DNA of 55,342 bases. Source: a virus. Taxonomy: Duplodnaviria; Caudoviricetes. Below, one piece after another: positions 1 through 55,342 of this stretch. Under the pieces are notes generated by a model. That model was not told the DNA's origin, did no database searches, and was given only the letters and a program-made list of their open reading frames with translations. The DNA lies in IMG/VR virus record IMGVR_UViG_3300029286_000049, positions 1 through 55,342 of that record, one strand, 5' to 3'. Within the stretch, counting starts at the first letter, position 1, and every line of letters begins with the position of its first letter. A program made the translations under genes and the position numbers.

Positions 1-66
1 TTGCCTGTTTTTCAGACTACCTATAATATAGATAACACGTTTTGCGTCTTTCACTTCTGCGTCCAT
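1..66 (-). CDS. Partial CDS running off the window edge (MDAEVKDAKRVIYIIGSLKNRQ...)
   Basis: ATG at 66 preceded by AGGAG Shine-Dalgarno; frame open to position 1; not in ORF track because truncated. Confidence 0.6.
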   Translation of the reverse strand, partial: MDAEVKDAKRVIYIIGSLKNRQ

Positions 67-109
67 ATAATCTCCTATTTCTAAAATGCTATAATTCCAC
101 ATCGTGATG

Positions 110-120
110 ATTATACCACA
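110..120 (-). promoter_or_regulatory. Sigma70-type extended -10 promoter (TGTGGTATAAT)
   Basis: Perfect TG-n-TATAAT on minus strand upstream of the ATG at 66. Confidence 0.55.
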
Positions 121-152
121 AGAAAAAAGCACTTATACTGCTTCAGTAATAC

Positions 153-185
153 AAAGGGATTTTTAATTTTTCCGCCGAATAAATA
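153..185 (+). promoter_or_regulatory. Putative phage late promoter (AAAGGG-N17-CGAATAAAT)
   Basis: Variant of the AAAGGA-N17-(C)G[AT] motif recurring in about a dozen intergenic regions. Confidence 0.45.
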
Positions 186-191
186 AGGATT

Positions 192-842
192 ATGAATTGG
201 TATAAGAACATTAAGATAGCAGTTCCTCTTCCCGAAGCGACTTGGAGTCAAGAAAATCAACCTTCAGGTACTTCAGGAATTCGTGCTGTCAACAAATATA
301 TGACGGAAGAAGATGCTAAAAAACAAACAGAGAAACACCCTGGACTCGCTTTGTTAGGTGGAGGGTCATATGGTATAGCCTATTCTAAAGGAGATGTCGC
401 CGTAAAATATACAACAGACAAATCGGAAGTTCAATCAGCGAAAATTATTTTTCAAAAACAAAATGGTAAACCCTTGCCAGGGATAGTCCAAGTATTTGAC
501 ATAGAAAAAGTCAATGAAATGGTATTTTCTATAATAATAGAAAAAGTCAACCCAGTACCAAAAAATGAAATAAAGATACTGTCCATTCTTTTATGGAATA
601 GAGACATGCTACCAAATATAAGAAACAACATGAATTACTATGAAAAGATAAATAAAGATTTGAATAGTAGCGGAATTAATACAAATGCCTCAGATGACCT
701 AGACAATGTTATTGATAAGGCTTCAATACTAACGCAAAACATCATAGGTATTGGAGGATCCTTGGAAGATTTACACACACAAAATGTAGGATGCCGCAAA
801 ACTGGAGAATATGTAATCTTGGATTTAGGTGGGCTATTCTAA
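192..842 (+). CDS. Protein kinase-like enzyme with MNWYK leader
   Basis: Gly-loop LGGGSYG, VAVKY lysine, helix-C Glu, catalytic DLHTQN and DLG motifs. Confidence 0.8.
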   Translation: MNWYKNIKIAVPLPEATWSQENQPSGTSGIRAVNKYMTEEDAKKQTEKHPGLALLGGGSYGIAYSKGDVAVKYTTDKSEVQSAKIIFQKQNGKPLPGIVQVFDIEKVNEMVFSIIIEKVNPVPKNEIKILSILLWNRDMLPNIRNNMNYYEKINKDLNSSGINTNASDDLDNVIDKASILTQNIIGIGGSLEDLHTQNVGCRKTGEYVILDLGGLF

Positions 843-1498
843 TGAACTGGTATAAGACAATAAAAATAGCAATCCCATTGCCAGACGCAATGTGGGAAAA
901 TCCTGATGTAATACAATACCCAAAAGGCGGTGTCAAAAAAGTCAATGACAATATGACAAACGAAGAAGCTGCAAAACAAACTAAAAAACATCCAGGCTTA
1001 AGAGGATTAGACTTCGGAGAAAATGGAGTAGCCTTCACGAAAAGCGATAAACGCGGAGACGTAGTAGTCAAATATACTACAGATAGAACCGAACTTATCT
1101 CCGCTCAAAAACTTCTTCAGCTTCAAAAAGGTAAACCTTTGCCAGGTATAGTCCAAGTATTCAGCGTAGAACAAATTAACCCAAAAACGTTTGCATTAGT
1201 ATTAGAGAGAGCCAACCGAATACCTAGAAATGAAGTACACTATGCCAGAACTATTCTGCAAAGACTCTTATGGAACGAAAGTATACCAAGACAAACTCTC
1301 ATAGTAGATCTTTCTCAAAAACTACAAACTGGCATGAATGAGCCTCTATTCCTGTCTGTATTCGGCAAAGTAGAAACATTAATCAAAAACGTTAGAGCGA
1401 TAAGAGGCTCTACACAAGAACTTCATTCTATGAATATAGGCACTCGTAATACCGGCGAATACGTTTTACTTGATGTAGGAGGACTCTTCTGGAATTAA
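842..1498 (+). CDS. Kinase-like paralog (catalytic Asp replaced by Glu), MNWYK leader
   Basis: True start is ATG 842 (TAATG overlap with previous stop; MNWYKTIKIA aligns to paralog); VVVKY, ELHSMN, DVG motifs. Confidence 0.78.
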   Translation: MNWYKTIKIAIPLPDAMWENPDVIQYPKGGVKKVNDNMTNEEAAKQTKKHPGLRGLDFGENGVAFTKSDKRGDVVVKYTTDRTELISAQKLLQLQKGKPLPGIVQVFSVEQINPKTFALVLERANRIPRNEVHYARTILQRLLWNESIPRQTLIVDLSQKLQTGMNEPLFLSVFGKVETLIKNVRAIRGSTQELHSMNIGTRNTGEYVLLDVGGLFWN

Positions 1499-2343
1499 GG
1501 CGCAATCTGAATCGTCCAGAAGTCACAAGCCATATTCGGATTTAATACATACTCGTAAGGAATATAATACAAACCGTTATTGCCCCACTTATTACCCCAA
1601 GAATTGCACCCTACAAAGAACTTCTTTCCAGTATTAGTTCTGTCATACCCACAAAGAAACGTAGCATGACCTCCAATCATCTTCTCTCCTTTCAATGGCA
1701 TAGGAACAATGCCAGTCTTTGCCACAGCAGCAGACATAAAGCTCTCATATACAGCAATACCATATACGATAGGATAGCCCCTATTTAAACTGCCCTCAAT
1801 AAAGAAATCAGATTGTGGTAAACAAGCATAAAATACTTTGCCCGTCTTAGTCATATTCGTGAGCATATTCTTCTTAGCTTCATTATAAGAAGCAGCAGAT
1901 GGCTTTACAGCGAACTTCTTGATGTCATATGCCCACAAGCTCTCATGACAAATACCAGTCTTGTTCATAACCTTGAAGGCATTTCTGATCTGACATCCAG
2001 TATCAGATTTCACAGTATTCTCGATAACGCGAGTATTGTAATACCCAAACAATCTAGAAAGCATATAACTCTTGCCAGGGTTTAGCTTCCTATAAGTGAA
2101 CTCATAAACACCGGCAGAAGCATTCCATACACAACATCCTAATGTGCTTTGATCCCATCTTGGAAGCTTCTGTGTAGCCATTACTGGCGTTAAATCTGCT
2201 TTTGGAGGCCAAGGCGTGGCAGTCATAGGCATATCCCCAAGAGAGAATTGCATATCTCTAATATCAGGGACATCAGGAACCCAACCGAATAAGTTGTTAG
2301 GGGTCTTTCTAAATACGTTAATCAAATTGTCATAAAGTCCCAT
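1495..2343 (-). CDS. Papain-like (C1 family) cysteine protease
   Basis: Q..LGCC, GGHA and NSWG..WG..G catalytic motifs; N-terminal GWVPD.PD.RD typical of bacterial C1A proteases. Confidence 0.9.
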   Translation of the reverse strand: MGLYDNLINVFRKTPNNLFGWVPDVPDIRDMQFSLGDMPMTATPWPPKADLTPVMATQKLPRWDQSTLGCCVWNASAGVYEFTYRKLNPGKSYMLSRLFGYYNTRVIENTVKSDTGCQIRNAFKVMNKTGICHESLWAYDIKKFAVKPSAASYNEAKKNMLTNMTKTGKVFYACLPQSDFFIEGSLNRGYPIVYGIAVYESFMSAAVAKTGIVPMPLKGEKMIGGHATFLCGYDRTNTGKKFFVGCNSWGNKWGNNGLYYIPYEYVLNPNMACDFWTIQIAP

Positions 2344-2355
2344 AATCTTTCTCCT

Positions 2356-2805
2356 TTAACCTATTCCGTAAATCGCCGTAATCTTCCTAAATCTCCTTCT
2401 AAGAGCTGAAATCATTTTCTTCGTTTCTGGATATGCTTGTATAAGATCCTTCTCTGATAATACTTTGCCTATATTCTTGGGAATTGCAATAGTAATTATA
2501 CCAAGAGTAGAATCATATCTGCCTTTAAAACTGCGCCCAATTACATTATGACCAAAAGCAGTTCCATGAGTTTTCCCCCTATCGACAAACAGGTTAGAGC
2601 CATCCCACCACCAAACATGCATTTTCTTTTCTCTCTCGCTTTCGTCATCATTCCCCATGTGGTATAAGTCAAACATATATCTTGATTGCTCATATTCTTC
2701 GATCCCATAATCATCTGTGTATAAGCCAATAGCCTTAGATAACTCATTAGGCTCTGGATGAGATCTGATTAGCTCTTGCTGTTGTGCTATCTTATACCAA
2801 TTCAT
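2356..2805 (-). CDS. Hypothetical protein with MNWYK leader
   Basis: ORF coupled by TAATG; starts MNWYKIAQ. Confidence 0.7.
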   Translation of the reverse strand: MNWYKIAQQQELIRSHPEPNELSKAIGLYTDDYGIEEYEQSRYMFDLYHMGNDDESEREKKMHVWWWDGSNLFVDRGKTHGTAFGHNVIGRSFKGRYDSTLGIITIAIPKNIGKVLSEKDLIQAYPETKKMISALRRRFRKITAIYGIG

Positions 2806-3689
2806 TATTTCTCCACAGCAGATGATGCTGCACTATAGACAGGATTTTTCAAACTTTCAAGAGGCTTAATAATCTTCCCATAATCACGGGGAAAATACGG
2901 TCTGCCTTCGTTTCTACGCTTTCTTATTTCGGCATAAGGAATAACTCTAGAATAAATAAGATTTTCTTGCTCCTCTACCTTCTCTACATTTTCGAGACCT
3001 AAACGTAGTGCCGTTCTAAGCTCTCCAGATCCCTGTTGCACAAAAGTTTCATCATCTACCATATCATCAATAGTTTTCCATCCATTCAAATCATCTTTAA
3101 AGTTTTCAAAATCTTCCTCTTTAATATGTCTATCAAGGTTTGTAATTACGTCAACTATTGCTTTAACTACAGCATTATGACCAAGATGCGCTACTCCTTT
3201 GACTGCATTTTTTATGTAGTTATGGACTTGATCTATATTGCTACTTTGATTCCTGGCAGAAAAAGAATTTTGATAGTCAATCCAATCAAAGTATTTCTGT
3301 TGTTTTATATTGTATGTAGTAGAAGATGGATCATAAGGAGCGTTATATTCATGAGTGGAAAAGAATAGTTTTTTGTCTGGGTTGAATGATGGATCTGGCT
3401 TCTTAACTGCTAATTTTTTCTTGGCTAATCCAATACCAAGCTGTACTTCTGCTAATGTGTAAAGTGGGACATTAACTGTCATTAAACAATGACCATATTC
3501 CGATGCATACGATTGATCTTGAGAAAAGCAAGTACCATGCGGGATATATTTAGACATGGCATACCATTTCCAGTGTAAAGGTTTTACGCCTCTGTAAAGA
3601 GTTATAACAGCAGAGACATCAGCCTTCAAAGCCTGATAAATGGCTTCAGCATCTATAGACGCCTCTTTCTGTATGTGATACCAATTCAT
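2805..3689 (-). CDS. Putative ADP-ribosyltransferase-fold protein with MNWYH leader
   Basis: TLYRG strand, FSQDQSYASEYG segment and later GE, resembling R-S-E ART folds; GGAG SD. Confidence 0.5.
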   Translation of the reverse strand: MNWYHIQKEASIDAEAIYQALKADVSAVITLYRGVKPLHWKWYAMSKYIPHGTCFSQDQSYASEYGHCLMTVNVPLYTLAEVQLGIGLAKKKLAVKKPDPSFNPDKKLFFSTHEYNAPYDPSSTTYNIKQQKYFDWIDYQNSFSARNQSSNIDQVHNYIKNAVKGVAHLGHNAVVKAIVDVITNLDRHIKEEDFENFKDDLNGWKTIDDMVDDETFVQQGSGELRTALRLGLENVEKVEEQENLIYSRVIPYAEIRKRRNEGRPYFPRDYGKIIKPLESLKNPVYSAASSAVEK

Positions 3690-3714
3690 TACTATTTCTC
3701 CGCTTAATATATCT

Positions 3715-3746
3715 CTATTTTCGCGCAGAAAAAGAAAGAATCCTTT
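3715..3746 (-). promoter_or_regulatory. Putative late promoter (AAAGGA-N17-CGAAAATAG)
   Basis: Recurring intergenic motif. Confidence 0.5.
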
Positions 3747-3758
3747 AAGAGAATGAAA

Positions 3759-4730
3759 TCATTCCCCTATTTTATACATCATCGATGGATGTATAAACGG
3801 TCTTATCATATCTATCAAATGCCTACTTGAGTCCACAGTTAAGGAAAGATAATGTTGTTTATAAGTAAACTCTTTACGCTTTTTCTCTATCAGTCTAGCA
3901 TCCATATTGAATTTCTCGATAAAAAGCCTTTGGCATAATAGAGCATCTTCATAATATAGTCCTTCTATATGGAATCTAGACTGGTTTCCATCGCTAAATG
4001 AACCATCATCCATATACCAGTATGCTAGTCCCTCAGTGTCTAAGTTAGACATTAAGTATTCTAATGGAAATACTTTGCGATCTATCGGGTAGAATATACT
4101 TTTAATGTTTTCTATAAACTTGTTTGTCCCAGTCGTAAATCTCAAACCAAAACATATATTACCATAAGGGTCAGTCCCTATAGTATGCTGAAATGCCCCA
4201 GAATGTATCCTATCTAGTCTGCCCATTTTGTGAAAGAAATACTCTGATTGTTTATCAGAATGGGTACACCCATAAGCATTGCTATCTGTAATGCCGCCAT
4301 CACCCAAAAGGCTACCGGTTATTACTTGTTTCTCTCTGCTATCAAGATCAATGTCATAATACTTAAAGGCATCAGTATGGCTTTGTTCTTTACTCAAGCC
4401 TAGCTCTTTAAATCTGCGTTTAACAACAATTATGCTACACCCTACTTTCTCAGCTATCTCCTCATATGTCATCCCTTTAGATATGAACATTTCTGCTTCT
4501 GATAACTCTATATTATACTTCCTGTTTTTAGAAGCGTTCTTATTAGATTTAGTAGGTGTTCTATTTTCTATCCCAAACTTTTTACGTTTTCTCCATATTA
4601 CAGTTTTAGAAGGCATGCTATATTTGTCTGCAATCTGACCATCTGTTAAGCCATTTTTTACATATTCTTCTTCTAAAAGCTCTTTCGTTAAAAAATCATA
4701 TCTGTGAATACTTTCATATCTTTTATTCAT
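3759..4730 (-). CDS. Free-standing LAGLIDADG homing endonuclease with N-terminal HTH repeats
   Basis: ITGSLLGDG and LAYWYMDDG motifs; C-terminal IRPFIHPSMMYKI; two HTH-like segments. Confidence 0.88.
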   Translation of the reverse strand: MNKRYESIHRYDFLTKELLEEEYVKNGLTDGQIADKYSMPSKTVIWRKRKKFGIENRTPTKSNKNASKNRKYNIELSEAEMFISKGMTYEEIAEKVGCSIIVVKRRFKELGLSKEQSHTDAFKYYDIDLDSREKQVITGSLLGDGGITDSNAYGCTHSDKQSEYFFHKMGRLDRIHSGAFQHTIGTDPYGNICFGLRFTTGTNKFIENIKSIFYPIDRKVFPLEYLMSNLDTEGLAYWYMDDGSFSDGNQSRFHIEGLYYEDALLCQRLFIEKFNMDARLIEKKRKEFTYKQHYLSLTVDSSRHLIDMIRPFIHPSMMYKIGE

Positions 4731-4764
4731 AATTATCTCCTATATAATAGATACCTAAACCATA

Positions 4765-4797
4765 TTATATATCGGATAATTTTGCAAAACATCCTTT
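4765..4797 (-). promoter_or_regulatory. Putative late promoter (AAAGGA-N17-CGATATATAA)
   Basis: Recurring intergenic motif. Confidence 0.5.
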
Positions 4798-4819
4798 AAA
4801 TTATAAAATAAGTCTGAAA

Positions 4820-6103
4820 TTAGCTGCCACTATTAGTTCCGAACAAATATCTAAACCAGCGTGACCTCCCACCCGGCAATGTAAACTCTGGTACTACGAT
4901 ACTTCTCGTCAAACCGACATAAGGACCGAGCTTTTTGTTATTGAAGATGATCTTGCAATCTTCTTCATAGTTCTTCTTAAGTGACTCGAAGCCAGAGAAA
5001 GCATTCTTCGCCAATTCGCTACCACCAAACACCTGTTGCGGCTGCTGGAATTGAAGGGAGAAAAGCAGTTTTCTTAACGCGTCTGTAGCTGCTCTATAAA
5101 CGATACCTGGAATCCACTTATCATTGATAGACTTGACTGTATATCTTGAATGAGGAGGATAAGTATTAAATACGCCTACTGCCTGCGTTAGAAACATAGC
5201 CAAATCCGAATCAGAGAACCACCTAAAATTGTAATCGCAATTGACTACATCATAGCTTGTCAATGCCTTCTCAAAGGTAATTGTCCCCTTAAAGAAATCT
5301 ACTCTGATACCTTGAGTGACGGGTTGAGTATTAAGATAAACTTTTGTTCCTGCGCCCTGATTCCATCTTGGGAATGAGAAGTAGAATGTCTTATTATCGC
5401 TTGATGGTCTTGCCTGTTCATAAAGCACTGGAATACATTGAGCGCTTTCTATGTAAGATTCTAATACTGCTACTTGTTCTGGATATACCTTATCGTATAC
5501 CTTTGTATCTGTCTTTTCGACTACGGCAAGGTTTTGAACGAATGTAGTAGGTATTCCGTCTACGTTATAAAGCCATGTAGCAAGATACTGTCCAGATGGA
5601 GTAGTAGTAGAAATTGGCTCCCACGAATATGCGTAATAGCCTGGCTTTATGATTTTAGGAACGCCTTCGTCTATAACGTCTCCATCTGAGTTTGTTATTG
5701 TCACTGAAAGATTATCTGCATAGACTGGCATACCGTCCAAACGCGATGTCTTCATGAACATAATTGATTGTTCATCTTGTTCGAAATTGCCAGCAAAATC
5801 TGAGCAGGAATAGGAGTTTAGAACATCAGAAAATGGTCCTATCTGTTGAGTGACATATTTTGGATCGTCTGTTTCTTTTGGAAGGATCTCCCATGAAACG
5901 ACATAAACAATGTCATTTTCTGCATCAAAAGATTTCTCGTATCTTCCTGTAGATGGGTTAGTCACTGAAGTCCCGCTTGGAATAACAACAGTTCCGTTGC
6001 TTTCTTTGATACCGAAAGTCCCGTCTTCTGACGCTAGCTGTACTTGGTAGGCATCTGCAAGTTCGCCATTCTCTTTGTAATATATGTATACTTTCTTTGA
6101 CAT
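4820..6103 (-). CDS. Putative neck/head-completion structural protein with N-terminal beta-sandwich domains
   Basis: Beta-rich N-terminal half; helical C-terminal FSDSDLAMFL..A...FN..PP segment reminiscent of head-tail adaptors; structural context. Confidence 0.5.
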   Translation of the reverse strand: MSKKVYIYYKENGELADAYQVQLASEDGTFGIKESNGTVVIPSGTSVTNPSTGRYEKSFDAENDIVYVVSWEILPKETDDPKYVTQQIGPFSDVLNSYSCSDFAGNFEQDEQSIMFMKTSRLDGMPVYADNLSVTITNSDGDVIDEGVPKIIKPGYYAYSWEPISTTTPSGQYLATWLYNVDGIPTTFVQNLAVVEKTDTKVYDKVYPEQVAVLESYIESAQCIPVLYEQARPSSDNKTFYFSFPRWNQGAGTKVYLNTQPVTQGIRVDFFKGTITFEKALTSYDVVNCDYNFRWFSDSDLAMFLTQAVGVFNTYPPHSRYTVKSINDKWIPGIVYRAATDALRKLLFSLQFQQPQQVFGGSELAKNAFSGFESLKKNYEEDCKIIFNNKKLGPYVGLTRSIVVPEFTLPGGRSRWFRYLFGTNSGS

Positions 6104-6591
6104 TATTCAGTTCCAGTTTCTATCTCTATAATAGGGTCTTCGTTATCTAAGCCTGTTTTGACTTCTATTACGTCTCCGCTGTTTTCTTCGTTTATCTCGT
6201 TCTGAGCTATCTTACTTTGTGGGTCTTCTGTCCCTGTTTCTACTTCGATAGACGCTCCTGTATCTTGATGTACTACACTATTAACATTATACTTTTCTGA
6301 TGAATGTCCTACATTAATCTCTAGTTCTTCTTTAGCGAGATTAAGGTCTTCTGGATTTATGGAGGTAAAAGCGAGTATACTAGATGGATTTGCGTAGAAT
6401 TTTATTCCTCCGCGAAAATTATCTGGGAATTGGTCATATCGCCATAAATAGTTTCCATTGCCTATCTCTTTGAATCCATCGGATATAGGATCCATATAAT
6501 TTTCTCCATATTCATCTGTTAGCTGTGCAACAAGAGATAAAGAGACTTTAGAAGAACCAAGAGACAAAGAGATACATAGTGTAAAACTCAT
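6103..6591 (-). CDS. Hypothetical structural protein with acidic C-terminal IEVxTG repeats
   Basis: Coupled ORF; IEVETG/IEVKTG/IEIETG repeats. Confidence 0.6.
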   Translation of the reverse strand: MSFTLCISLSLGSSKVSLSLVAQLTDEYGENYMDPISDGFKEIGNGNYLWRYDQFPDNFRGGIKFYANPSSILAFTSINPEDLNLAKEELEINVGHSSEKYNVNSVVHQDTGASIEVETGTEDPQSKIAQNEINEENSGDVIEVKTGLDNEDPIIEIETGTE

Positions 6592-8390
6592 TATATTACG
6601 CCTCCATAACCAGATATTTTGTTTCTTACTTTTACATAAGAATATAAATTACCAGTTGCGTTAGTCATTGTAACTCTAATTTTTAATATTCTATCACAAG
6701 TTGAGGCAGTTGGGGTATAGCTTAATGATAATGTTTGGTTGTTTGTGTTATCTGCCATTGCTACGCTAGTTAATACTGTACCACCCCAATTTGGATCATA
6801 ATAAGGGTCAATAATTTGTAAAGTTGGTATTGATGTCATAGAATTGACAGTCTTATTGCAATACCAATCTATTGTAATTTTTCTTCCCTGATAAGCATAA
6901 ACATCTATGTCATGATAAAGCGGATAGGTAGCTGTAACTGGCAAATATTTAATTACCTTATTGCCGTAGGTAGAGAAATAGGGGTCTCCAGCAGTGGCAC
7001 TCTGCATAGTGCCAGCGTACATCCAACCCTTGAAAGCCCCTGAAACCCCACCAAGATCGTATAACCATATATAGTTATTATTAGGAGCAGAGTTGGGAGA
7101 TGAGGCTTCATTCACAACATATATTGTTTGTGTTGATGAATTGAGTGAGCTACCTCTACCTGTAATCCTACTCGGCAGATAAACGTCATATGTATTAGCC
7201 AATGCTCCTGCGCCACCAACAACACAATCATACAAGACAATATCCGTTTGGTATATTCCTCTATTATTGCCTTGAATTGTACAAGATTTAAATATCCCCG
7301 CGCCTGAGCCAATACCATAAGTGCTTCCGACGATTGTGCAATTGTAGAAAGTATTAACATTCTGGTTGCCAGTTAGTGCTGTTGAACAGCCAGAAACTAT
7401 ACAATTTTTGAAATAACTTTGTAAGTTATTATATAATCCTGCATTTCCGCAGCCTGAGACTATTGCTCCATCGCAGGTTAAACCATAATTGGTCATTATA
7501 CCAGAACCAATATGCGTGACTATTCCATTGAATGTTCCTCCACGCCATGCATAAACACCTTGCGAAGTAGCTCCACCAGTTCCACAAATAATTCCATGAT
7601 TGCATGTTGTGTTATATAATAGATATGTTAAGGATATAGAACTGGAAGTCCCTTGCCCTGACACTTCACAATCTACCTGTGATGCACCCATTGTAGCCGA
7701 GCCATAAAGATGGTTTGTTGTACTACCAGTTACTCTGATACTTCTCGACACTAATATAACTAATGTGCCAGCTATTTTCGCTGCGACTAAACCACTGGGT
7801 AATGTAATTGTTGATGCACCGGGATTAGTCCCTAATGTAAATAGTTCACTATCATTTACTTTATTTATATTATCAACACATATCCTATCGCCGGATAGCC
7901 ATGCGTTTCCATCCCTTAAATCGCAAGCAGAATCGTCAAGATTGACAACAGATAACGAAGTTGCTCCCAATGCAGCAGGGGCAGATAGTTTTACCACTTT
8001 AATAGTCGGGGCAGCACACCAAAACTGAATGTTTCCAACGCCAAATGAAATTGTGTTGGCAGTTGAGAACCGTATCTCTGAGCGTAAATTATATGGATAT
8101 GGAGATAAACTTGTTCCTGCTCTTAATGTCCCGTTAAGGCTTATGTTAAATGCCCCCATTTTTAATATGCAGGATGTTGTAGTGTCAAACTTTAGTTCCG
8201 CCCCTGCTACTATTGTAAATAAACCCCATCCGTTCGCCTGCGCAGAATTATTTACGTCATAAGTGACTGTGTGCCCATTGGCAATTGTTATTGTTTTAAG
8301 ATTGTCAGTAGTTGGATTTGGGGCAACCCCACCGACCCATGTTGCGCCCGCCGAAAATGCTCCTGAAGTTGTGCTTGTGAAATCTGCCAT
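6591..8390 (-). CDS. G8-like domain plus parallel beta-helix protein (tailspike/fibre-associated adhesin candidate)
   Basis: N-terminal TW.GG.AP...TI..GHTVTYD; repeated xxxCxxxG/N beta-helix rungs. Confidence 0.6.
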   Translation of the reverse strand: MADFTSTTSGAFSAGATWVGGVAPNPTTDNLKTITIANGHTVTYDVNNSAQANGWGLFTIVAGAELKFDTTTSCILKMGAFNISLNGTLRAGTSLSPYPYNLRSEIRFSTANTISFGVGNIQFWCAAPTIKVVKLSAPAALGATSLSVVNLDDSACDLRDGNAWLSGDRICVDNINKVNDSELFTLGTNPGASTITLPSGLVAAKIAGTLVILVSRSIRVTGSTTNHLYGSATMGASQVDCEVSGQGTSSSISLTYLLYNTTCNHGIICGTGGATSQGVYAWRGGTFNGIVTHIGSGIMTNYGLTCDGAIVSGCGNAGLYNNLQSYFKNCIVSGCSTALTGNQNVNTFYNCTIVGSTYGIGSGAGIFKSCTIQGNNRGIYQTDIVLYDCVVGGAGALANTYDVYLPSRITGRGSSLNSSTQTIYVVNEASSPNSAPNNNYIWLYDLGGVSGAFKGWMYAGTMQSATAGDPYFSTYGNKVIKYLPVTATYPLYHDIDVYAYQGRKITIDWYCNKTVNSMTSIPTLQIIDPYYDPNWGGTVLTSVAMADNTNNQTLSLSYTPTASTCDRILKIRVTMTNATGNLYSYVKVRNKISGYGGVI

Positions 8391-8391
8391 A

Positions 8392-8571
8392 TTATCCTAT
8401 ATTATTTTCTATATTCTCCTCTTTCTCCATTTCAGAATCTAGTCTATCACATTCTTGCAAAGTATTTTCTGGCTTTTCGGGAAAATGGAAAATATGCCAT
8501 TTCCCATTATTTCTGATTATTTCCGCATCCCATCCATCCGGAGCTTCTCTAAAGTCTATTATTTTAATCAT
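8392..8571 (-). CDS. Small 59-aa protein (MIKIIDFREAPDGWDAEIIRNNGKWHIFHF...), missed by ORF track
   Basis: ATGA overlap with upstream stop at 8568; TAA at 8392-8394, one base before next ATG; fills the gap exactly. Confidence 0.7.
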   Translation of the reverse strand: MIKIIDFREAPDGWDAEIIRNNGKWHIFHFPEKPENTLQECDRLDSEMEKEENIENNIG

Positions 8572-9848
8572 TTAGTATATCCTAATGTCATAATAATTTT
8601 AGTAGCCAAACTATTTGCTACTACGTTGAAACCTAAAACATCTCCACTATCCACTGTTGTTGACCATCCAGTTAAAGTTGAATCCGCTCCTCTAACGCCA
8701 GATACCATAATATAGTTGCCAGATGTAATAGATGCCGAAGGCGTAGCGGGTGGGCTATATGCCCCGCCGCCGCATTTCAGTATATCAACTGTGGTCACGG
8801 TTGTTGAATCCGACAATATAGTGTAATTATTTATCGTTAAGTTATAAGGAATTGGAAGATAGAAATTAGAATTACCAGAAGAAAAAACCTCTCCGTTTCC
8901 GTCTATTGTGTAATTTATAAAACCAGCACTCAGTCCGGAATATCCGCTATAACCAGACCATCCGCTCCATCCTGATTCTCCATTTTCCCCGTTAATGCCG
9001 CTGAATCCAGATGCACCAGATTCCCCTTCGGCACCTGAAAATCCGCTAAAACCAGAATCGCCATTAGATCCAGAGAAACCAGATACGCCGCTCCATCCAG
9101 AGAATCCGCTTACCCCGTCTGTTCCATCATGACCATCAAGTCCACTCAACCCAGAATATCCGCTAAATCCTGATTCTCCATTTATTCCATCAAGACCAGA
9201 ATACCCACTCCATCCGCTTTCCCCATTTAGACCAGAGAAGCCAGATTCTCCGCCCCACCCAGAGAAACCAGATATCCCATCTATGCCAGAAAGCCCGCTT
9301 TCACCAGACCAACCGCTAAAACCAGATATGCCATCAAGCCCGTTTATCCCAGACCATCCAGAGAGTCCATCAATCCCAGACCATCCGCTATAGCCAGACC
9401 ATCCGGATTCGCCATCAATACCGTTAATGCCTGAGAAACCAGAATAGCCGCTTATTCCATTAAGTCCATTTGCCCCGCTAAAACCAGACCATCCAGATGG
9501 TCCGTCAAGACCATTAAATCCATTCGCCCCTGAAAAGCCAGATATGCCATTAAAACCAGACTCTCCGCTCCACCCAGAGAAACCAGATATCCCATCTGAT
9601 CCATTTATCCCGTTAAGACCAGAAAATCCGCTTAAACCAATACCTGATTCACCGGACCATCCAGACCATCCGCTTATTCCGGATTCTCCTCTCTCTCCAG
9701 ACCATCCAGAATAGCCGCTAGTACCGGCGTTTATCCCATTAATCCATTTTTCGCCATCAAAAACAGCAATCTCTCCAGCTAGTGGATTAGAAACGTTAAC
9801 ATCTGATAGCTCGCTAAATAGATCTATTACTCGTATTGCTTGTGGCAT
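8568..9848 (-). CDS. Collagen-like (Gly-X-Ser) fibre protein with C-terminal globular domain
   Basis: Long Gly-X-Y tract; N-terminal LSDV...GEIAVFDG.KW.N trimer motif typical of phage fibres. Confidence 0.85.
   Translation of the reverse strand: MPQAIRVIDLFSELSDVNVSNPLAGEIAVFDGEKWINGINAGTSGYSGWSGERGESGISGWSGWSGESGIGLSGFSGLNGINGSDGISGFSGWSGESGFNGISGFSGANGFNGLDGPSGWSGFSGANGLNGISGYSGFSGINGIDGESGWSGYSGWSGIDGLSGWSGINGLDGISGFSGWSGESGLSGIDGISGFSGWGGESGFSGLNGESGWSGYSGLDGINGESGFSGYSGLSGLDGHDGTDGVSGFSGWSGVSGFSGSNGDSGFSGFSGAEGESGASGFSGINGENGESGWSGWSGYSGYSGLSAGFINYTIDGNGEVFSSGNSNFYLPIPYNLTINNYTILSDSTTVTTVDILKCGGGAYSPPATPSASITSGNYIMVSGVRGADSTLTGWSTTVDSGDVLGFNVVANSLATKIIMTLGYTK
8928..9725 (-). repeat. About 88 Gly-X-Y triplets (GFS/GWS/GYS/GES/GIN/GLD)
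   Basis: Degenerate 9-nt periodicity; one G-I-G interruption; a single Pro. Confidence 0.9.
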
Positions 9849-9872
9849 ATTATGTACCTAAAGGATATCCCT

Positions 9873-9904
9873 ATAGTATACCACAAAAAGATATGTTTTC
9901 CTTT
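9873..9904 (-). promoter_or_regulatory. Putative late promoter (AAAGGA-N17-GTATACTAT)
   Basis: Recurring intergenic motif. Confidence 0.45.
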
Positions 9905-9913
9905 AATAGATTG

Positions 9914-10666
9914 CTACCTTATAAGGCTGTTGATCTTATCTTTGAACTCATCGATTTTGAGTATACCACCATCAAGAACAGTATGCTCCATAAGCAAAGA
10001 AGTGATGCCTCCCAAAATAGATAAAGATGATATATCGGCACTTGGTTTCGCATAGCAGTCTCTTTTGTAGGTAGTGCATAATTCTATATTATCAGGCATA
10101 TTAAGACATATTCTGTTATCAGAAACGAATGAAACAGAAAACCTATCAGAATGATTAGATGACACAAAGAAAACATCTTTATACAAAGACGCTGCTTCTC
10201 CCTTGTCATTAGAGAATACAAAAACATTGTTCTCTCTCCCCTTCTTAAATACGTCATTAAGGACAGTGACATTGTCATCTAAGACTGGCGGTACAAGTAT
10301 GATATCTGCTTTCTTTGCTATCGCCCACAAAACAGAAGATACGATAGTTCCGTAATCAGTTTTACCATCATCTGAAATAGATTTAACAGCATATACTTTT
10401 ACATCAGGAGCAATACCACATATCATTCCAGTCAGCATAGTCGAATAGCCAAGTTTATCGTCTAAATCGCCACCTACAAATGACTGGCAATCAATATGCT
10501 TAATTGTGTCTGTATGCAAAGGATTACCAGTCCCTATGATATACATAGAAACTCCAGTACCAGTTAAAGCTTCATTTAGACCGAACATCTCTGGCTTATA
10601 GGATACTGCTTTATCTAGTACTTTCAAAGGTTTTACCTTTTTGAATGATATTTGTTTTTCTTTCAT
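9914..10666 (-). CDS. Degenerate subtilisin (S8)-fold protein, probably inactive
   Basis: TGTGV..YIIGTG, DDKLGYSTMLTG, GIAPDVKVYAVK and WAI...ADII track S8 motifs but the catalytic D, H and GTS are replaced. Confidence 0.72.
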   Translation of the reverse strand: MKEKQISFKKVKPLKVLDKAVSYKPEMFGLNEALTGTGVSMYIIGTGNPLHTDTIKHIDCQSFVGGDLDDKLGYSTMLTGMICGIAPDVKVYAVKSISDDGKTDYGTIVSSVLWAIAKKADIILVPPVLDDNVTVLNDVFKKGRENNVFVFSNDKGEAASLYKDVFFVSSNHSDRFSVSFVSDNRICLNMPDNIELCTTYKRDCYAKPSADISSLSILGGITSLLMEHTVLDGGILKIDEFKDKINSLIR

Positions 10667-11397
10667 ATGGATTGTAGTATATTTACCGGCACATTATATA
10701 CCATGCCGCTCCCAAACATTTCTATTTTTGTAGGATAATCTATCGTCTTTAAGAAATGAACTTCCTTCCTCAAGCTAATGGCTATATTCAGCATCATAAA
10801 ATCATCAGTCACTATCTGTCTACATCTATTCGCTTCATCTATTCTCTTGAAGATGTTTCTGCGGAATGGAATATACCATATCTTAGAATGATCTAAATTC
10901 AGCTTATCTATAATATATGTTCTCAGATTGACATTGGCAATACTTACGCCAGTTCTATTATTATTGCATTTATTCTTGGGATAATACTTTATATCAAAAC
11001 CCTCGCCCATCCACTTTAATCCTGCCATATTATAGTAAACTTGAAAGATGTTCTTATTCGTTTTCGTTTCGCCAGACAGCACCTTATACATATCTGATGT
11101 AGGTTCTATGAACTTCGCATCTATTTTTCCTTTAAGATACTGTTCATCTTTGGCGTCATAAAACACACTCAAATTGATAATCTTATCGAATTCTTTTTTG
11201 AAGAATTCGTCTGATGCTTTTTCCAAGACGTAAGAATTTCTTACGCCTTTACAAAAAGAAAAGATCTGATTTGATTCCTGGCATGAAGTAAGGCAATAAA
11301 TAGCAGAATTGACATACTCTTTAGATAACCCCTTTATGGTACTAGACGCAAGAAAACAATCTGATGGTTTTCCCAAACATATAACTAGAATGTTCAT
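10663..11397 (-). CDS. Degenerate GT9 (heptosyltransferase-like) fold protein
   Basis: MNILVI.LG..SD..L.S..IK.L...Y, FDKIINL and IVTDD..MLNIAISL resemble GT9 motifs with divergent residues. Confidence 0.55.
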   Translation of the reverse strand: MNILVICLGKPSDCFLASSTIKGLSKEYVNSAIYCLTSCQESNQIFSFCKGVRNSYVLEKASDEFFKKEFDKIINLSVFYDAKDEQYLKGKIDAKFIEPTSDMYKVLSGETKTNKNIFQVYYNMAGLKWMGEGFDIKYYPKNKCNNNRTGVSIANVNLRTYIIDKLNLDHSKIWYIPFRRNIFKRIDEANRCRQIVTDDFMMLNIAISLRKEVHFLKTIDYPTKIEMFGSGMVYNVPVNILQSI

Positions 11398-11410
11398 AGT
11401 TCATTCTTCC

Positions 11411-12061
11411 TTAAATTGATCCTGGCGGCAGCAGATTTGACTCATTAGGTAAACCGCCCCTACCAAATGCGTTTTTCGCGAGATCTATAGTGATCACATC
11501 ATCATGACCTGATACTGAATTATCGCTTTCTGATCTATTAGCAGCTGCTTCTCTTTTCTGCTCTCTCTTCTGGTTATCTTCTTGCCACTTTCTGGCATAT
11601 TCAATTGCCTTTGATTCTGGAACAACCTCAAGCATTTTAAGCTCGCCGCAAAATTTCCTCAAATAGTCTGACTTTTCAAATACATCATCTCCGAACTTCT
11701 GTTTCAGTTGATCTACGCTATAGTAATCACGAGGCGACTGGAACTTTAGTTTCACATCTGGCAGAGTAATAGTTCCTCTGGTTTTTGCTCTTAGAAACAT
11801 TTTCTCATTTTTTGGCTGAACCTGATAAGCATTGGCAGCAGGAGATGATTGCTGAACGGGCTGAGCAGGATAGCCATTCAAAGATTTGACTATATTTACT
11901 ACTTCATTGGCTGATGCTTGTATAGCCTTTGTAACATACAATACCTTTTGATCTCCAACAAAGTTTCTTATCGTCGTTGCGTCTTTGAAAGGGACTTCAA
12001 ATTGCCCTTTCGGGCTATAGATAGTTACTACTTTCTTTTGCATATCTAAAAAGATTACCAT
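11411..12061 (-). CDS. Hypothetical protein
   Basis: ORF overlapping upstream stop; in operon. Confidence 0.65.
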   Translation of the reverse strand: MVIFLDMQKKVVTIYSPKGQFEVPFKDATTIRNFVGDQKVLYVTKAIQASANEVVNIVKSLNGYPAQPVQQSSPAANAYQVQPKNEKMFLRAKTRGTITLPDVKLKFQSPRDYYSVDQLKQKFGDDVFEKSDYLRKFCGELKMLEVVPESKAIEYARKWQEDNQKREQKREAAANRSESDNSVSGHDDVITIDLAKNAFGRGGLPNESNLLPPGSI

Positions 12062-13458
12062 AATTTTCTCCAGATATCATTCAAACGGCGAAGCGCTAAG
12101 CCAGCAACAACGTCAATTTTGTAATTTTCTGATATATGTTTCCTAAGTCTTAAGTTCTTTGCTGATACTTCTGTATAATTTTCATATACATATCTCAGCG
12201 CCTTCCTGGCATCTGAATTAAATGCTTCTGATGTTAAATCGGGAAAATACTGTCCATCCCAATAGTGAATGTTTGTTTTTCCATCAGACTTTTTCAAACT
12301 ATCTACATCCACCAAAACGGAATTAGAATAGTTCAGAAACATAGTCTGACCGCTATAGTTAGTCGCAATAACAGGGATACCGCTCATAGATGCTTCTATA
12401 TAAGGAAGACCGAAACCTTCTCCTCTTGAGAAAGACACAAAAGCTTTGCAAGCCTTATATATTCTAGGCATCCTATATTCTGCTATCACATTACTGCATC
12501 TTGCTATATGTGCTGCTTTCTCTCCGCCATATTTATTCTGAAATTCAATAATCTCTTTCTGTATCATATTGTAATCAGATACGCTACTCGTCATAGGTCT
12601 AGTTATTAAAAGTAGACTAACAGGATCGTTAGCATCGAATTCTTCAAGATAGGCTCTCAATAAAGCGTCATATCCTTTTCTATAGTTCCATGTAAATACG
12701 CTTACAAAAGTAAAGCCTTTCAGCGTTGGATTGAATATAGAAGGTTCCCATTTGTCATTATACAAAGAGACATCAATAGAATTAGGTATCACTATCACTT
12801 TCTTGCTAGGGCAATGGTTGAGAATAACATTTTTGCAAAACTCAGATGTTGTCCATATCTCATCAAAAGCGTTAATTGAGTCCACAAACTGTTGTGGCAT
12901 AGATGATGATTCTAATGTCGTATAGAGTATATTATACTTATAGTCTTTTGAAGGTATTGCGAAACTAGGAATTACACTTTGTATGTATATAGCATTCTTA
13001 CTGTACTGTCTTGTTAGAGATGACATCTTTCTCATTTCTAACTCATTTAGATTGTTATGGGAAGTGGAATCTGGATAGATACCTATTTTGACTTTATTTC
13101 TGGCAAGACCCATCACTAGATTACGGTTCGTTTTTGAATACCCGCCAGCGTCAAAGAACGTACCACGGAACATTATTTCTAGGTCACCGGAAGGGTCAGG
13201 AAACGTTTTCTCCTCATGATGGGTATCAGAACCCGCTTTTAAGACTAAATCGTTCTGAAGCCTTAATAGGTTCCTTTCAAATAGAGAATCGCCACATTCT
13301 GTGATAATAAACTTCTTCAGCCTAAGATATGCTCTGAATAAAGAGGATTTCTTAGTCTCATCAAGAGTTATTTCTTGAGGTTTCCTATCATTAGGAGAAA
13401 CATATTTGTCTATATCAGCGAGATAAACCGTATTGTCTGAATTATTTATGAACTTCAT
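12055..13458 (-). CDS. GT4 family glycosyltransferase with extra N-terminal domain
   Basis: RKGYD, SRGEGFGLPYIEA..SGIPVIAT motifs. Confidence 0.92.
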   Translation of the reverse strand: MKFINNSDNTVYLADIDKYVSPNDRKPQEITLDETKKSSLFRAYLRLKKFIITECGDSLFERNLLRLQNDLVLKAGSDTHHEEKTFPDPSGDLEIMFRGTFFDAGGYSKTNRNLVMGLARNKVKIGIYPDSTSHNNLNELEMRKMSSLTRQYSKNAIYIQSVIPSFAIPSKDYKYNILYTTLESSSMPQQFVDSINAFDEIWTTSEFCKNVILNHCPSKKVIVIPNSIDVSLYNDKWEPSIFNPTLKGFTFVSVFTWNYRKGYDALLRAYLEEFDANDPVSLLLITRPMTSSVSDYNMIQKEIIEFQNKYGGEKAAHIARCSNVIAEYRMPRIYKACKAFVSFSRGEGFGLPYIEASMSGIPVIATNYSGQTMFLNYSNSVLVDVDSLKKSDGKTNIHYWDGQYFPDLTSEAFNSDARKALRYVYENYTEVSAKNLRLRKHISENYKIDVVAGLALRRLNDIWRKLW

Positions 13459-13465
13459 GCTTCTA

Positions 13466-13496
13466 TTATCGGCGGAGAAATAAAAAAACCTCCTTT
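13466..13496 (-). promoter_or_regulatory. Putative promoter overlapping terminator (AAAGGA...GCCGATAA)
   Basis: AAAGGA lies in the hairpin; GCCGATAA a few bases before the ATG, no obvious SD. Confidence 0.4.
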
Positions 13497-13509
13497 CGGA
13501 GGTTCTTTT
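13482..13509 (-). terminator. Intrinsic terminator
   Basis: AACCTCC-GAAA-GGAGGTT stem-loop followed by T run. Confidence 0.85.
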
Positions 13510-13522
13510 GAAAAGGGTTTAT

Positions 13523-14497
13523 TTACCTTCTTATTGGGTCTACCATATCATATTTCTCTATATCGAAGAAAGCTTCATCTTCTTTGTCTTTCTTGCATTT
13601 CTTATCGCATTTCTCTGCTTCTTTAAGCATATCAAAATAGCATCCAGACTCTTTCTCGTCTACATGCTTGATACATCTACCATATCTATCTTTATCATCT
13701 TCGTTCCATTTTGACCTTTCAGTTGTCCCGGCAGTTGAGCCTACGCTTTCTGTACATACTGCATAAGGATTATAGACCTTCTTTTTGCCTTTCTTCTTGG
13801 CGATTTTAATTTTCAGTCTACTAGATGCTTCTGCCCGAGGATGACTTCTGAGGATTTCGTCCCACTTGGAATCAAGATCTCTTTCTTTATCTTCTTCAAA
13901 GCTACCTAGTTGACCGCCTGTAAGTGCTTGCTCTACTTCTCTGCTTCTAAGTGCGTCTATAGCATTTCTTAGTTTCATTCTTCTTCCGCCCTTAGAAGAA
14001 GCGCCAGGAGGTCTAACATCTGGACCTACTTTCTTTCTTCTTACAAGTTCGGATCGAAGACCATTCAAAAATTGATCTTCAAGAGCTGGCGAAAAAGGTT
14101 GTCCTATAGTTGGATCAAATGCCTTTTTCTTCATTGATTCTTTTACTTGAGTTTCGCTATCCATTTTTTGCTCCATATCTTCTAAAAAGTCGTAGTATTT
14201 TTCGTTCTCTGTTAGATGATCCATTGCTATCTCTTGTGCTATATCCGTATCATCTGTATGTTCTTTTTCAACTGATATGCCCTTTGCTAATGCTTCGGAA
14301 TCGAAATCAGATGGCGTTTTACCTTCAGCGAGTCCGCCAGGGATTTTATCTTTAGATGCGGTGACTTGCTTTTTATTTCTTTTAGACTCCATCATGTCAT
14401 ATATTTCCATATCGTTATGACCTCTAGATTTCATATCGCTATAGAAGTTTTTGTCAAAGAGAGGATGATTTCTCAAAACGTATTGAAAGTATTCCAT
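13523..14497 (-). CDS. DUF5661-like domain protein, charged, with KxA motifs
   Basis: GG.A.......FD...L.KGI.VE.EHT.D...A.EIAMDHL.E...YY..L signature. Confidence 0.7.
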   Translation of the reverse strand: MEYFQYVLRNHPLFDKNFYSDMKSRGHNDMEIYDMMESKRNKKQVTASKDKIPGGLAEGKTPSDFDSEALAKGISVEKEHTDDTDIAQEIAMDHLTENEKYYDFLEDMEQKMDSETQVKESMKKKAFDPTIGQPFSPALEDQFLNGLRSELVRRKKVGPDVRPPGASSKGGRRMKLRNAIDALRSREVEQALTGGQLGSFEEDKERDLDSKWDEILRSHPRAEASSRLKIKIAKKKGKKKVYNPYAVCTESVGSTAGTTERSKWNEDDKDRYGRCIKHVDEKESGCYFDMLKEAEKCDKKCKKDKEDEAFFDIEKYDMVDPIRR

Positions 14498-14500
14498 GAA

Positions 14501-14911
14501 TTACTCCGCGGGAATATAAAATCCTACCACTCCGTCATCATTTACAGAAGCATCGATATATATGTTGGCTAGATCTATTACAGCGCCAGAAACAACAGGC
14601 CATTCAAAATAATCGTTAGCTGACAGCTCTATAATTTGATGCGAGGAAGCATTCACAGTTGACATTCCAAGATAGATTTTGCCTGAATTAGCGCCAGTGA
14701 TTTTCTTGGCCATAACTCCAAATGTCTTTACTAGCAATGTAGTTGCTGACAGCTTCACTGCTGTCCCAGATGATGGAACTGTTTTAACAATTTCGACTGG
14801 AACAACCGTTCCTCCTGTTCCTCCTCCAAGTGCTTGAAGTATATCCTGAAGGACTCCGTCTTCTGTCGCCGGGTTTATCGTTCTACCATGTCTATTTCTT
14901 TCGTAAGGCAT
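14501..14911 (-). CDS. Small beta-rich putative virion protein
   Basis: GGAG SD, recurring promoter upstream, beta-strand composition. Confidence 0.55.
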   Translation of the reverse strand: MPYERNRHGRTINPATEDGVLQDILQALGGGTGGTVVPVEIVKTVPSSGTAVKLSATTLLVKTFGVMAKKITGANSGKIYLGMSTVNASSHQIIELSANDYFEWPVVSGAVIDLANIYIDASVNDDGVVGFYIPAE

Positions 14912-14935
14912 ATTTTGATCTCCATTAGAATAATC

Positions 14936-14967
14936 TTATAGTACAAAGAAAAAGAAGATTATCCTTT
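14936..14967 (-). promoter_or_regulatory. Putative late promoter (AAAGGA-N17-GTACTATAA)
   Basis: Recurring motif directly downstream of a terminator. Confidence 0.5.
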
Positions 14968-14973
14968 ATCGAC

Positions 14974-15006
14974 AAAAGAAAAAGGCGAGATTTATCCTCG
15001 CCTTTT
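14974..15006 (-). terminator. Intrinsic terminator
   Basis: AAAAGGCGAG-N7-CTCGCCTTTT hairpin followed by T-rich tract. Confidence 0.8.
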
Positions 15007-15032
15007 CCGAAATACTTTATTTACCGCCGAAA

Positions 15033-16052
15033 TTAGAGATTTTCAAATATGTCTTGGTTCATATCCTTGTAATCTTTCAATGCCTGAATAGCCTTCTTCA
15101 TCCTGTTAACAGCTATCTGGAAATACTTAGGCTCTTTCTCTATCCCTACGAATCCTCTACCCGTAGAAAGGCAAGCAAGACCCGTTGTTCCAGATCCCAT
15201 AAACGGATCTAACACAACTCCGCCAGTAGGTGTCTTCGAAAGCTTCGTTAAGTATTCCATAACCTTAATTGGTTTAACTGTAGGATGCTCATTCCCATCT
15301 CCGCGTTCACTTCTACTCGCTTTGGCGCAATAGAAGAACCTAGATGCTCCTCCTTCGTCTCCATAAGTAATCTGAACATCACCTGCTTTCCCTAGTCCTC
15401 CATGCTCCATAAAAGAACCAGTTTGAGTCCTAGTGCAATTTGATCCAGACTTCAATACTCCACTCTGTTCATCAAGCATTCTAACAGGACAGCCTTCTAC
15501 ACAATCCCAATCTTCTACTGTTTCCATACCATCAGGACCAGCATGACCTCCGCATAACTCCACTTCTCTTCTGTAATGACCAGATTTGCCGTTATTATAC
15601 TTACCGCTAAACTTATCAGAAGTGTAATTGCAAGGCTTGTTGACTTGTCCCTTGACTTTTTTCATTCCCTTAAGTACGCAATCTGGAGAATGAGATAAAA
15701 TGAAGTTGGCTGGGAATCTCCCTTTGGAGCTTTCGCCATAAGGAGTCCCTTCGCCATTGTCATCAAATCCATCCCATCCATGACCTCTGGGTTTCTGCCA
15801 TTCCCATTGACCACCAGAACCGATTCTGCATCCATCAAGCCATAAACCGGCGACTCCATACTTCAAAGCATTCTCAGAAAATGTCCCCTCAATAGGTTTC
15901 ATTGCCATAATGATAGGTTCCCAAGCAGGTTTAAGAGGAGAAGATCTTAAAGTATGTACTTTCAAATCTTCTGGCATAACGAAAAGACCATCATCATCTT
16001 GAACTATATCATAATCTTTCCCATTATAATTTATTTTGTGTATCGTCGGCAT
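15033..16052 (-). CDS. DNA methyltransferase (N4-C/N6-A, beta class), C-terminal part
   Basis: GRFPAN, ASRFFYCAKAS, HPTVKP and motif I VLDPFMGSGTT; lacks DPPY. Confidence 0.85.
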   Translation of the reverse strand: MPTIHKINYNGKDYDIVQDDDGLFVMPEDLKVHTLRSSPLKPAWEPIIMAMKPIEGTFSENALKYGVAGLWLDGCRIGSGGQWEWQKPRGHGWDGFDDNGEGTPYGESSKGRFPANFILSHSPDCVLKGMKKVKGQVNKPCNYTSDKFSGKYNNGKSGHYRREVELCGGHAGPDGMETVEDWDCVEGCPVRMLDEQSGVLKSGSNCTRTQTGSFMEHGGLGKAGDVQITYGDEGGASRFFYCAKASRSERGDGNEHPTVKPIKVMEYLTKLSKTPTGGVVLDPFMGSGTTGLACLSTGRGFVGIEKEPKYFQIAVNRMKKAIQALKDYKDMNQDIFENL

Positions 16053-16497
16053 TCTTATATACCTCCAGCGTTTCCAAAAATTTCATCAAATTTCTTATCT
16101 CTTGTAATGTTGCATTGCTTTTTAGCCTATTAGCTTTATGGCTCATTATCATAATGTTGCCTTTGACATATCCAAGCGATGGATCGATTCTGTCTAGCGA
16201 AGGACTATTATCTATCGGTCCATGTTTATCCGTATTATTACGATATAATTTTATGCCCAATACTGGACATATTTCTGGGATCTCCGGTATATCCTCCACT
16301 TTTATATCAAAAACAAAATTCTTTTTCTTGGCTCTCTTTTGCGCATCTAAATATATATCATATCTATTAGTTTTTGACAAACCATGAGTAGTATTCTGAC
16401 ATATTCGTGAACAATAATTATGAGAACATCTTCTTTGATGGGCTTTGCATCTATAGAACTTTTTACCGCAAATAGGGCAGGCGCAATTCATTTCCAT
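16024..16497 (-). CDS. HNH-type (His-Me finger) endonuclease with zinc finger
   Basis: CPICG...YCSRIC, CPVLG and SPSLDRIDPSLGYVKGNI..MS.KANRLK motifs. Confidence 0.82.
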   Translation of the reverse strand: MEMNCACPICGKKFYRCKAHQRRCSHNYCSRICQNTTHGLSKTNRYDIYLDAQKRAKKKNFVFDIKVEDIPEIPEICPVLGIKLYRNNTDKHGPIDNSPSLDRIDPSLGYVKGNIMIMSHKANRLKSNATLQEIRNLMKFLETLEVYKNADDTQNKL

Positions 16498-18194
16498 TTT
16501 ATTTCTCCGCTTACCCCACTTTCCCTTAATTTGATTTCTAATTCTTTCTGAACAGATTTAACCATATCCCATAAATCTGATATAGCAAATGGTTTCACTG
16601 CAACAATCACAGGTTCAAATGCAGGCTTTAGCGCTGTACCCCACCCATCCCAAAGCTTCGCATTATCAGTGGCAGGCGCAGTAATAAGTCCTGCTCCTTC
16701 AGATTTCAATTTGAAATCACCTACCTGACCATTCTGATGATTCTTCTCATTATTTGGGCGGATAGAAGAAACATCAATTCCAATTACTTCTCTTTCAACA
16801 CCAGCATCTTTGTCCATCTGCTTAGAAATGTCCAGACTTTTGGGAAATCCAGAATTACCAGTAATAAAGATTTTGCCATTCCTTCTTGCGACAAAAGCGC
16901 CAGTAGGAACCTGTACACACCAGACTTTTCCTTTATATTCTACTGGAGTTATTTCCGCCACAGAGGGAGAGGGAATCCTCTCGCCTCGTATAGTTTGTGA
17001 TCTTGATTGCTTGCAAATAACATCAGATTCATAATGTCGTTGTTTTCTGGATTGTGGTCCATATGGTGAACTGTCTCCGTTCTCAAAAGGCATCTCCCCA
17101 TCTCTTTCGCAACTATTAGGCGATGTTCCATAACATATCCGTCTTTCCTCGCCATCTGAATAAAGTCTTTCGGGCATCTGACATATTTTACTGGTTTGTA
17201 ATTGCCGTGTTTGCGGAAGTAAGTCACTCCTCCTTTCCAAGCCGGATTCAACGGTCCAGACATTTTCGCCGCAAAGCTGATAAAGCTCTGTGTAGTCCAC
17301 CCCGCAGCCCCTTTGTGACTGTGTTTTATAAGATCCTTTGCCCTCTCTTTCCCATTGCATTGAGTCGAGCATGTAGGATGCTTTACCCGTTTCAGCCAGC
17401 ACTTCTGCTTCCATATTTCTTTCCCGCAAACATGGCACTTTATTAAAATCATTCCCTTCAAATCTCTCGGATCTTTCTTCACTCGTTTCGATATGGCTGA
17501 TTTCATATTGCATTGCTGCGAACAAGTCTTGTTTCTTAATACTTGTGTGCGATTGAATGTCTGATATGGTTTCTGGCAAATCTCGCAGACTTTCCAGAAT
17601 GGGTACGCATATTTCTTGTTTTTGTGATGCTTCTTCAGCAAGTTCGAATAATAATTTTCCTTCTCGTTCAACAACGCAACGATGATTTCTGGAGACGAGC
17701 TGGTCTGTTTTATCTGATCTAATTCTGTAAGCGGTATATTTGTTATCATAATAGAAACTCCTTATTGGTTTATCAAAACAATACTCATTAGTTTCTATAT
17801 TATAACAAAGTACGAGATCATCCTTTATGTTTTTATGGTAGTGTACCCACCCATTACTTGTGAGTATCTCTGTATCTTCACTTAGACATCCATAAACCCA
17901 TTCAACACAATCTCTTATCTCCCATCCAGCATCCTCAATATCGCAAGCTAATCTATGAAATGTGCGAGTACCACCAAAACTAAATAGCATAGCGCCAGGC
18001 TTAGACGCATCTCTTACTGCATCCCAGAAGTCTTTACCGGGAACAGACTTATCCCATCCCTTAGACATAAAAACGATGCCGTAAGGCGGATCTGTCACGA
18101 CAGAGTCGATACTGTTCTTTTCTAATGTAGGTAATACTTCTAAACAATCGCCGCAATACAGAGTTATACCAAACTCTAACTCTACTTTCTCCAT
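16488..18194 (-). CDS. DNA methyltransferase N-terminal part, intein-containing
   Basis: GDCLEVL, motif IV VTDPPY, GWEIRD..EWVYG|intein|SGFPKS, GWGTALKPA. Confidence 0.88.
   Translation of the reverse strand: MEKVELEFGITLYCGDCLEVLPTLEKNSIDSVVTDPPYGIVFMSKGWDKSVPGKDFWDAVRDASKPGAMLFSFGGTRTFHRLACDIEDAGWEIRDCVEWVYGCLSEDTEILTSNGWVHYHKNIKDDLVLCYNIETNEYCFDKPIRSFYYDNKYTAYRIRSDKTDQLVSRNHRCVVEREGKLLFELAEEASQKQEICVPILESLRDLPETISDIQSHTSIKKQDLFAAMQYEISHIETSEERSERFEGNDFNKVPCLRERNMEAEVLAETGKASYMLDSMQWEREGKGSYKTQSQRGCGVDYTELYQLCGENVWTVESGLERRSDLLPQTRQLQTSKICQMPERLYSDGEERRICYGTSPNSCERDGEMPFENGDSSPYGPQSRKQRHYESDVICKQSRSQTIRGERIPSPSVAEITPVEYKGKVWCVQVPTGAFVARRNGKIFITGNSGFPKSLDISKQMDKDAGVEREVIGIDVSSIRPNNEKNHQNGQVGDFKLKSEGAGLITAPATDNAKLWDGWGTALKPAFEPVIVAVKPFAISDLWDMVKSVQKELEIKLRESGVSGEIKWK
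16854..17888 (-). mobile_element. Intein (345 aa) in methyltransferase
   Basis: Starts CLSEDTEILT..GW, block B VSRNH, ends VWCVQV...KIFITGN followed by Ser; removal restores WVYG-SGFPKS. Confidence 0.9.
16949..17749 (-). CDS. HNH homing endonuclease nested in an alternative frame inside the intein
   Basis: Zinc-finger Cys pairs, NPAWKGG, GYVMEHRL...VHHMDHNPENN...NL HNH motif; start codon uncertain. Confidence 0.85.
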   Translation of the reverse strand: MITNIPLTELDQIKQTSSSPEIIVALLNEKENYYSNLLKKHHKNKKYAYPFWKVCEICQKPYQTFNRTQVLRNKTCSQQCNMKSAISKRVKKDPRDLKGMILIKCHVCGKEIWKQKCWLKRVKHPTCSTQCNGKERAKDLIKHSHKGAAGWTTQSFISFAAKMSGPLNPAWKGGVTYFRKHGNYKPVKYVRCPKDFIQMARKDGYVMEHRLIVAKEMGRCLLRTETVHHMDHNPENNDIMNLMLFASNQDHKLYEARGFPLPLWRK

Positions 18195-18206
18195 CTATAT
18201 CTCCTA

Positions 18207-18920
18207 TTAATGTGAATCAGTTCCACCTTTCCTAGCCAAATAATCTGCGCTGACAGCTTTCAAGATGATTCTACCATTCGTGCTAGTAGGAATCATAATC
18301 GGGTCAATCCTCTCAATGACAGGAGTGACAACAGCGCCCTCTCTACCTTTGAACTTGCCTACTACTTTATTCGGATCACAAAACGAAGTAGGACCAGAAA
18401 CAAGGTCTTCCAATACCTTTTTGCTAAATGGTCCACGATAAAGCAATGGGACCATCGGCACTTCGAATTTCAGGCAGAAAAACTTCTTTGCATCATAGCT
18501 CATATACCTTCTATTTACGGCAATGTCGAAGACTCTGGCAGTCTTTTCCTTCAATCCGTATTGCATATCCTGAACACCTGGACCTATCATCTCGCCAAAA
18601 ACGATAGCGCTGAATATGTCCTCTCCTGCATCATATGTCTTGATAATCTCATTCAACATATCTTTCATGTTCTGAGTAAAAATCATCCAGAACTTAGAAG
18701 GTATTCCCCTTGCATCAAACTCTTTCCTACGATTTTCATGGCTACCGGCACAAAGAGTCCAAATAGGTTTGCCACTCTCGTCTGTGTCGAGAACATTACC
18801 GAATCTTGCATTAGAATTATGTACTACTATTTTGTTTGCTACAAAATTATGTACATCTTCTATTACGAGATCCCAACGATCAAACTGTTCTTCTAAAATC
18901 TCTTTTTTTGTCAATCTCAT
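18207..18920 (-). CDS. Split intein C-fragment fused to C-terminal part of RNA ligase
   Basis: 35-aa IntC ending VHN|S; then NARFG, FGEM.GPGVQ, VFDI, REGAVV, ILKAVS ligase motifs. Confidence 0.88.
   Translation of the reverse strand: MRLTKKEILEEQFDRWDLVIEDVHNFVANKIVVHNSNARFGNVLDTDESGKPIWTLCAGSHENRRKEFDARGIPSKFWMIFTQNMKDMLNEIIKTYDAGEDIFSAIVFGEMIGPGVQDMQYGLKEKTARVFDIAVNRRYMSYDAKKFFCLKFEVPMVPLLYRGPFSKKVLEDLVSGPTSFCDPNKVVGKFKGREGAVVTPVIERIDPIMIPTSTNGRIILKAVSADYLARKGGTDSH
18816..18920 (-). mobile_element. IntC of naturally split intein
   Basis: WDLVIEDVHNFVANKIVVHN followed by Ser (blocks F and G). Confidence 0.88.
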
Positions 18921-19821
18921 TTCTTATCCTCTCGATTTCTCGCTCTGGGTATTTTCTAAAATCACCATCCCACACAACAACGACACTATAACCATGTTTA
19001 TAGAAACAAGCTAGTCTGCGTCTATCTCTCTGCCACTGCTCTTTCACTGTCCTTTGTATAGCTGTAATATATTGATCTGGATTTTTATAACGTTTAGGAT
19101 TGCAATGGTATAAATCTCCATACATTTCTACAATAATTTTTAGATCATGATTTATTTCATCAGGGACAAAACCATGAAATACCTCTTCTGATACGAAGCC
19201 ATCATATACCTTGCTTTCTATCATCTTGTTTTTAAGTAAATCAGAAGATGTAGATCGGCTTTTCCCATAACTTTTACAAAAAGCATCTATGATGTGATTT
19301 TTAGTTTCATCATCATAATTTTCCCATACTTTTACCATTCTTTCTGATTTTCTTTTGCATATATCTTTGAACTTTTCCGAATCTTTTCTGAAATTATCCC
19401 ATTGCTTAGACACCGCACTTGATCTCATTTCTGAGCTTACTGCGTCACGAGCCATTTTGCTATAAATAATTCTCTGGTCTTTTGTAAAAGACGTTTGAGT
19501 GTTTTTCATTGTTTCAGAAGATATCTTTTTACAACAATCTTTACATACAGGACCGCCTTTTCTCTTATGTATTTTTTCCTTATACTTTTTAATAATGCAT
19601 CCATTCCCGCAGATCCTACATCCTATTTTAATAAGAGATTGACCATCTGGAGAATTCCTTATTTTATCATTATATTCTTTATTTTTTCTTTTCTCATCAT
19701 CTTTTCTACAAGATATACAAAGCGGACCTCCATGCTTAATAGCTTTTTCCAAAGACATAAATATATTTACTTCCGCATTACATTTTAGGCATTTACATAC
19801 TGCTATAATTCTTTTAGTCAT
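18880..19821 (-). CDS. Vsr/DUF559-like endonuclease with N-terminal zinc fingers, lying between split-intein halves
   Basis: PDE....KIIVEMYGDLYHCNP...WQRD..R...F...GY.V.VVWD; start reassigned to ATG 19821 (AGGAG SD). Confidence 0.8.
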   Translation of the reverse strand: MTKRIIAVCKCLKCNAEVNIFMSLEKAIKHGGPLCISCRKDDEKRKNKEYNDKIRNSPDGQSLIKIGCRICGNGCIIKKYKEKIHKRKGGPVCKDCCKKISSETMKNTQTSFTKDQRIIYSKMARDAVSSEMRSSAVSKQWDNFRKDSEKFKDICKRKSERMVKVWENYDDETKNHIIDAFCKSYGKSRSTSSDLLKNKMIESKVYDGFVSEEVFHGFVPDEINHDLKIIVEMYGDLYHCNPKRYKNPDQYITAIQRTVKEQWQRDRRRLACFYKHGYSVVVVWDGDFRKYPEREIERIRNEIDKKRDFRRTV

Positions 19822-19873
19822 AACAAATCTCCTATTTACACCGTATACATATATATACGGAGCAAAGTGAGAT

Positions 19874-20836
19874 TTATCCTTTATCAAAACTTTTAATTTC
19901 ATCATTTTCTGTTAAAAGCCCAGCACTTACCCATCCTCTATTAGATGTTAAAATCAGATGATCATCAGTACAGCAAATGAAATCTCCATTATCGAAATGC
20001 AATTTAATCCACTCCTTCGATTTATCTTGTCTCACAACATCTATAACTCTTTTTTCAACGAATTCATTTTTTTCTTGGTCAAAAGAAATTACATATTGAC
20101 CAGGTATTATCTCCGATATGTTTCTCTCTTCTCCATTAGCCAGCATTACTTTAGAGTCTTCTCTAAGGCATCCGTGAAGCTTTTCTGTAATTACAACTTC
20201 CTCGCCTTCTTTGATAACATCTGGGAAGTTAGCGAAATGTTCAATGTCGGTATACTTGTGGAAAAGCCTATGAGGTCTTTCGGCATCGCCATCGCAGCAT
20301 TCCATTGGAGGCTCCCACTTCGTAATTCCGAAATGTTCTTTTACATCAGTACCATCAACCCAATTAGGATCATCGCCTTTGTATGGATCGATATGGATGA
20401 TAAAACCAAAAGACTCTACTCCTCTCAAACGAGAAGCTTTAACTCTGCCTCCGGGTTGTTTCTCTCCGTCTGGAGTTTTAGGAAGCTCTGCGCAATAGTT
20501 CATAACACCCAATCTGCCGGGAGTTCCATCTTTCCATTGCAATTTCTCTCCGCAAATTACGCAAATGCCCTGTCCCGCATCAGACATCTTATTGAACATC
20601 TGACACTTTTCGTTTTTACAGACTTTCTCTGGACTGTTTGCCAATTTAGGCGGGAGAATGGAATCAGGCGGAAAATAAACACACAGATCGCCCTCATTAA
20701 ACTCTGCTCTTTGATGGACAGGATCATAACGAATGCAAGTTTTCCAACCCTTGACAGTGGCAATAGCAAGTTTATCTGCTGCCGGATGCTTTTCTACCTT
20801 ATCGACTTTACACACTTCAACTATGAGGCTACTCAT
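19874..20836 (-). CDS. RNA ligase (DRB0094-like) N-terminal part fused to split intein N-fragment
   Basis: OB-fold HP.AD.L....V.GW, RLRGVES.G, motif I TEKLHG followed directly by IntN; start could also be 20842. Confidence 0.88.
   Translation of the reverse strand: MSSLIVEVCKVDKVEKHPAADKLAIATVKGWKTCIRYDPVHQRAEFNEGDLCVYFPPDSILPPKLANSPEKVCKNEKCQMFNKMSDAGQGICVICGEKLQWKDGTPGRLGVMNYCAELPKTPDGEKQPGGRVKASRLRGVESFGFIIHIDPYKGDDPNWVDGTDVKEHFGITKWEPPMECCDGDAERPHRLFHKYTDIEHFANFPDVIKEGEEVVITEKLHGCLREDSKVMLANGEERNISEIIPGQYVISFDQEKNEFVEKRVIDVVRQDKSKEWIKLHFDNGDFICCTDDHLILTSNRGWVSAGLLTENDEIKSFDKG
19877..20170 (-). mobile_element. IntN (98 aa) of naturally split intein
   Basis: CLREDSKVMLANG block A, CTDDH block B, GWV.A..L...DEI then stop. 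Confidence 0.88.
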
Positions 20837-20888
20837 TATCATTTTCCCCCGAAATAGAAACGACACTTCCCCTAATACAACTTGTTAT

Positions 20889-20918
20889 ATTCTACCAGAT
20901 ATGACCTTCACTTGAAGG
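20889..20918 (-). promoter_or_regulatory. Possible sigma70-type promoter (TGGTAGAAT) with upstream inverted repeat ACCTTCA/TGAAGGT
   Basis: Extended -10-like element upstream of the RNA ligase; 7-bp inverted repeat overlapping the -35 region. Confidence 0.35.
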
Positions 20919-21968
20919 TTATTCACCATAATCGACAATAGAAATTCTGTGAATTGGGACTGTAGAACCTCCAACAGTGTGATACTGCTTTTCGCCGGGC
21001 ATATCAAGAGTTTTTGTAAGGTATTTAGGCTCAATAAATACTTGCCATACATCTCTTACAACATCTTGACCTTTCAGCTCAGAAGCTATCCCTCTTGCAT
21101 TGTTCAAATTGTCTGTAAGATATATATTAGATGGTAGACTTTGAGCATTCTCGTACATTCGCCTGTCTTTGACAGGACGAGCAGTGTACAATCTTATAGC
21201 CTTTTCTTCTTTCTGAGTAGAACCTGGCTCTTGTATCTCTTTAATCAAGTTAAAGTAATTAGCCCTCATTCTATCGTCGGCAAAGAAATCATTTCCTTCT
21301 GCGCCGTCTACAATGTCATCTATTATGATTTTCTGTCCGTCTCTATATAGCATAAAGTCTAAATAGGTCTTAGCAAATCTTACAGAAGATGTGCTTTGAG
21401 GCTCCATAAAGTTATCCTCTTTGTCTACAGTTCTTGCTTCTACTACAATCTGATAGCCTCCCCAATCTTGCACTCTTGGGACAGCAGACCTTACTAAATC
21501 TGCTATCTGTTGCATTTCTACAGTTGTTTTTTGTGATAGATCATCAATCATCTTACCAACAGCATTCTCGTCAAAAGCCTTATGATTCGGTCTAGATTGT
21601 CTTATCTGCTCTGCAACATCATGAAGGCTTCTGGCGGCTTGAAAGTATTTTTGTTGCTGTTCCCATCCTATCTTACCTTTCTGGTCTTTCAGAACATAAT
21701 CATATATTCTTGTGCCAAGAGAAGAAATCAGCCTATCATCTTTCTGTGTAAAAGCATTTTGCAGTTCTGTTATCATCTCGGCAGGTAAACCAAAAGATTG
21801 AAATTGAGAAATGTAAGAGTTGACATTTACATTCATTCTTGCTATTCTGTCTTGCTCAGACATTACATAAGCAGACAAATCGTAAAGCTGAATCTTCAAT
21901 GATTCAACATACTTATCAATGCTTACAGTGACGTTCGCATTGGCTTGAGATGTCTTATACCAGTTCAT
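20919..21968 (-). CDS. MNWYK-leader protein; helical N-terminus and possible ART-like C-terminal domain
   Basis: C-terminal IRLYTAR...IYLTD....A..IA...VWQV.I....L...EKQY pattern resembles ART folds. Confidence 0.55.
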   Translation of the reverse strand: MNWYKTSQANANVTVSIDKYVESLKIQLYDLSAYVMSEQDRIARMNVNVNSYISQFQSFGLPAEMITELQNAFTQKDDRLISSLGTRIYDYVLKDQKGKIGWEQQQKYFQAARSLHDVAEQIRQSRPNHKAFDENAVGKMIDDLSQKTTVEMQQIADLVRSAVPRVQDWGGYQIVVEARTVDKEDNFMEPQSTSSVRFAKTYLDFMLYRDGQKIIIDDIVDGAEGNDFFADDRMRANYFNLIKEIQEPGSTQKEEKAIRLYTARPVKDRRMYENAQSLPSNIYLTDNLNNARGIASELKGQDVVRDVWQVFIEPKYLTKTLDMPGEKQYHTVGGSTVPIHRISIVDYGE

Positions 21969-22195
21969 TATTTAGCGGTTTCTATTCTCTCGATAATAGC
22001 GGGTTTCTCTTGATTCCATTTCTGGCTGAATGATCTAAGCAAACGAATAAGCTCTGAAGTATTAGTGACTCCATCACTCTGTAAGCCTAGAAGTAAAGAT
22101 TCTGCATTGACTATCACAGTATCCATTTTCTTGATTCGCTCTCTCTGTCTCATTTTCCATTGAGCATCTAATTGTGCTGTTCTGATGATTTTCAT
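21968..22195 (-). CDS. Small protein with MKIIRTAQ leader
   Basis: TAATG-coupled on both sides. Confidence 0.7.
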   Translation of the reverse strand: MKIIRTAQLDAQWKMRQRERIKKMDTVIVNAESLLLGLQSDGVTNTSELIRLLRSFSQKWNQEKPAIIERIETAK

Positions 22196-22668
22196 TATTT
22201 ACTCCTAGACGATATCATTATTATATGCTTACCAACTCTCTTCTTTACTCTCCATCCCTTCTTATCCAGAATATGCTTCATCACTGGAGAGACAACGTCT
22301 GCTTCCATCTTCAGATTAGGCATCATATCAAACTTATAGTTATTAAACTCTAATATAGCACTTTCTACGAGCTGTGAGCCTATTCCTTGACCTTGAGAAT
22401 TAGGATCGACTACTATATCAAAAGAAAAGACATCATTGATTATAGACGTATACAGAGCGCCTACGACCTTCCCTGAACTGTCTCTAACAGTCTGATTGAG
22501 TTCTTTGTCTCTCAGTATCCTGATTCCTGAGCTATTTGCTATCTGATCTGCTTGGTTAGCCAAATCAGAATGATCGACATCTTCATATCCATCTTCATAA
22601 AACCCATCTGGGCTATGTGGAGTGAATCTATATTCTTCATTCGCCGCAATTTTCTTGTACCAATTCAT
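22195..22668 (-). CDS. GNAT acetyltransferase with MNWYK leader
   Basis: Acetyl-CoA motif A VVDPNSQGQGIGSQLV; C-terminal L.KKGW. Confidence 0.8.
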   Translation of the reverse strand: MNWYKKIAANEEYRFTPHSPDGFYEDGYEDVDHSDLANQADQIANSSGIRILRDKELNQTVRDSSGKVVGALYTSIINDVFSFDIVVDPNSQGQGIGSQLVESAILEFNNYKFDMMPNLKMEADVVSPVMKHILDKKGWRVKKRVGKHIIMISSRSK

Positions 22669-22671
22669 ATT

Positions 22672-22703
22672 AATAAGTACAAAGAAATATGTCGCTTTCC
22701 TTT
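22672..22703 (-). promoter_or_regulatory. Putative late promoter (AAAGGA-N17-GTACTTATT)
   Basis: Recurring motif filling the whole intergenic gap; ATG follows with no SD, possibly leaderless. Confidence 0.5.
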
Positions 22704-23352
22704 AGATATGAGTAAAACTAAAGTCATCTCTTGTGGCAGCGTAAGTAAGGACAATCTTCTTCTCTATTCTCCAGGGATGACCGTACCATCCTAATATATC
22801 CTCGCCCCTCATATAGAAGTTAAATCCGAATACAAACTTATTATACTCTTTGAACCTATCTTCTCCCAAAATATACTCAATGGCTAATATGCCAGAGCTG
22901 GGACAGATGAAAGGTTTTTTGCCGTTTTCCCGTATAAGGCGGAATACATTCTCATTCATCTCATCAGAGAAATGAACTATTTTGCATGAGTGAAGGTTGT
23001 TTACTTCAACTATGCTTTCTGAAGCGTCCTCATAGTCATACTGATGATTAATTCGCTTATGAACTGGAATTGATCTAGGAAACCAGATCTCAGAGATGTC
23101 TTTATGAAATGTCCTATCTTTCAGATTATAGTCAAAATCTTTTATATCTGTCAGTGTCGTATTCGTTATACATACAGCACTTACCTTAGTCCCACTATTA
23201 TTGCCGTAATTCCTGCAATTATTGAAACGAACAACAAAATCACAAGAATCTATCAATGCAGACTGATCTGATTTGAGATTAGCATTCCCTACTATGGCTA
23301 TTTTCTTATCTCTAGGTTTTTTTTGCAATAATAACCTCTTTCGGTTGTACAA
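22702..23352 (-). CDS. GT29 (sialyltransferase-like) fold protein
   Basis: IAIVGN....IDSCDFVVRFN...GTK (sialylmotif L-like), PSSGILAI, FGFNFY, H...IE; start uncertain. Confidence 0.7.
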   Translation of the reverse strand: MYNRKRLLLQKKPRDKKIAIVGNANLKSDQSALIDSCDFVVRFNNCRNYGNNSGTKVSAVCITNTTLTDIKDFDYNLKDRTFHKDISEIWFPRSIPVHKRINHQYDYEDASESIVEVNNLHSCKIVHFSDEMNENVFRLIRENGKKPFICPSSGILAIEYILGEDRFKEYNKFVFGFNFYMRGEDILGWYGHPWRIEKKIVLTYAATRDDFSFTHI

Positions 23353-23376
23353 ATGAAGATCTTTTTCTTATAATAA

Positions 23377-23706
23377 TCATTCTTTCTTATTCGCGTAATA
23401 AGCTTCTGCTTCCTCTTTTGTAGCAAATACTTCTTTTTCATCAAGATAGTGCGCATGATTTGGAAAAATGTCTGCTTCATCTCCTCCTCGAAGCTCGTAA
23501 GAAATACCACTAGACACAGAACCATCATATTCTATTCTAGTATCTGCTGCAACAGTACATATCTCTCTTTGGATAATCTTAGGAAGCTTAGTATATTCAC
23601 ATTCCTGATGACCACAAGACGGGCATGTCTTTTCTCTCAAAAGAGTTGTCTTTTGAACCATTACCCAAACCTTATCACCGATGTTATATTTTGTTTCAAA
23701 TTTCAT
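23377..23706 (-). CDS. Hypothetical phage protein with zinc knuckle
   Basis: MKFETKYNIGDKVW...CPSCG...VFATKEEAE; ATG 23706 with GGGG SD. Confidence 0.75.
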   Translation of the reverse strand: MKFETKYNIGDKVWVMVQKTTLLREKTCPSCGHQECEYTKLPKIIQREICTVAADTRIEYDGSVSSGISYELRGGDEADIFPNHAHYLDEKEVFATKEEAEAYYANKKE

Positions 23707-24487
23707 TTCTATCCCCCGCAAATAAATCATTGTCTTTGCTGTCTTCTATCCTCTTCTGCGCTATATCACAATACTTACTATTGATATCGATTCCAATATA
23801 CTTTCTCCCCATCATTTTGGCAGACAAAGCGAAAGTTCCACTTCCGACAAACGGATCTAAAGCAAGATCATTCTCATTGCTCGAAAAGCCTATAATACGA
23901 TTAGCAAGCTTCAACGGCATCTGACAAGGATGTGCTTTCTTCTTAGCGCCTTCTTCTAAAATAGCTTCCTTGGATGCCATACATCCACCAGCAATGAAAG
24001 GTATATCATTCCATTGGTCAATCATCAAATTACCCTTATTCTTCCTGCTCCAAGGCATTGCCGCATTACTGATATGACTTTCATAGCCATAATTGAAAGT
24101 GTATTTATCTGACTTCGTATAGAATAAGATAGGCTGGAAGTTCAGACAATACCTATTCTTAACAGGCAAAGATGAGTTTTTCCACGCTATCATATTTTTG
24201 AAACGCAATCCTAAGTCATGAAAGATCCTTTGAAAGATCCATATGTTCTCAGATATGTTCATAATGTAAATACTGCCAGTAGGTTTCAGTATGCGGCAGC
24301 ATTCCTTAACCCACTCATCACACCATTCAATGTACTTGTCAAAAGACAAATCATCTTTACTTGTATCTCCATAATCTTTGCCAAGGTTGAAAGGGGGATC
24401 AGAGAAAATAAGATCAATGCTATCTGCATCAATCTCTTTCATTACATCAATACAATTGCCACATATGATTTCGTTAACCGGCAACAT
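23696..24487 (-). CDS. DNA methyltransferase (N4-C/N6-A, beta class)
   Basis: DPPFN, HPCQMP and LDPFVGSGT motifs. Confidence 0.92.
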   Translation of the reverse strand: MLPVNEIICGNCIDVMKEIDADSIDLIFSDPPFNLGKDYGDTSKDDLSFDKYIEWCDEWVKECCRILKPTGSIYIMNISENIWIFQRIFHDLGLRFKNMIAWKNSSLPVKNRYCLNFQPILFYTKSDKYTFNYGYESHISNAAMPWSRKNKGNLMIDQWNDIPFIAGGCMASKEAILEEGAKKKAHPCQMPLKLANRIIGFSSNENDLALDPFVGSGTFALSAKMMGRKYIGIDINSKYCDIAQKRIEDSKDNDLFAGDRNEI

Positions 24488-25160
24488 AAATTACCTCGTT
24501 ATACTTCTTATTCAATGACGTTTTATTCGTCTTAAAGACTTGGAAATCCATCCAGTTAGCACCCTCTTTCTCACATACTATCACTTGACCTTTTCTCGAT
24601 TTACAGAAGTCTGCTAGCTTCTTATAGTCAATACAATCTGCTCCGCAAGTTCTAGAATAGCCATTGCCATTAGGGAATGCTGTTGTACTTGCTTGTAAGA
24701 CTTGATATGGAGGATCTATAAACCAAGTAGCTTCTATATCAGAAGCGAGAGAATAATCTCCACTCCAAACCCAAATCCTATTCCTTATATCAAAAAGCCT
24801 GAGTATTCTTTTTTTCTGTATCTGGAAAACCTTATCCATCCTTTCTGTGTACTTCATTTTATTGCATTTAGATGCTGCGTTTGATACTGCACAAGTCATA
24901 ATAAGAAAGTCACTTGTATACTCTCCTATCTTCGGAACTGGGTAATTCTCTATCTCCTCTCTTGTAAGAAATCGAACCTTACTCCAAGCGTCAACAACTG
25001 TCAAATCCTTTTCGTATAATACAGCTTGTTTACTCTTATCTTTCATCAAATGATAACAAGAATAGGCGGCAGAACCAGCGAAAGGCTCTATAATCAAATT
25101 GTATTTTGGCGGAGGATAATGCTTGGCTAACATATTTTTCGCGCCATAATAATAAAACAT
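24474..25160 (-). CDS. Dam-like (alpha class) adenine methyltransferase
   Basis: YYGAK, IEPFAGSA and FIDPPY motifs. Confidence 0.88.
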   Translation of the reverse strand: MFYYYGAKNMLAKHYPPPKYNLIIEPFAGSAAYSCYHLMKDKSKQAVLYEKDLTVVDAWSKVRFLTREEIENYPVPKIGEYTSDFLIMTCAVSNAASKCNKMKYTERMDKVFQIQKKRILRLFDIRNRIWVWSGDYSLASDIEATWFIDPPYQVLQASTTAFPNGNGYSRTCGADCIDYKKLADFCKSRKGQVIVCEKEGANWMDFQVFKTNKTSLNKKYNEVIYVAG

Positions 25161-25744
25161 TATTCTTCACGTTCCCTTGAAAAAACGAAGCTCCTATCCC
25201 ACATCCTTTCTATCTCTTTCTCAAGTACATTCAACAAATCTTTGTTCTCTGTAAAACCATAATCTATCATATTCTCTCTCATTTCTTGCTCATCGCCATC
25301 AGAATACCAAAATTGCTGATCCTCATTTTCACAATTATCAAGAAAATAGTATTCAAAACCTTCTGGCTTGCCAAGATCGTAAATACATCCCTCTCCGCCA
25401 CTCATCAGAACTCTCTTATTCTTAATGAAATGGTATTTCGTAGTAATAAATACTATCTTTTGTCCCGTAGGATTTGAATTTTTCGGCGCAAATATGGCAA
25501 AGTAGAAATCTTGAGGAATTGGGTAATCTCTATCAGGATAAGGTTCATCAGGAAGCTCTTTTTCTAACGCATCGAGGGTTCCTAAAGTCTTCCATATTTT
25601 ATTGCCTATATCTGATAATATATCTATTTCATTTTCCCGTGAATGGTCATAACGGTAATCATCAATGTAATGCGTCAAAGCAGCGCGTAAAGCATCTAAC
25701 TCTTCTTTATCAAATACGTCTTCTAAATTAATGTCTTTGTCCAT
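25160..25744 (-). CDS. Hypothetical acidic protein
   Basis: AAGGAG SD; coupled to next gene. Confidence 0.7.
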   Translation of the reverse strand: MDKDINLEDVFDKEELDALRAALTHYIDDYRYDHSRENEIDILSDIGNKIWKTLGTLDALEKELPDEPYPDRDYPIPQDFYFAIFAPKNSNPTGQKIVFITTKYHFIKNKRVLMSGGEGCIYDLGKPEGFEYYFLDNCENEDQQFWYSDGDEQEMRENMIDYGFTENKDLLNVLEKEIERMWDRSFVFSREREE

Positions 25745-25994
25745 CTATATTCTCCTTAAATCGCGAAAGAATTGCTGATATGTAAATCTGCTTCTCTAAG
25801 TCCACAATACACAACGCCAAGTAAACATCTTTAGCCATCATAGCGATGTCAAATAACCTATCTGAATACTCATCATTATACATAGCAACAGGATGTATAT
25901 CGTCAGATATGTTTAAGATACTATAATGAGTTATTTTGAAATGGCTCATCGCATCTTTCAACGTCATTTTTTCATCACTTGCTCTTATTAACAT
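25728..25994 (-). CDS. Hypothetical protein
   Basis: TAATG-coupled to upstream frame. Confidence 0.6.
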   Translation of the reverse strand: MLIRASDEKMTLKDAMSHFKITHYSILNISDDIHPVAMYNDEYSDRLFDIAMMAKDVYLALCIVDLEKQIYISAILSRFKENIDGQRH

Positions 25995-26365
25995 TATATA
26001 TCCAAAAACCTAAACGGTTGATGTATTACAATTTCCTTATCTTCTTCATTATCTTCAATGCCACTGGAATACCTTGCTACGCAAGTATGCGAATGATTTC
26101 TTCATTCAATATAAACATATCCTTTGTGAGTGATAAAATGATATGTCGTCTTATAGCTAGCGAAAATAGTCTGTGCTACCATAATCTCAGAACCTATTAA
26201 ATACTCCAGACTCCCATCAAGATGAAGTTTCCCCGTCTTAGTGGTTTCTTCTAACTTATAGACATGATAATCTTCATCAGTAAGTATCAATGTCGAGAAA
26301 TCAGACGAAAAGATTGCATTCCTTAAAGTCTTCCCCACTATTTCTTCAAATGATACAATTGTCAT
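25994..26365 (-). pseudogene. Paralog of 26362..26742 interrupted by an in-frame TGA at 26102-26104 (nonsense allele or readthrough)
   Basis: Frame continues 35 sense codons past TGA to PFRFLDI-TAA, matching the paralog end KFRFIDI. Confidence 0.7.
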
Positions 26366-26742
26366 ATGTCAATAAACCTGAACTTTTTTGGTTCTTCTAT
26401 GGCAGGAACTTTCTTATTGTATTTAACAACCCATTTACAATTTAATTGATCCATAGCTAATAGCCTGATAATCACATAAATCCCTTCCCCATCACCGGAT
26501 TCAAATACATAATAAACTTCATCCTTATTTTCAGTTCTCTCATAAGCCTGAGCTATCTTTCGCTTAATCAAGTCTTCTAATTTGCCATTAACGAAAAGAA
26601 ATCTTCCAGAACGTGAAGGGTCATATAATGTATAAGAGTCTCCGCCAATGTCAGTGAAAGTAATGGCATAACCACAAGAAAGCAATTTCGCTTCCCTTAT
26701 CGTCTTGCCTCTTATCTCCCTAAACTCTTTCTGACGGTTCAT
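26362..26742 (-). CDS. Hypothetical protein (GKTI...G.LEDLI family)
   Basis: GAGG SD; similar to adjacent paralog. Confidence 0.72.
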   Translation of the reverse strand: MNRQKEFREIRGKTIREAKLLSCGYAITFTDIGGDSYTLYDPSRSGRFLFVNGKLEDLIKRKIAQAYERTENKDEVYYVFESGDGEGIYVIIRLLAMDQLNCKWVVKYNKKVPAIEEPKKFRFIDI

Positions 26743-26849
26743 TTTCCCTCACTTTATGGATAGCACAACCCCTTAACTATTTTACCCTATTTGCGTTTCA
26801 CAAAACAAGGCACTAACATTTATGATTGCTATTCCAACGTCTTCGTATA

Positions 26850-27842
26850 TTACTTGCCAAAATGCTTCTTTATCTCTTCGATATGCTCTGGCAAAAACCT
26901 TGGCTTCCCCTTCTCTGTCGCCCTATAACACCCAATCTTCCCAACCTTCACAAGATATGCTAAATGAGTATAATCAATCCCTAACTCCTCTGCAACTTCA
27001 CTCATTCTCTTCGCGGCGAATCTCCACTCAGGTATATCAAACTTGTAATCATAACATTTAACTGGAGACTTCCTGCCAATAAAGTCAAAGAAGGCAGGAA
27101 TGCCTTTGGCATCAATCTGGATGCGATTATACCCGTTCTTATGGCATTGGATACCCTTATCCATTAAACGCGCCACAAGGTATTCTACGCCTTCTGGTGC
27201 GAATCCGTCTGTAGATAAACGCAATACAATAGTGTTATTCTGACAGACAACAGATCCATCTCCAAGATACCACATCATAACTGACTTAGGAGTTATGCGA
27301 ACATCTTGAGGAGGGTACTTTACTCTTTTTCCCGCGGAATTTTCTGGATACCATCGCATGTATTGATGATAAAGATCTGGATGAAACTTACTACTTCCAC
27401 ACCATACAAAGCCTTGCTTCATTTTGTTGCTATTATATTTATCTACCGTTGGTCGATACTCACAAAAACAATTCATAAAATAACGGCAAAATTCCTCATG
27501 CTCTAAACCGCATCTAAGCCTTGCCGAATGTATATCTTTATTGGACGCAAGACCAATACAGCCATCACCTATTAGAAACCCGTCAATAGATTCTATCAAG
27601 TTCTCAGATAAATATGATATATTATAATCTAATGGATTAGGATCTTCATTTCTTTTCCCCTCAGATATGCTTCTGCCGAAACCAAGCTTCTTAGCATACT
27701 TGTATACTGTTCCTATTGCTACGTTCTTCCCCTGTTTCTGCAACATTTCTGATATATCAGGAAAGGACATCCTTTTCGCGACGTAATACTCTTTGAAAAA
27801 CTCTTCTGTCAATAACTCTAAATAATGCGGTTGTTCTCTCAT
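26850..27842 (-). CDS. Free-standing LAGLIDADG homing endonuclease with flanking HTH-like domains
   Basis: IDGFLIGDG and VMMWYLGDG motifs; ATG 27842 with AAGGAG SD. Confidence 0.88.
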   Translation of the reverse strand: MREQPHYLELLTEEFFKEYYVAKRMSFPDISEMLQKQGKNVAIGTVYKYAKKLGFGRSISEGKRNEDPNPLDYNISYLSENLIESIDGFLIGDGCIGLASNKDIHSARLRCGLEHEEFCRYFMNCFCEYRPTVDKYNSNKMKQGFVWCGSSKFHPDLYHQYMRWYPENSAGKRVKYPPQDVRITPKSVMMWYLGDGSVVCQNNTIVLRLSTDGFAPEGVEYLVARLMDKGIQCHKNGYNRIQIDAKGIPAFFDFIGRKSPVKCYDYKFDIPEWRFAAKRMSEVAEELGIDYTHLAYLVKVGKIGCYRATEKGKPRFLPEHIEEIKKHFGK

Positions 27843-27883
27843 ATATTTCTCCTTATGCAAGATTATACTGCCTATACAATCAC

Positions 27884-27911
27884 ATTATCGGTAAATGGGG
27901 AATTATCCTTT
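27884..27911 (-). promoter_or_regulatory. Putative promoter (AAAGGA-N15-CGATAAT)
   Basis: Recurring motif with shorter spacer, downstream of capsid terminator. Confidence 0.4.
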
Positions 27912-27930
27912 AACTTTTTTATCTATGCGC

Positions 27931-27968
27931 AAAAAAGAGGGAGGACAATTTCTTATCCTCCCCTTTTT
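27931..27968 (-). terminator. Intrinsic terminator after major capsid gene
   Basis: GGGAGGA-N10-TCCTCCC hairpin followed by T6. Confidence 0.85.
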
Positions 27969-27993
27969 CTGTTCACATCTTAATCAATTAAGA

Positions 27994-28881
27994 TTAAGCA
28001 GGATGGGCAGATGAGGCGGGTACAGTGACTTTTGCTATTGCATAGTCATTGATGATCGCGATTCCGATCTCCTCATATATCACCCAGCCCAAGCGAAGTT
28101 TCTTAGGATCGTCAGCAGGAAGTACGGTGATGTCCTGTCTGATTGGGAAAGCGCCTACCGTGTCAGGTGATGCAACTACCAATACGGTATCAACCGGCAT
28201 ACGAGAGCTGACGTGGATGTCAGCAGTCCAAAGGTGACCAAACAATCCAGTCGTGATAATCTCACGCTGAGATGCTTCGTCATAGAACTCTTTTCCGAAA
28301 AGACGAACCGCTGCGAACTGACGAGCATGCATGACGATCTTGGTGCAAACGAGGTCATGTCTCTCGATGTAGTAGTAAGCATCGTTCATGCTTTCTGGGG
28401 TGAGTACGTCGCCAGTCTCGACAACGATCTGATCGCCTCTTGCGTCAACAGCAGCCAACAAAGCGCGGAAGATATTTGTATCTTCCTCTTTCTGAATGGC
28501 TTCTTTTGCCTTGATTTGGGCACGATCTACAATGTAGAATCTACGTGCCTTAATCTCGGAAAGCTTAACTGTTGGGTGAGCTGCGATTTCGAAGGTCGGG
28601 ACAAGCACCTCTTCGCCCTCTACGAACATATCAGGTACAGCGCCTTTGCGGGCAACAACGTGTGCGATTGCAGCCGGATCTCTCTCGTAACGAGCAAGTG
28701 CGCCCTGTGGGAGTTCGTCTACCATAAGTAGCTTACGACCTACAGCCTGGTATTCCAAAGCGCGTCTAATTGGCTCGACCATAGCCTGTGCCAATGCAAC
28801 ACGCCCTTCTTCTGTCTCCATTGCCTGCGCAATGATTTCCTCTTTCTCTTTGTCTGTCAATGAATTCTTTGCAAATGCCAT
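27994..28881 (-). CDS. Major capsid protein (HK97 fold)
   Basis: Position after protease and decoration genes; strong SD and terminator; PIRR.LEYQ...RK, VPTFEI..HP, AIQKEED..IF, GWVIYEEIG motifs. Confidence 0.85.
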   Translation of the reverse strand: MAFAKNSLTDKEKEEIIAQAMETEEGRVALAQAMVEPIRRALEYQAVGRKLLMVDELPQGALARYERDPAAIAHVVARKGAVPDMFVEGEEVLVPTFEIAAHPTVKLSEIKARRFYIVDRAQIKAKEAIQKEEDTNIFRALLAAVDARGDQIVVETGDVLTPESMNDAYYYIERHDLVCTKIVMHARQFAAVRLFGKEFYDEASQREIITTGLFGHLWTADIHVSSRMPVDTVLVVASPDTVGAFPIRQDITVLPADDPKKLRLGWVIYEEIGIAIINDYAIAKVTVPASSAHPA

Positions 28882-28943
28882 TGTAATTCTCCTATTTTTT
28901 GTATCAGTTCCTTTATGAAATCTGAATTAAAGTGTTCCTAAAA

Positions 28944-29483
28944 TTAAGCGATAAGCTTAAAGATCAAGTAAGTTCCCAAAGACATGGAACCATTGATGTC
29001 TGTGCCCGGGACTCCACTTGGATAAGCGGCGGGAGCAGAAACTACGATTCCAACTACATTACCTGCACCAGCTACGTCAGACAAAAGACCGGCGTTGTTG
29101 GTGTAAAGCTTTGTTCCTGGGGTAAGACTGTCTTCTCTTGTGGTATCATATTCGTCAGTGGCGAACTTTCCGCCAGAGGTATAGACAGTCATAAGACCAG
29201 AAGCGCCAGTCTCATTGAAGTTGTCAGATACGCGGTTCTGAGTGCTACGGGCCAAAGCGCCGTATGCGCCAGTGATGATGTTGTCAGCATAAGCTGTTCC
29301 AGCTGTCGTATTGGACTGAGTGTCCCCTGCGATACCATAAACCAACTCGCCAGCAGTATCACACTTTGTTACTGTTCCGTCATCATCGATCTTTACGCAC
29401 ATGCCAGCCATAATGTCGGCAATGAAGTCCTGATTGACAGGAAGCTGATCCGCTACTACATGATAAATGTTAATAAGTGCCAT
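28944..29483 (-). CDS. Capsid decoration/cement protein
   Basis: Small Gly/Thr-rich beta protein directly upstream of MCP; AGM.V, G..TV...GG.F.TDEY, G.KLY....GLL pattern. Confidence 0.7.
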   Translation of the reverse strand: MALINIYHVVADQLPVNQDFIADIMAGMCVKIDDDGTVTKCDTAGELVYGIAGDTQSNTTAGTAYADNIITGAYGALARSTQNRVSDNFNETGASGLMTVYTSGGKFATDEYDTTREDSLTPGTKLYTNNAGLLSDVAGAGNVVGIVVSAPAAYPSGVPGTDINGSMSLGTYLIFKLIA

Positions 29484-29512
29484 TGTTGTTCTCCTTGTTG
29501 TTTGTTAAAAAA

Positions 29513-32500
29513 TTATCTACCATACTGTTTTCTAAGTTGAACCAACTCATCCGAATCAGCTTCAGCAACCTGTTTGCTAAGGCTAAACAAGGTTGAAAGC
29601 TTGTTTGACAATTCGCTTTGAGCATTCTTCTGATTATTAGCATGAGTACTTGCCTCGCTGATAATCACGGCTTGTTCCAAACCGTCTGATGCTGCGTTGA
29701 GTCCTTTCTTGCTTGAGAACATTGATTTCTCAATATCCTTTAGCTGTGCGATCCTATATTCGCTAAGTTCAGATACCTTTGAGGACAATTCTGCTGCCTT
29801 GATCATGCCTGTTTCAAGCATGCGTCCGGCGATTCTGAATGCCTCATTTACTCTGTCATTGGACTCCTTCTTACTTGCAGTCACGTTTCCTTTCTGTGAA
29901 TCATTACCAGTCATTTGATTTGTCTTTTCAGACTTGATGGCTGGATTATCTTTCTCTCCGCCGATTCTTGCATCCTTGGATGGAATCTCTGGAGCATTCT
30001 TTTCTGTTGGCTTCTCGCCAATGGACTCTTTTTCTTTTCCGATGAATCCGTCACCAGTTGGAACCTTTTGGTCCTTGGCTGGCTTTGCTTTCGGTACTGC
30101 GCCAATACTTTCTTCCTCATGTCCGATGAAACCAGTTCCAGTCGTCTTGCCGATATCTGGATCATCCTGCGGGAACTTTCTCTGCATCTTTTCTGCAATT
30201 CTCATTACAAGTTCGTCCATTCTGCTCTTTGGAGTAGACATTACGAAAGCAGCCTTCTCTTCCCCGCCAGCGCCCTTTTCTCCGCCTGTTGCGGTGTCAG
30301 TCAATTCAGAATCAAGTTCCTCATTTCCCATCTGTGCTGGACCTGTGAATACATCAGCTATGCTTGCCTTTGGAGGTTTCTCTTGCCCCATAGCAGCATT
30401 GCCTCTCGGAACAGATGGAGACTCTGCTTTGAATGGTTTCTCGTCGCCCAAAGCCTGACTTCCATCACCAATGTTTCCAACGCTGTCTTTTGCAACGTCT
30501 TGAGCTGGTTTCGTCTTTACGCTGCCAGCCTTTTTGCTCAAAGCTGCGATAACACCAGACAGGTCAAGATTGACCTCTCCAGTATTTCCGATATAGCCTT
30601 TTCTCATATACATATTGGACTCCGCTTCGACAGGATTCTCATCTCCTGCCTTCTCCATATTACTTTCCTTATTTGGCATAGAATCTCCTTTATTATTCTG
30701 AAGATTTTTTGCTGGATTGGTTTTTCCGCATGGACATTCTTTTTCAGAACCCTCGGATCCTTCTGTATTTTCCTCTTTTTCTGCAAATGGGTTCTCGTTT
30801 CCGCCTTCCTCATTTACATCATTTTCTACTGTATTTTCTACAACATCATCTACTTTATTCTCAACAGCTTCATTACCCATTTCAGAGTTTTCTGGCTTTA
30901 CTTCAAGCTCAATTTCAACACCTTCTGGAGTCTCACCAAAAGGAATCTCAATCTCGCCAGCTTCACCAGCTTCGCCTTCCTCGCCACCCGGATGAACCTG
31001 AGTGTCAAGAGCTTCGTCAAGCTGCTTTGCGACTTCCATAGGAAGTTCAATACTTACTGTCTCGCCAGCAGGACCATTCTCTACAATGCCTTCCTCTACT
31101 GGAGAAGAACCCATCTCACCGCCGTTATCATCGCCACTCATCTCTGGAGCGGGAGCGCCACCATTTCCACCACCATCTGGATCATCAAACGGATCTGTCT
31201 CTTCCTCTGCCTGAGGCTGTACGCCTTGTGTCTCTTCCATTCCAGAATTGCCAATTGCCTGTCCAATGCCTTCTGCAAGCATATCTTCGATGCCAGCATA
31301 CTTCATCTTCAAGCAATTGCAAATCGTAGAAGCTTCTTTCGTCTTGAAGCCCATTCTGATGTAATCTTCATTACATTCAGTTGTGCCTTCTTCTTCGCTC
31401 CAGATTCCGGCAACCTTCATTGCCATCTGGTTAGAATATACATTTGCCTTCTTCAAAGAATTGCATACGCACTCATAAAGAGGCTTGCCTTCGCATGGTC
31501 CGCTCATTGCAAGAGCTTCTTTGCCATATCTACGGGCAACTCTTTCCATGCAAGATTCCATTGGGAACTTGTCATCGCCAAGGCTGAATGTTGCTTTCTT
31601 GTACATAGCAAGAACAGAATCATTTGTGCTTGCAGTCTTAATTGTTCCAAGCTTACCGGCTTTCTTGAGAGCAAGAATTACTTTGCCCTTGTCTTTGAAT
31701 GACATCTTATCAAACTGTTCTTCGCTGACTTTTACAGTCTTCAAAGCGCTTGCAAATGCTTTCTTTGCTCTAGAGCAACTTGGGCATTCAGTGATAACAG
31801 GAGTGATATCCCATTCCCACTGTGCGAAAGCTTTCTTAGGATCTTTCTTGTCGATAGAGAATGCTACTCTGTACTCGCGTCCAGAATCCAAGCAAACATG
31901 CTTACCCTTGCCAAGATCAAGCGTATTAGAAGAACCAGTAATCGGGCTTACCGAACCGATCTTCTTAACGCCACCAGCAGAAGCCTTCTTCAAAGACTCT
32001 GGGTTAAGCTCTACCATAGATGCAAACTTCGTTACCAAATCATTCTTTACGCTGGCGGCGGCTGGCATTGCAGGAGCGCCACCGGCTGGCATACCACCCT
32101 CAGGTGCTGCACCAGCGGCAGGTGCTTCTGCGCCTGCTTCTGGAAGCTCAAAGCCTTCGCCTTCTGCCCCCTCTTCGCCTGCGCCTTCTTCGCCTTCCTT
32201 ATCTTCGCTGTCGTTTTCAAGAAGGTTTGCCCATCTTGCAACTTCAACCAATACTTTAAATCTGAATTCAGAACCACAGTTATTGCACTTACCAGATCCA
32301 TTAACAATGTCAACGTCTGCTGAAGTACATACTGGGCAAACTGAACCCGGTGGCTTCGGATCAAGATTCTGATCGTCACCGCCTTCAAGACCTTCGCCAA
32401 GATCAGACTGCTCAAAGCTCTCTACTGGAGGAGGAGTTTGTGCGCCAGGAGCGCCACCCGGAGCGGCTGCTGGAGGCTGAGGAAGCGTTGTTCCTCCACC

Positions 32501-35500
32501 TACACCACCACCCATCTCTCCACCAAGCATCTGAGATTCTTTCTTCATTGCAGTTCTAATCTGCTTACGAGAAGTTGCGAAAGCTCTATCTCTTGGCATT
32601 CTAGCTGCTGGTCCTTGACCCATGCCAGCGCCAATTCCGGCAGGCTCTTCGCCACCGAACTCACCACCGAACTCGCCACCGGACTCGCCACCTAGTTCTC
32701 CTCCAAGATCATTCTCTCCATCAAGACCTACGTCTCCACCTGGGATTACTTCACCTGGAAGTGCCTCGCCGCCTGTCTCCGCGCCCAAATCATCTTCTGC
32801 TCCGAAATCATCGGCAAGAGGATTAAGAGTTTCGTCACCTACTGGATTTCCCTCAATAGCGTCAAGATCAGAATTCGATGGTTCACCGAAACCTCCCTTA
32901 TCACCAGAAAGATCATCCATTTCAAAACCTTCATCTCCGCCAAGATCGCCTTCCATGCCAAGTCCAGCAGATGGATCTAATGCAGGTCTGCGTGTTCCTT
33001 TAAGGGACTTATCCTCATCACCAAACATGCCAGGATCGCTATACTGAGCAAATACTTTCTTCTCATTATCATTGAGTTTGCTTACGTCTTTAGCAGTCAA
33101 AACTACAAGACCCTTGCTCTTATCGGTATCTACCTTCGTGATAACGAACTTCAAACCGCTATCAGCAATCTGCTGACTTGCAAACTTATGAGCAGCCTTC
33201 AAGAAAGCAGCCTTATTATCTGCCTTTGGAGCAATACCAATTTCCTTTACAGTCGAATAAATCTGATATACGCCATCTTCTGGTCTGTCAATTTGATTGA
33301 TAGCATTCAAAAGCTGAGATGTCTTATTTACTGGCTGAGAAACCTTTGGAGTAGTGTTGATCTTTTCAGATGCAGACTTCTCTACGGTTGCCATTGCCTT
33401 GCTGTTCGCGGAAACAACCCCGATTGCTTCTACGATGTCATCAGCGCTAATGTCTTGTACCTTGCTTGCCATTGCCACGATCAAAGCGTCAATAGTGTCA
33501 GGGGTCTTAACTCCGCTAGATGCGATCTTTGAGAAGTAAGACATTCTTTCCTTTTCATTCTGAACAGCTTCTGCCTTGTGAGGCATAGAGTTAATAGCAA
33601 CAAGGAAAGATGCCTTTGCCTTGTTCTCTACTGAACCGTTTAATGTTGAAGCGGCTTTATAAATCTCGCTTGGGGTCTTGCCATAGAAAGCGATAACATC
33701 AGAAATTGCTTCCATAGCAGCCTTTGCGGTTTTGATAGGATCATAAGTATAAGCCCAACGAGCAAGAGCGCCGTCCTGATCGCTTAGCTGTTTCTGTGTG
33801 ATAGTCTCTGGAACGACGAAACGATGGTTGGTGCGAAAATCCAGAAGCTGTTTTTCAGTAATTCTGTCGCTCTGGTCATTACTCAACTTAGAACCAATCC
33901 ATCTGCTTACGTCTGTCCATTGCTTTTCAGTAATGACATCAGGTGCATCACCCCAGCGAGTTATATAACCGCTAGTAATGCTATCAAGCTGTTTCTCTGT
34001 AATAACTTCATAAGTCCCTAATCTTTCTTGTGGACTTGTGCTGGTCGTAACGTTTGCCTTGACATTCTCATCGACGTTATCAAGCTGTTTTTCAGTAATT
34101 TTATCTGGGGCTTTATCCCATCTTTCCCCTGTAAATTTGGCGCTATCAAGCTGCCTTTCAGTTGTGACATCCGTTGGATTTCCAGCAACTTTCTCGACCT
34201 TATCATTAGAATTTGCCATTATATTAAGCTCCTTGTTCTCTTTATCTTGTGACTGTAGTGTATATACATATTCACTGACTTTTTGTATCCTATCCATAAT
34301 CTTCTGAGATTTGGCTAAAACTTCCTTTATTTTTTCCAGATTGGTATTTGAATTTTTCGGCGTAGTGACATATCCAAGGTTTCCCATACCCTCTGTTTGA
34401 ACATTTGGATTGCCAGTTGGTTGTTGAACTGGCTGCGGAGCAGCTTGTGGCTGAGAAGCCTGCATTTGTTCTCCAGCGGCACCAGTCGTATTTACATTCA
34501 TACCAGATGAACTTGTGGGTAAACCTATGTTCCAATCTATATTTGTAGGAGATGGGATCTGTAAAATACCCATTTCTACAAGCTCGTCTATTGTTCCCTG
34601 TATAGATGACATTGCCTCAACGATGTCAGTGACATACTCCATAGAAATCTTCTCTTTCTGAGACATCATAGATTTAGCAACTATTTCCATCTTATTCATC
34701 GCGTCATTAAGGAACTCAATTTCTTTCTTGCCCGCGACTTTTTCGAGATCGCACATTCCATTACTGCACTCAATTGCTTTTCCAAGTTTAGTAACAACAT
34801 TTCTCATGCCTGCTACTTTCTTAGACAATTCAGATGCATTCAAAATCTTTTCTACATTGCAATCATGGCAAGCAGGATTTACAACAAAACTGTCTTCAAT
34901 AAACTTAATGTCGAAGTTATGTTCATAAACATGAGCCTCTTTCTGGATAAGCTCATTGGTTTCGCCTTTCTTTTTGTGGCAAACTGGGCAAGCGTCATTT
35001 GGTTTACTTGGGCTATCGTGATACTGGCATTTGTAATTGCCAGATACTTTTCTATTCTTCTTCTCTTTGATATGTGTGCAATACTCATCTGCAACATGCG
35101 CCTTATTATGGCAAATAGAGCATAGAGAATAACTTACAGAGCATCCCATAGAAGAACCAGTAATATAGTTTTCTTCTATTCCTCTAGCAAGTTTAGGGTA
35201 AGCAGTCTTATCTACCATCCCTATAATATAAATACCATCTTTGTCATCATCGTACCAAGAATGGACTACTTTGCCTCTTGCCTTCTCTATATCATCATTC
35301 TGGTGATTGCAGAACATAGGAACGCCAACAAATGTTTCATAAGCTTTCTTAAGTTCTTTAGTGGAGAAGTAATCTGCATTGTCATTGACTTCATTTGCCT
35401 TGATAGCAAAAATCTTGACAAATAAATGTTCTGGATGATCCTTGATAGCAGAGGTAAGATCAAAACCGCCTAAATCTGTTTTGTCCTTATTAACCTTTGC

Positions 35501-35599
35501 TGTCTTAATGAAGGAAGTATTGATTTCTTCCCAATTGACAGGATCATTCAAAGTGTCCAAAGATACGATTTTATAATTTGCTTTTTTATCTATAGCCAT
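29513..35599 (-). CDS. Giant prohead protease/scaffold polyprotein (2028 aa)
   Basis: N-terminal N.N.D.F...EL, F.NH, GSSMGC...CSIC, F.E.SFV..PA protease-type motifs; long acidic/Gly-rich linkers, zinc knuckles, helical C-terminus; position upstream of capsid genes. Confidence 0.78.
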   Translation of the reverse strand: MAIDKKANYKIVSLDTLNDPVNWEEINTSFIKTAKVNKDKTDLGGFDLTSAIKDHPEHLFVKIFAIKANEVNDNADYFSTKELKKAYETFVGVPMFCNHQNDDIEKARGKVVHSWYDDDKDGIYIIGMVDKTAYPKLARGIEENYITGSSMGCSVSYSLCSICHNKAHVADEYCTHIKEKKNRKVSGNYKCQYHDSPSKPNDACPVCHKKKGETNELIQKEAHVYEHNFDIKFIEDSFVVNPACHDCNVEKILNASELSKKVAGMRNVVTKLGKAIECSNGMCDLEKVAGKKEIEFLNDAMNKMEIVAKSMMSQKEKISMEYVTDIVEAMSSIQGTIDELVEMGILQIPSPTNIDWNIGLPTSSSGMNVNTTGAAGEQMQASQPQAAPQPVQQPTGNPNVQTEGMGNLGYVTTPKNSNTNLEKIKEVLAKSQKIMDRIQKVSEYVYTLQSQDKENKELNIMANSNDKVEKVAGNPTDVTTERQLDSAKFTGERWDKAPDKITEKQLDNVDENVKANVTTSTSPQERLGTYEVITEKQLDSITSGYITRWGDAPDVITEKQWTDVSRWIGSKLSNDQSDRITEKQLLDFRTNHRFVVPETITQKQLSDQDGALARWAYTYDPIKTAKAAMEAISDVIAFYGKTPSEIYKAASTLNGSVENKAKASFLVAINSMPHKAEAVQNEKERMSYFSKIASSGVKTPDTIDALIVAMASKVQDISADDIVEAIGVVSANSKAMATVEKSASEKINTTPKVSQPVNKTSQLLNAINQIDRPEDGVYQIYSTVKEIGIAPKADNKAAFLKAAHKFASQQIADSGLKFVITKVDTDKSKGLVVLTAKDVSKLNDNEKKVFAQYSDPGMFGDEDKSLKGTRRPALDPSAGLGMEGDLGGDEGFEMDDLSGDKGGFGEPSNSDLDAIEGNPVGDETLNPLADDFGAEDDLGAETGGEALPGEVIPGGDVGLDGENDLGGELGGESGGEFGGEFGGEEPAGIGAGMGQGPAARMPRDRAFATSRKQIRTAMKKESQMLGGEMGGGVGGGTTLPQPPAAAPGGAPGAQTPPPVESFEQSDLGEGLEGGDDQNLDPKPPGSVCPVCTSADVDIVNGSGKCNNCGSEFRFKVLVEVARWANLLENDSEDKEGEEGAGEEGAEGEGFELPEAGAEAPAAGAAPEGGMPAGGAPAMPAAASVKNDLVTKFASMVELNPESLKKASAGGVKKIGSVSPITGSSNTLDLGKGKHVCLDSGREYRVAFSIDKKDPKKAFAQWEWDITPVITECPSCSRAKKAFASALKTVKVSEEQFDKMSFKDKGKVILALKKAGKLGTIKTASTNDSVLAMYKKATFSLGDDKFPMESCMERVARRYGKEALAMSGPCEGKPLYECVCNSLKKANVYSNQMAMKVAGIWSEEEGTTECNEDYIRMGFKTKEASTICNCLKMKYAGIEDMLAEGIGQAIGNSGMEETQGVQPQAEEETDPFDDPDGGGNGGAPAPEMSGDDNGGEMGSSPVEEGIVENGPAGETVSIELPMEVAKQLDEALDTQVHPGGEEGEAGEAGEIEIPFGETPEGVEIELEVKPENSEMGNEAVENKVDDVVENTVENDVNEEGGNENPFAEKEENTEGSEGSEKECPCGKTNPAKNLQNNKGDSMPNKESNMEKAGDENPVEAESNMYMRKGYIGNTGEVNLDLSGVIAALSKKAGSVKTKPAQDVAKDSVGNIGDGSQALGDEKPFKAESPSVPRGNAAMGQEKPPKASIADVFTGPAQMGNEELDSELTDTATGGEKGAGGEEKAAFVMSTPKSRMDELVMRIAEKMQRKFPQDDPDIGKTTGTGFIGHEEESIGAVPKAKPAKDQKVPTGDGFIGKEKESIGEKPTEKNAPEIPSKDARIGGEKDNPAIKSEKTNQMTGNDSQKGNVTASKKESNDRVNEAFRIAGRMLETGMIKAAELSSKVSELSEYRIAQLKDIEKSMFSSKKGLNAASDGLEQAVIISEASTHANNQKNAQSELSNKLSTLFSLSKQVAEADSDELVQLRKQYGR
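33780..34172 (-). repeat. Six [IT]TEKQL-type peptide repeats
   Basis: VTTERQLD, KITEKQLD, VITEKQLD, VITEKQWT, RITEKQLL, TITQKQLS; boundaries approximate. Confidence 0.8.
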
Positions 35600-35602
35600 A
35601 AG

Positions 35603-36235
35603 TTATTCCTTTAAAAGCTCTACGCTGACTAGCTTAGCACATTCTTTCGCAATGTCTATATTCTCTACCTTCTTTCCATTTTCCTCTGGAATGTTGTCAA
35701 GATTGCAGAAATGCAATTTGAGATACCCGATAATCATACTTGAAGATGCAAGAGATTGCTTATATATCGGTGTCACAACAAAAGCTTTGACATTCTTGGA
35801 AACTAAATTGCTCTTTAAGAAAGAATCTTGGAGAGAATCAGTGTAGACTATATTATTATTCCCAGAAGATAGCATTTGTATAATAGATAAATTGATAGAA
35901 CATTGTATATTCTGTAATCCTGCAATCTCATGAGATATACCAGTCGCAACTGTCTCATGAGTACAAGAGACTTTCTTTATAGGAGATCCATCGATAAAAT
36001 CTCCTCCATTGTGAAATCTGTATAAATGAACTCGATCAGCCCCAGTTGTGACCCTAAGCCCAGATAACAATTCAATCAACCGAATGTCTGTAGCACTCAT
36101 CTTATTGAAGTCGAACTTAAAATCTTTCTTTTTGCCCTTAAAATGAGCATAAAGTTTTATCACGCAAGCGATAACAAAACCGGCAGTTGCGTAGCCGACT
36201 ACTTCACCTATTTTATACCAACTAGAACCGTCCAT
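35603..36235 (-). CDS. Single-TM protein with GAF-like domain (T4 T-holin-like architecture)
   Basis: N-terminal hydrophobic helix; ADRV.LY.FHNG, S..HE.V..G, IIGYL.L.F GAF pattern. Confidence 0.6.
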   Translation of the reverse strand: MDGSSWYKIGEVVGYATAGFVIACVIKLYAHFKGKKKDFKFDFNKMSATDIRLIELLSGLRVTTGADRVHLYRFHNGGDFIDGSPIKKVSCTHETVATGISHEIAGLQNIQCSINLSIIQMLSSGNNNIVYTDSLQDSFLKSNLVSKNVKAFVVTPIYKQSLASSSMIIGYLKLHFCNLDNIPEENGKKVENIDIAKECAKLVSVELLKE

Positions 36236-36278
36236 TAGAATAACCTCATTCAGACTAAAAAATTACCAAACATCTACG

Positions 36279-36310
36279 AATAAGTTCTAACTTCGCAGAA
36301 ACTATCCTTT
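36279..36310 (-). promoter_or_regulatory. Putative late promoter (AAAGGA-N17-GAACTTATT)
   Basis: Recurring motif heading the holin-like/protease/capsid run. Confidence 0.5.
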
Positions 36311-36346
36311 AAGAAATAGAAAAATAGGTATTTTGAGTAGAAAACA

Positions 36347-36838
36347 TTACGTTTTAACGTGTCTTGGAATGTTTACATTAGCAAGATCGTGCAATGTATA
36401 GTTCCTTTGATTCTGTGGATAAGACAAACCCCACATCTCTACGGCGTGACTCAATGCGCTAGCTATAGTGCTGAAGTATTCTCCGCTAGGCGCATATATC
36501 TTCTTCCTTTTCCATTTTGGAGGCAATCTTTTGATACCAGAGAAGAATCTCTTCTTACCCTGTTTGGTTAATGCCGGTCCTACAATAATGAAATAATCTG
36601 CATCTGTAGTATAATCATGACCTTCCCATCTGTAGTAAGCGCCTTGACCTATATCTCTGTCAAACCTTATCTTCAAGTCATCAGACTTCTCGCGGTATGC
36701 TTCTTTCCAGTCTATACCACGGTCTTTAATCCTTTTGCGACTTGCATCTTTAATTAAAGAATCTATGTCTACATAAGCCTTATGCAAACCAGACATTTGC
36801 CTATCTGTACTTATCATAGATTTGTGCAAATTAAACAT
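36347..36838 (-). CDS. Hypothetical basic protein
   Basis: TAATG-coupled to portal. Confidence 0.7.
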   Translation of the reverse strand: MFNLHKSMISTDRQMSGLHKAYVDIDSLIKDASRKRIKDRGIDWKEAYREKSDDLKIRFDRDIGQGAYYRWEGHDYTTDADYFIIVGPALTKQGKKRFFSGIKRLPPKWKRKKIYAPSGEYFSTIASALSHAVEMWGLSYPQNQRNYTLHDLANVNIPRHVKT

Positions 36839-39800
36839 TATTTAGTCCCTATTAGGTAAACACATCCAAGGTTATTAGGAAGAATCTCTTTATCAATTAT
36901 CACATTCTCTTGGTTAATATAATCTAAGATTATATGACCAGCAGCAACTTTAATCATACTGAAATCTGCATCAGCGGCTTTGACTCTTTTTCTCTTTTCT
37001 TTTTCAGCAGCACTCAATTGCTGATATATAACTTTCTGCACTTCTGCTGGTGAATCCTCTATGGCGTTCTCATTAAATCTCATTATTCTCCATCCAATGT
37101 TAGCCAGCTTCACATCTCTAGCTTTGTCTCTAGCTTTTGATTCAGCATCTTCATGCCATTTCTGACCATCTGCCTCTATGCCAACGCCGACAGCAGGATA
37201 AGCAAAATCTATATTGAAAGGAAATTGTTGTCCTGGGACTTGAACCTTGTATTGACCATATAAGTTATACGGGACTTTCATGCCGCTCAACATATTATAC
37301 ATCTGAGACTCAAGCTTAGTCAGAGCCAAAGGCATCTTAACAGACTTAGCCTTTTGTTGCTCTTGCATCTGCTCCATAAACGATTTGCCACCTTTGCCTC
37401 TCTTAGTGACCTTGAAACCTTCTGCTGCCGCAGGCATTCCAGGTGCTCCGCCAGGAGCGCCACCCATGCCTCCTCCCATACCTCCCATACCTCCCATACC
37501 TTCCATGCCTGGAGCGCCACCCATTTCTCCGCCAGGTGCGCCGGGAGCGCCGCCAGGTGCGCCAGGCGCGCCGCCACCGCCCATATCCATAGGAGCGCCA
37601 CCGCCTCCTCCGCCCATGCCTCCCATACCGCCACCTTCTTGTCCACCAAGTTGACCTTGAGGACCAGCCATAATCATCTCTTCTCTTATCTTCTGAAGCT
37701 CATCATCATAGCTAAGACCAAACTCTTTAAGAAGCGTATCATTAGAAACAAGACCTTTATCATTCATTTGCATAAACATCTGCATCTTATTAGAATTGTC
37801 TCTAAGGTTAAGATCATTCCATTTGATAGTTGGCTTGAGCCATACTTCTTCTCCAACCATTTCAGATTCTTCATCGTCCCTAAAACCTTGCATCATAGAA
37901 ACAGGCAGGAAGATATGTTGCTCAATCCATTCACTTAAAATGTTTTGCCATCCCTGTAAACGGCGTATCAAAGCTTCGACACCAACCTGAGCACTTCCCC
38001 ACGCTGGACCTTCACCATTTAAAAGGCTCTGGTTCAACATCATCCCGTCAAGAATCTCTTTTCCAATAGCATCCATTTCGGCAGTTATATTATGTATCTT
38101 TCCAGAATTTCCCTGAATAGCAATCTTTCCATTACGCATAGTCACGAAGAATCCAGTAGAAGTCTCGAAACACCATACTTTGCCTTTATAGTATTCTTTA
38201 GAAACATGATCATCTTTTATTCTTGGGAAACGACCCTTTCCGTTATCTGTCATATTACAATTAATTACATATTGCTTACCTTTTCTATACTGACTTAGCA
38301 CAGGTGATAATCCGCATTTAAACAAGACTTCTAGCATATCATCGGCTAAATTTTTACTATTAGTCCCTGCTTGAATTGCGAAAGATTCATCATATACATA
38401 TTTTGATGCGTCTCCCTTGCAATACGCCTCTGCCAAAATCATAAGTTTTTCAGGAGGCAAATTCTTTATCCAATTGGGAATTTTCTTTTCATTAGAATTA
38501 TGACCAAACCATTCACCTATTTGCCTTGCTACATCCTTCATCAAAATGTTCCATGTTGTGGCTCTACCTTCATAGGCATATTTACTAAACTTCATGCCAA
38601 GCGAAGGCATAATTTCATCTATTTCTTCACAGTATTCTGGGTTGGCGGATGGAGACTGACCTATCGAAACTATATAACGTCGTTTCTCAGGCTTAAATTC
38701 ACAATGTCCCTCTGATAAATAATACCCGGCAAATCTTAGAAAATCATCTATTGGGACTTTATATCCACAAACATCAATTTCTTCAACCACCTGCTCTGCT
38801 GAATCATATTCCGCAACGCATCTTACATATCTATCACATTCATTTATAATAGCGAAATCTTTAGCTTGCATAGTATAAGCAGTTTTAAGATCTCTTTTAT
38901 ACCCAAGCATTTTATGACTAGGGGTTACTAACATATCCATTTTATTGCCGAAAAACTTAACCATTTCCCCATCATAATCATATTCATGAAGCTTTAATGG
39001 TTTTTCATATCTCATTTTGCCTGTTTTAGAATCAAATACCATTATCTCATCATCTGCTGTAACTTCCCAATAATTCTTCCAGCCAGATTTACATAAAGCC
39101 TTGGTATCACTAGAGTTACACGCCCCAAACCATTCGTACTCGAAAGCGTGGTGAGTGATCAATGTAAGATTAGGATCATTCGCTACAGCAGATAGCTGTG
39201 CGGATACATCTGCGATGTCATCAGGAGTAGCAGGACGTTCTTTGTCACCGATCTTAACTACTCTTACTGGAAGCACAAGTCTTTCTGCTATAATCCAGTT
39301 TGCAGTCATTAACTTTGTCTTATAAGCGAGAATAGTAAACAATCTACGAAGCATAGACGTACCATACACGCCATAAGGGGCGGCATTATGTCTTAAATGA
39401 CTTATACAGCGATTTGACAGCGGGATAGGTAATCCACTAACAATCATACCAATAATCTTTGGTGGAAGCCTCTTATAGATTTGTTCTGGTTTCTTTCTCT
39501 GAACAAGCATTCTCAGCTCTTCATCTGGGATAAGTGAGAAAACTGGTTCAGGAGCAAGTGAGTTTTTCTGAGCTTCAATCCAGTCAGGATTCAATATAAC
39601 GATTCTCTTTATTTTTCCGCCAGGATGTCTGCAAGACTCGCCTGTTGGAAGAACGCCGCCACCGCCGCATATTGGGCATTCCATCTCAATAAACGGAAAT
39701 ACGTCGCCAATCATATGATACTCATGACTAATGTATTTAAGAATTGCATTCAACTGTAAGTCCTTCACAAGCTTCTCGAAGAACTTCAAAACTTTCTTAT

Positions 39801-40167
39801 CTTTGCACTCTAGCTTAAACCCGTTAATTGGGAAGTGACCATAGAAATCTATGGCGGCAGCTACTTTAGGTTCATTCTCATAATAGAATCTAGCCCATTG
39901 ATAGCATTCTCTTCTTTTAGAAGCAATCTGCCAGTTTTGCGGAGTATGAAGGGGGCTAAAGAACATGGGCTGTGTCATTGTGACATTAGCACCTGATCCA
40001 GCAAATTGAGAATACTTAGTAATAGGCACTTTGACCGTATCGCTAGTAGTATATTTCATATTCCTAGAATAGCCGCTAGAATCGCCTCTAAAAGAACCAG
40101 ACGCTGCGGTTAATATATTTCTGACTTTCTCAGAGCGTTTATCAAGAACGTTAAACTTAATGGGCAT
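36838..40167 (-). CDS. Portal protein with intein, Gly/Met/Pro linker and C-terminal DUF559-like nuclease domain
   Basis: W.RFYYENEP.VAAAID...FP, Y..IGDVFPF, YG.S.LRR.F..L, IKWNDLNL portal-type motifs; position in head module. Confidence 0.82.
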   Translation of the reverse strand: MPIKFNVLDKRSEKVRNILTAASGSFRGDSSGYSRNMKYTTSDTVKVPITKYSQFAGSGANVTMTQPMFFSPLHTPQNWQIASKRRECYQWARFYYENEPKVAAAIDFYGHFPINGFKLECKDKKVLKFFEKLVKDLQLNAILKYISHEYHMIGDVFPFIEMECPICGGGGVLPTGESCRHPGGKIKRIVILNPDWIEAQKNSLAPEPVFSLIPDEELRMLVQRKKPEQIYKRLPPKIIGMIVSGLPIPLSNRCISHLRHNAAPYGVYGTSMLRRLFTILAYKTKLMTANWIIAERLVLPVRVVKIGDKERPATPDDIADVSAQLSAVANDPNLTLITHHAFEYEWFGACNSSDTKALCKSGWKNYWEVTADDEIMVFDSKTGKMRYEKPLKLHEYDYDGEMVKFFGNKMDMLVTPSHKMLGYKRDLKTAYTMQAKDFAIINECDRYVRCVAEYDSAEQVVEEIDVCGYKVPIDDFLRFAGYYLSEGHCEFKPEKRRYIVSIGQSPSANPEYCEEIDEIMPSLGMKFSKYAYEGRATTWNILMKDVARQIGEWFGHNSNEKKIPNWIKNLPPEKLMILAEAYCKGDASKYVYDESFAIQAGTNSKNLADDMLEVLFKCGLSPVLSQYRKGKQYVINCNMTDNGKGRFPRIKDDHVSKEYYKGKVWCFETSTGFFVTMRNGKIAIQGNSGKIHNITAEMDAIGKEILDGMMLNQSLLNGEGPAWGSAQVGVEALIRRLQGWQNILSEWIEQHIFLPVSMMQGFRDDEESEMVGEEVWLKPTIKWNDLNLRDNSNKMQMFMQMNDKGLVSNDTLLKEFGLSYDDELQKIREEMIMAGPQGQLGGQEGGGMGGMGGGGGGAPMDMGGGGAPGAPGGAPGAPGGEMGGAPGMEGMGGMGGMGGGMGGAPGGAPGMPAAAEGFKVTKRGKGGKSFMEQMQEQQKAKSVKMPLALTKLESQMYNMLSGMKVPYNLYGQYKVQVPGQQFPFNIDFAYPAVGVGIEADGQKWHEDAESKARDKARDVKLANIGWRIMRFNENAIEDSPAEVQKVIYQQLSAAEKEKRKRVKAADADFSMIKVAAGHIILDYINQENVIIDKEILPNNLGCVYLIGTK
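37420..37660 (-). repeat. GAPG/GGMG low-complexity repeat in portal C-terminus
   Basis: GC-rich tandem GGAPGAPG and GGM repeats; boundaries approximate. Confidence 0.8.
38107..39120 (-). mobile_element. Intein (338 aa) with LAGLIDADG domain in portal
   Basis: CNSSDT....SGW, VTPSH, FAGYYLSEG, YCKGDA, VWCFET...IAIQGN|S. Confidence 0.9.
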
Positions 40168-40178
40168 TTTTTATCTCC

Positions 40179-40682
40179 TTAACCTCCACACAAATCTTCC
40201 CAAGTGCTTTCCACTTGTTCCATGTGTTTATTATCGGGATTTTTTGGATGAAAAGGATCTGAGAACTGTTTTATTTCTTCACTCTCATATATCCCATGAA
40301 CTGGTTTATGATGTTTCTTCTTGCTTTTCTTGCTTGTTATTTCCTTTTTATCGATAGGATCAACATCTAAAGTATCATCTTTAGATGCAGCTCTCCTAGC
40401 TGTAGGTAGAGGTTGACCCGGAACGATCATCTTCTTCCAGCTTTCTTTTTGAGAGCCGGGAGAATCTGGCTTATGATCTTCAAGACCTGTCACTTTTGGC
40501 GTGACTGTTTGCTTACATACAGGGCAGAAATTATCTTCGCCTAATGTAGATTGTCTTCCGACTATTAGGCATTTCGGGCAAAGCTTTTCGGGCTTAACTC
40601 CCCATACATCTGCATCCAGTCCCCTTTTCGGAGGTTCTGCACTGAGTGGTTTTAATGGTGGGAGATCCGCTAGCTTGATGTT
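40179..40682 (-). CDS. -1 frame extension of 40670..42043 containing a CPKC...CPVC zinc ribbon
   Basis: Frame of ORF 40179..40493 is open a further 63 codons up to the A10 run with no ATG/GTG/TTG start. Confidence 0.7.
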   Translation of the reverse strand, partial: NIKLADLPPLKPLSAEPPKRGLDADVWGVKPEKLCPKCLIVGRQSTLGEDNFCPVCKQTVTPKVTGLEDHKPDSPGSQKESWKKMIVPGQPLPTARRAASKDDTLDVDPIDKKEITSKKSKKKHHKPVHGIYESEEIKQFSDPFHPKNPDNKHMEQVESTWEDLCGG

Positions 40683-42043
40683 TTTTTTTTGAGGTTGAAA
40701 GAAGCCTGTCTATCCATATCCATTTGCTCATGGAGTCTGTCATCGTCAGCAGCTCCTTTCAAGTCACTCATAGAAGGCAAAGACTCCTTATATTGATCTA
40801 TACTTTGCTGTACAAACTTAAGGACTTCTTTATATATCTCTCTGGCTAGTGAGTCATCATCCAAATGCTGCAAATGTGGTTGTTCGGCGGCAGACGAAGA
40901 AGCTCTCTCACTGGCAAAACTATCTTCTTCTAAACCCATTACATCAAAAGCGATTTCAGAAGGAGTCATAGAAGTTTGCTCATTCAGGAATTCTTTAGCA
41001 TTGCTTTCTTCCTGACAATGATCGACATAATCTTTTATCTGTTTTTGAAAAAGTTCCTCTTTGCTTTGAGGAGATGGTGTCATATTTGCCTGTGCTGTCT
41101 TTACAGATGCTTTTTTCCAATTGAAAGGTTGTCCAGAAGATTCTGGTTCATAGCCTTTTTCTTCCGCCTGTTTTTCTCTCATTGCCTCAAGTCTGGCTTC
41201 GGTGCTTCTATATTCTGGAAGATATGGTTTTCTTCTTTCGCCGGGTAGAAGCTGATAGTTATTCCCTTCTGGGGTCCATCTATCTACTTCAAATCTCTTA
41301 TTAATATATCCACCAACCCAATTACCATCCTTGTCGCGATATGGACGAGAATACTTGTCCATAATACTTCCGCGCCAGATCGATTCCCAGTCAATGTTCC
41401 AAACATTGTCAACGACCAAACCGAAACCCTTATTTCTCTCTACAACGCTCCAGTCTGAAACTGGCTGTCTAGTAAACGGGTCTATTCTGGTCTGCCCTGG
41501 ACCGTACATGATAATGTTTTGAGATGTTTGTGCTTGGGCTTGCTTACTCAAGTTAAAAGACTTATTGACCGGCAAATTAGAAGATGCCATCTTCTTAATT
41601 TGGCTATCAACATCTTTCACAAAAGCCTCTATCTCTTTAGGATCAATTTCTTTATATTCAGTTGCCATCATACCCTCTTGACTGTCTGGTGATACCATCC
41701 CAACAGGGAGGATACCAGATTTAACTATTTGACCAGCGATCTCCTCTCTTATCCCAGGATCATCTGCTGTGTAATACTGTTCCAAAGCTTCTCTTAATGC
41801 TTCTAAATCGGCATGAGCGACTTTATCTTCTATTTGCTTCTGTACTGCTGTTCTATCCCCACTAGACAAAAAAGCATCAAGGTCAGAACCTTTTTCAAAA
41901 ACCAAATCTTGTTCTTGTGGGCTAGAAGTTTGAGCCGGGTCTTCCAAAGGTTGCTCTGTCTCTGGCATCGCCATAGGATCTTGTGCAGGAGACATCATAG
42001 GGTCTTGCAGCACTTGAGCATTCTTTGTAAAGATTCTTTTCAT
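40670..42043 (-). CDS. Putative head/core protein with FN[LW]KK-A motifs
   Basis: TAATG-coupled; acidic linkers around an aromatic-rich core (ERNKGFG...MDKY.RPY...GGYI.KRFEV). Confidence 0.75.
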   Translation of the reverse strand: MKRIFTKNAQVLQDPMMSPAQDPMAMPETEQPLEDPAQTSSPQEQDLVFEKGSDLDAFLSSGDRTAVQKQIEDKVAHADLEALREALEQYYTADDPGIREEIAGQIVKSGILPVGMVSPDSQEGMMATEYKEIDPKEIEAFVKDVDSQIKKMASSNLPVNKSFNLSKQAQAQTSQNIIMYGPGQTRIDPFTRQPVSDWSVVERNKGFGLVVDNVWNIDWESIWRGSIMDKYSRPYRDKDGNWVGGYINKRFEVDRWTPEGNNYQLLPGERRKPYLPEYRSTEARLEAMREKQAEEKGYEPESSGQPFNWKKASVKTAQANMTPSPQSKEELFQKQIKDYVDHCQEESNAKEFLNEQTSMTPSEIAFDVMGLEEDSFASERASSSAAEQPHLQHLDDDSLAREIYKEVLKFVQQSIDQYKESLPSMSDLKGAADDDRLHEQMDMDRQASFNLKKKTSS

Positions 42044-42759
42044 TATTCCTCTTTTTTCTGCATTAAGCGATCAAACAAATCACTTGTAATAGACTTACTT
42101 GACTTTGTTCCATAATTCTTTATATAACGATCATCAGCTTTCTCTTTTCTTCCCTTTACGTCTGACAAGCTTTCGCCAGCAGTCTTTTCTGGGATACGGG
42201 AGAAAGCGTCTTTCCCGTCAAGAGCATCAAAGATGCTATTATGTCTTTTCATAGATGGTTCATGTGTTGCTCTTTCAGAATGAGAGGATGCAGATTGTAT
42301 ATTGGCATCTTTTCTAGTATCAGTTTTAGAAAGACTTTCTACCATCTCATCCATACGGTCTTTCTTCATGCTGTTTCTAAGCTTTTCTGTTTCTTCTCTA
42401 GCCTCAATAGTTTTTTCTTTTGAACTCTTAATCTCTTTCATTTCGTCAAGACGATTAGGATTCCATATGCTGTTATTGTTCTGAGAACCTAGCTGGCTTT
42501 TTGATCCGCCTTCGTCTTTGATCTCTCCAAGACCAGCAGAAAGAATTCTATTCGGCATAGACAATTTTCCTTGACCAATAAGGTTATCAGGATCGAATCT
42601 CTTCTTACTTCTGACTACCCCTTGTGGTCGAATTTCTTCTCTAGCCTTCTTCTCTGCTTTAATCTCTGTTTCTGCTTTAGCGAACATATCAGGCTTATCT
42701 TCAAATAAAGATTCAAAGCAACTTATTTTCCCGCTATTTTTATGTTTTTGTAATGCCAT
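42043..42759 (-). CDS. Hypothetical charged protein
   Basis: ORF in head operon. Confidence 0.7.
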   Translation of the reverse strand: MALQKHKNSGKISCFESLFEDKPDMFAKAETEIKAEKKAREEIRPQGVVRSKKRFDPDNLIGQGKLSMPNRILSAGLGEIKDEGGSKSQLGSQNNNSIWNPNRLDEMKEIKSSKEKTIEAREETEKLRNSMKKDRMDEMVESLSKTDTRKDANIQSASSHSERATHEPSMKRHNSIFDALDGKDAFSRIPEKTAGESLSDVKGRKEKADDRYIKNYGTKSSKSITSDLFDRLMQKKEE

Positions 42760-42770
42760 TTGGTCCCCGT

Positions 42771-43454
42771 TTATATGAGCTTGTCGAACAAACTGTTCTT
42801 GCTCTCCTTAATCATTTCCTGTATAGTACATGCAGCCTTATTTCTTTTCGGCTTTTTGTTCTTGAGACCACCATCATCTTTGCCAGGTCCATATACTTGA
42901 GTAAGTACATCGTTGATCATGCCAGCCTGAGATTCGTTCTCTTGCTCTTGCATGGTTCTAGAATTGAAATTCAAAGTGACCTTCAAATCGCTTCTCTCGG
43001 CATCCTCGAAGTTCAATCCAAATTGCTTCTGTATAGAGTTTACTATGTTGGTAAAGTCTTTATTGGACAATCTCTTTTTAGACCCGTAGTATCTATCTGG
43101 AATTACAAGAGTGACCTCTCTTGAACCATCTGGGAAGATCTTCTCTTTAACGAATTCTTCCTCATATTGTTCCAAACGGCGAGGAGGATAGCCAAAATGT
43201 GTCAAAGTCTTGAAAATGAATTCTGTGACATCATCCTCATTACCCGATCCATCACTGGACTGATCATTACGCTCTTCGTTGGCATCAACGGCGCGTTCTA
43301 GTTCTTTATCTCTTGGCTCATTTGGTTCTGGCTCAGCTTGTGGCTGAGGTCCGACAGTTTCTGTGCCTTGACCGAAATCAACGCCAGTCTGTTGGACCTC
43401 GTCCACCGCTTGTGCAACCATAATGCGCCTGCTACCTGATGGTATAAGCCTCAT
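42771..43454 (-). CDS. Hypothetical protein
   Basis: GGAG SD; head operon. Confidence 0.7.
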   Translation of the reverse strand: MRLIPSGSRRIMVAQAVDEVQQTGVDFGQGTETVGPQPQAEPEPNEPRDKELERAVDANEERNDQSSDGSGNEDDVTEFIFKTLTHFGYPPRRLEQYEEEFVKEKIFPDGSREVTLVIPDRYYGSKKRLSNKDFTNIVNSIQKQFGLNFEDAERSDLKVTLNFNSRTMQEQENESQAGMINDVLTQVYGPGKDDGGLKNKKPKRNKAACTIQEMIKESKNSLFDKLI

Positions 43455-43483
43455 AGGTCTACTCCAATATAAAAGTTGAATAA

Positions 43484-44083
43484 TTAGTCAGCGATCATTG
43501 CATCGACATATTCAGCCGGATACAAATTCTGCCAATACTTCTTCAACCAAGACTTTGTCTTGTCATTAAGCTTGGCAACACGAATAAATCTGCCATTCGT
43601 AGAAGCAACAGCTTCCTTCTCTTCTTTATCGTCTTCCTTTTCTTCTTTTGCGCCAAAAGGTTTTGCCTTCTTGTCGCCAAAGTTATCGATGCCAGCAGCC
43701 TTCTTGCTCTTACCGATCTCGGTCTTCTTGACCTTGTCATCGGTAAGATCCTTGTTGCCAGCATCTACAGACTCGCCGGTCTGATGAAGAGGCTCAACGT
43801 CGAGCTGACCAGAGCTTTCGCCCTTTTCATCTTCGTTCTTGCCAGCCTTCTTGACAGATTCCTCTGCCTTTGCCATGCAAGCCTTTTCATCGACTTCTGG
43901 ATCGTTGTTGTTCTCAGCCTTCCCTTCCCACTCTGGCTGTCCGCTGCCTTCTGCTTCATCTTTCTCTTTCTTAGACGCTGTCTTCGTAAGAGACTCTTTC
44001 TTGGCTGCATACTTATTGACCAAATCGTTGAAAGAGACTTTCTTGCCGCTTGGGATCGTGTTCGTGCATAGTTTAATTTCCAT
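43484..44083 (-). CDS. Highly charged putative internal head protein with KxA motifs
   Basis: AAGGAG SD; TKTAS, KKAG, KKAAG, RVAK; repeated GSGQPE/SSGQLD. Confidence 0.72.
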   Translation of the reverse strand: MEIKLCTNTIPSGKKVSFNDLVNKYAAKKESLTKTASKKEKDEAEGSGQPEWEGKAENNNDPEVDEKACMAKAEESVKKAGKNEDEKGESSGQLDVEPLHQTGESVDAGNKDLTDDKVKKTEIGKSKKAAGIDNFGDKKAKPFGAKEEKEDDKEEKEAVASTNGRFIRVAKLNDKTKSWLKKYWQNLYPAEYVDAMIAD

Positions 44084-44132
44084 TTTCTTTAACTCCTTAG
44101 ATAATTAAGTGTATCTAATTCCTATTTTATTA

Positions 44133-44162
44133 CCTTTCCAAAATTGATCTCTCAATTCCTTT
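44133..44162 (-). promoter_or_regulatory. Putative late promoter (AAAGGA-N17-GGAAAG)
   Basis: Weaker match to recurring motif. Confidence 0.35.
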
Positions 44163-44170
44163 GTTTATTT

Positions 44171-45934
44171 TTACCCATTAGTCATATTCAGTTTGCATAC
44201 ACTATCAAGAAACTTATTTACGTCTATTATACTCTTGCTTATATCTGGCATGTCAGATGGGGCTTTTACAGCTTTTCTCCTAACCAAATCCCATAATCTT
44301 GCGAGATCCTCATGCATCTTTTTGCAATCGATATCAGAACCGACAGATGGAGTAGATACAGTATTTTGGCCTTGTACTTGCTGAGTCACATCTTGAGGTC
44401 CAGTAGCAAATCTACCAGTCCCATTAGCCTTTTCTTCTAGTATTCCTATCAAGGCGTTATTCCCTTTTCTGGAGCCAGCATTATATATCATCTGTATGAT
44501 AGCTTTTTCTAAATCTGGAGACAAATCTGATGCTACATCGGCTTTCTTAAAATTATAGGTTATAGTCTTAGCGGCTATATTTTGTGCAGATTCTTCCTCT
44601 GTCAAAGCTCCCTCTTCCGCGATTTCTGGGTTGCCATGTATATCAAACATTCGATTCGTTTTCTGTGTGACATCATTAAGGTTTTGAGTGTCTTGTCCCT
44701 TTCTCTTAAGAACATCTTTTATTAAGTTCACATCTATATCATATTTCTTCAAAAACTCTACTAAGCTATCTGGATTTCCAAGATTGTTCTTTTGAAAGAT
44801 TTCTTTTGCTTGGTTTCCGACATTACCTGTCGAGGATGGTGTTGCTTGTGCAGCAGGCGCAGATACTGGTGCAGCCTTTTGAGCCGATGGAGCAGCATTT
44901 GCTGGCGGCGCTCCAAATGAACCATTAGTAGATGGTGCTGCTTGCTGAGCCGTAGGAGCAGCCTGTTGAGCAGCAGGAGCCGCTTGAAAGTTCTGTATAG
45001 CCATCATAGCAGGACGTACAGATTGAGAAAAGCTGTTATATACCTGATTAATCCCGCTACCTTTTACATTAACATTAGTTTGAATAAACTTATTGATGTT
45101 ATCTATAAAAGTTTTGCTTTGTGATGGAAAATTTTCGGCAATCTCTTGTATATCTTTGCTTTTTTTACTTAAATCATTTTGAAGTTTTCTTAGTGCATCG
45201 AATTGCCCTTGTTTGTTATTTTTTTTTTGTTCCTTTCTGATGATCTTAGCAGTCTCATGAAGTCTTTCATCGACCTGCTTCATAAAATAGATAGCCTTGG
45301 TCTTAGGATCACGGCTAAAAGCATCAAACATTCCTGCTACTTTCAGATTGCTTACAATCTCTTGAGCAGCAGTAGCTACTTTCTGACCTAATTCAATACG
45401 ACCATTCTCATTCAATTTCTCAGCAATGGTCAGAAGCTTATCCGCTTCTTTAATTATGCTGTTTTCATATCTCAAAACACCTTGCTGAATAGCAAGCTTT
45501 ATGGCTCTGTCGGGAGTAAGACCACCGTTAATCAGCTCGGCAGACTTCTTATGGAAATAGTCTTTCTCCATAGCGATTACTTTCTTGGAAAACTCTGGCT
45601 TGCGACTTGCGAACTTCTTGAGACTATCTGATGCATCCTCTGCATACTTATCCCAATCAGATCTATCTTTATTCAAAGATTCAACATATTCGCTTTGACA
45701 TTCAGACCAGACTGCTTGAGCGCCAAGTTCAGGCTTGCTTGCCCTTTTCTGCCTATAGCAATTAGACCAACATCTTTCATTGCGAATCCAATAACCCTGA
45801 ACACCAACATACTGAGCTTCAGTGATCTTGAGAACATTGCGAGTAATCCTGTCGATTACTGCGGCGGTTCTCTTAAGACCTTTAGAATCAAGCTCATCTG
45901 CTATGTCTGTAAGTTTTTCAATACTATTTGCCAT
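44171..45934 (-). CDS. Putative internal head protein, helical with Ala/Pro/Gln linker
   Basis: Repeated L..IA..L...G helices; CW.NCYRQKR; KVAG, YNFKKA motifs. Confidence 0.72.
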   Translation of the reverse strand: MANSIEKLTDIADELDSKGLKRTAAVIDRITRNVLKITEAQYVGVQGYWIRNERCWSNCYRQKRASKPELGAQAVWSECQSEYVESLNKDRSDWDKYAEDASDSLKKFASRKPEFSKKVIAMEKDYFHKKSAELINGGLTPDRAIKLAIQQGVLRYENSIIKEADKLLTIAEKLNENGRIELGQKVATAAQEIVSNLKVAGMFDAFSRDPKTKAIYFMKQVDERLHETAKIIRKEQKKNNKQGQFDALRKLQNDLSKKSKDIQEIAENFPSQSKTFIDNINKFIQTNVNVKGSGINQVYNSFSQSVRPAMMAIQNFQAAPAAQQAAPTAQQAAPSTNGSFGAPPANAAPSAQKAAPVSAPAAQATPSSTGNVGNQAKEIFQKNNLGNPDSLVEFLKKYDIDVNLIKDVLKRKGQDTQNLNDVTQKTNRMFDIHGNPEIAEEGALTEEESAQNIAAKTITYNFKKADVASDLSPDLEKAIIQMIYNAGSRKGNNALIGILEEKANGTGRFATGPQDVTQQVQGQNTVSTPSVGSDIDCKKMHEDLARLWDLVRRKAVKAPSDMPDISKSIIDVNKFLDSVCKLNMTNG

Positions 45935-45935
45935 T

Positions 45936-46517
45936 TTATAATTCCTTTAACCTCTGAAAACGTTGTTTATTCTTCTTTCTATATTTTCGTTGTCTCATCC
46001 TCCCTAAAAATCTATTTCTTTCCGCACGAAAGTTAAATTTAGGGGTAAACTGTTCGCCTTTCCATTCTACTTTTTGTATCTGGTCTATAACAAAACCACC
46101 ATACCAATCCATATTTTCATTCCATGCCACAACGATCTGATTACCAGTCGTCTTCGCATTGAAGATACCATGAGGCTCAATGTCTCTTATGATAAAATCA
46201 CCTTTCACAGTTGTATAAGATACCCTGATTACCTCTTTATTTTGTATCGCATAGTTAATATATTCTATGGGTCTACTAAACTTAGGGTACTTATCTTGAT
46301 CTTCCTCAATAGGTTCTACGTCTTTTAGCTCTTCCTCTGTATTATCTTCCATAGGGATTTTAGTCCCTATATCTTCTGGAGTTATCTCTGGGAGTTCTCC
46401 CTCTCCATTATCAATCCACTCATAGTTCTGATCATTGGCATCTTCAAATTCGCCAACATCAGGGTTGTATACCTGTTGAGCTTGCTTACAATAGATAACA
46501 GTTTTGATAACTTTCAT
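45936..46517 (-). CDS. WYL-domain protein with acidic N-terminus
   Basis: AI....VI.VSY....G....R.IEP.G........VVAW......F.ID.I..V WYL pattern. Confidence 0.7.
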   Translation of the reverse strand: MKVIKTVIYCKQAQQVYNPDVGEFEDANDQNYEWIDNGEGELPEITPEDIGTKIPMEDNTEEELKDVEPIEEDQDKYPKFSRPIEYINYAIQNKEVIRVSYTTVKGDFIIRDIEPHGIFNAKTTGNQIVVAWNENMDWYGGFVIDQIQKVEWKGEQFTPKFNFRAERNRFLGRMRQRKYRKKNKQRFQRLKEL

Positions 46518-46519
46518 AA

Positions 46520-46879
46520 TTATTTCTTGAACCTGACGATATCAAAACCAATATCATCTTTATCTATCTCTATCTTATAGCCTTCCCCTATCCCATTACC
46601 CCTAAAAAAGCCCTCATTAGCCTCTACAGCCATTACGCAATTCTTATCGCTACTTACAGCGCTTAACGTCATTGGTTTAATCCTGTCGATTTTTACGATC
46701 TTATTTTCAGAATCAATAAAGGCTATATCAAGTGGAATAAAGGTGTTCAATCCCCAGAACTTTAGAACTTGCGGGCTATTAAAACGAAAAAGCATACCAG
46801 CATTGCTGTTCAAATCTTTTCTGAACATCAACCCCTGGCTTTGCTTGTATGGAGTATCCGCAATTTCAACGTATAACAT
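46520..46879 (-). CDS. DUF192 family protein
   Basis: VEIADT.....GLMFR..L....GMLF.F....FW..NT.IPLDIAFID signature. Confidence 0.9.
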   Translation of the reverse strand: MLYVEIADTPYKQSQGLMFRKDLNSNAGMLFRFNSPQVLKFWGLNTFIPLDIAFIDSENKIVKIDRIKPMTLSAVSSDKNCVMAVEANEGFFRGNGIGEGYKIEIDKDDIGFDIVRFKK

Positions 46880-47373
46880 TAATCTAATACCTTGTATCCA
46901 AAGTTATTCATATCTAAATCATATAAGAAATTATCTAGCTCTCTCTCCCCAACAATGAAAACCTTCCCTTCGCTAGACTCTGCATACAAAGTAGAATCAG
47001 TTTCATTGTAGTTGATATATGTCTCATACCATTTAGAAACCTTCTCTTTATCAGTCTTTTTGCTGGTGATCTTAATACTGCACGTTTCTGGTATGGCTTT
47101 TAATCTCTTTGCCTTCTTAACCTTATTGGCAGATAGCTGTTCTTTTGAGGCTTCCTTTTTAGGAATTTTGCCACCATTAACTTCTATAAATTCTTCTTCC
47201 ACATAAGAATACTTCAACGTAGAAGCTCTGAACTTTTCTAGTCTTTGATAGAAGCTGTCATACCATATCAAATCTTTTTCTATCGATGCGCTACTTTGCA
47301 CGGCGACAGTTGGAGAGTATACCAAAACTGATAACCTTTTTTCTTGTATTGATGTTCTTTCTAGAGTATCCAT
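46879..47373 (-). CDS. Hypothetical protein
   Basis: AAGGA SD; TAATG-coupled. Confidence 0.65.
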   Translation of the reverse strand: MDTLERTSIQEKRLSVLVYSPTVAVQSSASIEKDLIWYDSFYQRLEKFRASTLKYSYVEEEFIEVNGGKIPKKEASKEQLSANKVKKAKRLKAIPETCSIKITSKKTDKEKVSKWYETYINYNETDSTLYAESSEGKVFIVGERELDNFLYDLDMNNFGYKVLD

Positions 47374-47382
47374 GATTTGTCC

Positions 47383-47808
47383 TTAAAATCGATCCCACCA
47401 CAAATCAGAGGATCTTTTTTGCTTTTTAGAGCGAGTATTTACATTAGCAGATGCTGTTCTGATGTCTATGTCTTTGCCATTATCTTCATATACCGACCTT
47501 TCGTCTCCAAGTATCAAGGTCTTAATTACTTCAGAACCTTTTGCGGTAATCTCAATCTTATCTCCTAATAACCTTATCAATCCCTCTTTTTGCATATTGC
47601 TTATGTCAGATGATGTGATGTTCTCTGGCTTTTTGAAAATCCTTTTGCCTACAGCATTCTCTTGTTTCTTCCATATCCCCAATAGTTTAGATGCGGCATC
47701 GCCATCCATAAGCATCTTATTCTTGATCTGTTTCTGAAAATCAGGAAAATGATCAACAATAAAGTCAAATAATGATTGCGAGTATTTCTGTTGTTCTGTC
47801 TTTCTCAT
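47383..47808 (-). CDS. Hypothetical protein, possible winged-helix domain
   Basis: I..MQKEGLI......IEIT.KG pattern. Confidence 0.55.
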   Translation of the reverse strand: MRKTEQQKYSQSLFDFIVDHFPDFQKQIKNKMLMDGDAASKLLGIWKKQENAVGKRIFKKPENITSSDISNMQKEGLIRLLGDKIEITAKGSEVIKTLILGDERSVYEDNGKDIDIRTASANVNTRSKKQKRSSDLWWDRF

Positions 47809-47820
47809 TGTTCTTTCCTC

Positions 47821-48615
47821 TTATCTAAGTATTGATCTGCTAGGATATGGACTTTCTGTACTTCTATCAGCCCATGAATATGGCTCGTTTCTTATTTCAC
47901 GCCAGTTAAATCCTTCGCCAACCCTGCCATCTCCGTTATAGTTTTCTAATCCCATTCTATATCTTCTCTGTTTGGCTATGTCAGAATTCCTACCAGACAT
48001 TTCTTCCTCTATATCATCCCATTTCCATACTCTTTCCTGCATAGGCAAATCAAGATTAGCCCAAGGACCAGAAACAGTTCTTGCGGTTTTAACGGAATGG
48101 GAATCTACATGAAGTTCCCCAAGAGATGCAAAACGGAGTAATCTCATCTGATACACCAACAGAGAATTTCTCCTAAATACCCAATCTAACGAGATCTTAT
48201 AATCAGGTATAGAAGAAATTGTACTCTTCGGGAAATCATAAATGTCTTTATTTAGAGCGGCTTTGACTTGACCTCTTACTGAGGTTAATACGTCTTTACA
48301 GCATTCAGAGTTATCTATTAAGAAATCAAGAAAGCATAACATATCCTTCAATGATTCTACAAATAGTCTAGCGACCTTTATATCAATTGCCTTTTCTCTT
48401 TTTTCGGCGGGCTTAGAAAGCGTTGCTGCTACGTCTTTCCACAAAGAGTCAAATAGAGAGAAATTGGCTTTGAGGTCATTTTTGATTAGGTTGATTTTTT
48501 TAGGAATAGGGGCTGCAATCCTTTTACCCTTGTACTCGAAAATACAGGTCTTAGGATCTTTCAGATCTATAGCGTTGATCGCTAATTCTTTTTTCACTAT
48601 ATCCCATGTTCTCAT
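47821..48615 (-). CDS. Hypothetical protein
   Basis: Long ORF in head region; VKTAR motif. Confidence 0.7.
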   Translation of the reverse strand: MRTWDIVKKELAINAIDLKDPKTCIFEYKGKRIAAPIPKKINLIKNDLKANFSLFDSLWKDVAATLSKPAEKREKAIDIKVARLFVESLKDMLCFLDFLIDNSECCKDVLTSVRGQVKAALNKDIYDFPKSTISSIPDYKISLDWVFRRNSLLVYQMRLLRFASLGELHVDSHSVKTARTVSGPWANLDLPMQERVWKWDDIEEEMSGRNSDIAKQRRYRMGLENYNGDGRVGEGFNWREIRNEPYSWADRSTESPYPSRSILR

Positions 48616-48738
48616 TTCTTTAATGCCAACCGTAATTAGGAATTCTACCTACTAAATAATACCATATCCTACCAGATATAGCTTTTCCTAATTTAAAAGC
48701 AAAATCCTTCTCAATTCCTATTACGCCAAAGCGATTAA

Positions 48739-49347
48739 TTATTCTGGGTCAATATTTTTCAATATAGGATGACTATCTCTTCTTTCTTTCTCTATAGTTT
48801 GATCTGCGAAATCGATATCACCATCAGAAGAAACTACTTCTTCATCAGGTGCATTTTCGTATACAAAAATAACTTCATCTTTCTTGGCAGATTTCTTGAC
48901 ATCATCAGCCATTTTCTTTGCCTTTTTGCCCATAGAGCTTTTCGGTTTTCTGCCAGATTTCTTTTCCGCCTTATTTTCTGTATCATTCACTTCTATGATA
49001 CCATTAGCCTTTACGACAACAGAAGGAGTTTTTGCGTTAAGCTGACCCAAAGCGGATTCGGTACTATCTTTGCCGATCAAAGGCTTTTGGTTATGAGCAT
49101 CCCATCCTTGCATATTAGTAGTAGGAGCAGGATCTTCACTCATCTTTACTTCTGCGATAGGCTCAACCTTTTTCTTATCTTCTGGCTTAACAAGATACTT
49201 CAAGCCGATAAACTTCTGGATATGAGCCTCTTTAAGTTGCTCATCTGTCAATGTTAATCTTGCTCCTCCAGTGACCTTTCTTTTTACATCCCCAATCTTA
49301 ATGTTCAACGTACCTTTAAAGCTTTTGTTTACGATCAATTCTGGCAT
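48739..49347 (-). CDS. Hypothetical protein
   Basis: AAGGAG SD. Confidence 0.7.
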   Translation of the reverse strand: MPELIVNKSFKGTLNIKIGDVKRKVTGGARLTLTDEQLKEAHIQKFIGLKYLVKPEDKKKVEPIAEVKMSEDPAPTTNMQGWDAHNQKPLIGKDSTESALGQLNAKTPSVVVKANGIIEVNDTENKAEKKSGRKPKSSMGKKAKKMADDVKKSAKKDEVIFVYENAPDEEVVSSDGDIDFADQTIEKERRDSHPILKNIDPE

Positions 49348-49365
49348 AAAATCTCCTTGTTCTTC

Positions 49366-49866
49366 TTAACGTAATCTATCTCTAACTGTTTTTACTACAT
49401 CAGGATATGCTTGCATATTCTGAATGCGTGGTTGACCTCTACCGTCTTCTGAACCACCATTTAGTTTATCGGCAAGAAAAGGAGAATCCGTATCTGTAAA
49501 CATTATATCAGTCTCGTAAGGATCAACTTTTACGCCATCCTCTACAAGATTATGAGGCGAATAAGGCATATCACTCTTTAGCTGGTCACTATATTCGTCT
49601 TTACCAGACGAACTACCATCTCTGTTGTATCCATCACCAGTAAAGTTATCTCTGGTATTAGTACCAAGACCACCACCCATACCGCCAGGAGTTATTTCCT
49701 CATTACCTGGTCGGGTTAAATCCCATCCCTGCCCATCGCCAGGTCTTCTCTCTTTACGATAAGGGTCTTTGGCACTGGGAGAATCTGGATTCTCATTTAA
49801 TGGGAGATTCCCTCTTTGCGCTAATTTGATTTTCTTGTAAAAGTTCAATTTATATTGTCCCGCCAT
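49366..49866 (-). CDS. Disordered Gly/Asp-rich protein with LNFYKKIKLAQ leader-like motif
   Basis: Overlaps upstream stop; leader resembles MNWYKxIKIA. Confidence 0.65.
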   Translation of the reverse strand: MAGQYKLNFYKKIKLAQRGNLPLNENPDSPSAKDPYRKERRPGDGQGWDLTRPGNEEITPGGMGGGLGTNTRDNFTGDGYNRDGSSSGKDEYSDQLKSDMPYSPHNLVEDGVKVDPYETDIMFTDTDSPFLADKLNGGSEDGRGQPRIQNMQAYPDVVKTVRDRLR

Positions 49867-50815
49867 TTTCTTGCGATATGTCTGTATGTTCTACTATTCT
49901 AATACCGCTTGTAGGATCTTGGATCTTGCCAGAAACAGCATATTGCTCTCTCAGTGTTTTGGCATCTGACATACTCAAAGGCTCTTGATTAACAAGTTTC
50001 CACTCACCGCCAGGTTCTCTATATTCTATATCCCACATTTTCTCTTGCTGACTGTTAACGTCTTGCATTTCGTTGTGTTCTGCTACAGCATCGTCTGCCT
50101 GCATATCAAATTGATCTGATGCTGCATCATTAACAGGAGCATTCTGATCCATAGGAAGCAACTGAGCGAGAATTCTTCTCTTACCGCTATTGATGTCTTC
50201 CGCCATCTTCTTTTCCGTCGCAGTCAAATCTCTAGATGCGACAGCAGCACTTCTATAGATATGATAAAGCATAGCATCAGCGTCCTTAATCTGGCTTACC
50301 ATCTCGGCAGAAGCATTCTTGACGCAAGGGTTCTCTTTTCTAAGCTCTTCTCCATCCTTAAAATTAGATGTAAGCTGGCTTCTTGTATCCACCTTAACCT
50401 TGTTAGGCTTATCGCCAAGCATTTGACTGCCAGGCTTTGGCATCTTGAAATCATCTTTGACTTTCTCTTGAGCCTTTTTCAAAGCCTTAACGAAATCTTC
50501 TTCATGCTTTTTATGATAAGACATAGGATGCTTGCCTTTGTCATCTCTTGGATTAGAAGGAAGTGTCCCTTTGGAAAAAGCACCCTTCGATTCATTAATC
50601 TGTTTTTCAGTAATCTGGGTATCTGCTTCAATCCATTTCCCTTCGTCTTTCATTTGCTTTTCAGTAGTGACATCTAAATCCTGATTCTTTCTGTCTTTAG
50701 AAAGCAACCAGTCGATGTTCCCCGTATCATCATTGGCAGAGGTATCAAACTTCTCTCTGTCCTCTTGAAGTCTCTGATCCATATTACTTACGCTTGCTTT
50801 TTTATAGTTAAACAT
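49850..50815 (-). CDS. Putative internal head protein (MFNYKKAS leader; TEKQ repeats)
   Basis: GAGGAG SD; VTTEKQM and QITEKQI match the protease repeats. Confidence 0.72.
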   Translation of the reverse strand: MFNYKKASVSNMDQRLQEDREKFDTSANDDTGNIDWLLSKDRKNQDLDVTTEKQMKDEGKWIEADTQITEKQINESKGAFSKGTLPSNPRDDKGKHPMSYHKKHEEDFVKALKKAQEKVKDDFKMPKPGSQMLGDKPNKVKVDTRSQLTSNFKDGEELRKENPCVKNASAEMVSQIKDADAMLYHIYRSAAVASRDLTATEKKMAEDINSGKRRILAQLLPMDQNAPVNDAASDQFDMQADDAVAEHNEMQDVNSQQEKMWDIEYREPGGEWKLVNQEPLSMSDAKTLREQYAVSGKIQDPTSGIRIVEHTDISQENGGTI

Positions 50816-50849
50816 TTGCTCTCCTCGCTGTATTTATGCGCCTTATCAT

Positions 50850-50879
50850 CCAATACAAATAATATATTCATTTTCCTTT
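50850..50879 (-). promoter_or_regulatory. Putative late promoter (AAAGGA-N17-GTATT)
   Basis: Recurring motif after terminase stop. Confidence 0.4.
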
Positions 50880-50883
50880 ACGA

Positions 50884-53880
50884 TTATCGTCTTGGATACT
50901 GCGGCAACCTAGACCTATTCTCCAATCTCTTTGCAACCTGTTCTCCAGAACCGAATCCTAAAGGTCCAGACATAGAATTCCACTGGATCTGGTTTGATTG
51001 ACCACATATACCTGTATTAACAAGTTTCGCTTTAGGCAATCTATTTGCAAATACGTTAATAGAGTTATAGCAGGCTCCAGCTAACGAATCTACCAAATCG
51101 TCTGTAGTGACATCTCCCTCTCTTCGCGGAAAAATACGATAACCATTGGAACCCAAAGGTTTTCTTTGGATGTTCAGTAATTCATTTTTCAAAAGATGAT
51201 CTTCTGGAAGAATAAGTTTTCCACTAACGATCAAGTTATACAACTCGTCATATATTTTCATTTTGTAAACATGATTATATCTTGTGCATTTTGCAGGAAT
51301 ACCATTAGATTGAAGCTTCTTAATACTCTCTAAAGAGTTATGAGAGACTAACCCATTAGATATATAAGTATGATCTCCAGATACTTCCAGATGACAAATA
51401 GTCGCTGTAGTAGGTTCTATAGAAACAACCTTATCAAACATTTGACGACTTCTGGATTTTTTCTTTCCGACTATTTTTCTAATACCACGGCTCTTTCTCT
51501 TGTAATATGGTCTCAAATCAACATCATTTTTTAGACGAATAACTTCTTTTAGAACATTTTTTTTAGTCATAGATCTAAAGTTTATTTCTCTGGCGAATAT
51601 ATCTATATTTTCTCCATATATAGTTATTCTATAAAATGGATATTGTTTACCATCCAGGAACTTATTAGTAAAGTATCTTAGAGAAGATTTTATCCCAAAA
51701 CATAGCAATAATAATTGTAGATCTTTTGCCAATTCCTTACTACTTGTATTATACTCTACTGATAAAGCTTTTGGATTATGGCAAACATTACCATCTCCTT
51801 CGTAAAGAGAAGATATAAAAGACGATACTGTCTCTTTGTCACCATTCATGACAAAATCTGGAACACTTTTCGAATAACAATCACCAGATACTATGCCTTT
51901 TATCTTTCTGGCTCTTTCCCCAAAATAATTAGCATTCCAAGAATCTAAATGATACTCTTTTTGTTTCTTACCTCGTTTGTGTATATATGGCTTATCTCCC
52001 ATAACTTTTTCGGCAACGGCAAGATAATCTTGAAATACTTCATAATCTGTATTAGTAAAAACAGCAGTATCTTCTTTTTCTGATATATAACCTTCAGATA
52101 CTAAATAGCCCATCATAAGTGCAGTATCGGGGTCATGTACATTACCGAAATGAGTAAAATCTTGCAAATCTATCCTATCGCCTATATCAAGATCTTTCGC
52201 ATATATAAAATCTGAACCATTCCAGAAAGGATGATTTTTAGTCACTGTCGCCTCATATCCGAATTTTGTACGAACCGTTAAACAATCTGCATTAAGATCG
52301 ACTTTTTTAGCGACTATAGTCTCTATGTCTCCTTTTCTATTCCTTATTAAATCTCCAACCTGAACATCAATAACTTTTTGCAATCCTTTTGCTGTACATA
52401 TCCTTGTTAAATAATGGCAAGTATTCCATTGATCGTATGTCACCAGACCAAGATTAAATCTTCTTCTCATCTTTATGACATAATCATCAACTTCTTCTAC
52501 TTTAACTGGTTTTCCTGGCGTTGGATGCCAAAACTTAACATGGTCTACAACAATAACAAAGTCATTCTTCTTAGTCTCTTTATTGATGAAGTTCTCTCTA
52601 TGTAGCACGACAAGAGCATAGTTGTGGCTTGTAGACGCAGGGTCCAAATGGGCAAAATACAAAAATCCAGGTCTCCCCAAATCCTTATTCTTAACTCCGA
52701 ATTGTCTGCCGAGTTCAAAACAATGTTTAACGCTTTCTGCCGGGAATGCGTTTTCACCAGCAGTACCAGAGAACTCAGCTCCGATTTCCATCCAGAATTC
52801 TTCTTCTGTCATATTCGGATTGGCTCTACGAAGCGACTCAATAGATTCTCTTGGGTTTACTGACCATGTAGGCAATCTACAGGATAATCTATCCTCTACG
52901 TCATGAGTCTCTTTGAAGATCTTATAAAAAATGCCTTCTTGACCTCTAGGAGAAGATATAGAAAGTATCTTACTATCATAAACACGGCGAGTAACAGGAA
53001 CACCATCAACACTAATTTTTTGTTTTCCGTCTTCATCTAAGACAGGAAGATTTCTGCCGAAAGTGTTCAAAGAAGGTGTCATAGCAGTATAAATACGTTC
53101 TCCAGAAGAGGCGCTTCCAGTTTGCTTATAAGATGCAACTTCATCAAGAATAAGAACGAAAACGCTTTTACCTAGCAACGTGTCTGAATTGCTGTGACCC
53201 ACTTCAAGGCATATAGAACCTTTTTTCAAAGGCAATTTCTTCCTTTCAAACTCTTTGTTTTCTTCTTTATCTTTTGGAGTAAGCAAAAAGATCTGGTTAG
53301 AAGTGATACCATCTGGAATAAACTTATCAGCGAAATATGGGCTTTTCAGTATCTTTGATTTCATCTCGTTGAAAGCTAACTGAGCCTGCCCGGCAGCAGT
53401 AGCGATAGTTAAAATCGTAATCGGAGCTGAAGCAGCAATGTTATAAACCGCATATGGATCTCCGCCAGGGCATTCAAGCAATCTCATAGCCTCATAACAG
53501 GCAACAGTACCTACGCAGAAATCTTTACCAGATCTTCGTCCCCAAACAAGTACAAGCTCTCTGAAAATCTTGTTGCTTTCATACTTCTGTAAAACATTAC
53601 CATTCTCATCATTAGTAAGCTCAAGTTTCTTGAGCAACTCTATCTCTTCATCTTCTAACTTCAGATTCTCATTTCCGGCAGACCCTCTATAAAAGACCTT
53701 AAACATTATCTTTTGCATAGGATAAAGCTGGATACCAGTATGAGGAAAATCCAGGTACTTAGTACTCTCACAGAATTCCATAATGCTAGGGATATAAGGC
53801 GGTTTATCATTGGAGACAGGGATAGTCCCCATCATATCTTTCAACATATCTGAAACAGAAACAAACTTTTTACTAGGCAT
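50884..53880 (-). CDS. terL: Terminase large subunit, intein-containing
   Basis: Walker A WGRRSGKD, Walker B LILDE, ISSP motif III, nuclease HLDPA, YDQWN and TDDLVD. Confidence 0.93.
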   Translation of the reverse strand: MPSKKFVSVSDMLKDMMGTIPVSNDKPPYIPSIMEFCESTKYLDFPHTGIQLYPMQKIMFKVFYRGSAGNENLKLEDEEIELLKKLELTNDENGNVLQKYESNKIFRELVLVWGRRSGKDFCVGTVACYEAMRLLECPGGDPYAVYNIAASAPITILTIATAAGQAQLAFNEMKSKILKSPYFADKFIPDGITSNQIFLLTPKDKEENKEFERKKLPLKKGSICLEVGHSNSDTLLGKSVFVLILDEVASYKQTGSASSGERIYTAMTPSLNTFGRNLPVLDEDGKQKISVDGVPVTRRVYDSKILSISSPRGQEGIFYKIFKETHDVEDRLSCRLPTWSVNPRESIESLRRANPNMTEEEFWMEIGAEFSGTAGENAFPAESVKHCFELGRQFGVKNKDLGRPGFLYFAHLDPASTSHNYALVVLHRENFINKETKKNDFVIVVDHVKFWHPTPGKPVKVEEVDDYVIKMRRRFNLGLVTYDQWNTCHYLTRICTAKGLQKVIDVQVGDLIRNRKGDIETIVAKKVDLNADCLTVRTKFGYEATVTKNHPFWNGSDFIYAKDLDIGDRIDLQDFTHFGNVHDPDTALMMGYLVSEGYISEKEDTAVFTNTDYEVFQDYLAVAEKVMGDKPYIHKRGKKQKEYHLDSWNANYFGERARKIKGIVSGDCYSKSVPDFVMNGDKETVSSFISSLYEGDGNVCHNPKALSVEYNTSSKELAKDLQLLLLCFGIKSSLRYFTNKFLDGKQYPFYRITIYGENIDIFAREINFRSMTKKNVLKEVIRLKNDVDLRPYYKRKSRGIRKIVGKKKSRSRQMFDKVVSIEPTTATICHLEVSGDHTYISNGLVSHNSLESIKKLQSNGIPAKCTRYNHVYKMKIYDELYNLIVSGKLILPEDHLLKNELLNIQRKPLGSNGYRIFPRREGDVTTDDLVDSLAGACYNSINVFANRLPKAKLVNTGICGQSNQIQWNSMSGPLGFGSGEQVAKRLENRSRLPQYPRR
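51337..52422 (-). mobile_element. Intein with LAGLIDADG domain in terminase nuclease domain
   Basis: VTKNH block B, MGYLVSEG and LYEGDG, ends HTYISNGLVSHN|S; first residue is Thr (52422) or the next Cys (52419). Confidence 0.88.
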
Positions 53881-53889
53881 AATCTCCTC

Positions 53890-54219
53890 TTATTCTATAT
53901 TGCCATTACTAATCCAGAAGCCTAAAGCCTTGGAAGCAGTAGCAAAACGCTGCTTTACTTTTATCCCCTCATAAGTAAGCCAAGAATCGACAGTCCTCCC
54001 TGAGTTTTTTATGATATGAGTTTGAACAGCAATGGTGCATTTATTTATATTACCTTCTATCCCAATGAAAGAAGATAGATTCTTACTCTCGTCTATATCT
54101 GGGTTGATATCTAGAAATGTCTCATATACATCATCTATAGACAACAACATACTGTCGTATCTGTCATAAGCATACGAGAGAGTATCAGTATAATCTTTAT
54201 ATATAGATGATGTTATCAT
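53890..54219 (-). CDS. Hypothetical protein
   Basis: TAATG-coupled, upstream of terL. Confidence 0.65.
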   Translation of the reverse strand: MITSSIYKDYTDTLSYAYDRYDSMLLSIDDVYETFLDINPDIDESKNLSSFIGIEGNINKCTIAVQTHIIKNSGRTVDSWLTYEGIKVKQRFATASKALGFWISNGNIE

Positions 54220-55340
54220 TATGTGTTCACAATCATTTCAGAATCATGATTAATTTTTGTTGAACTCGATATAGTATCCCATTGGCGTATTCTTACATAG
54301 TACTCTTTTGCTCTATCAAGCTCTTCTCCAGTCGAAGAAACAAATCTAATTTTTCTACCAATATAAGCGGAAGATATACCCCAGAATGGTAAAGCTATAT
54401 ATTCTCCATATCTGTTTTGATAATACCATCCATCCTGATCCAATGAGCTATCTTGCTGGAATACTATATCAGTAAAAGCGGCATCATTAGCAATCTGTAT
54501 AATAAAATGATACTGTGCATAATCTGCTATATCATCCGTTAATAAAAACTCATATATCCACATACCTTCTGAAAGTATATAGCTATCGCTAATGTTATTC
54601 TTAATAGTCATATAAGATGTAAATAACTCAGGAACCAATAAGTTATTCTCTCCCAATACATTATCTATTGCTTCAAAAGCGATATCATCCCTTCTCTTAA
54701 TCGAGCCGCTATTGACAAGATTAATACAATCATCTGCTATTTTGCTGAAAGAAGTTAAAGAGCTAGTGACGTTATTTACCTGATCGTCAGTCAATTTCAA
54801 CAAGTCTAATTCCGTTTGTATATCGTGGCTTTCTACTACAATTTCTCTTGCCGCCTCAAGTTCATCAATGATGGCCATATCATACGCAATAGAATTAGAA
54901 ATATCTCCTACAAGACTATCCCAGTTGGCTACGCTATCCTCATTCATAATAGCAGTCGTACAATCAGGGCTACCCAAAAGATTAATTGATATCAAAGGAT
55001 CGCCTATAAAAGTCATTGGGCTATCGTAAAATTCACAAGAGTAAATATACGCTTCTCCGATTGTGGCTCCTCTTGCTAAAACATCAAAGAAAGGAGAAGG
55101 CTGCAAGAAACCGGCTGAATTGGGATCTGTTGATGTATAATTTGTACTCGACATAGCTCCCGCTGTAGATGAATACCCATTATTCAAAGCACGATAACAC
55201 CAGTACCCATCTCCTTTCAAAGTGGTACAAGAAGAATCATCTGCATTATAGAAAAAGAAACGAGAAATAGTTGCTAGCTGGAAATAGTCATTAGACGCAT
55301 CTTCTGGCAAAGCCCCCCATGATACAGCATCATCTTCTAC
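54219..55340 (-). CDS. 5'-truncated acidic protein with TIGR03790-like domain and C-terminal FN3-like domain
   Basis: Frame open to window edge; P..FF..L..G.TIGEA......MTFIGDPL motif; IQIA.D..F...V and YYVRIR FN3-like pattern. Confidence 0.55.
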   Translation of the reverse strand, partial: VEDDAVSWGALPEDASNDYFQLATISRFFFYNADDSSCTTLKGDGYWCYRALNNGYSSTAGAMSSTNYTSTDPNSAGFLQPSPFFDVLARGATIGEAYIYSCEFYDSPMTFIGDPLISINLLGSPDCTTAIMNEDSVANWDSLVGDISNSIAYDMAIIDELEAAREIVVESHDIQTELDLLKLTDDQVNNVTSSLTSFSKIADDCINLVNSGSIKRRDDIAFEAIDNVLGENNLLVPELFTSYMTIKNNISDSYILSEGMWIYEFLLTDDIADYAQYHFIIQIANDAAFTDIVFQQDSSLDQDGWYYQNRYGEYIALPFWGISSAYIGRKIRFVSSTGEELDRAKEYYVRIRQWDTISSSTKINHDSEMIVNT

Positions 55341-55342
55341 TT

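Follow-up and report, generated by a model that had tools for sequence, protein, structure and literature searches.

To our knowledge, a cleavage code has been measured for the prohead protease of few phages only, namely T4, phiKZ/SPN3US and HK97-type examples, and the consensus of the phiKZ/SPN3US protease is S/A/G-x-E. The cargo-loading peptides of encapsulins are mostly C-terminal, uncut, short tags that direct enzymes into an HK97-fold shell. The abstract of Gonzalez et al. 2020 (J Mol Biol), dealing with the phage G capsid and mass spectrometry, reportedly mentions a candidate protease 'processing gp27'. In the accessible parts of a 2025 multi-omics paper on phage G, gp19 is named as the head protease; peptide-level proteomic data were not found in these parts, supplements 1-8 included. 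For T4, the available portion of one report gives gp21 the motif I/L-x-E and refers to a capsid-targeting sequence (PMC12991175). Jumbo-phage heads contain many processed internal or ejection proteins with several motif copies per propeptide, according to excerpts of a further paper (PMC10052503). Herpesvirus UL26 is described, in the portion of the text available, as protease and scaffold fused in one protein, with cleavage after Ala, for instance at the pseudorabies virus (PrV) sites YLQA-T and VQA-S (PMC4498786).

The stretch of DNA analyzed here (the window; 55,342 nucleotides, IMG/VR record IMGVR_UViG_3300029286_000049) comes from an uncultured relative of the megaphage Bacillus phage G and represents its head-assembly region. 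On the minus strand, the portal gene (36838-40167) is followed by small head proteins, a giant ORF of 2,028 aa (29513-35599), a decoration protein and the major capsid protein (27994-28881). Related loci display the same gene order, with orthologues of the giant ORF (1.7-2.45 thousand aa) upstream of the capsid protein gene. The protease gene described below thus lies between portal and major capsid protein, where a prohead protease would be expected. Elsewhere in the window, two other peptidase-like genes were noted, a Peptidase_C1 gene (1495-2343) and a weak PHROG 'protease' match (9914-10666). The portal gene (minus strand) is split by an intein/endonuclease insert and carries a conserved P-I-T-K-Y-S-Q near residue 50, which reads K-x-A-Q in relatives. 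The major capsid and decoration proteins (27994-29483, minus strand) contain zero [KR].A[SQG] sites and no detectable delta domain. It is most likely that Lys-x-Ala (K-x-A), often placed behind an Asn-aromatic leader, is the cut site of the phage's own capsid-maturation protease.

Motif counts were compared with 2,000 whole-protein shuffles for the head module (18 ORFs, 6,892 aa) and for the other 39 ORFs (10,902 aa). The head module contains 95 K.A against 51.1 expected (z 6.8) and 44 [KR].A[SQG] against 13.0 (z 8.9), values reached in 0/2,000 shuffles, whereas the other ORFs stay at 44 against 43.0 and 9 against 11.5, respectively. The giant ORF contributes 38 K.A against 17 and 20 [KR].A[SQG] against 4.3 expected, and the 17 head ORFs without it still show 57 against 34.1 (z 4.2) and 24 against 8.7 (z 5.3). 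A sequence-only reading of this DNA had quoted a set of motif strings, all of which were found in the translated ORFs, and had proposed this comparison of head with non-structural ORFs; the excess is indeed confined to the head genes. It had also considered the motif scarce in methyltransferases and endonucleases, and there the excess is absent but the counts lie at expectation, not below it. The terminase, with 0 K.A against 4.0 expected, is suggestive only. Among 74 capsid-protein orthologues, one [KR].A[SQG] was counted against 38.8 expected, an avoidance to which no weight is given because these sequences are 68-81% identical to the window's and about 0.5 sites are expected in each.

The motif was defined post hoc; nevertheless, a blind scan of all 1,600 residue pairs with gaps of 0-3, using 30-aa local shuffles, recovers K.A, which ranks first in the head set (z 6.9). 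In the other set, collagen-repeat pairs lead and K.A is absent among the 15 top pairs listed. Head proteins are Lys- and Ala-rich and partly of low complexity, and KA is raised too in the giant ORF (30 against 17.1 expected), as would be the case if K-x-A were a functionless by-product of Lys/Ala-rich helical or low-complexity scaffold-like composition. Against this, the excess persists under the local shuffles, A.K, K..A and K.S are flat, as is KA, in the 17 head ORFs without the giant ORF, the residue after Ala is biased to Ser (3.1-fold) and Gln (2.3-fold), and the motif Lys and Ala are conserved above other Lys and Ala. These controls largely refute a compositional origin, which is considered very improbable. 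K-x-A thus qualifies as a genuine short linear motif that is directional and specific to the head proteins.

The N-terminal part of the giant ORF is, as judged by profile match and structural model, a serine prohead protease of the assemblin/HK97/T4 gp21 fold, bearing out the protease domain that the sequence-only reading had placed there. The core, at about residues 41-258 (34826-35479, minus strand), matches phrog_18299 'head maturation protease' with an E of 1.4e-11. In an AF2 model of residues 1-340, residues 45-255 form a confident core, which VIA-align superposes on the proteases of VZV (Z 9.2, 116 aa, rmsd 2.8), T4 (gp21; Z 9.0, 129 aa, rmsd 3.0) and PrV (Z 8.8). The best 40 Foldseek matches are nearly all assemblin/T4 gp21-type proteases, at E 6e-3 or weaker. 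In an alignment of 33 sequences, H99 is invariant and G148, S150, M151 and G152 are near-invariant, which makes H99 and S150 candidates for the catalytic His and Ser. A Pfam search with the whole 2,028-aa ORF returned zero family matches; among relatives, Peptidase_S78_2 was matched by 8/33 (best E 5e-4) and Peptidase_S78 by 2/33. A profile of the N-terminus gave a chance match alone against PDB sequences (E 0.11). When the protease core (residues 41-258) and a putative substrate of 40 residues (455-494) were modelled as a complex, the score was 0.02 (mark 0.32), which points in neither direction.

Within the giant ORF, conserved copies of the motif are found on both sides of this core. In the disordered stretch ahead of it (pLDDT <50), K32-T-A-K (35495-35506, minus strand) has a [KR].A within 3 columns in all of the 44 orthologues (100%); in most relatives the site reads K-x-A-S, and A34 is near-invariant. 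Directly past the core, K261-V-A-G and K287-V-A-G (34730-34819, minus strand), candidate analogues of a release site, are kept in 89% and 82% of orthologues, pLDDT is low over residues 277-288, and a [KR].A occurs at most 70 aa past the core in 43/43 orthologues. Further sites, at residues 470, 691, 1204, 1321 and 1395 (also 1421 and 1433; 31406-34192, minus strand), are each kept in 75-100% of 44 orthologues in the alignment, at a flank identity of 0.25-0.45. Near the other end, K1991-N-A-Q (29618-29629, minus strand), 35 residues from the C-terminus, is a possible analogue of a maturation site, and [KR].A[SQGT] lies 25-48 residues from the C-terminus in 20/45 orthologues against 17.7% of background windows. 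After residue 255, conservation of the motif Lys is 0.45 against 0.25 for other Lys (p 5e-4) and that of the motif Ala 0.48 against 0.24 for other Ala (p 8e-5), with 0.20 and 0.28 for the A.K control. Positional conservation falls below 50% of orthologues for 24 of the 47 window sites, about half. The same bias is found in every giant-ORF orthologue, amounting to 1,030 K.A[SGQ] against 214 expected in 84 ORF pieces, counts taken over phylogenetically related and hence non-independent sequences.

The sites had been described earlier as often sitting at boundaries between folded and disordered segments. This applies to residues 5, 32 and 287, which lie in low-pLDDT stretches, and fails in the domain of residues 1170-1460. 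This domain is confidently folded (pLDDT 88.6; zero meaningful Foldseek matches in the PDB) and holds 12 sites whose helix/strand placement is at chance, the P1 Ala falling at a loop or element end in 7/12 against 62% for background, which is no enrichment. K-x-A sites in this domain may be structural, or may be cut after unfolding only.

The two cultured relatives show a comparable bias. In phage G, K.A is in excess in gp4-gp27 (58 against 31.6 expected, z 5.1) and near expectation in gp28-gp64 (22 against 18.9). In Tunturi_5, the scaffold-like gp332 has 16 K.A against 5.6 and the 'ejection protein' gp328 has 19 against 8.8, and the eight ORFs with a tail-protein annotation stay close to expectation. 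Like the window, phage G has an orthologous protease (36% identity of the window core to gp19 over 176 aa), an orthologous portal, a capsid protein of 51.8% identity and the K-x-A bias in its head module, and gp19 carries K-I-A-G and K-T-A-A before the core and E-K-V-A-S and L-K-I-A-S after it, at positions matching those of the window's sites. Unlike the window's protease, gp19 is a stand-alone 300-aa protein unfused to a long polyprotein, and phage G leaders are MKRLIKKAS-like, not MNWYK. That the bias tracks the prohead-protease lineage over host phyla (Bacillus/Lysinibacillus phage, Acidobacteriota phage, IMG/VR clade) and is limited to genes from terminase to capsid protein speaks against a different reader of the motif, be it another host or phage protease or a Lys-modifying enzyme. 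Such a reader is regarded as improbable, even though the specificity is a putative one and the window also encodes the Peptidase_C1 protein and the weak PHROG 'protease' match. Literature on phage G, prohead proteases and cleavage motifs yielded no description of a K-x-A cleavage code, and a search for the MNWYK leader gave unrelated matches only.

Other proteins of the head module carry the motif as well. The small conserved head protein (ORF 36347-36838) has a 33-residue leader (36740-36838, minus strand) that starts with MFNLHK and ends with K-D-A-S abutting the conserved core. Its 46 distinct orthologous leaders range from 2 to 46 aa; 44 contain [KR].[AS], and 30 end in [KR].[AS][GSA] at most one residue from the conserved core. 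The shortest ones, of the MIKIAA type, are devoid of phi-N-phi-x-K. In the 457-aa protein (40670-42043, minus strand), the N-terminal leader ends with K-N-A-Q, the C-terminus is FNLKKK, and FNLSKQAQ and FNWKKAS-VKTAQ stand on either side of a conserved core; these two flanking motifs are kept in 4/4 syntenic relatives. The 321-aa protein (49850-50815, minus strand) starts with MFNYKKAS in the ORF translation, and its orthologues with MFNLKKAR, MYNFKKQAQ, MYNLKKQAQ and, in the fourth, MTSKFNLNKKKEAQ. The adjacent 166-aa protein (49366-49866, minus strand) contains NFYKKIKLAQ and its relatives start with MNFYKLQKLAY; translation probably begins at the TTG at 49848, which would give MNFYKK as in the relatives. 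Of two further proteins (43484-45934, minus strand), the first has TKTAS and VKKAG as conserved sites and the second YNFKKAD, KFAS and KVAG. The conserved 15-residue N-terminus of a 227-aa protein (42771-43454, minus strand) ends with M-V-A-Q, a variant without Lys at P3. The K-x-A rule is therefore loose, since some conserved N-terminal sites (M-V-A-Q, K-Y-S-Q) lack the Lys or the Ala.

[FYM]N[WLYF].K occurs six times in head ORFs against 0.43 expected and seven times elsewhere against 0.94, the latter being the MNWY leaders. Of 37 phi-N-phi tripeptides, 10 precede a [KR].A, where 1.6 would be expected. Owing to this statistical coupling of FN[WLY]xK to K-x-A, the two are regarded as one composite leader, and phi-N-phi-x-K does not stand as the separate docking element proposed earlier. 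Six ORFs of the window start with MNWY, with Pfam/PHROG domains beginning past residue 40. According to the ORF translations, MNWYK.IKIA starts are borne by two tandem kinase-like paralogues (192-1498, plus strand; the second start is probably 842), MNWYKIAQ and MNWYHIQKEAS by two proteins without known function (2356-3689, minus strand), and MNWYKTSQA and MNWYKKIAA by a 349-aa protein and a GNAT acetyltransferase, which lie with a 75-aa MKIIRTAQ protein at 20919-22668 (minus strand). Among the 35 distinct MNW[YF] proteins of the window and related loci, 26 have [KR].A at residues 4-13, compared with 22/494 background windows. A short N-terminal leader common to unrelated proteins, as in T4-type capsid targeting, is thus present, and it ends in a prohead-protease motif insofar as the putative K-x-A motif is one. 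The MNWYK leaders are conserved as protein rather than as DNA; a shared promoter or DNA repeat behind them was ruled out because the upstream DNA differs and synonymous codons vary. An exact scan of IMG/VR for MNWYKKAQ returned 13 matches, at least six of them on contigs already found via the capsid protein, which makes the tag look clade-restricted within this database.

The motif, especially in the form phi-N-phi-x-K-x-A, could instead be an uncut cargo-loading or scaffold-binding peptide resembling an encapsulin tag, with the inner capsid surface, the portal or a scaffold as proposed partner. Its placement as a terminal tag on unrelated enzymes, the FNLKKK terminus without a following Ala, the many sites inside folded elements and the capsid protein without a delta domain would all suit docking only. 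On the other hand, the best-conserved copies flank the protease domain itself in both the window and phage G, the motif of the small head protein marks the exact border between variable leader and conserved core, and more than 20 copies in one polyprotein suit degradation better. Docking without cleavage is accordingly judged unlikely, and docking and cleavage are mutually compatible; given the coupling of phi-N-phi-x-K to K-x-A and its lack in MIKIAA-type leaders, a docking role of this element is a possibility.

Cleavage by the prohead protease remains the preferred explanation. A maturation-protease code would be expected to look like this motif, which is head-specific, conserved, and located in N-terminal leaders and around the protease domain. 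We infer, with somewhat better than even confidence, that the protease recognizes (hydrophobic)-x-K-[V/T/I/x]-A-[S/G/Q] in the scaffold polyprotein and in leaders, and the scissile bond would follow the Ala. The giant ORF would then be a protease fused to a long, partly disordered polyprotein, presumably scaffold or internal head protein. Cuts would detach both the N-terminal peptide and the scaffold part from the protease, fragment the polyprotein and remove the leaders of the portal-adjacent small head proteins. The longer form of the site, [F/Y/M]-N-[W/L/Y/F]-x-K-x-A-[Q/S/G], corresponds to the MNWYK..A leader on unrelated enzymes (two kinase-like proteins, GNAT, unknowns), which may act like the T4 capsid-targeting sequence, that is, by prohead entry and subsequent removal. 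More tentatively, and with the odds somewhat against it, phi-N-phi-x-K-x-A-(Q/S/G) might be a two-part label across phage-G-like megaphages, joining a loading half to a cut half in a second independently evolved system beside that of T4. Its holders would be phages of hosts from Bacillota to Acidobacteriota together with a large clade of uncultured IMG/VR phages. Any protein bearing the Asn-aromatic half would be loaded into the prohead by it, including host-takeover enzymes (kinase-like proteins, acetyltransferases), and the K-x-A half would be cut by the assemblin-like protease once this has digested its own scaffold of 2,000 residues at more than 20 sites.

If the K-x-A code is true, mature virion proteins and injected cargo could be read straight from megaphage genomes, and the clearance of a 2,000-residue scaffold from a very large capsid would be explained. 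A cheap and concrete experiment is possible with phage G and Tunturi_5, both of which are cultured. A cut after Ala would extend the phage-herpesvirus protease kinship beyond fold to specificity, and foreign proteins might one day be loaded into large capsids by means of the leader.

Compared with described systems, the analogy to T4 gp21 drawn by the sequence-only reading holds for the related fold and the pervasive short motif, but the fused protease-scaffold of herpesviruses, with its cleavage after Ala, is the closer analogue. As in UL26/UL26.5, one ORF joins a serine protease with the same fold, at its N-terminus, to a long C-terminal part, conserved sites lie directly past the protease domain and, in 20/45 orthologues, also 25-48 residues from the C-terminus, and the presumed cut falls between Ala and a Ser, Thr or Gly. 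Unlike herpesviruses, which have hydrophobic P3/P4 residues and two or three sites, the window has Lys two residues before the Ala and dozens of sites, in a 2,028-aa ORF of a bacterial virus, and its motif is also found in head proteins other than the fusion and in N-terminal leaders. With T4 the window shares a single short motif throughout the head proteins and leaders of about 7-11 residues on unrelated proteins, ending in the putative protease motif; it differs in having K-x-A instead of I/L-x-E, a protease fused to a giant polyprotein and a capsid protein without a detectable cleaved delta domain, and loading by and removal of the leader are putative here. phiKZ gp175 and SPN3US gp245 resemble the window in belonging to jumbo-phage heads with multiple motif copies, but they cut after Glu and come from an unrelated lineage with a different capsid protein family. 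Like encapsulin tags, the leader is short, terminal and present on unrelated enzymes, which it possibly routes into an HK97-fold shell; unlike those tags, it is N-terminal, has another sequence and ends in a putative protease site.

Two short motifs were examined in the window: K-x-A, with its fuller form [KR].A[SQG], and the Asn-aromatic element FN[WLY]xK. Nearly all genes of the window lie on the minus strand, and PHROG and Pfam scans named the large terminase with its intein (50884-53880, -; Intein_splicing and LAGLIDADG_3), the portal with an intein/endonuclease insert (36838-40167, -; C-terminal DUF559/REase-like domain), the decoration protein (28944-29483, -) and the major capsid protein (27994-28881, -; phrog_2522, E 6.9e-66). 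Residues 1 to ~285 of the 2,028-aa giant ORF (29513-35599, -), a presumed protease-scaffold polyprotein, match phrog_18299 'head maturation protease' (E 1.4e-11). Between 28000 and 34000, which takes in the capsid gene and two-thirds of the giant ORF (its 3' part), G+C is 0.45-0.475, vs. ~0.37 elsewhere. Inteins or homing-endonuclease inserts sit in several essential genes, namely terminase, portal and an RNA-ligase-like gene (18207-20866, -) that is broken up around Hint/intein pieces. N6_N4 DNA methylase profile positions 1-132 fall in ORF 16488-18194 (-) and 150-220 in ORF 15033-16052 (-), with a Cys-rich 157-aa ORF between them, so that the methylase gene at 15033-18194 looks split by an insertion.

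The strings that the sequence-only reading had quoted were all located in ORF translations, and the excess it had proposed for head proteins was borne out against shuffles. In the 18 head ORFs (29513-50815), K.A occurs 95 times vs. 51.1 expected (z 6.8; 0/2,000 shuffles) and [KR].A[SQG] 44 times vs. 13.0 (z 8.9), whereas the other 39 ORFs are flat (44 vs. 43.0 and 9 vs. 11.5, respectively). The excess persists with the giant ORF left out (17 ORFs; K.A 57 vs. 34.1, z 4.2; [KR].A[SQG] 24 vs. 8.7, z 5.3), and in these 17 ORFs the control patterns A.K, K..A, K.S and KA show none; in the giant ORF, KA alone is in excess (30 vs. 17.1). Because the motif had been picked by eye, a blind scan of 1,600 residue pairs (gaps 0-3, shuffled within 30-residue windows) was run. 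K.A ranked first in the head set (z 6.9) and did not appear in the other ORFs' list of 15 top pairs, confirming that the motif is real and head-specific. Its supposed scarcity in methyltransferases and endonucleases did not hold, as methyltransferases and homing endonucleases match expectation without depletion. The large terminase has no K.A vs. 4.0 expected from composition; it may avoid the motif, a weak signal from a single protein. The capsid protein of the window has no [KR].A[SQG] site and carries a conserved I-I-A-Q-A around residue 18.

The protease domain was modeled with AlphaFold2 (residues 1-340) on an alignment of 33 orthologues (A1), giving a confident core at 45-255 and low confidence at 1-40 and 277-288. 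Aligned structurally, the core scores Z 9.2 against varicella-zoster virus protease (116 residues, rmsd 2.8), Z 9.0 against T4 gp21 (129 residues) and Z 8.8 against pseudorabies virus protease; its Foldseek list consists nearly entirely of these herpesvirus/T4-type proteases, with weak E-values. H99 is invariant in A1, and G148, S150, M151 and G152 nearly so. A Pfam search with the window's own protease sequence gave no match, and Peptidase_S78_2 was weakly matched by 8/33 relatives; assignment to the prohead proteases is thus based on the PHROG match, the fold, homology to phage G gp19 and gene position. An intein (Hint/LAGLIDADG matches) breaks the protease gene in 8/33 A1 orthologues (loci L010, L047, L050, L021, L075, L004, L015 and L024). 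It is inserted at the presumed catalytic Ser, at or directly after the conserved G-[TS]-S-M-G motif, and no intein is present in the window's copy.

Conserved K-x-A sites bracket this core. One lies at the extreme N-terminus in A1 (residues 5-7), one directly upstream of the core in 44/44 orthologues of the full-length alignment (32-34), and two follow at 261-264 (89%) and, directly past the core, 287-290 (82%). Phage G gp19, a stand-alone protease, has K-I-A-G and K-T-A-A upstream of its core and E-K-V-A-S and L-K-I-A-S downstream. Along the whole giant ORF, 23/47 [KR].A sites are found again in 50% or more of the full-length orthologues (45-sequence alignment; random-position background 0.13), and the positions of the remaining half or so are not conserved. 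Sites 470, 691, 1204, 1321 and 1395 recur in 89-100%, with flank identity of just 25-36%. Past residue 255, conservation of K is 0.45 in K.A vs. 0.25 for other K (p 5e-4) and that of A 0.48 vs. 0.24 (p 8e-5), and residues of the reversed A.K control are no better conserved. A site 25-48 residues from the C-terminus occurs in 20/45 orthologues vs. 17.7% of background windows. Twelve K.A sites fall in a confidently folded domain (residues 1170-1460; 31220-32092, -; pLDDT 88.6), and for 7/12 of them the Ala is placed at a loop or the end of a structural element, vs. a background of 62%; since this is no commoner than background, the claim that sites mark folded/disordered boundaries is not general. 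This domain has invariant cysteines, and a Foldseek search of the PDB gave no match. A second short motif, [IV]-T-E-K-Q-[LIMW] (8 observed vs. 0.04 expected), has six copies in giant-ORF residues 479-605 (~33782-34165, -) and two in ORF 49850-50815 (~50582-50680, -). Among giant-ORF orthologues its copy number is 0-6 (median 2), and for ORF 49850-50815 it is conserved in the four syntenic relatives; it may be another docking motif.

The same bias is found in relatives. At least 80 loci in IMG/VR are related, with a capsid protein identity of 68-81%; some of them lie on contigs 460-548 kb long. All 84 of 84 BLAST-matched giant-ORF pieces are biased (K.A 2,549 vs. 1,107; K.A[SGQ] 1,030 vs. 214), the expectations being composition-based and the totals, from related sequences, not independent trials. 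In a logo of 2,224 sites from 65 distinct giant-ORF orthologues, L is favored at -2 (2.6-fold) and L/I/V at -1; V, T or L stands between K and A, and A is followed by S (3.1-fold) or Q (2.3-fold). Conserved variants are M-V-A-Q, without Lys, and K-Y-S-Q (portal), without Ala. Among cultured relatives, Bacillus phage G is the closest (capsid identity 51.8%); in a 40-kb stretch of its genome, BLAST links only portal, protease gp19 and capsid protein to the window. Judged from its protein sequences, phage G displays the pattern independently: gp4-gp27 contain K.A 58 times vs. 31.6 expected (z 5.1) and [KR].A[SQG] 22 vs. 7.5, gp28-gp64 give K.A 22 vs. 18.9, and the A.K control is flat. In Tunturi_5, a phage of Acidobacteriota whose capsid protein is 32% identical, the protein following the protease gives 16 vs. 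5.6 and the 'DNA ejection protein' 19 vs. 8.8, and the eight ORFs with a tail-protein annotation stay close to expectation.

The clearest leader case is the small head protein adjoining the portal (36347-36838): across its orthologues, a strongly conserved core is preceded by leaders in 46 distinct versions, 2-46 residues long. Of the 46, 30 terminate in [KR].[AS][GSA] no more than one residue from the core; [KR].[AS] is present in 44 and [FY]N[LYWF] in 24. The shortest leaders, of the MIKIAA type, lack the Asn-aromatic part. In four syntenic relatives, FN[YLF]KKAQ/FN.[ST]K.AQ flanks the conserved core of ORF 40670-42043 on one side and YNW.K.AS on the other, and the genes that come next start with MFNLKKA, MYNFKKQAQ or MNFYK.QKLA. 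For ORF 49366-49866 (-), the upstream ATG overlaps the preceding gene and TTG at 49848 yields MNFYKK, matching relatives; this TTG is probably the true start. Outside the head module, six window ORFs start with MNWY (two kinase-like paralogues, a GNAT and three unknowns); their upstream DNA is unrelated and their synonymous codons differ, indicating conservation at the protein level. The tandem paralogues (192-1498, +), the window's only plus-strand genes, both bear the MNWYK leader and weakly match a T7 gp0.7-type protein kinase family (phrog_15752, E 2e-6). Among distinct MNW[YF] proteins of the window and related loci, 26/35 have [KR].A at residues 4-13 (background 22/494 windows), and several of the others have K-x-S. 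In the window, [KR].A comes no more than 11 residues after 10 of the 37 phi-N-phi tripeptides, compared with an average of 1.6 and a maximum of 7 in 1,000 shuffles; thus FN[WLY]xK and K-x-A are one composite motif, of which K-x-A is the minimal part. Proteins in and around the phage G head module (phage G 3292-44131) share a different leader (MKRLIKKAS, MKRLISKTAA, MKKRLLKKISA, MSKKISRLKKTAL and similar), which suggests that this lineage has its own version of the tag.

K-x-A-(S/G/Q) is best read, with moderate confidence, as the putative sequence that the fused prohead protease recognizes. The interpretation first put forward, cleavage after K-x-A with an Asn-aromatic docking element, is supported in part, by motif statistics, conservation and the site positions at leaders and around the protease core, and fails in its general boundary claim. 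With its targeting leaders, K-x-A would form a prohead-protease cleavage code predicted from sequence, directly testable in phage G, which is cultured. No description of K-x-A specificity was found in the literature searched, which covers phage G mass spectrometry incompletely. In architecture, the nearest known system is the herpesvirus UL26 protease-scaffold precursor, in which a release site frees the protease, a maturation site frees the capsid-binding tail, and cleavage follows Ala (PrV sites YLQA-T and VQA-S; PMC4498786). In logic, it is T4, whose gp21 cleaves at I/L-x-E and whose N-terminal capsid-targeting sequences load internal proteins (PMC12991175). SPN3US/phiKZ are also close, with many motif copies within propeptides (PMC10052503). 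The proposed K-x-A specificity is unlike that of all three.
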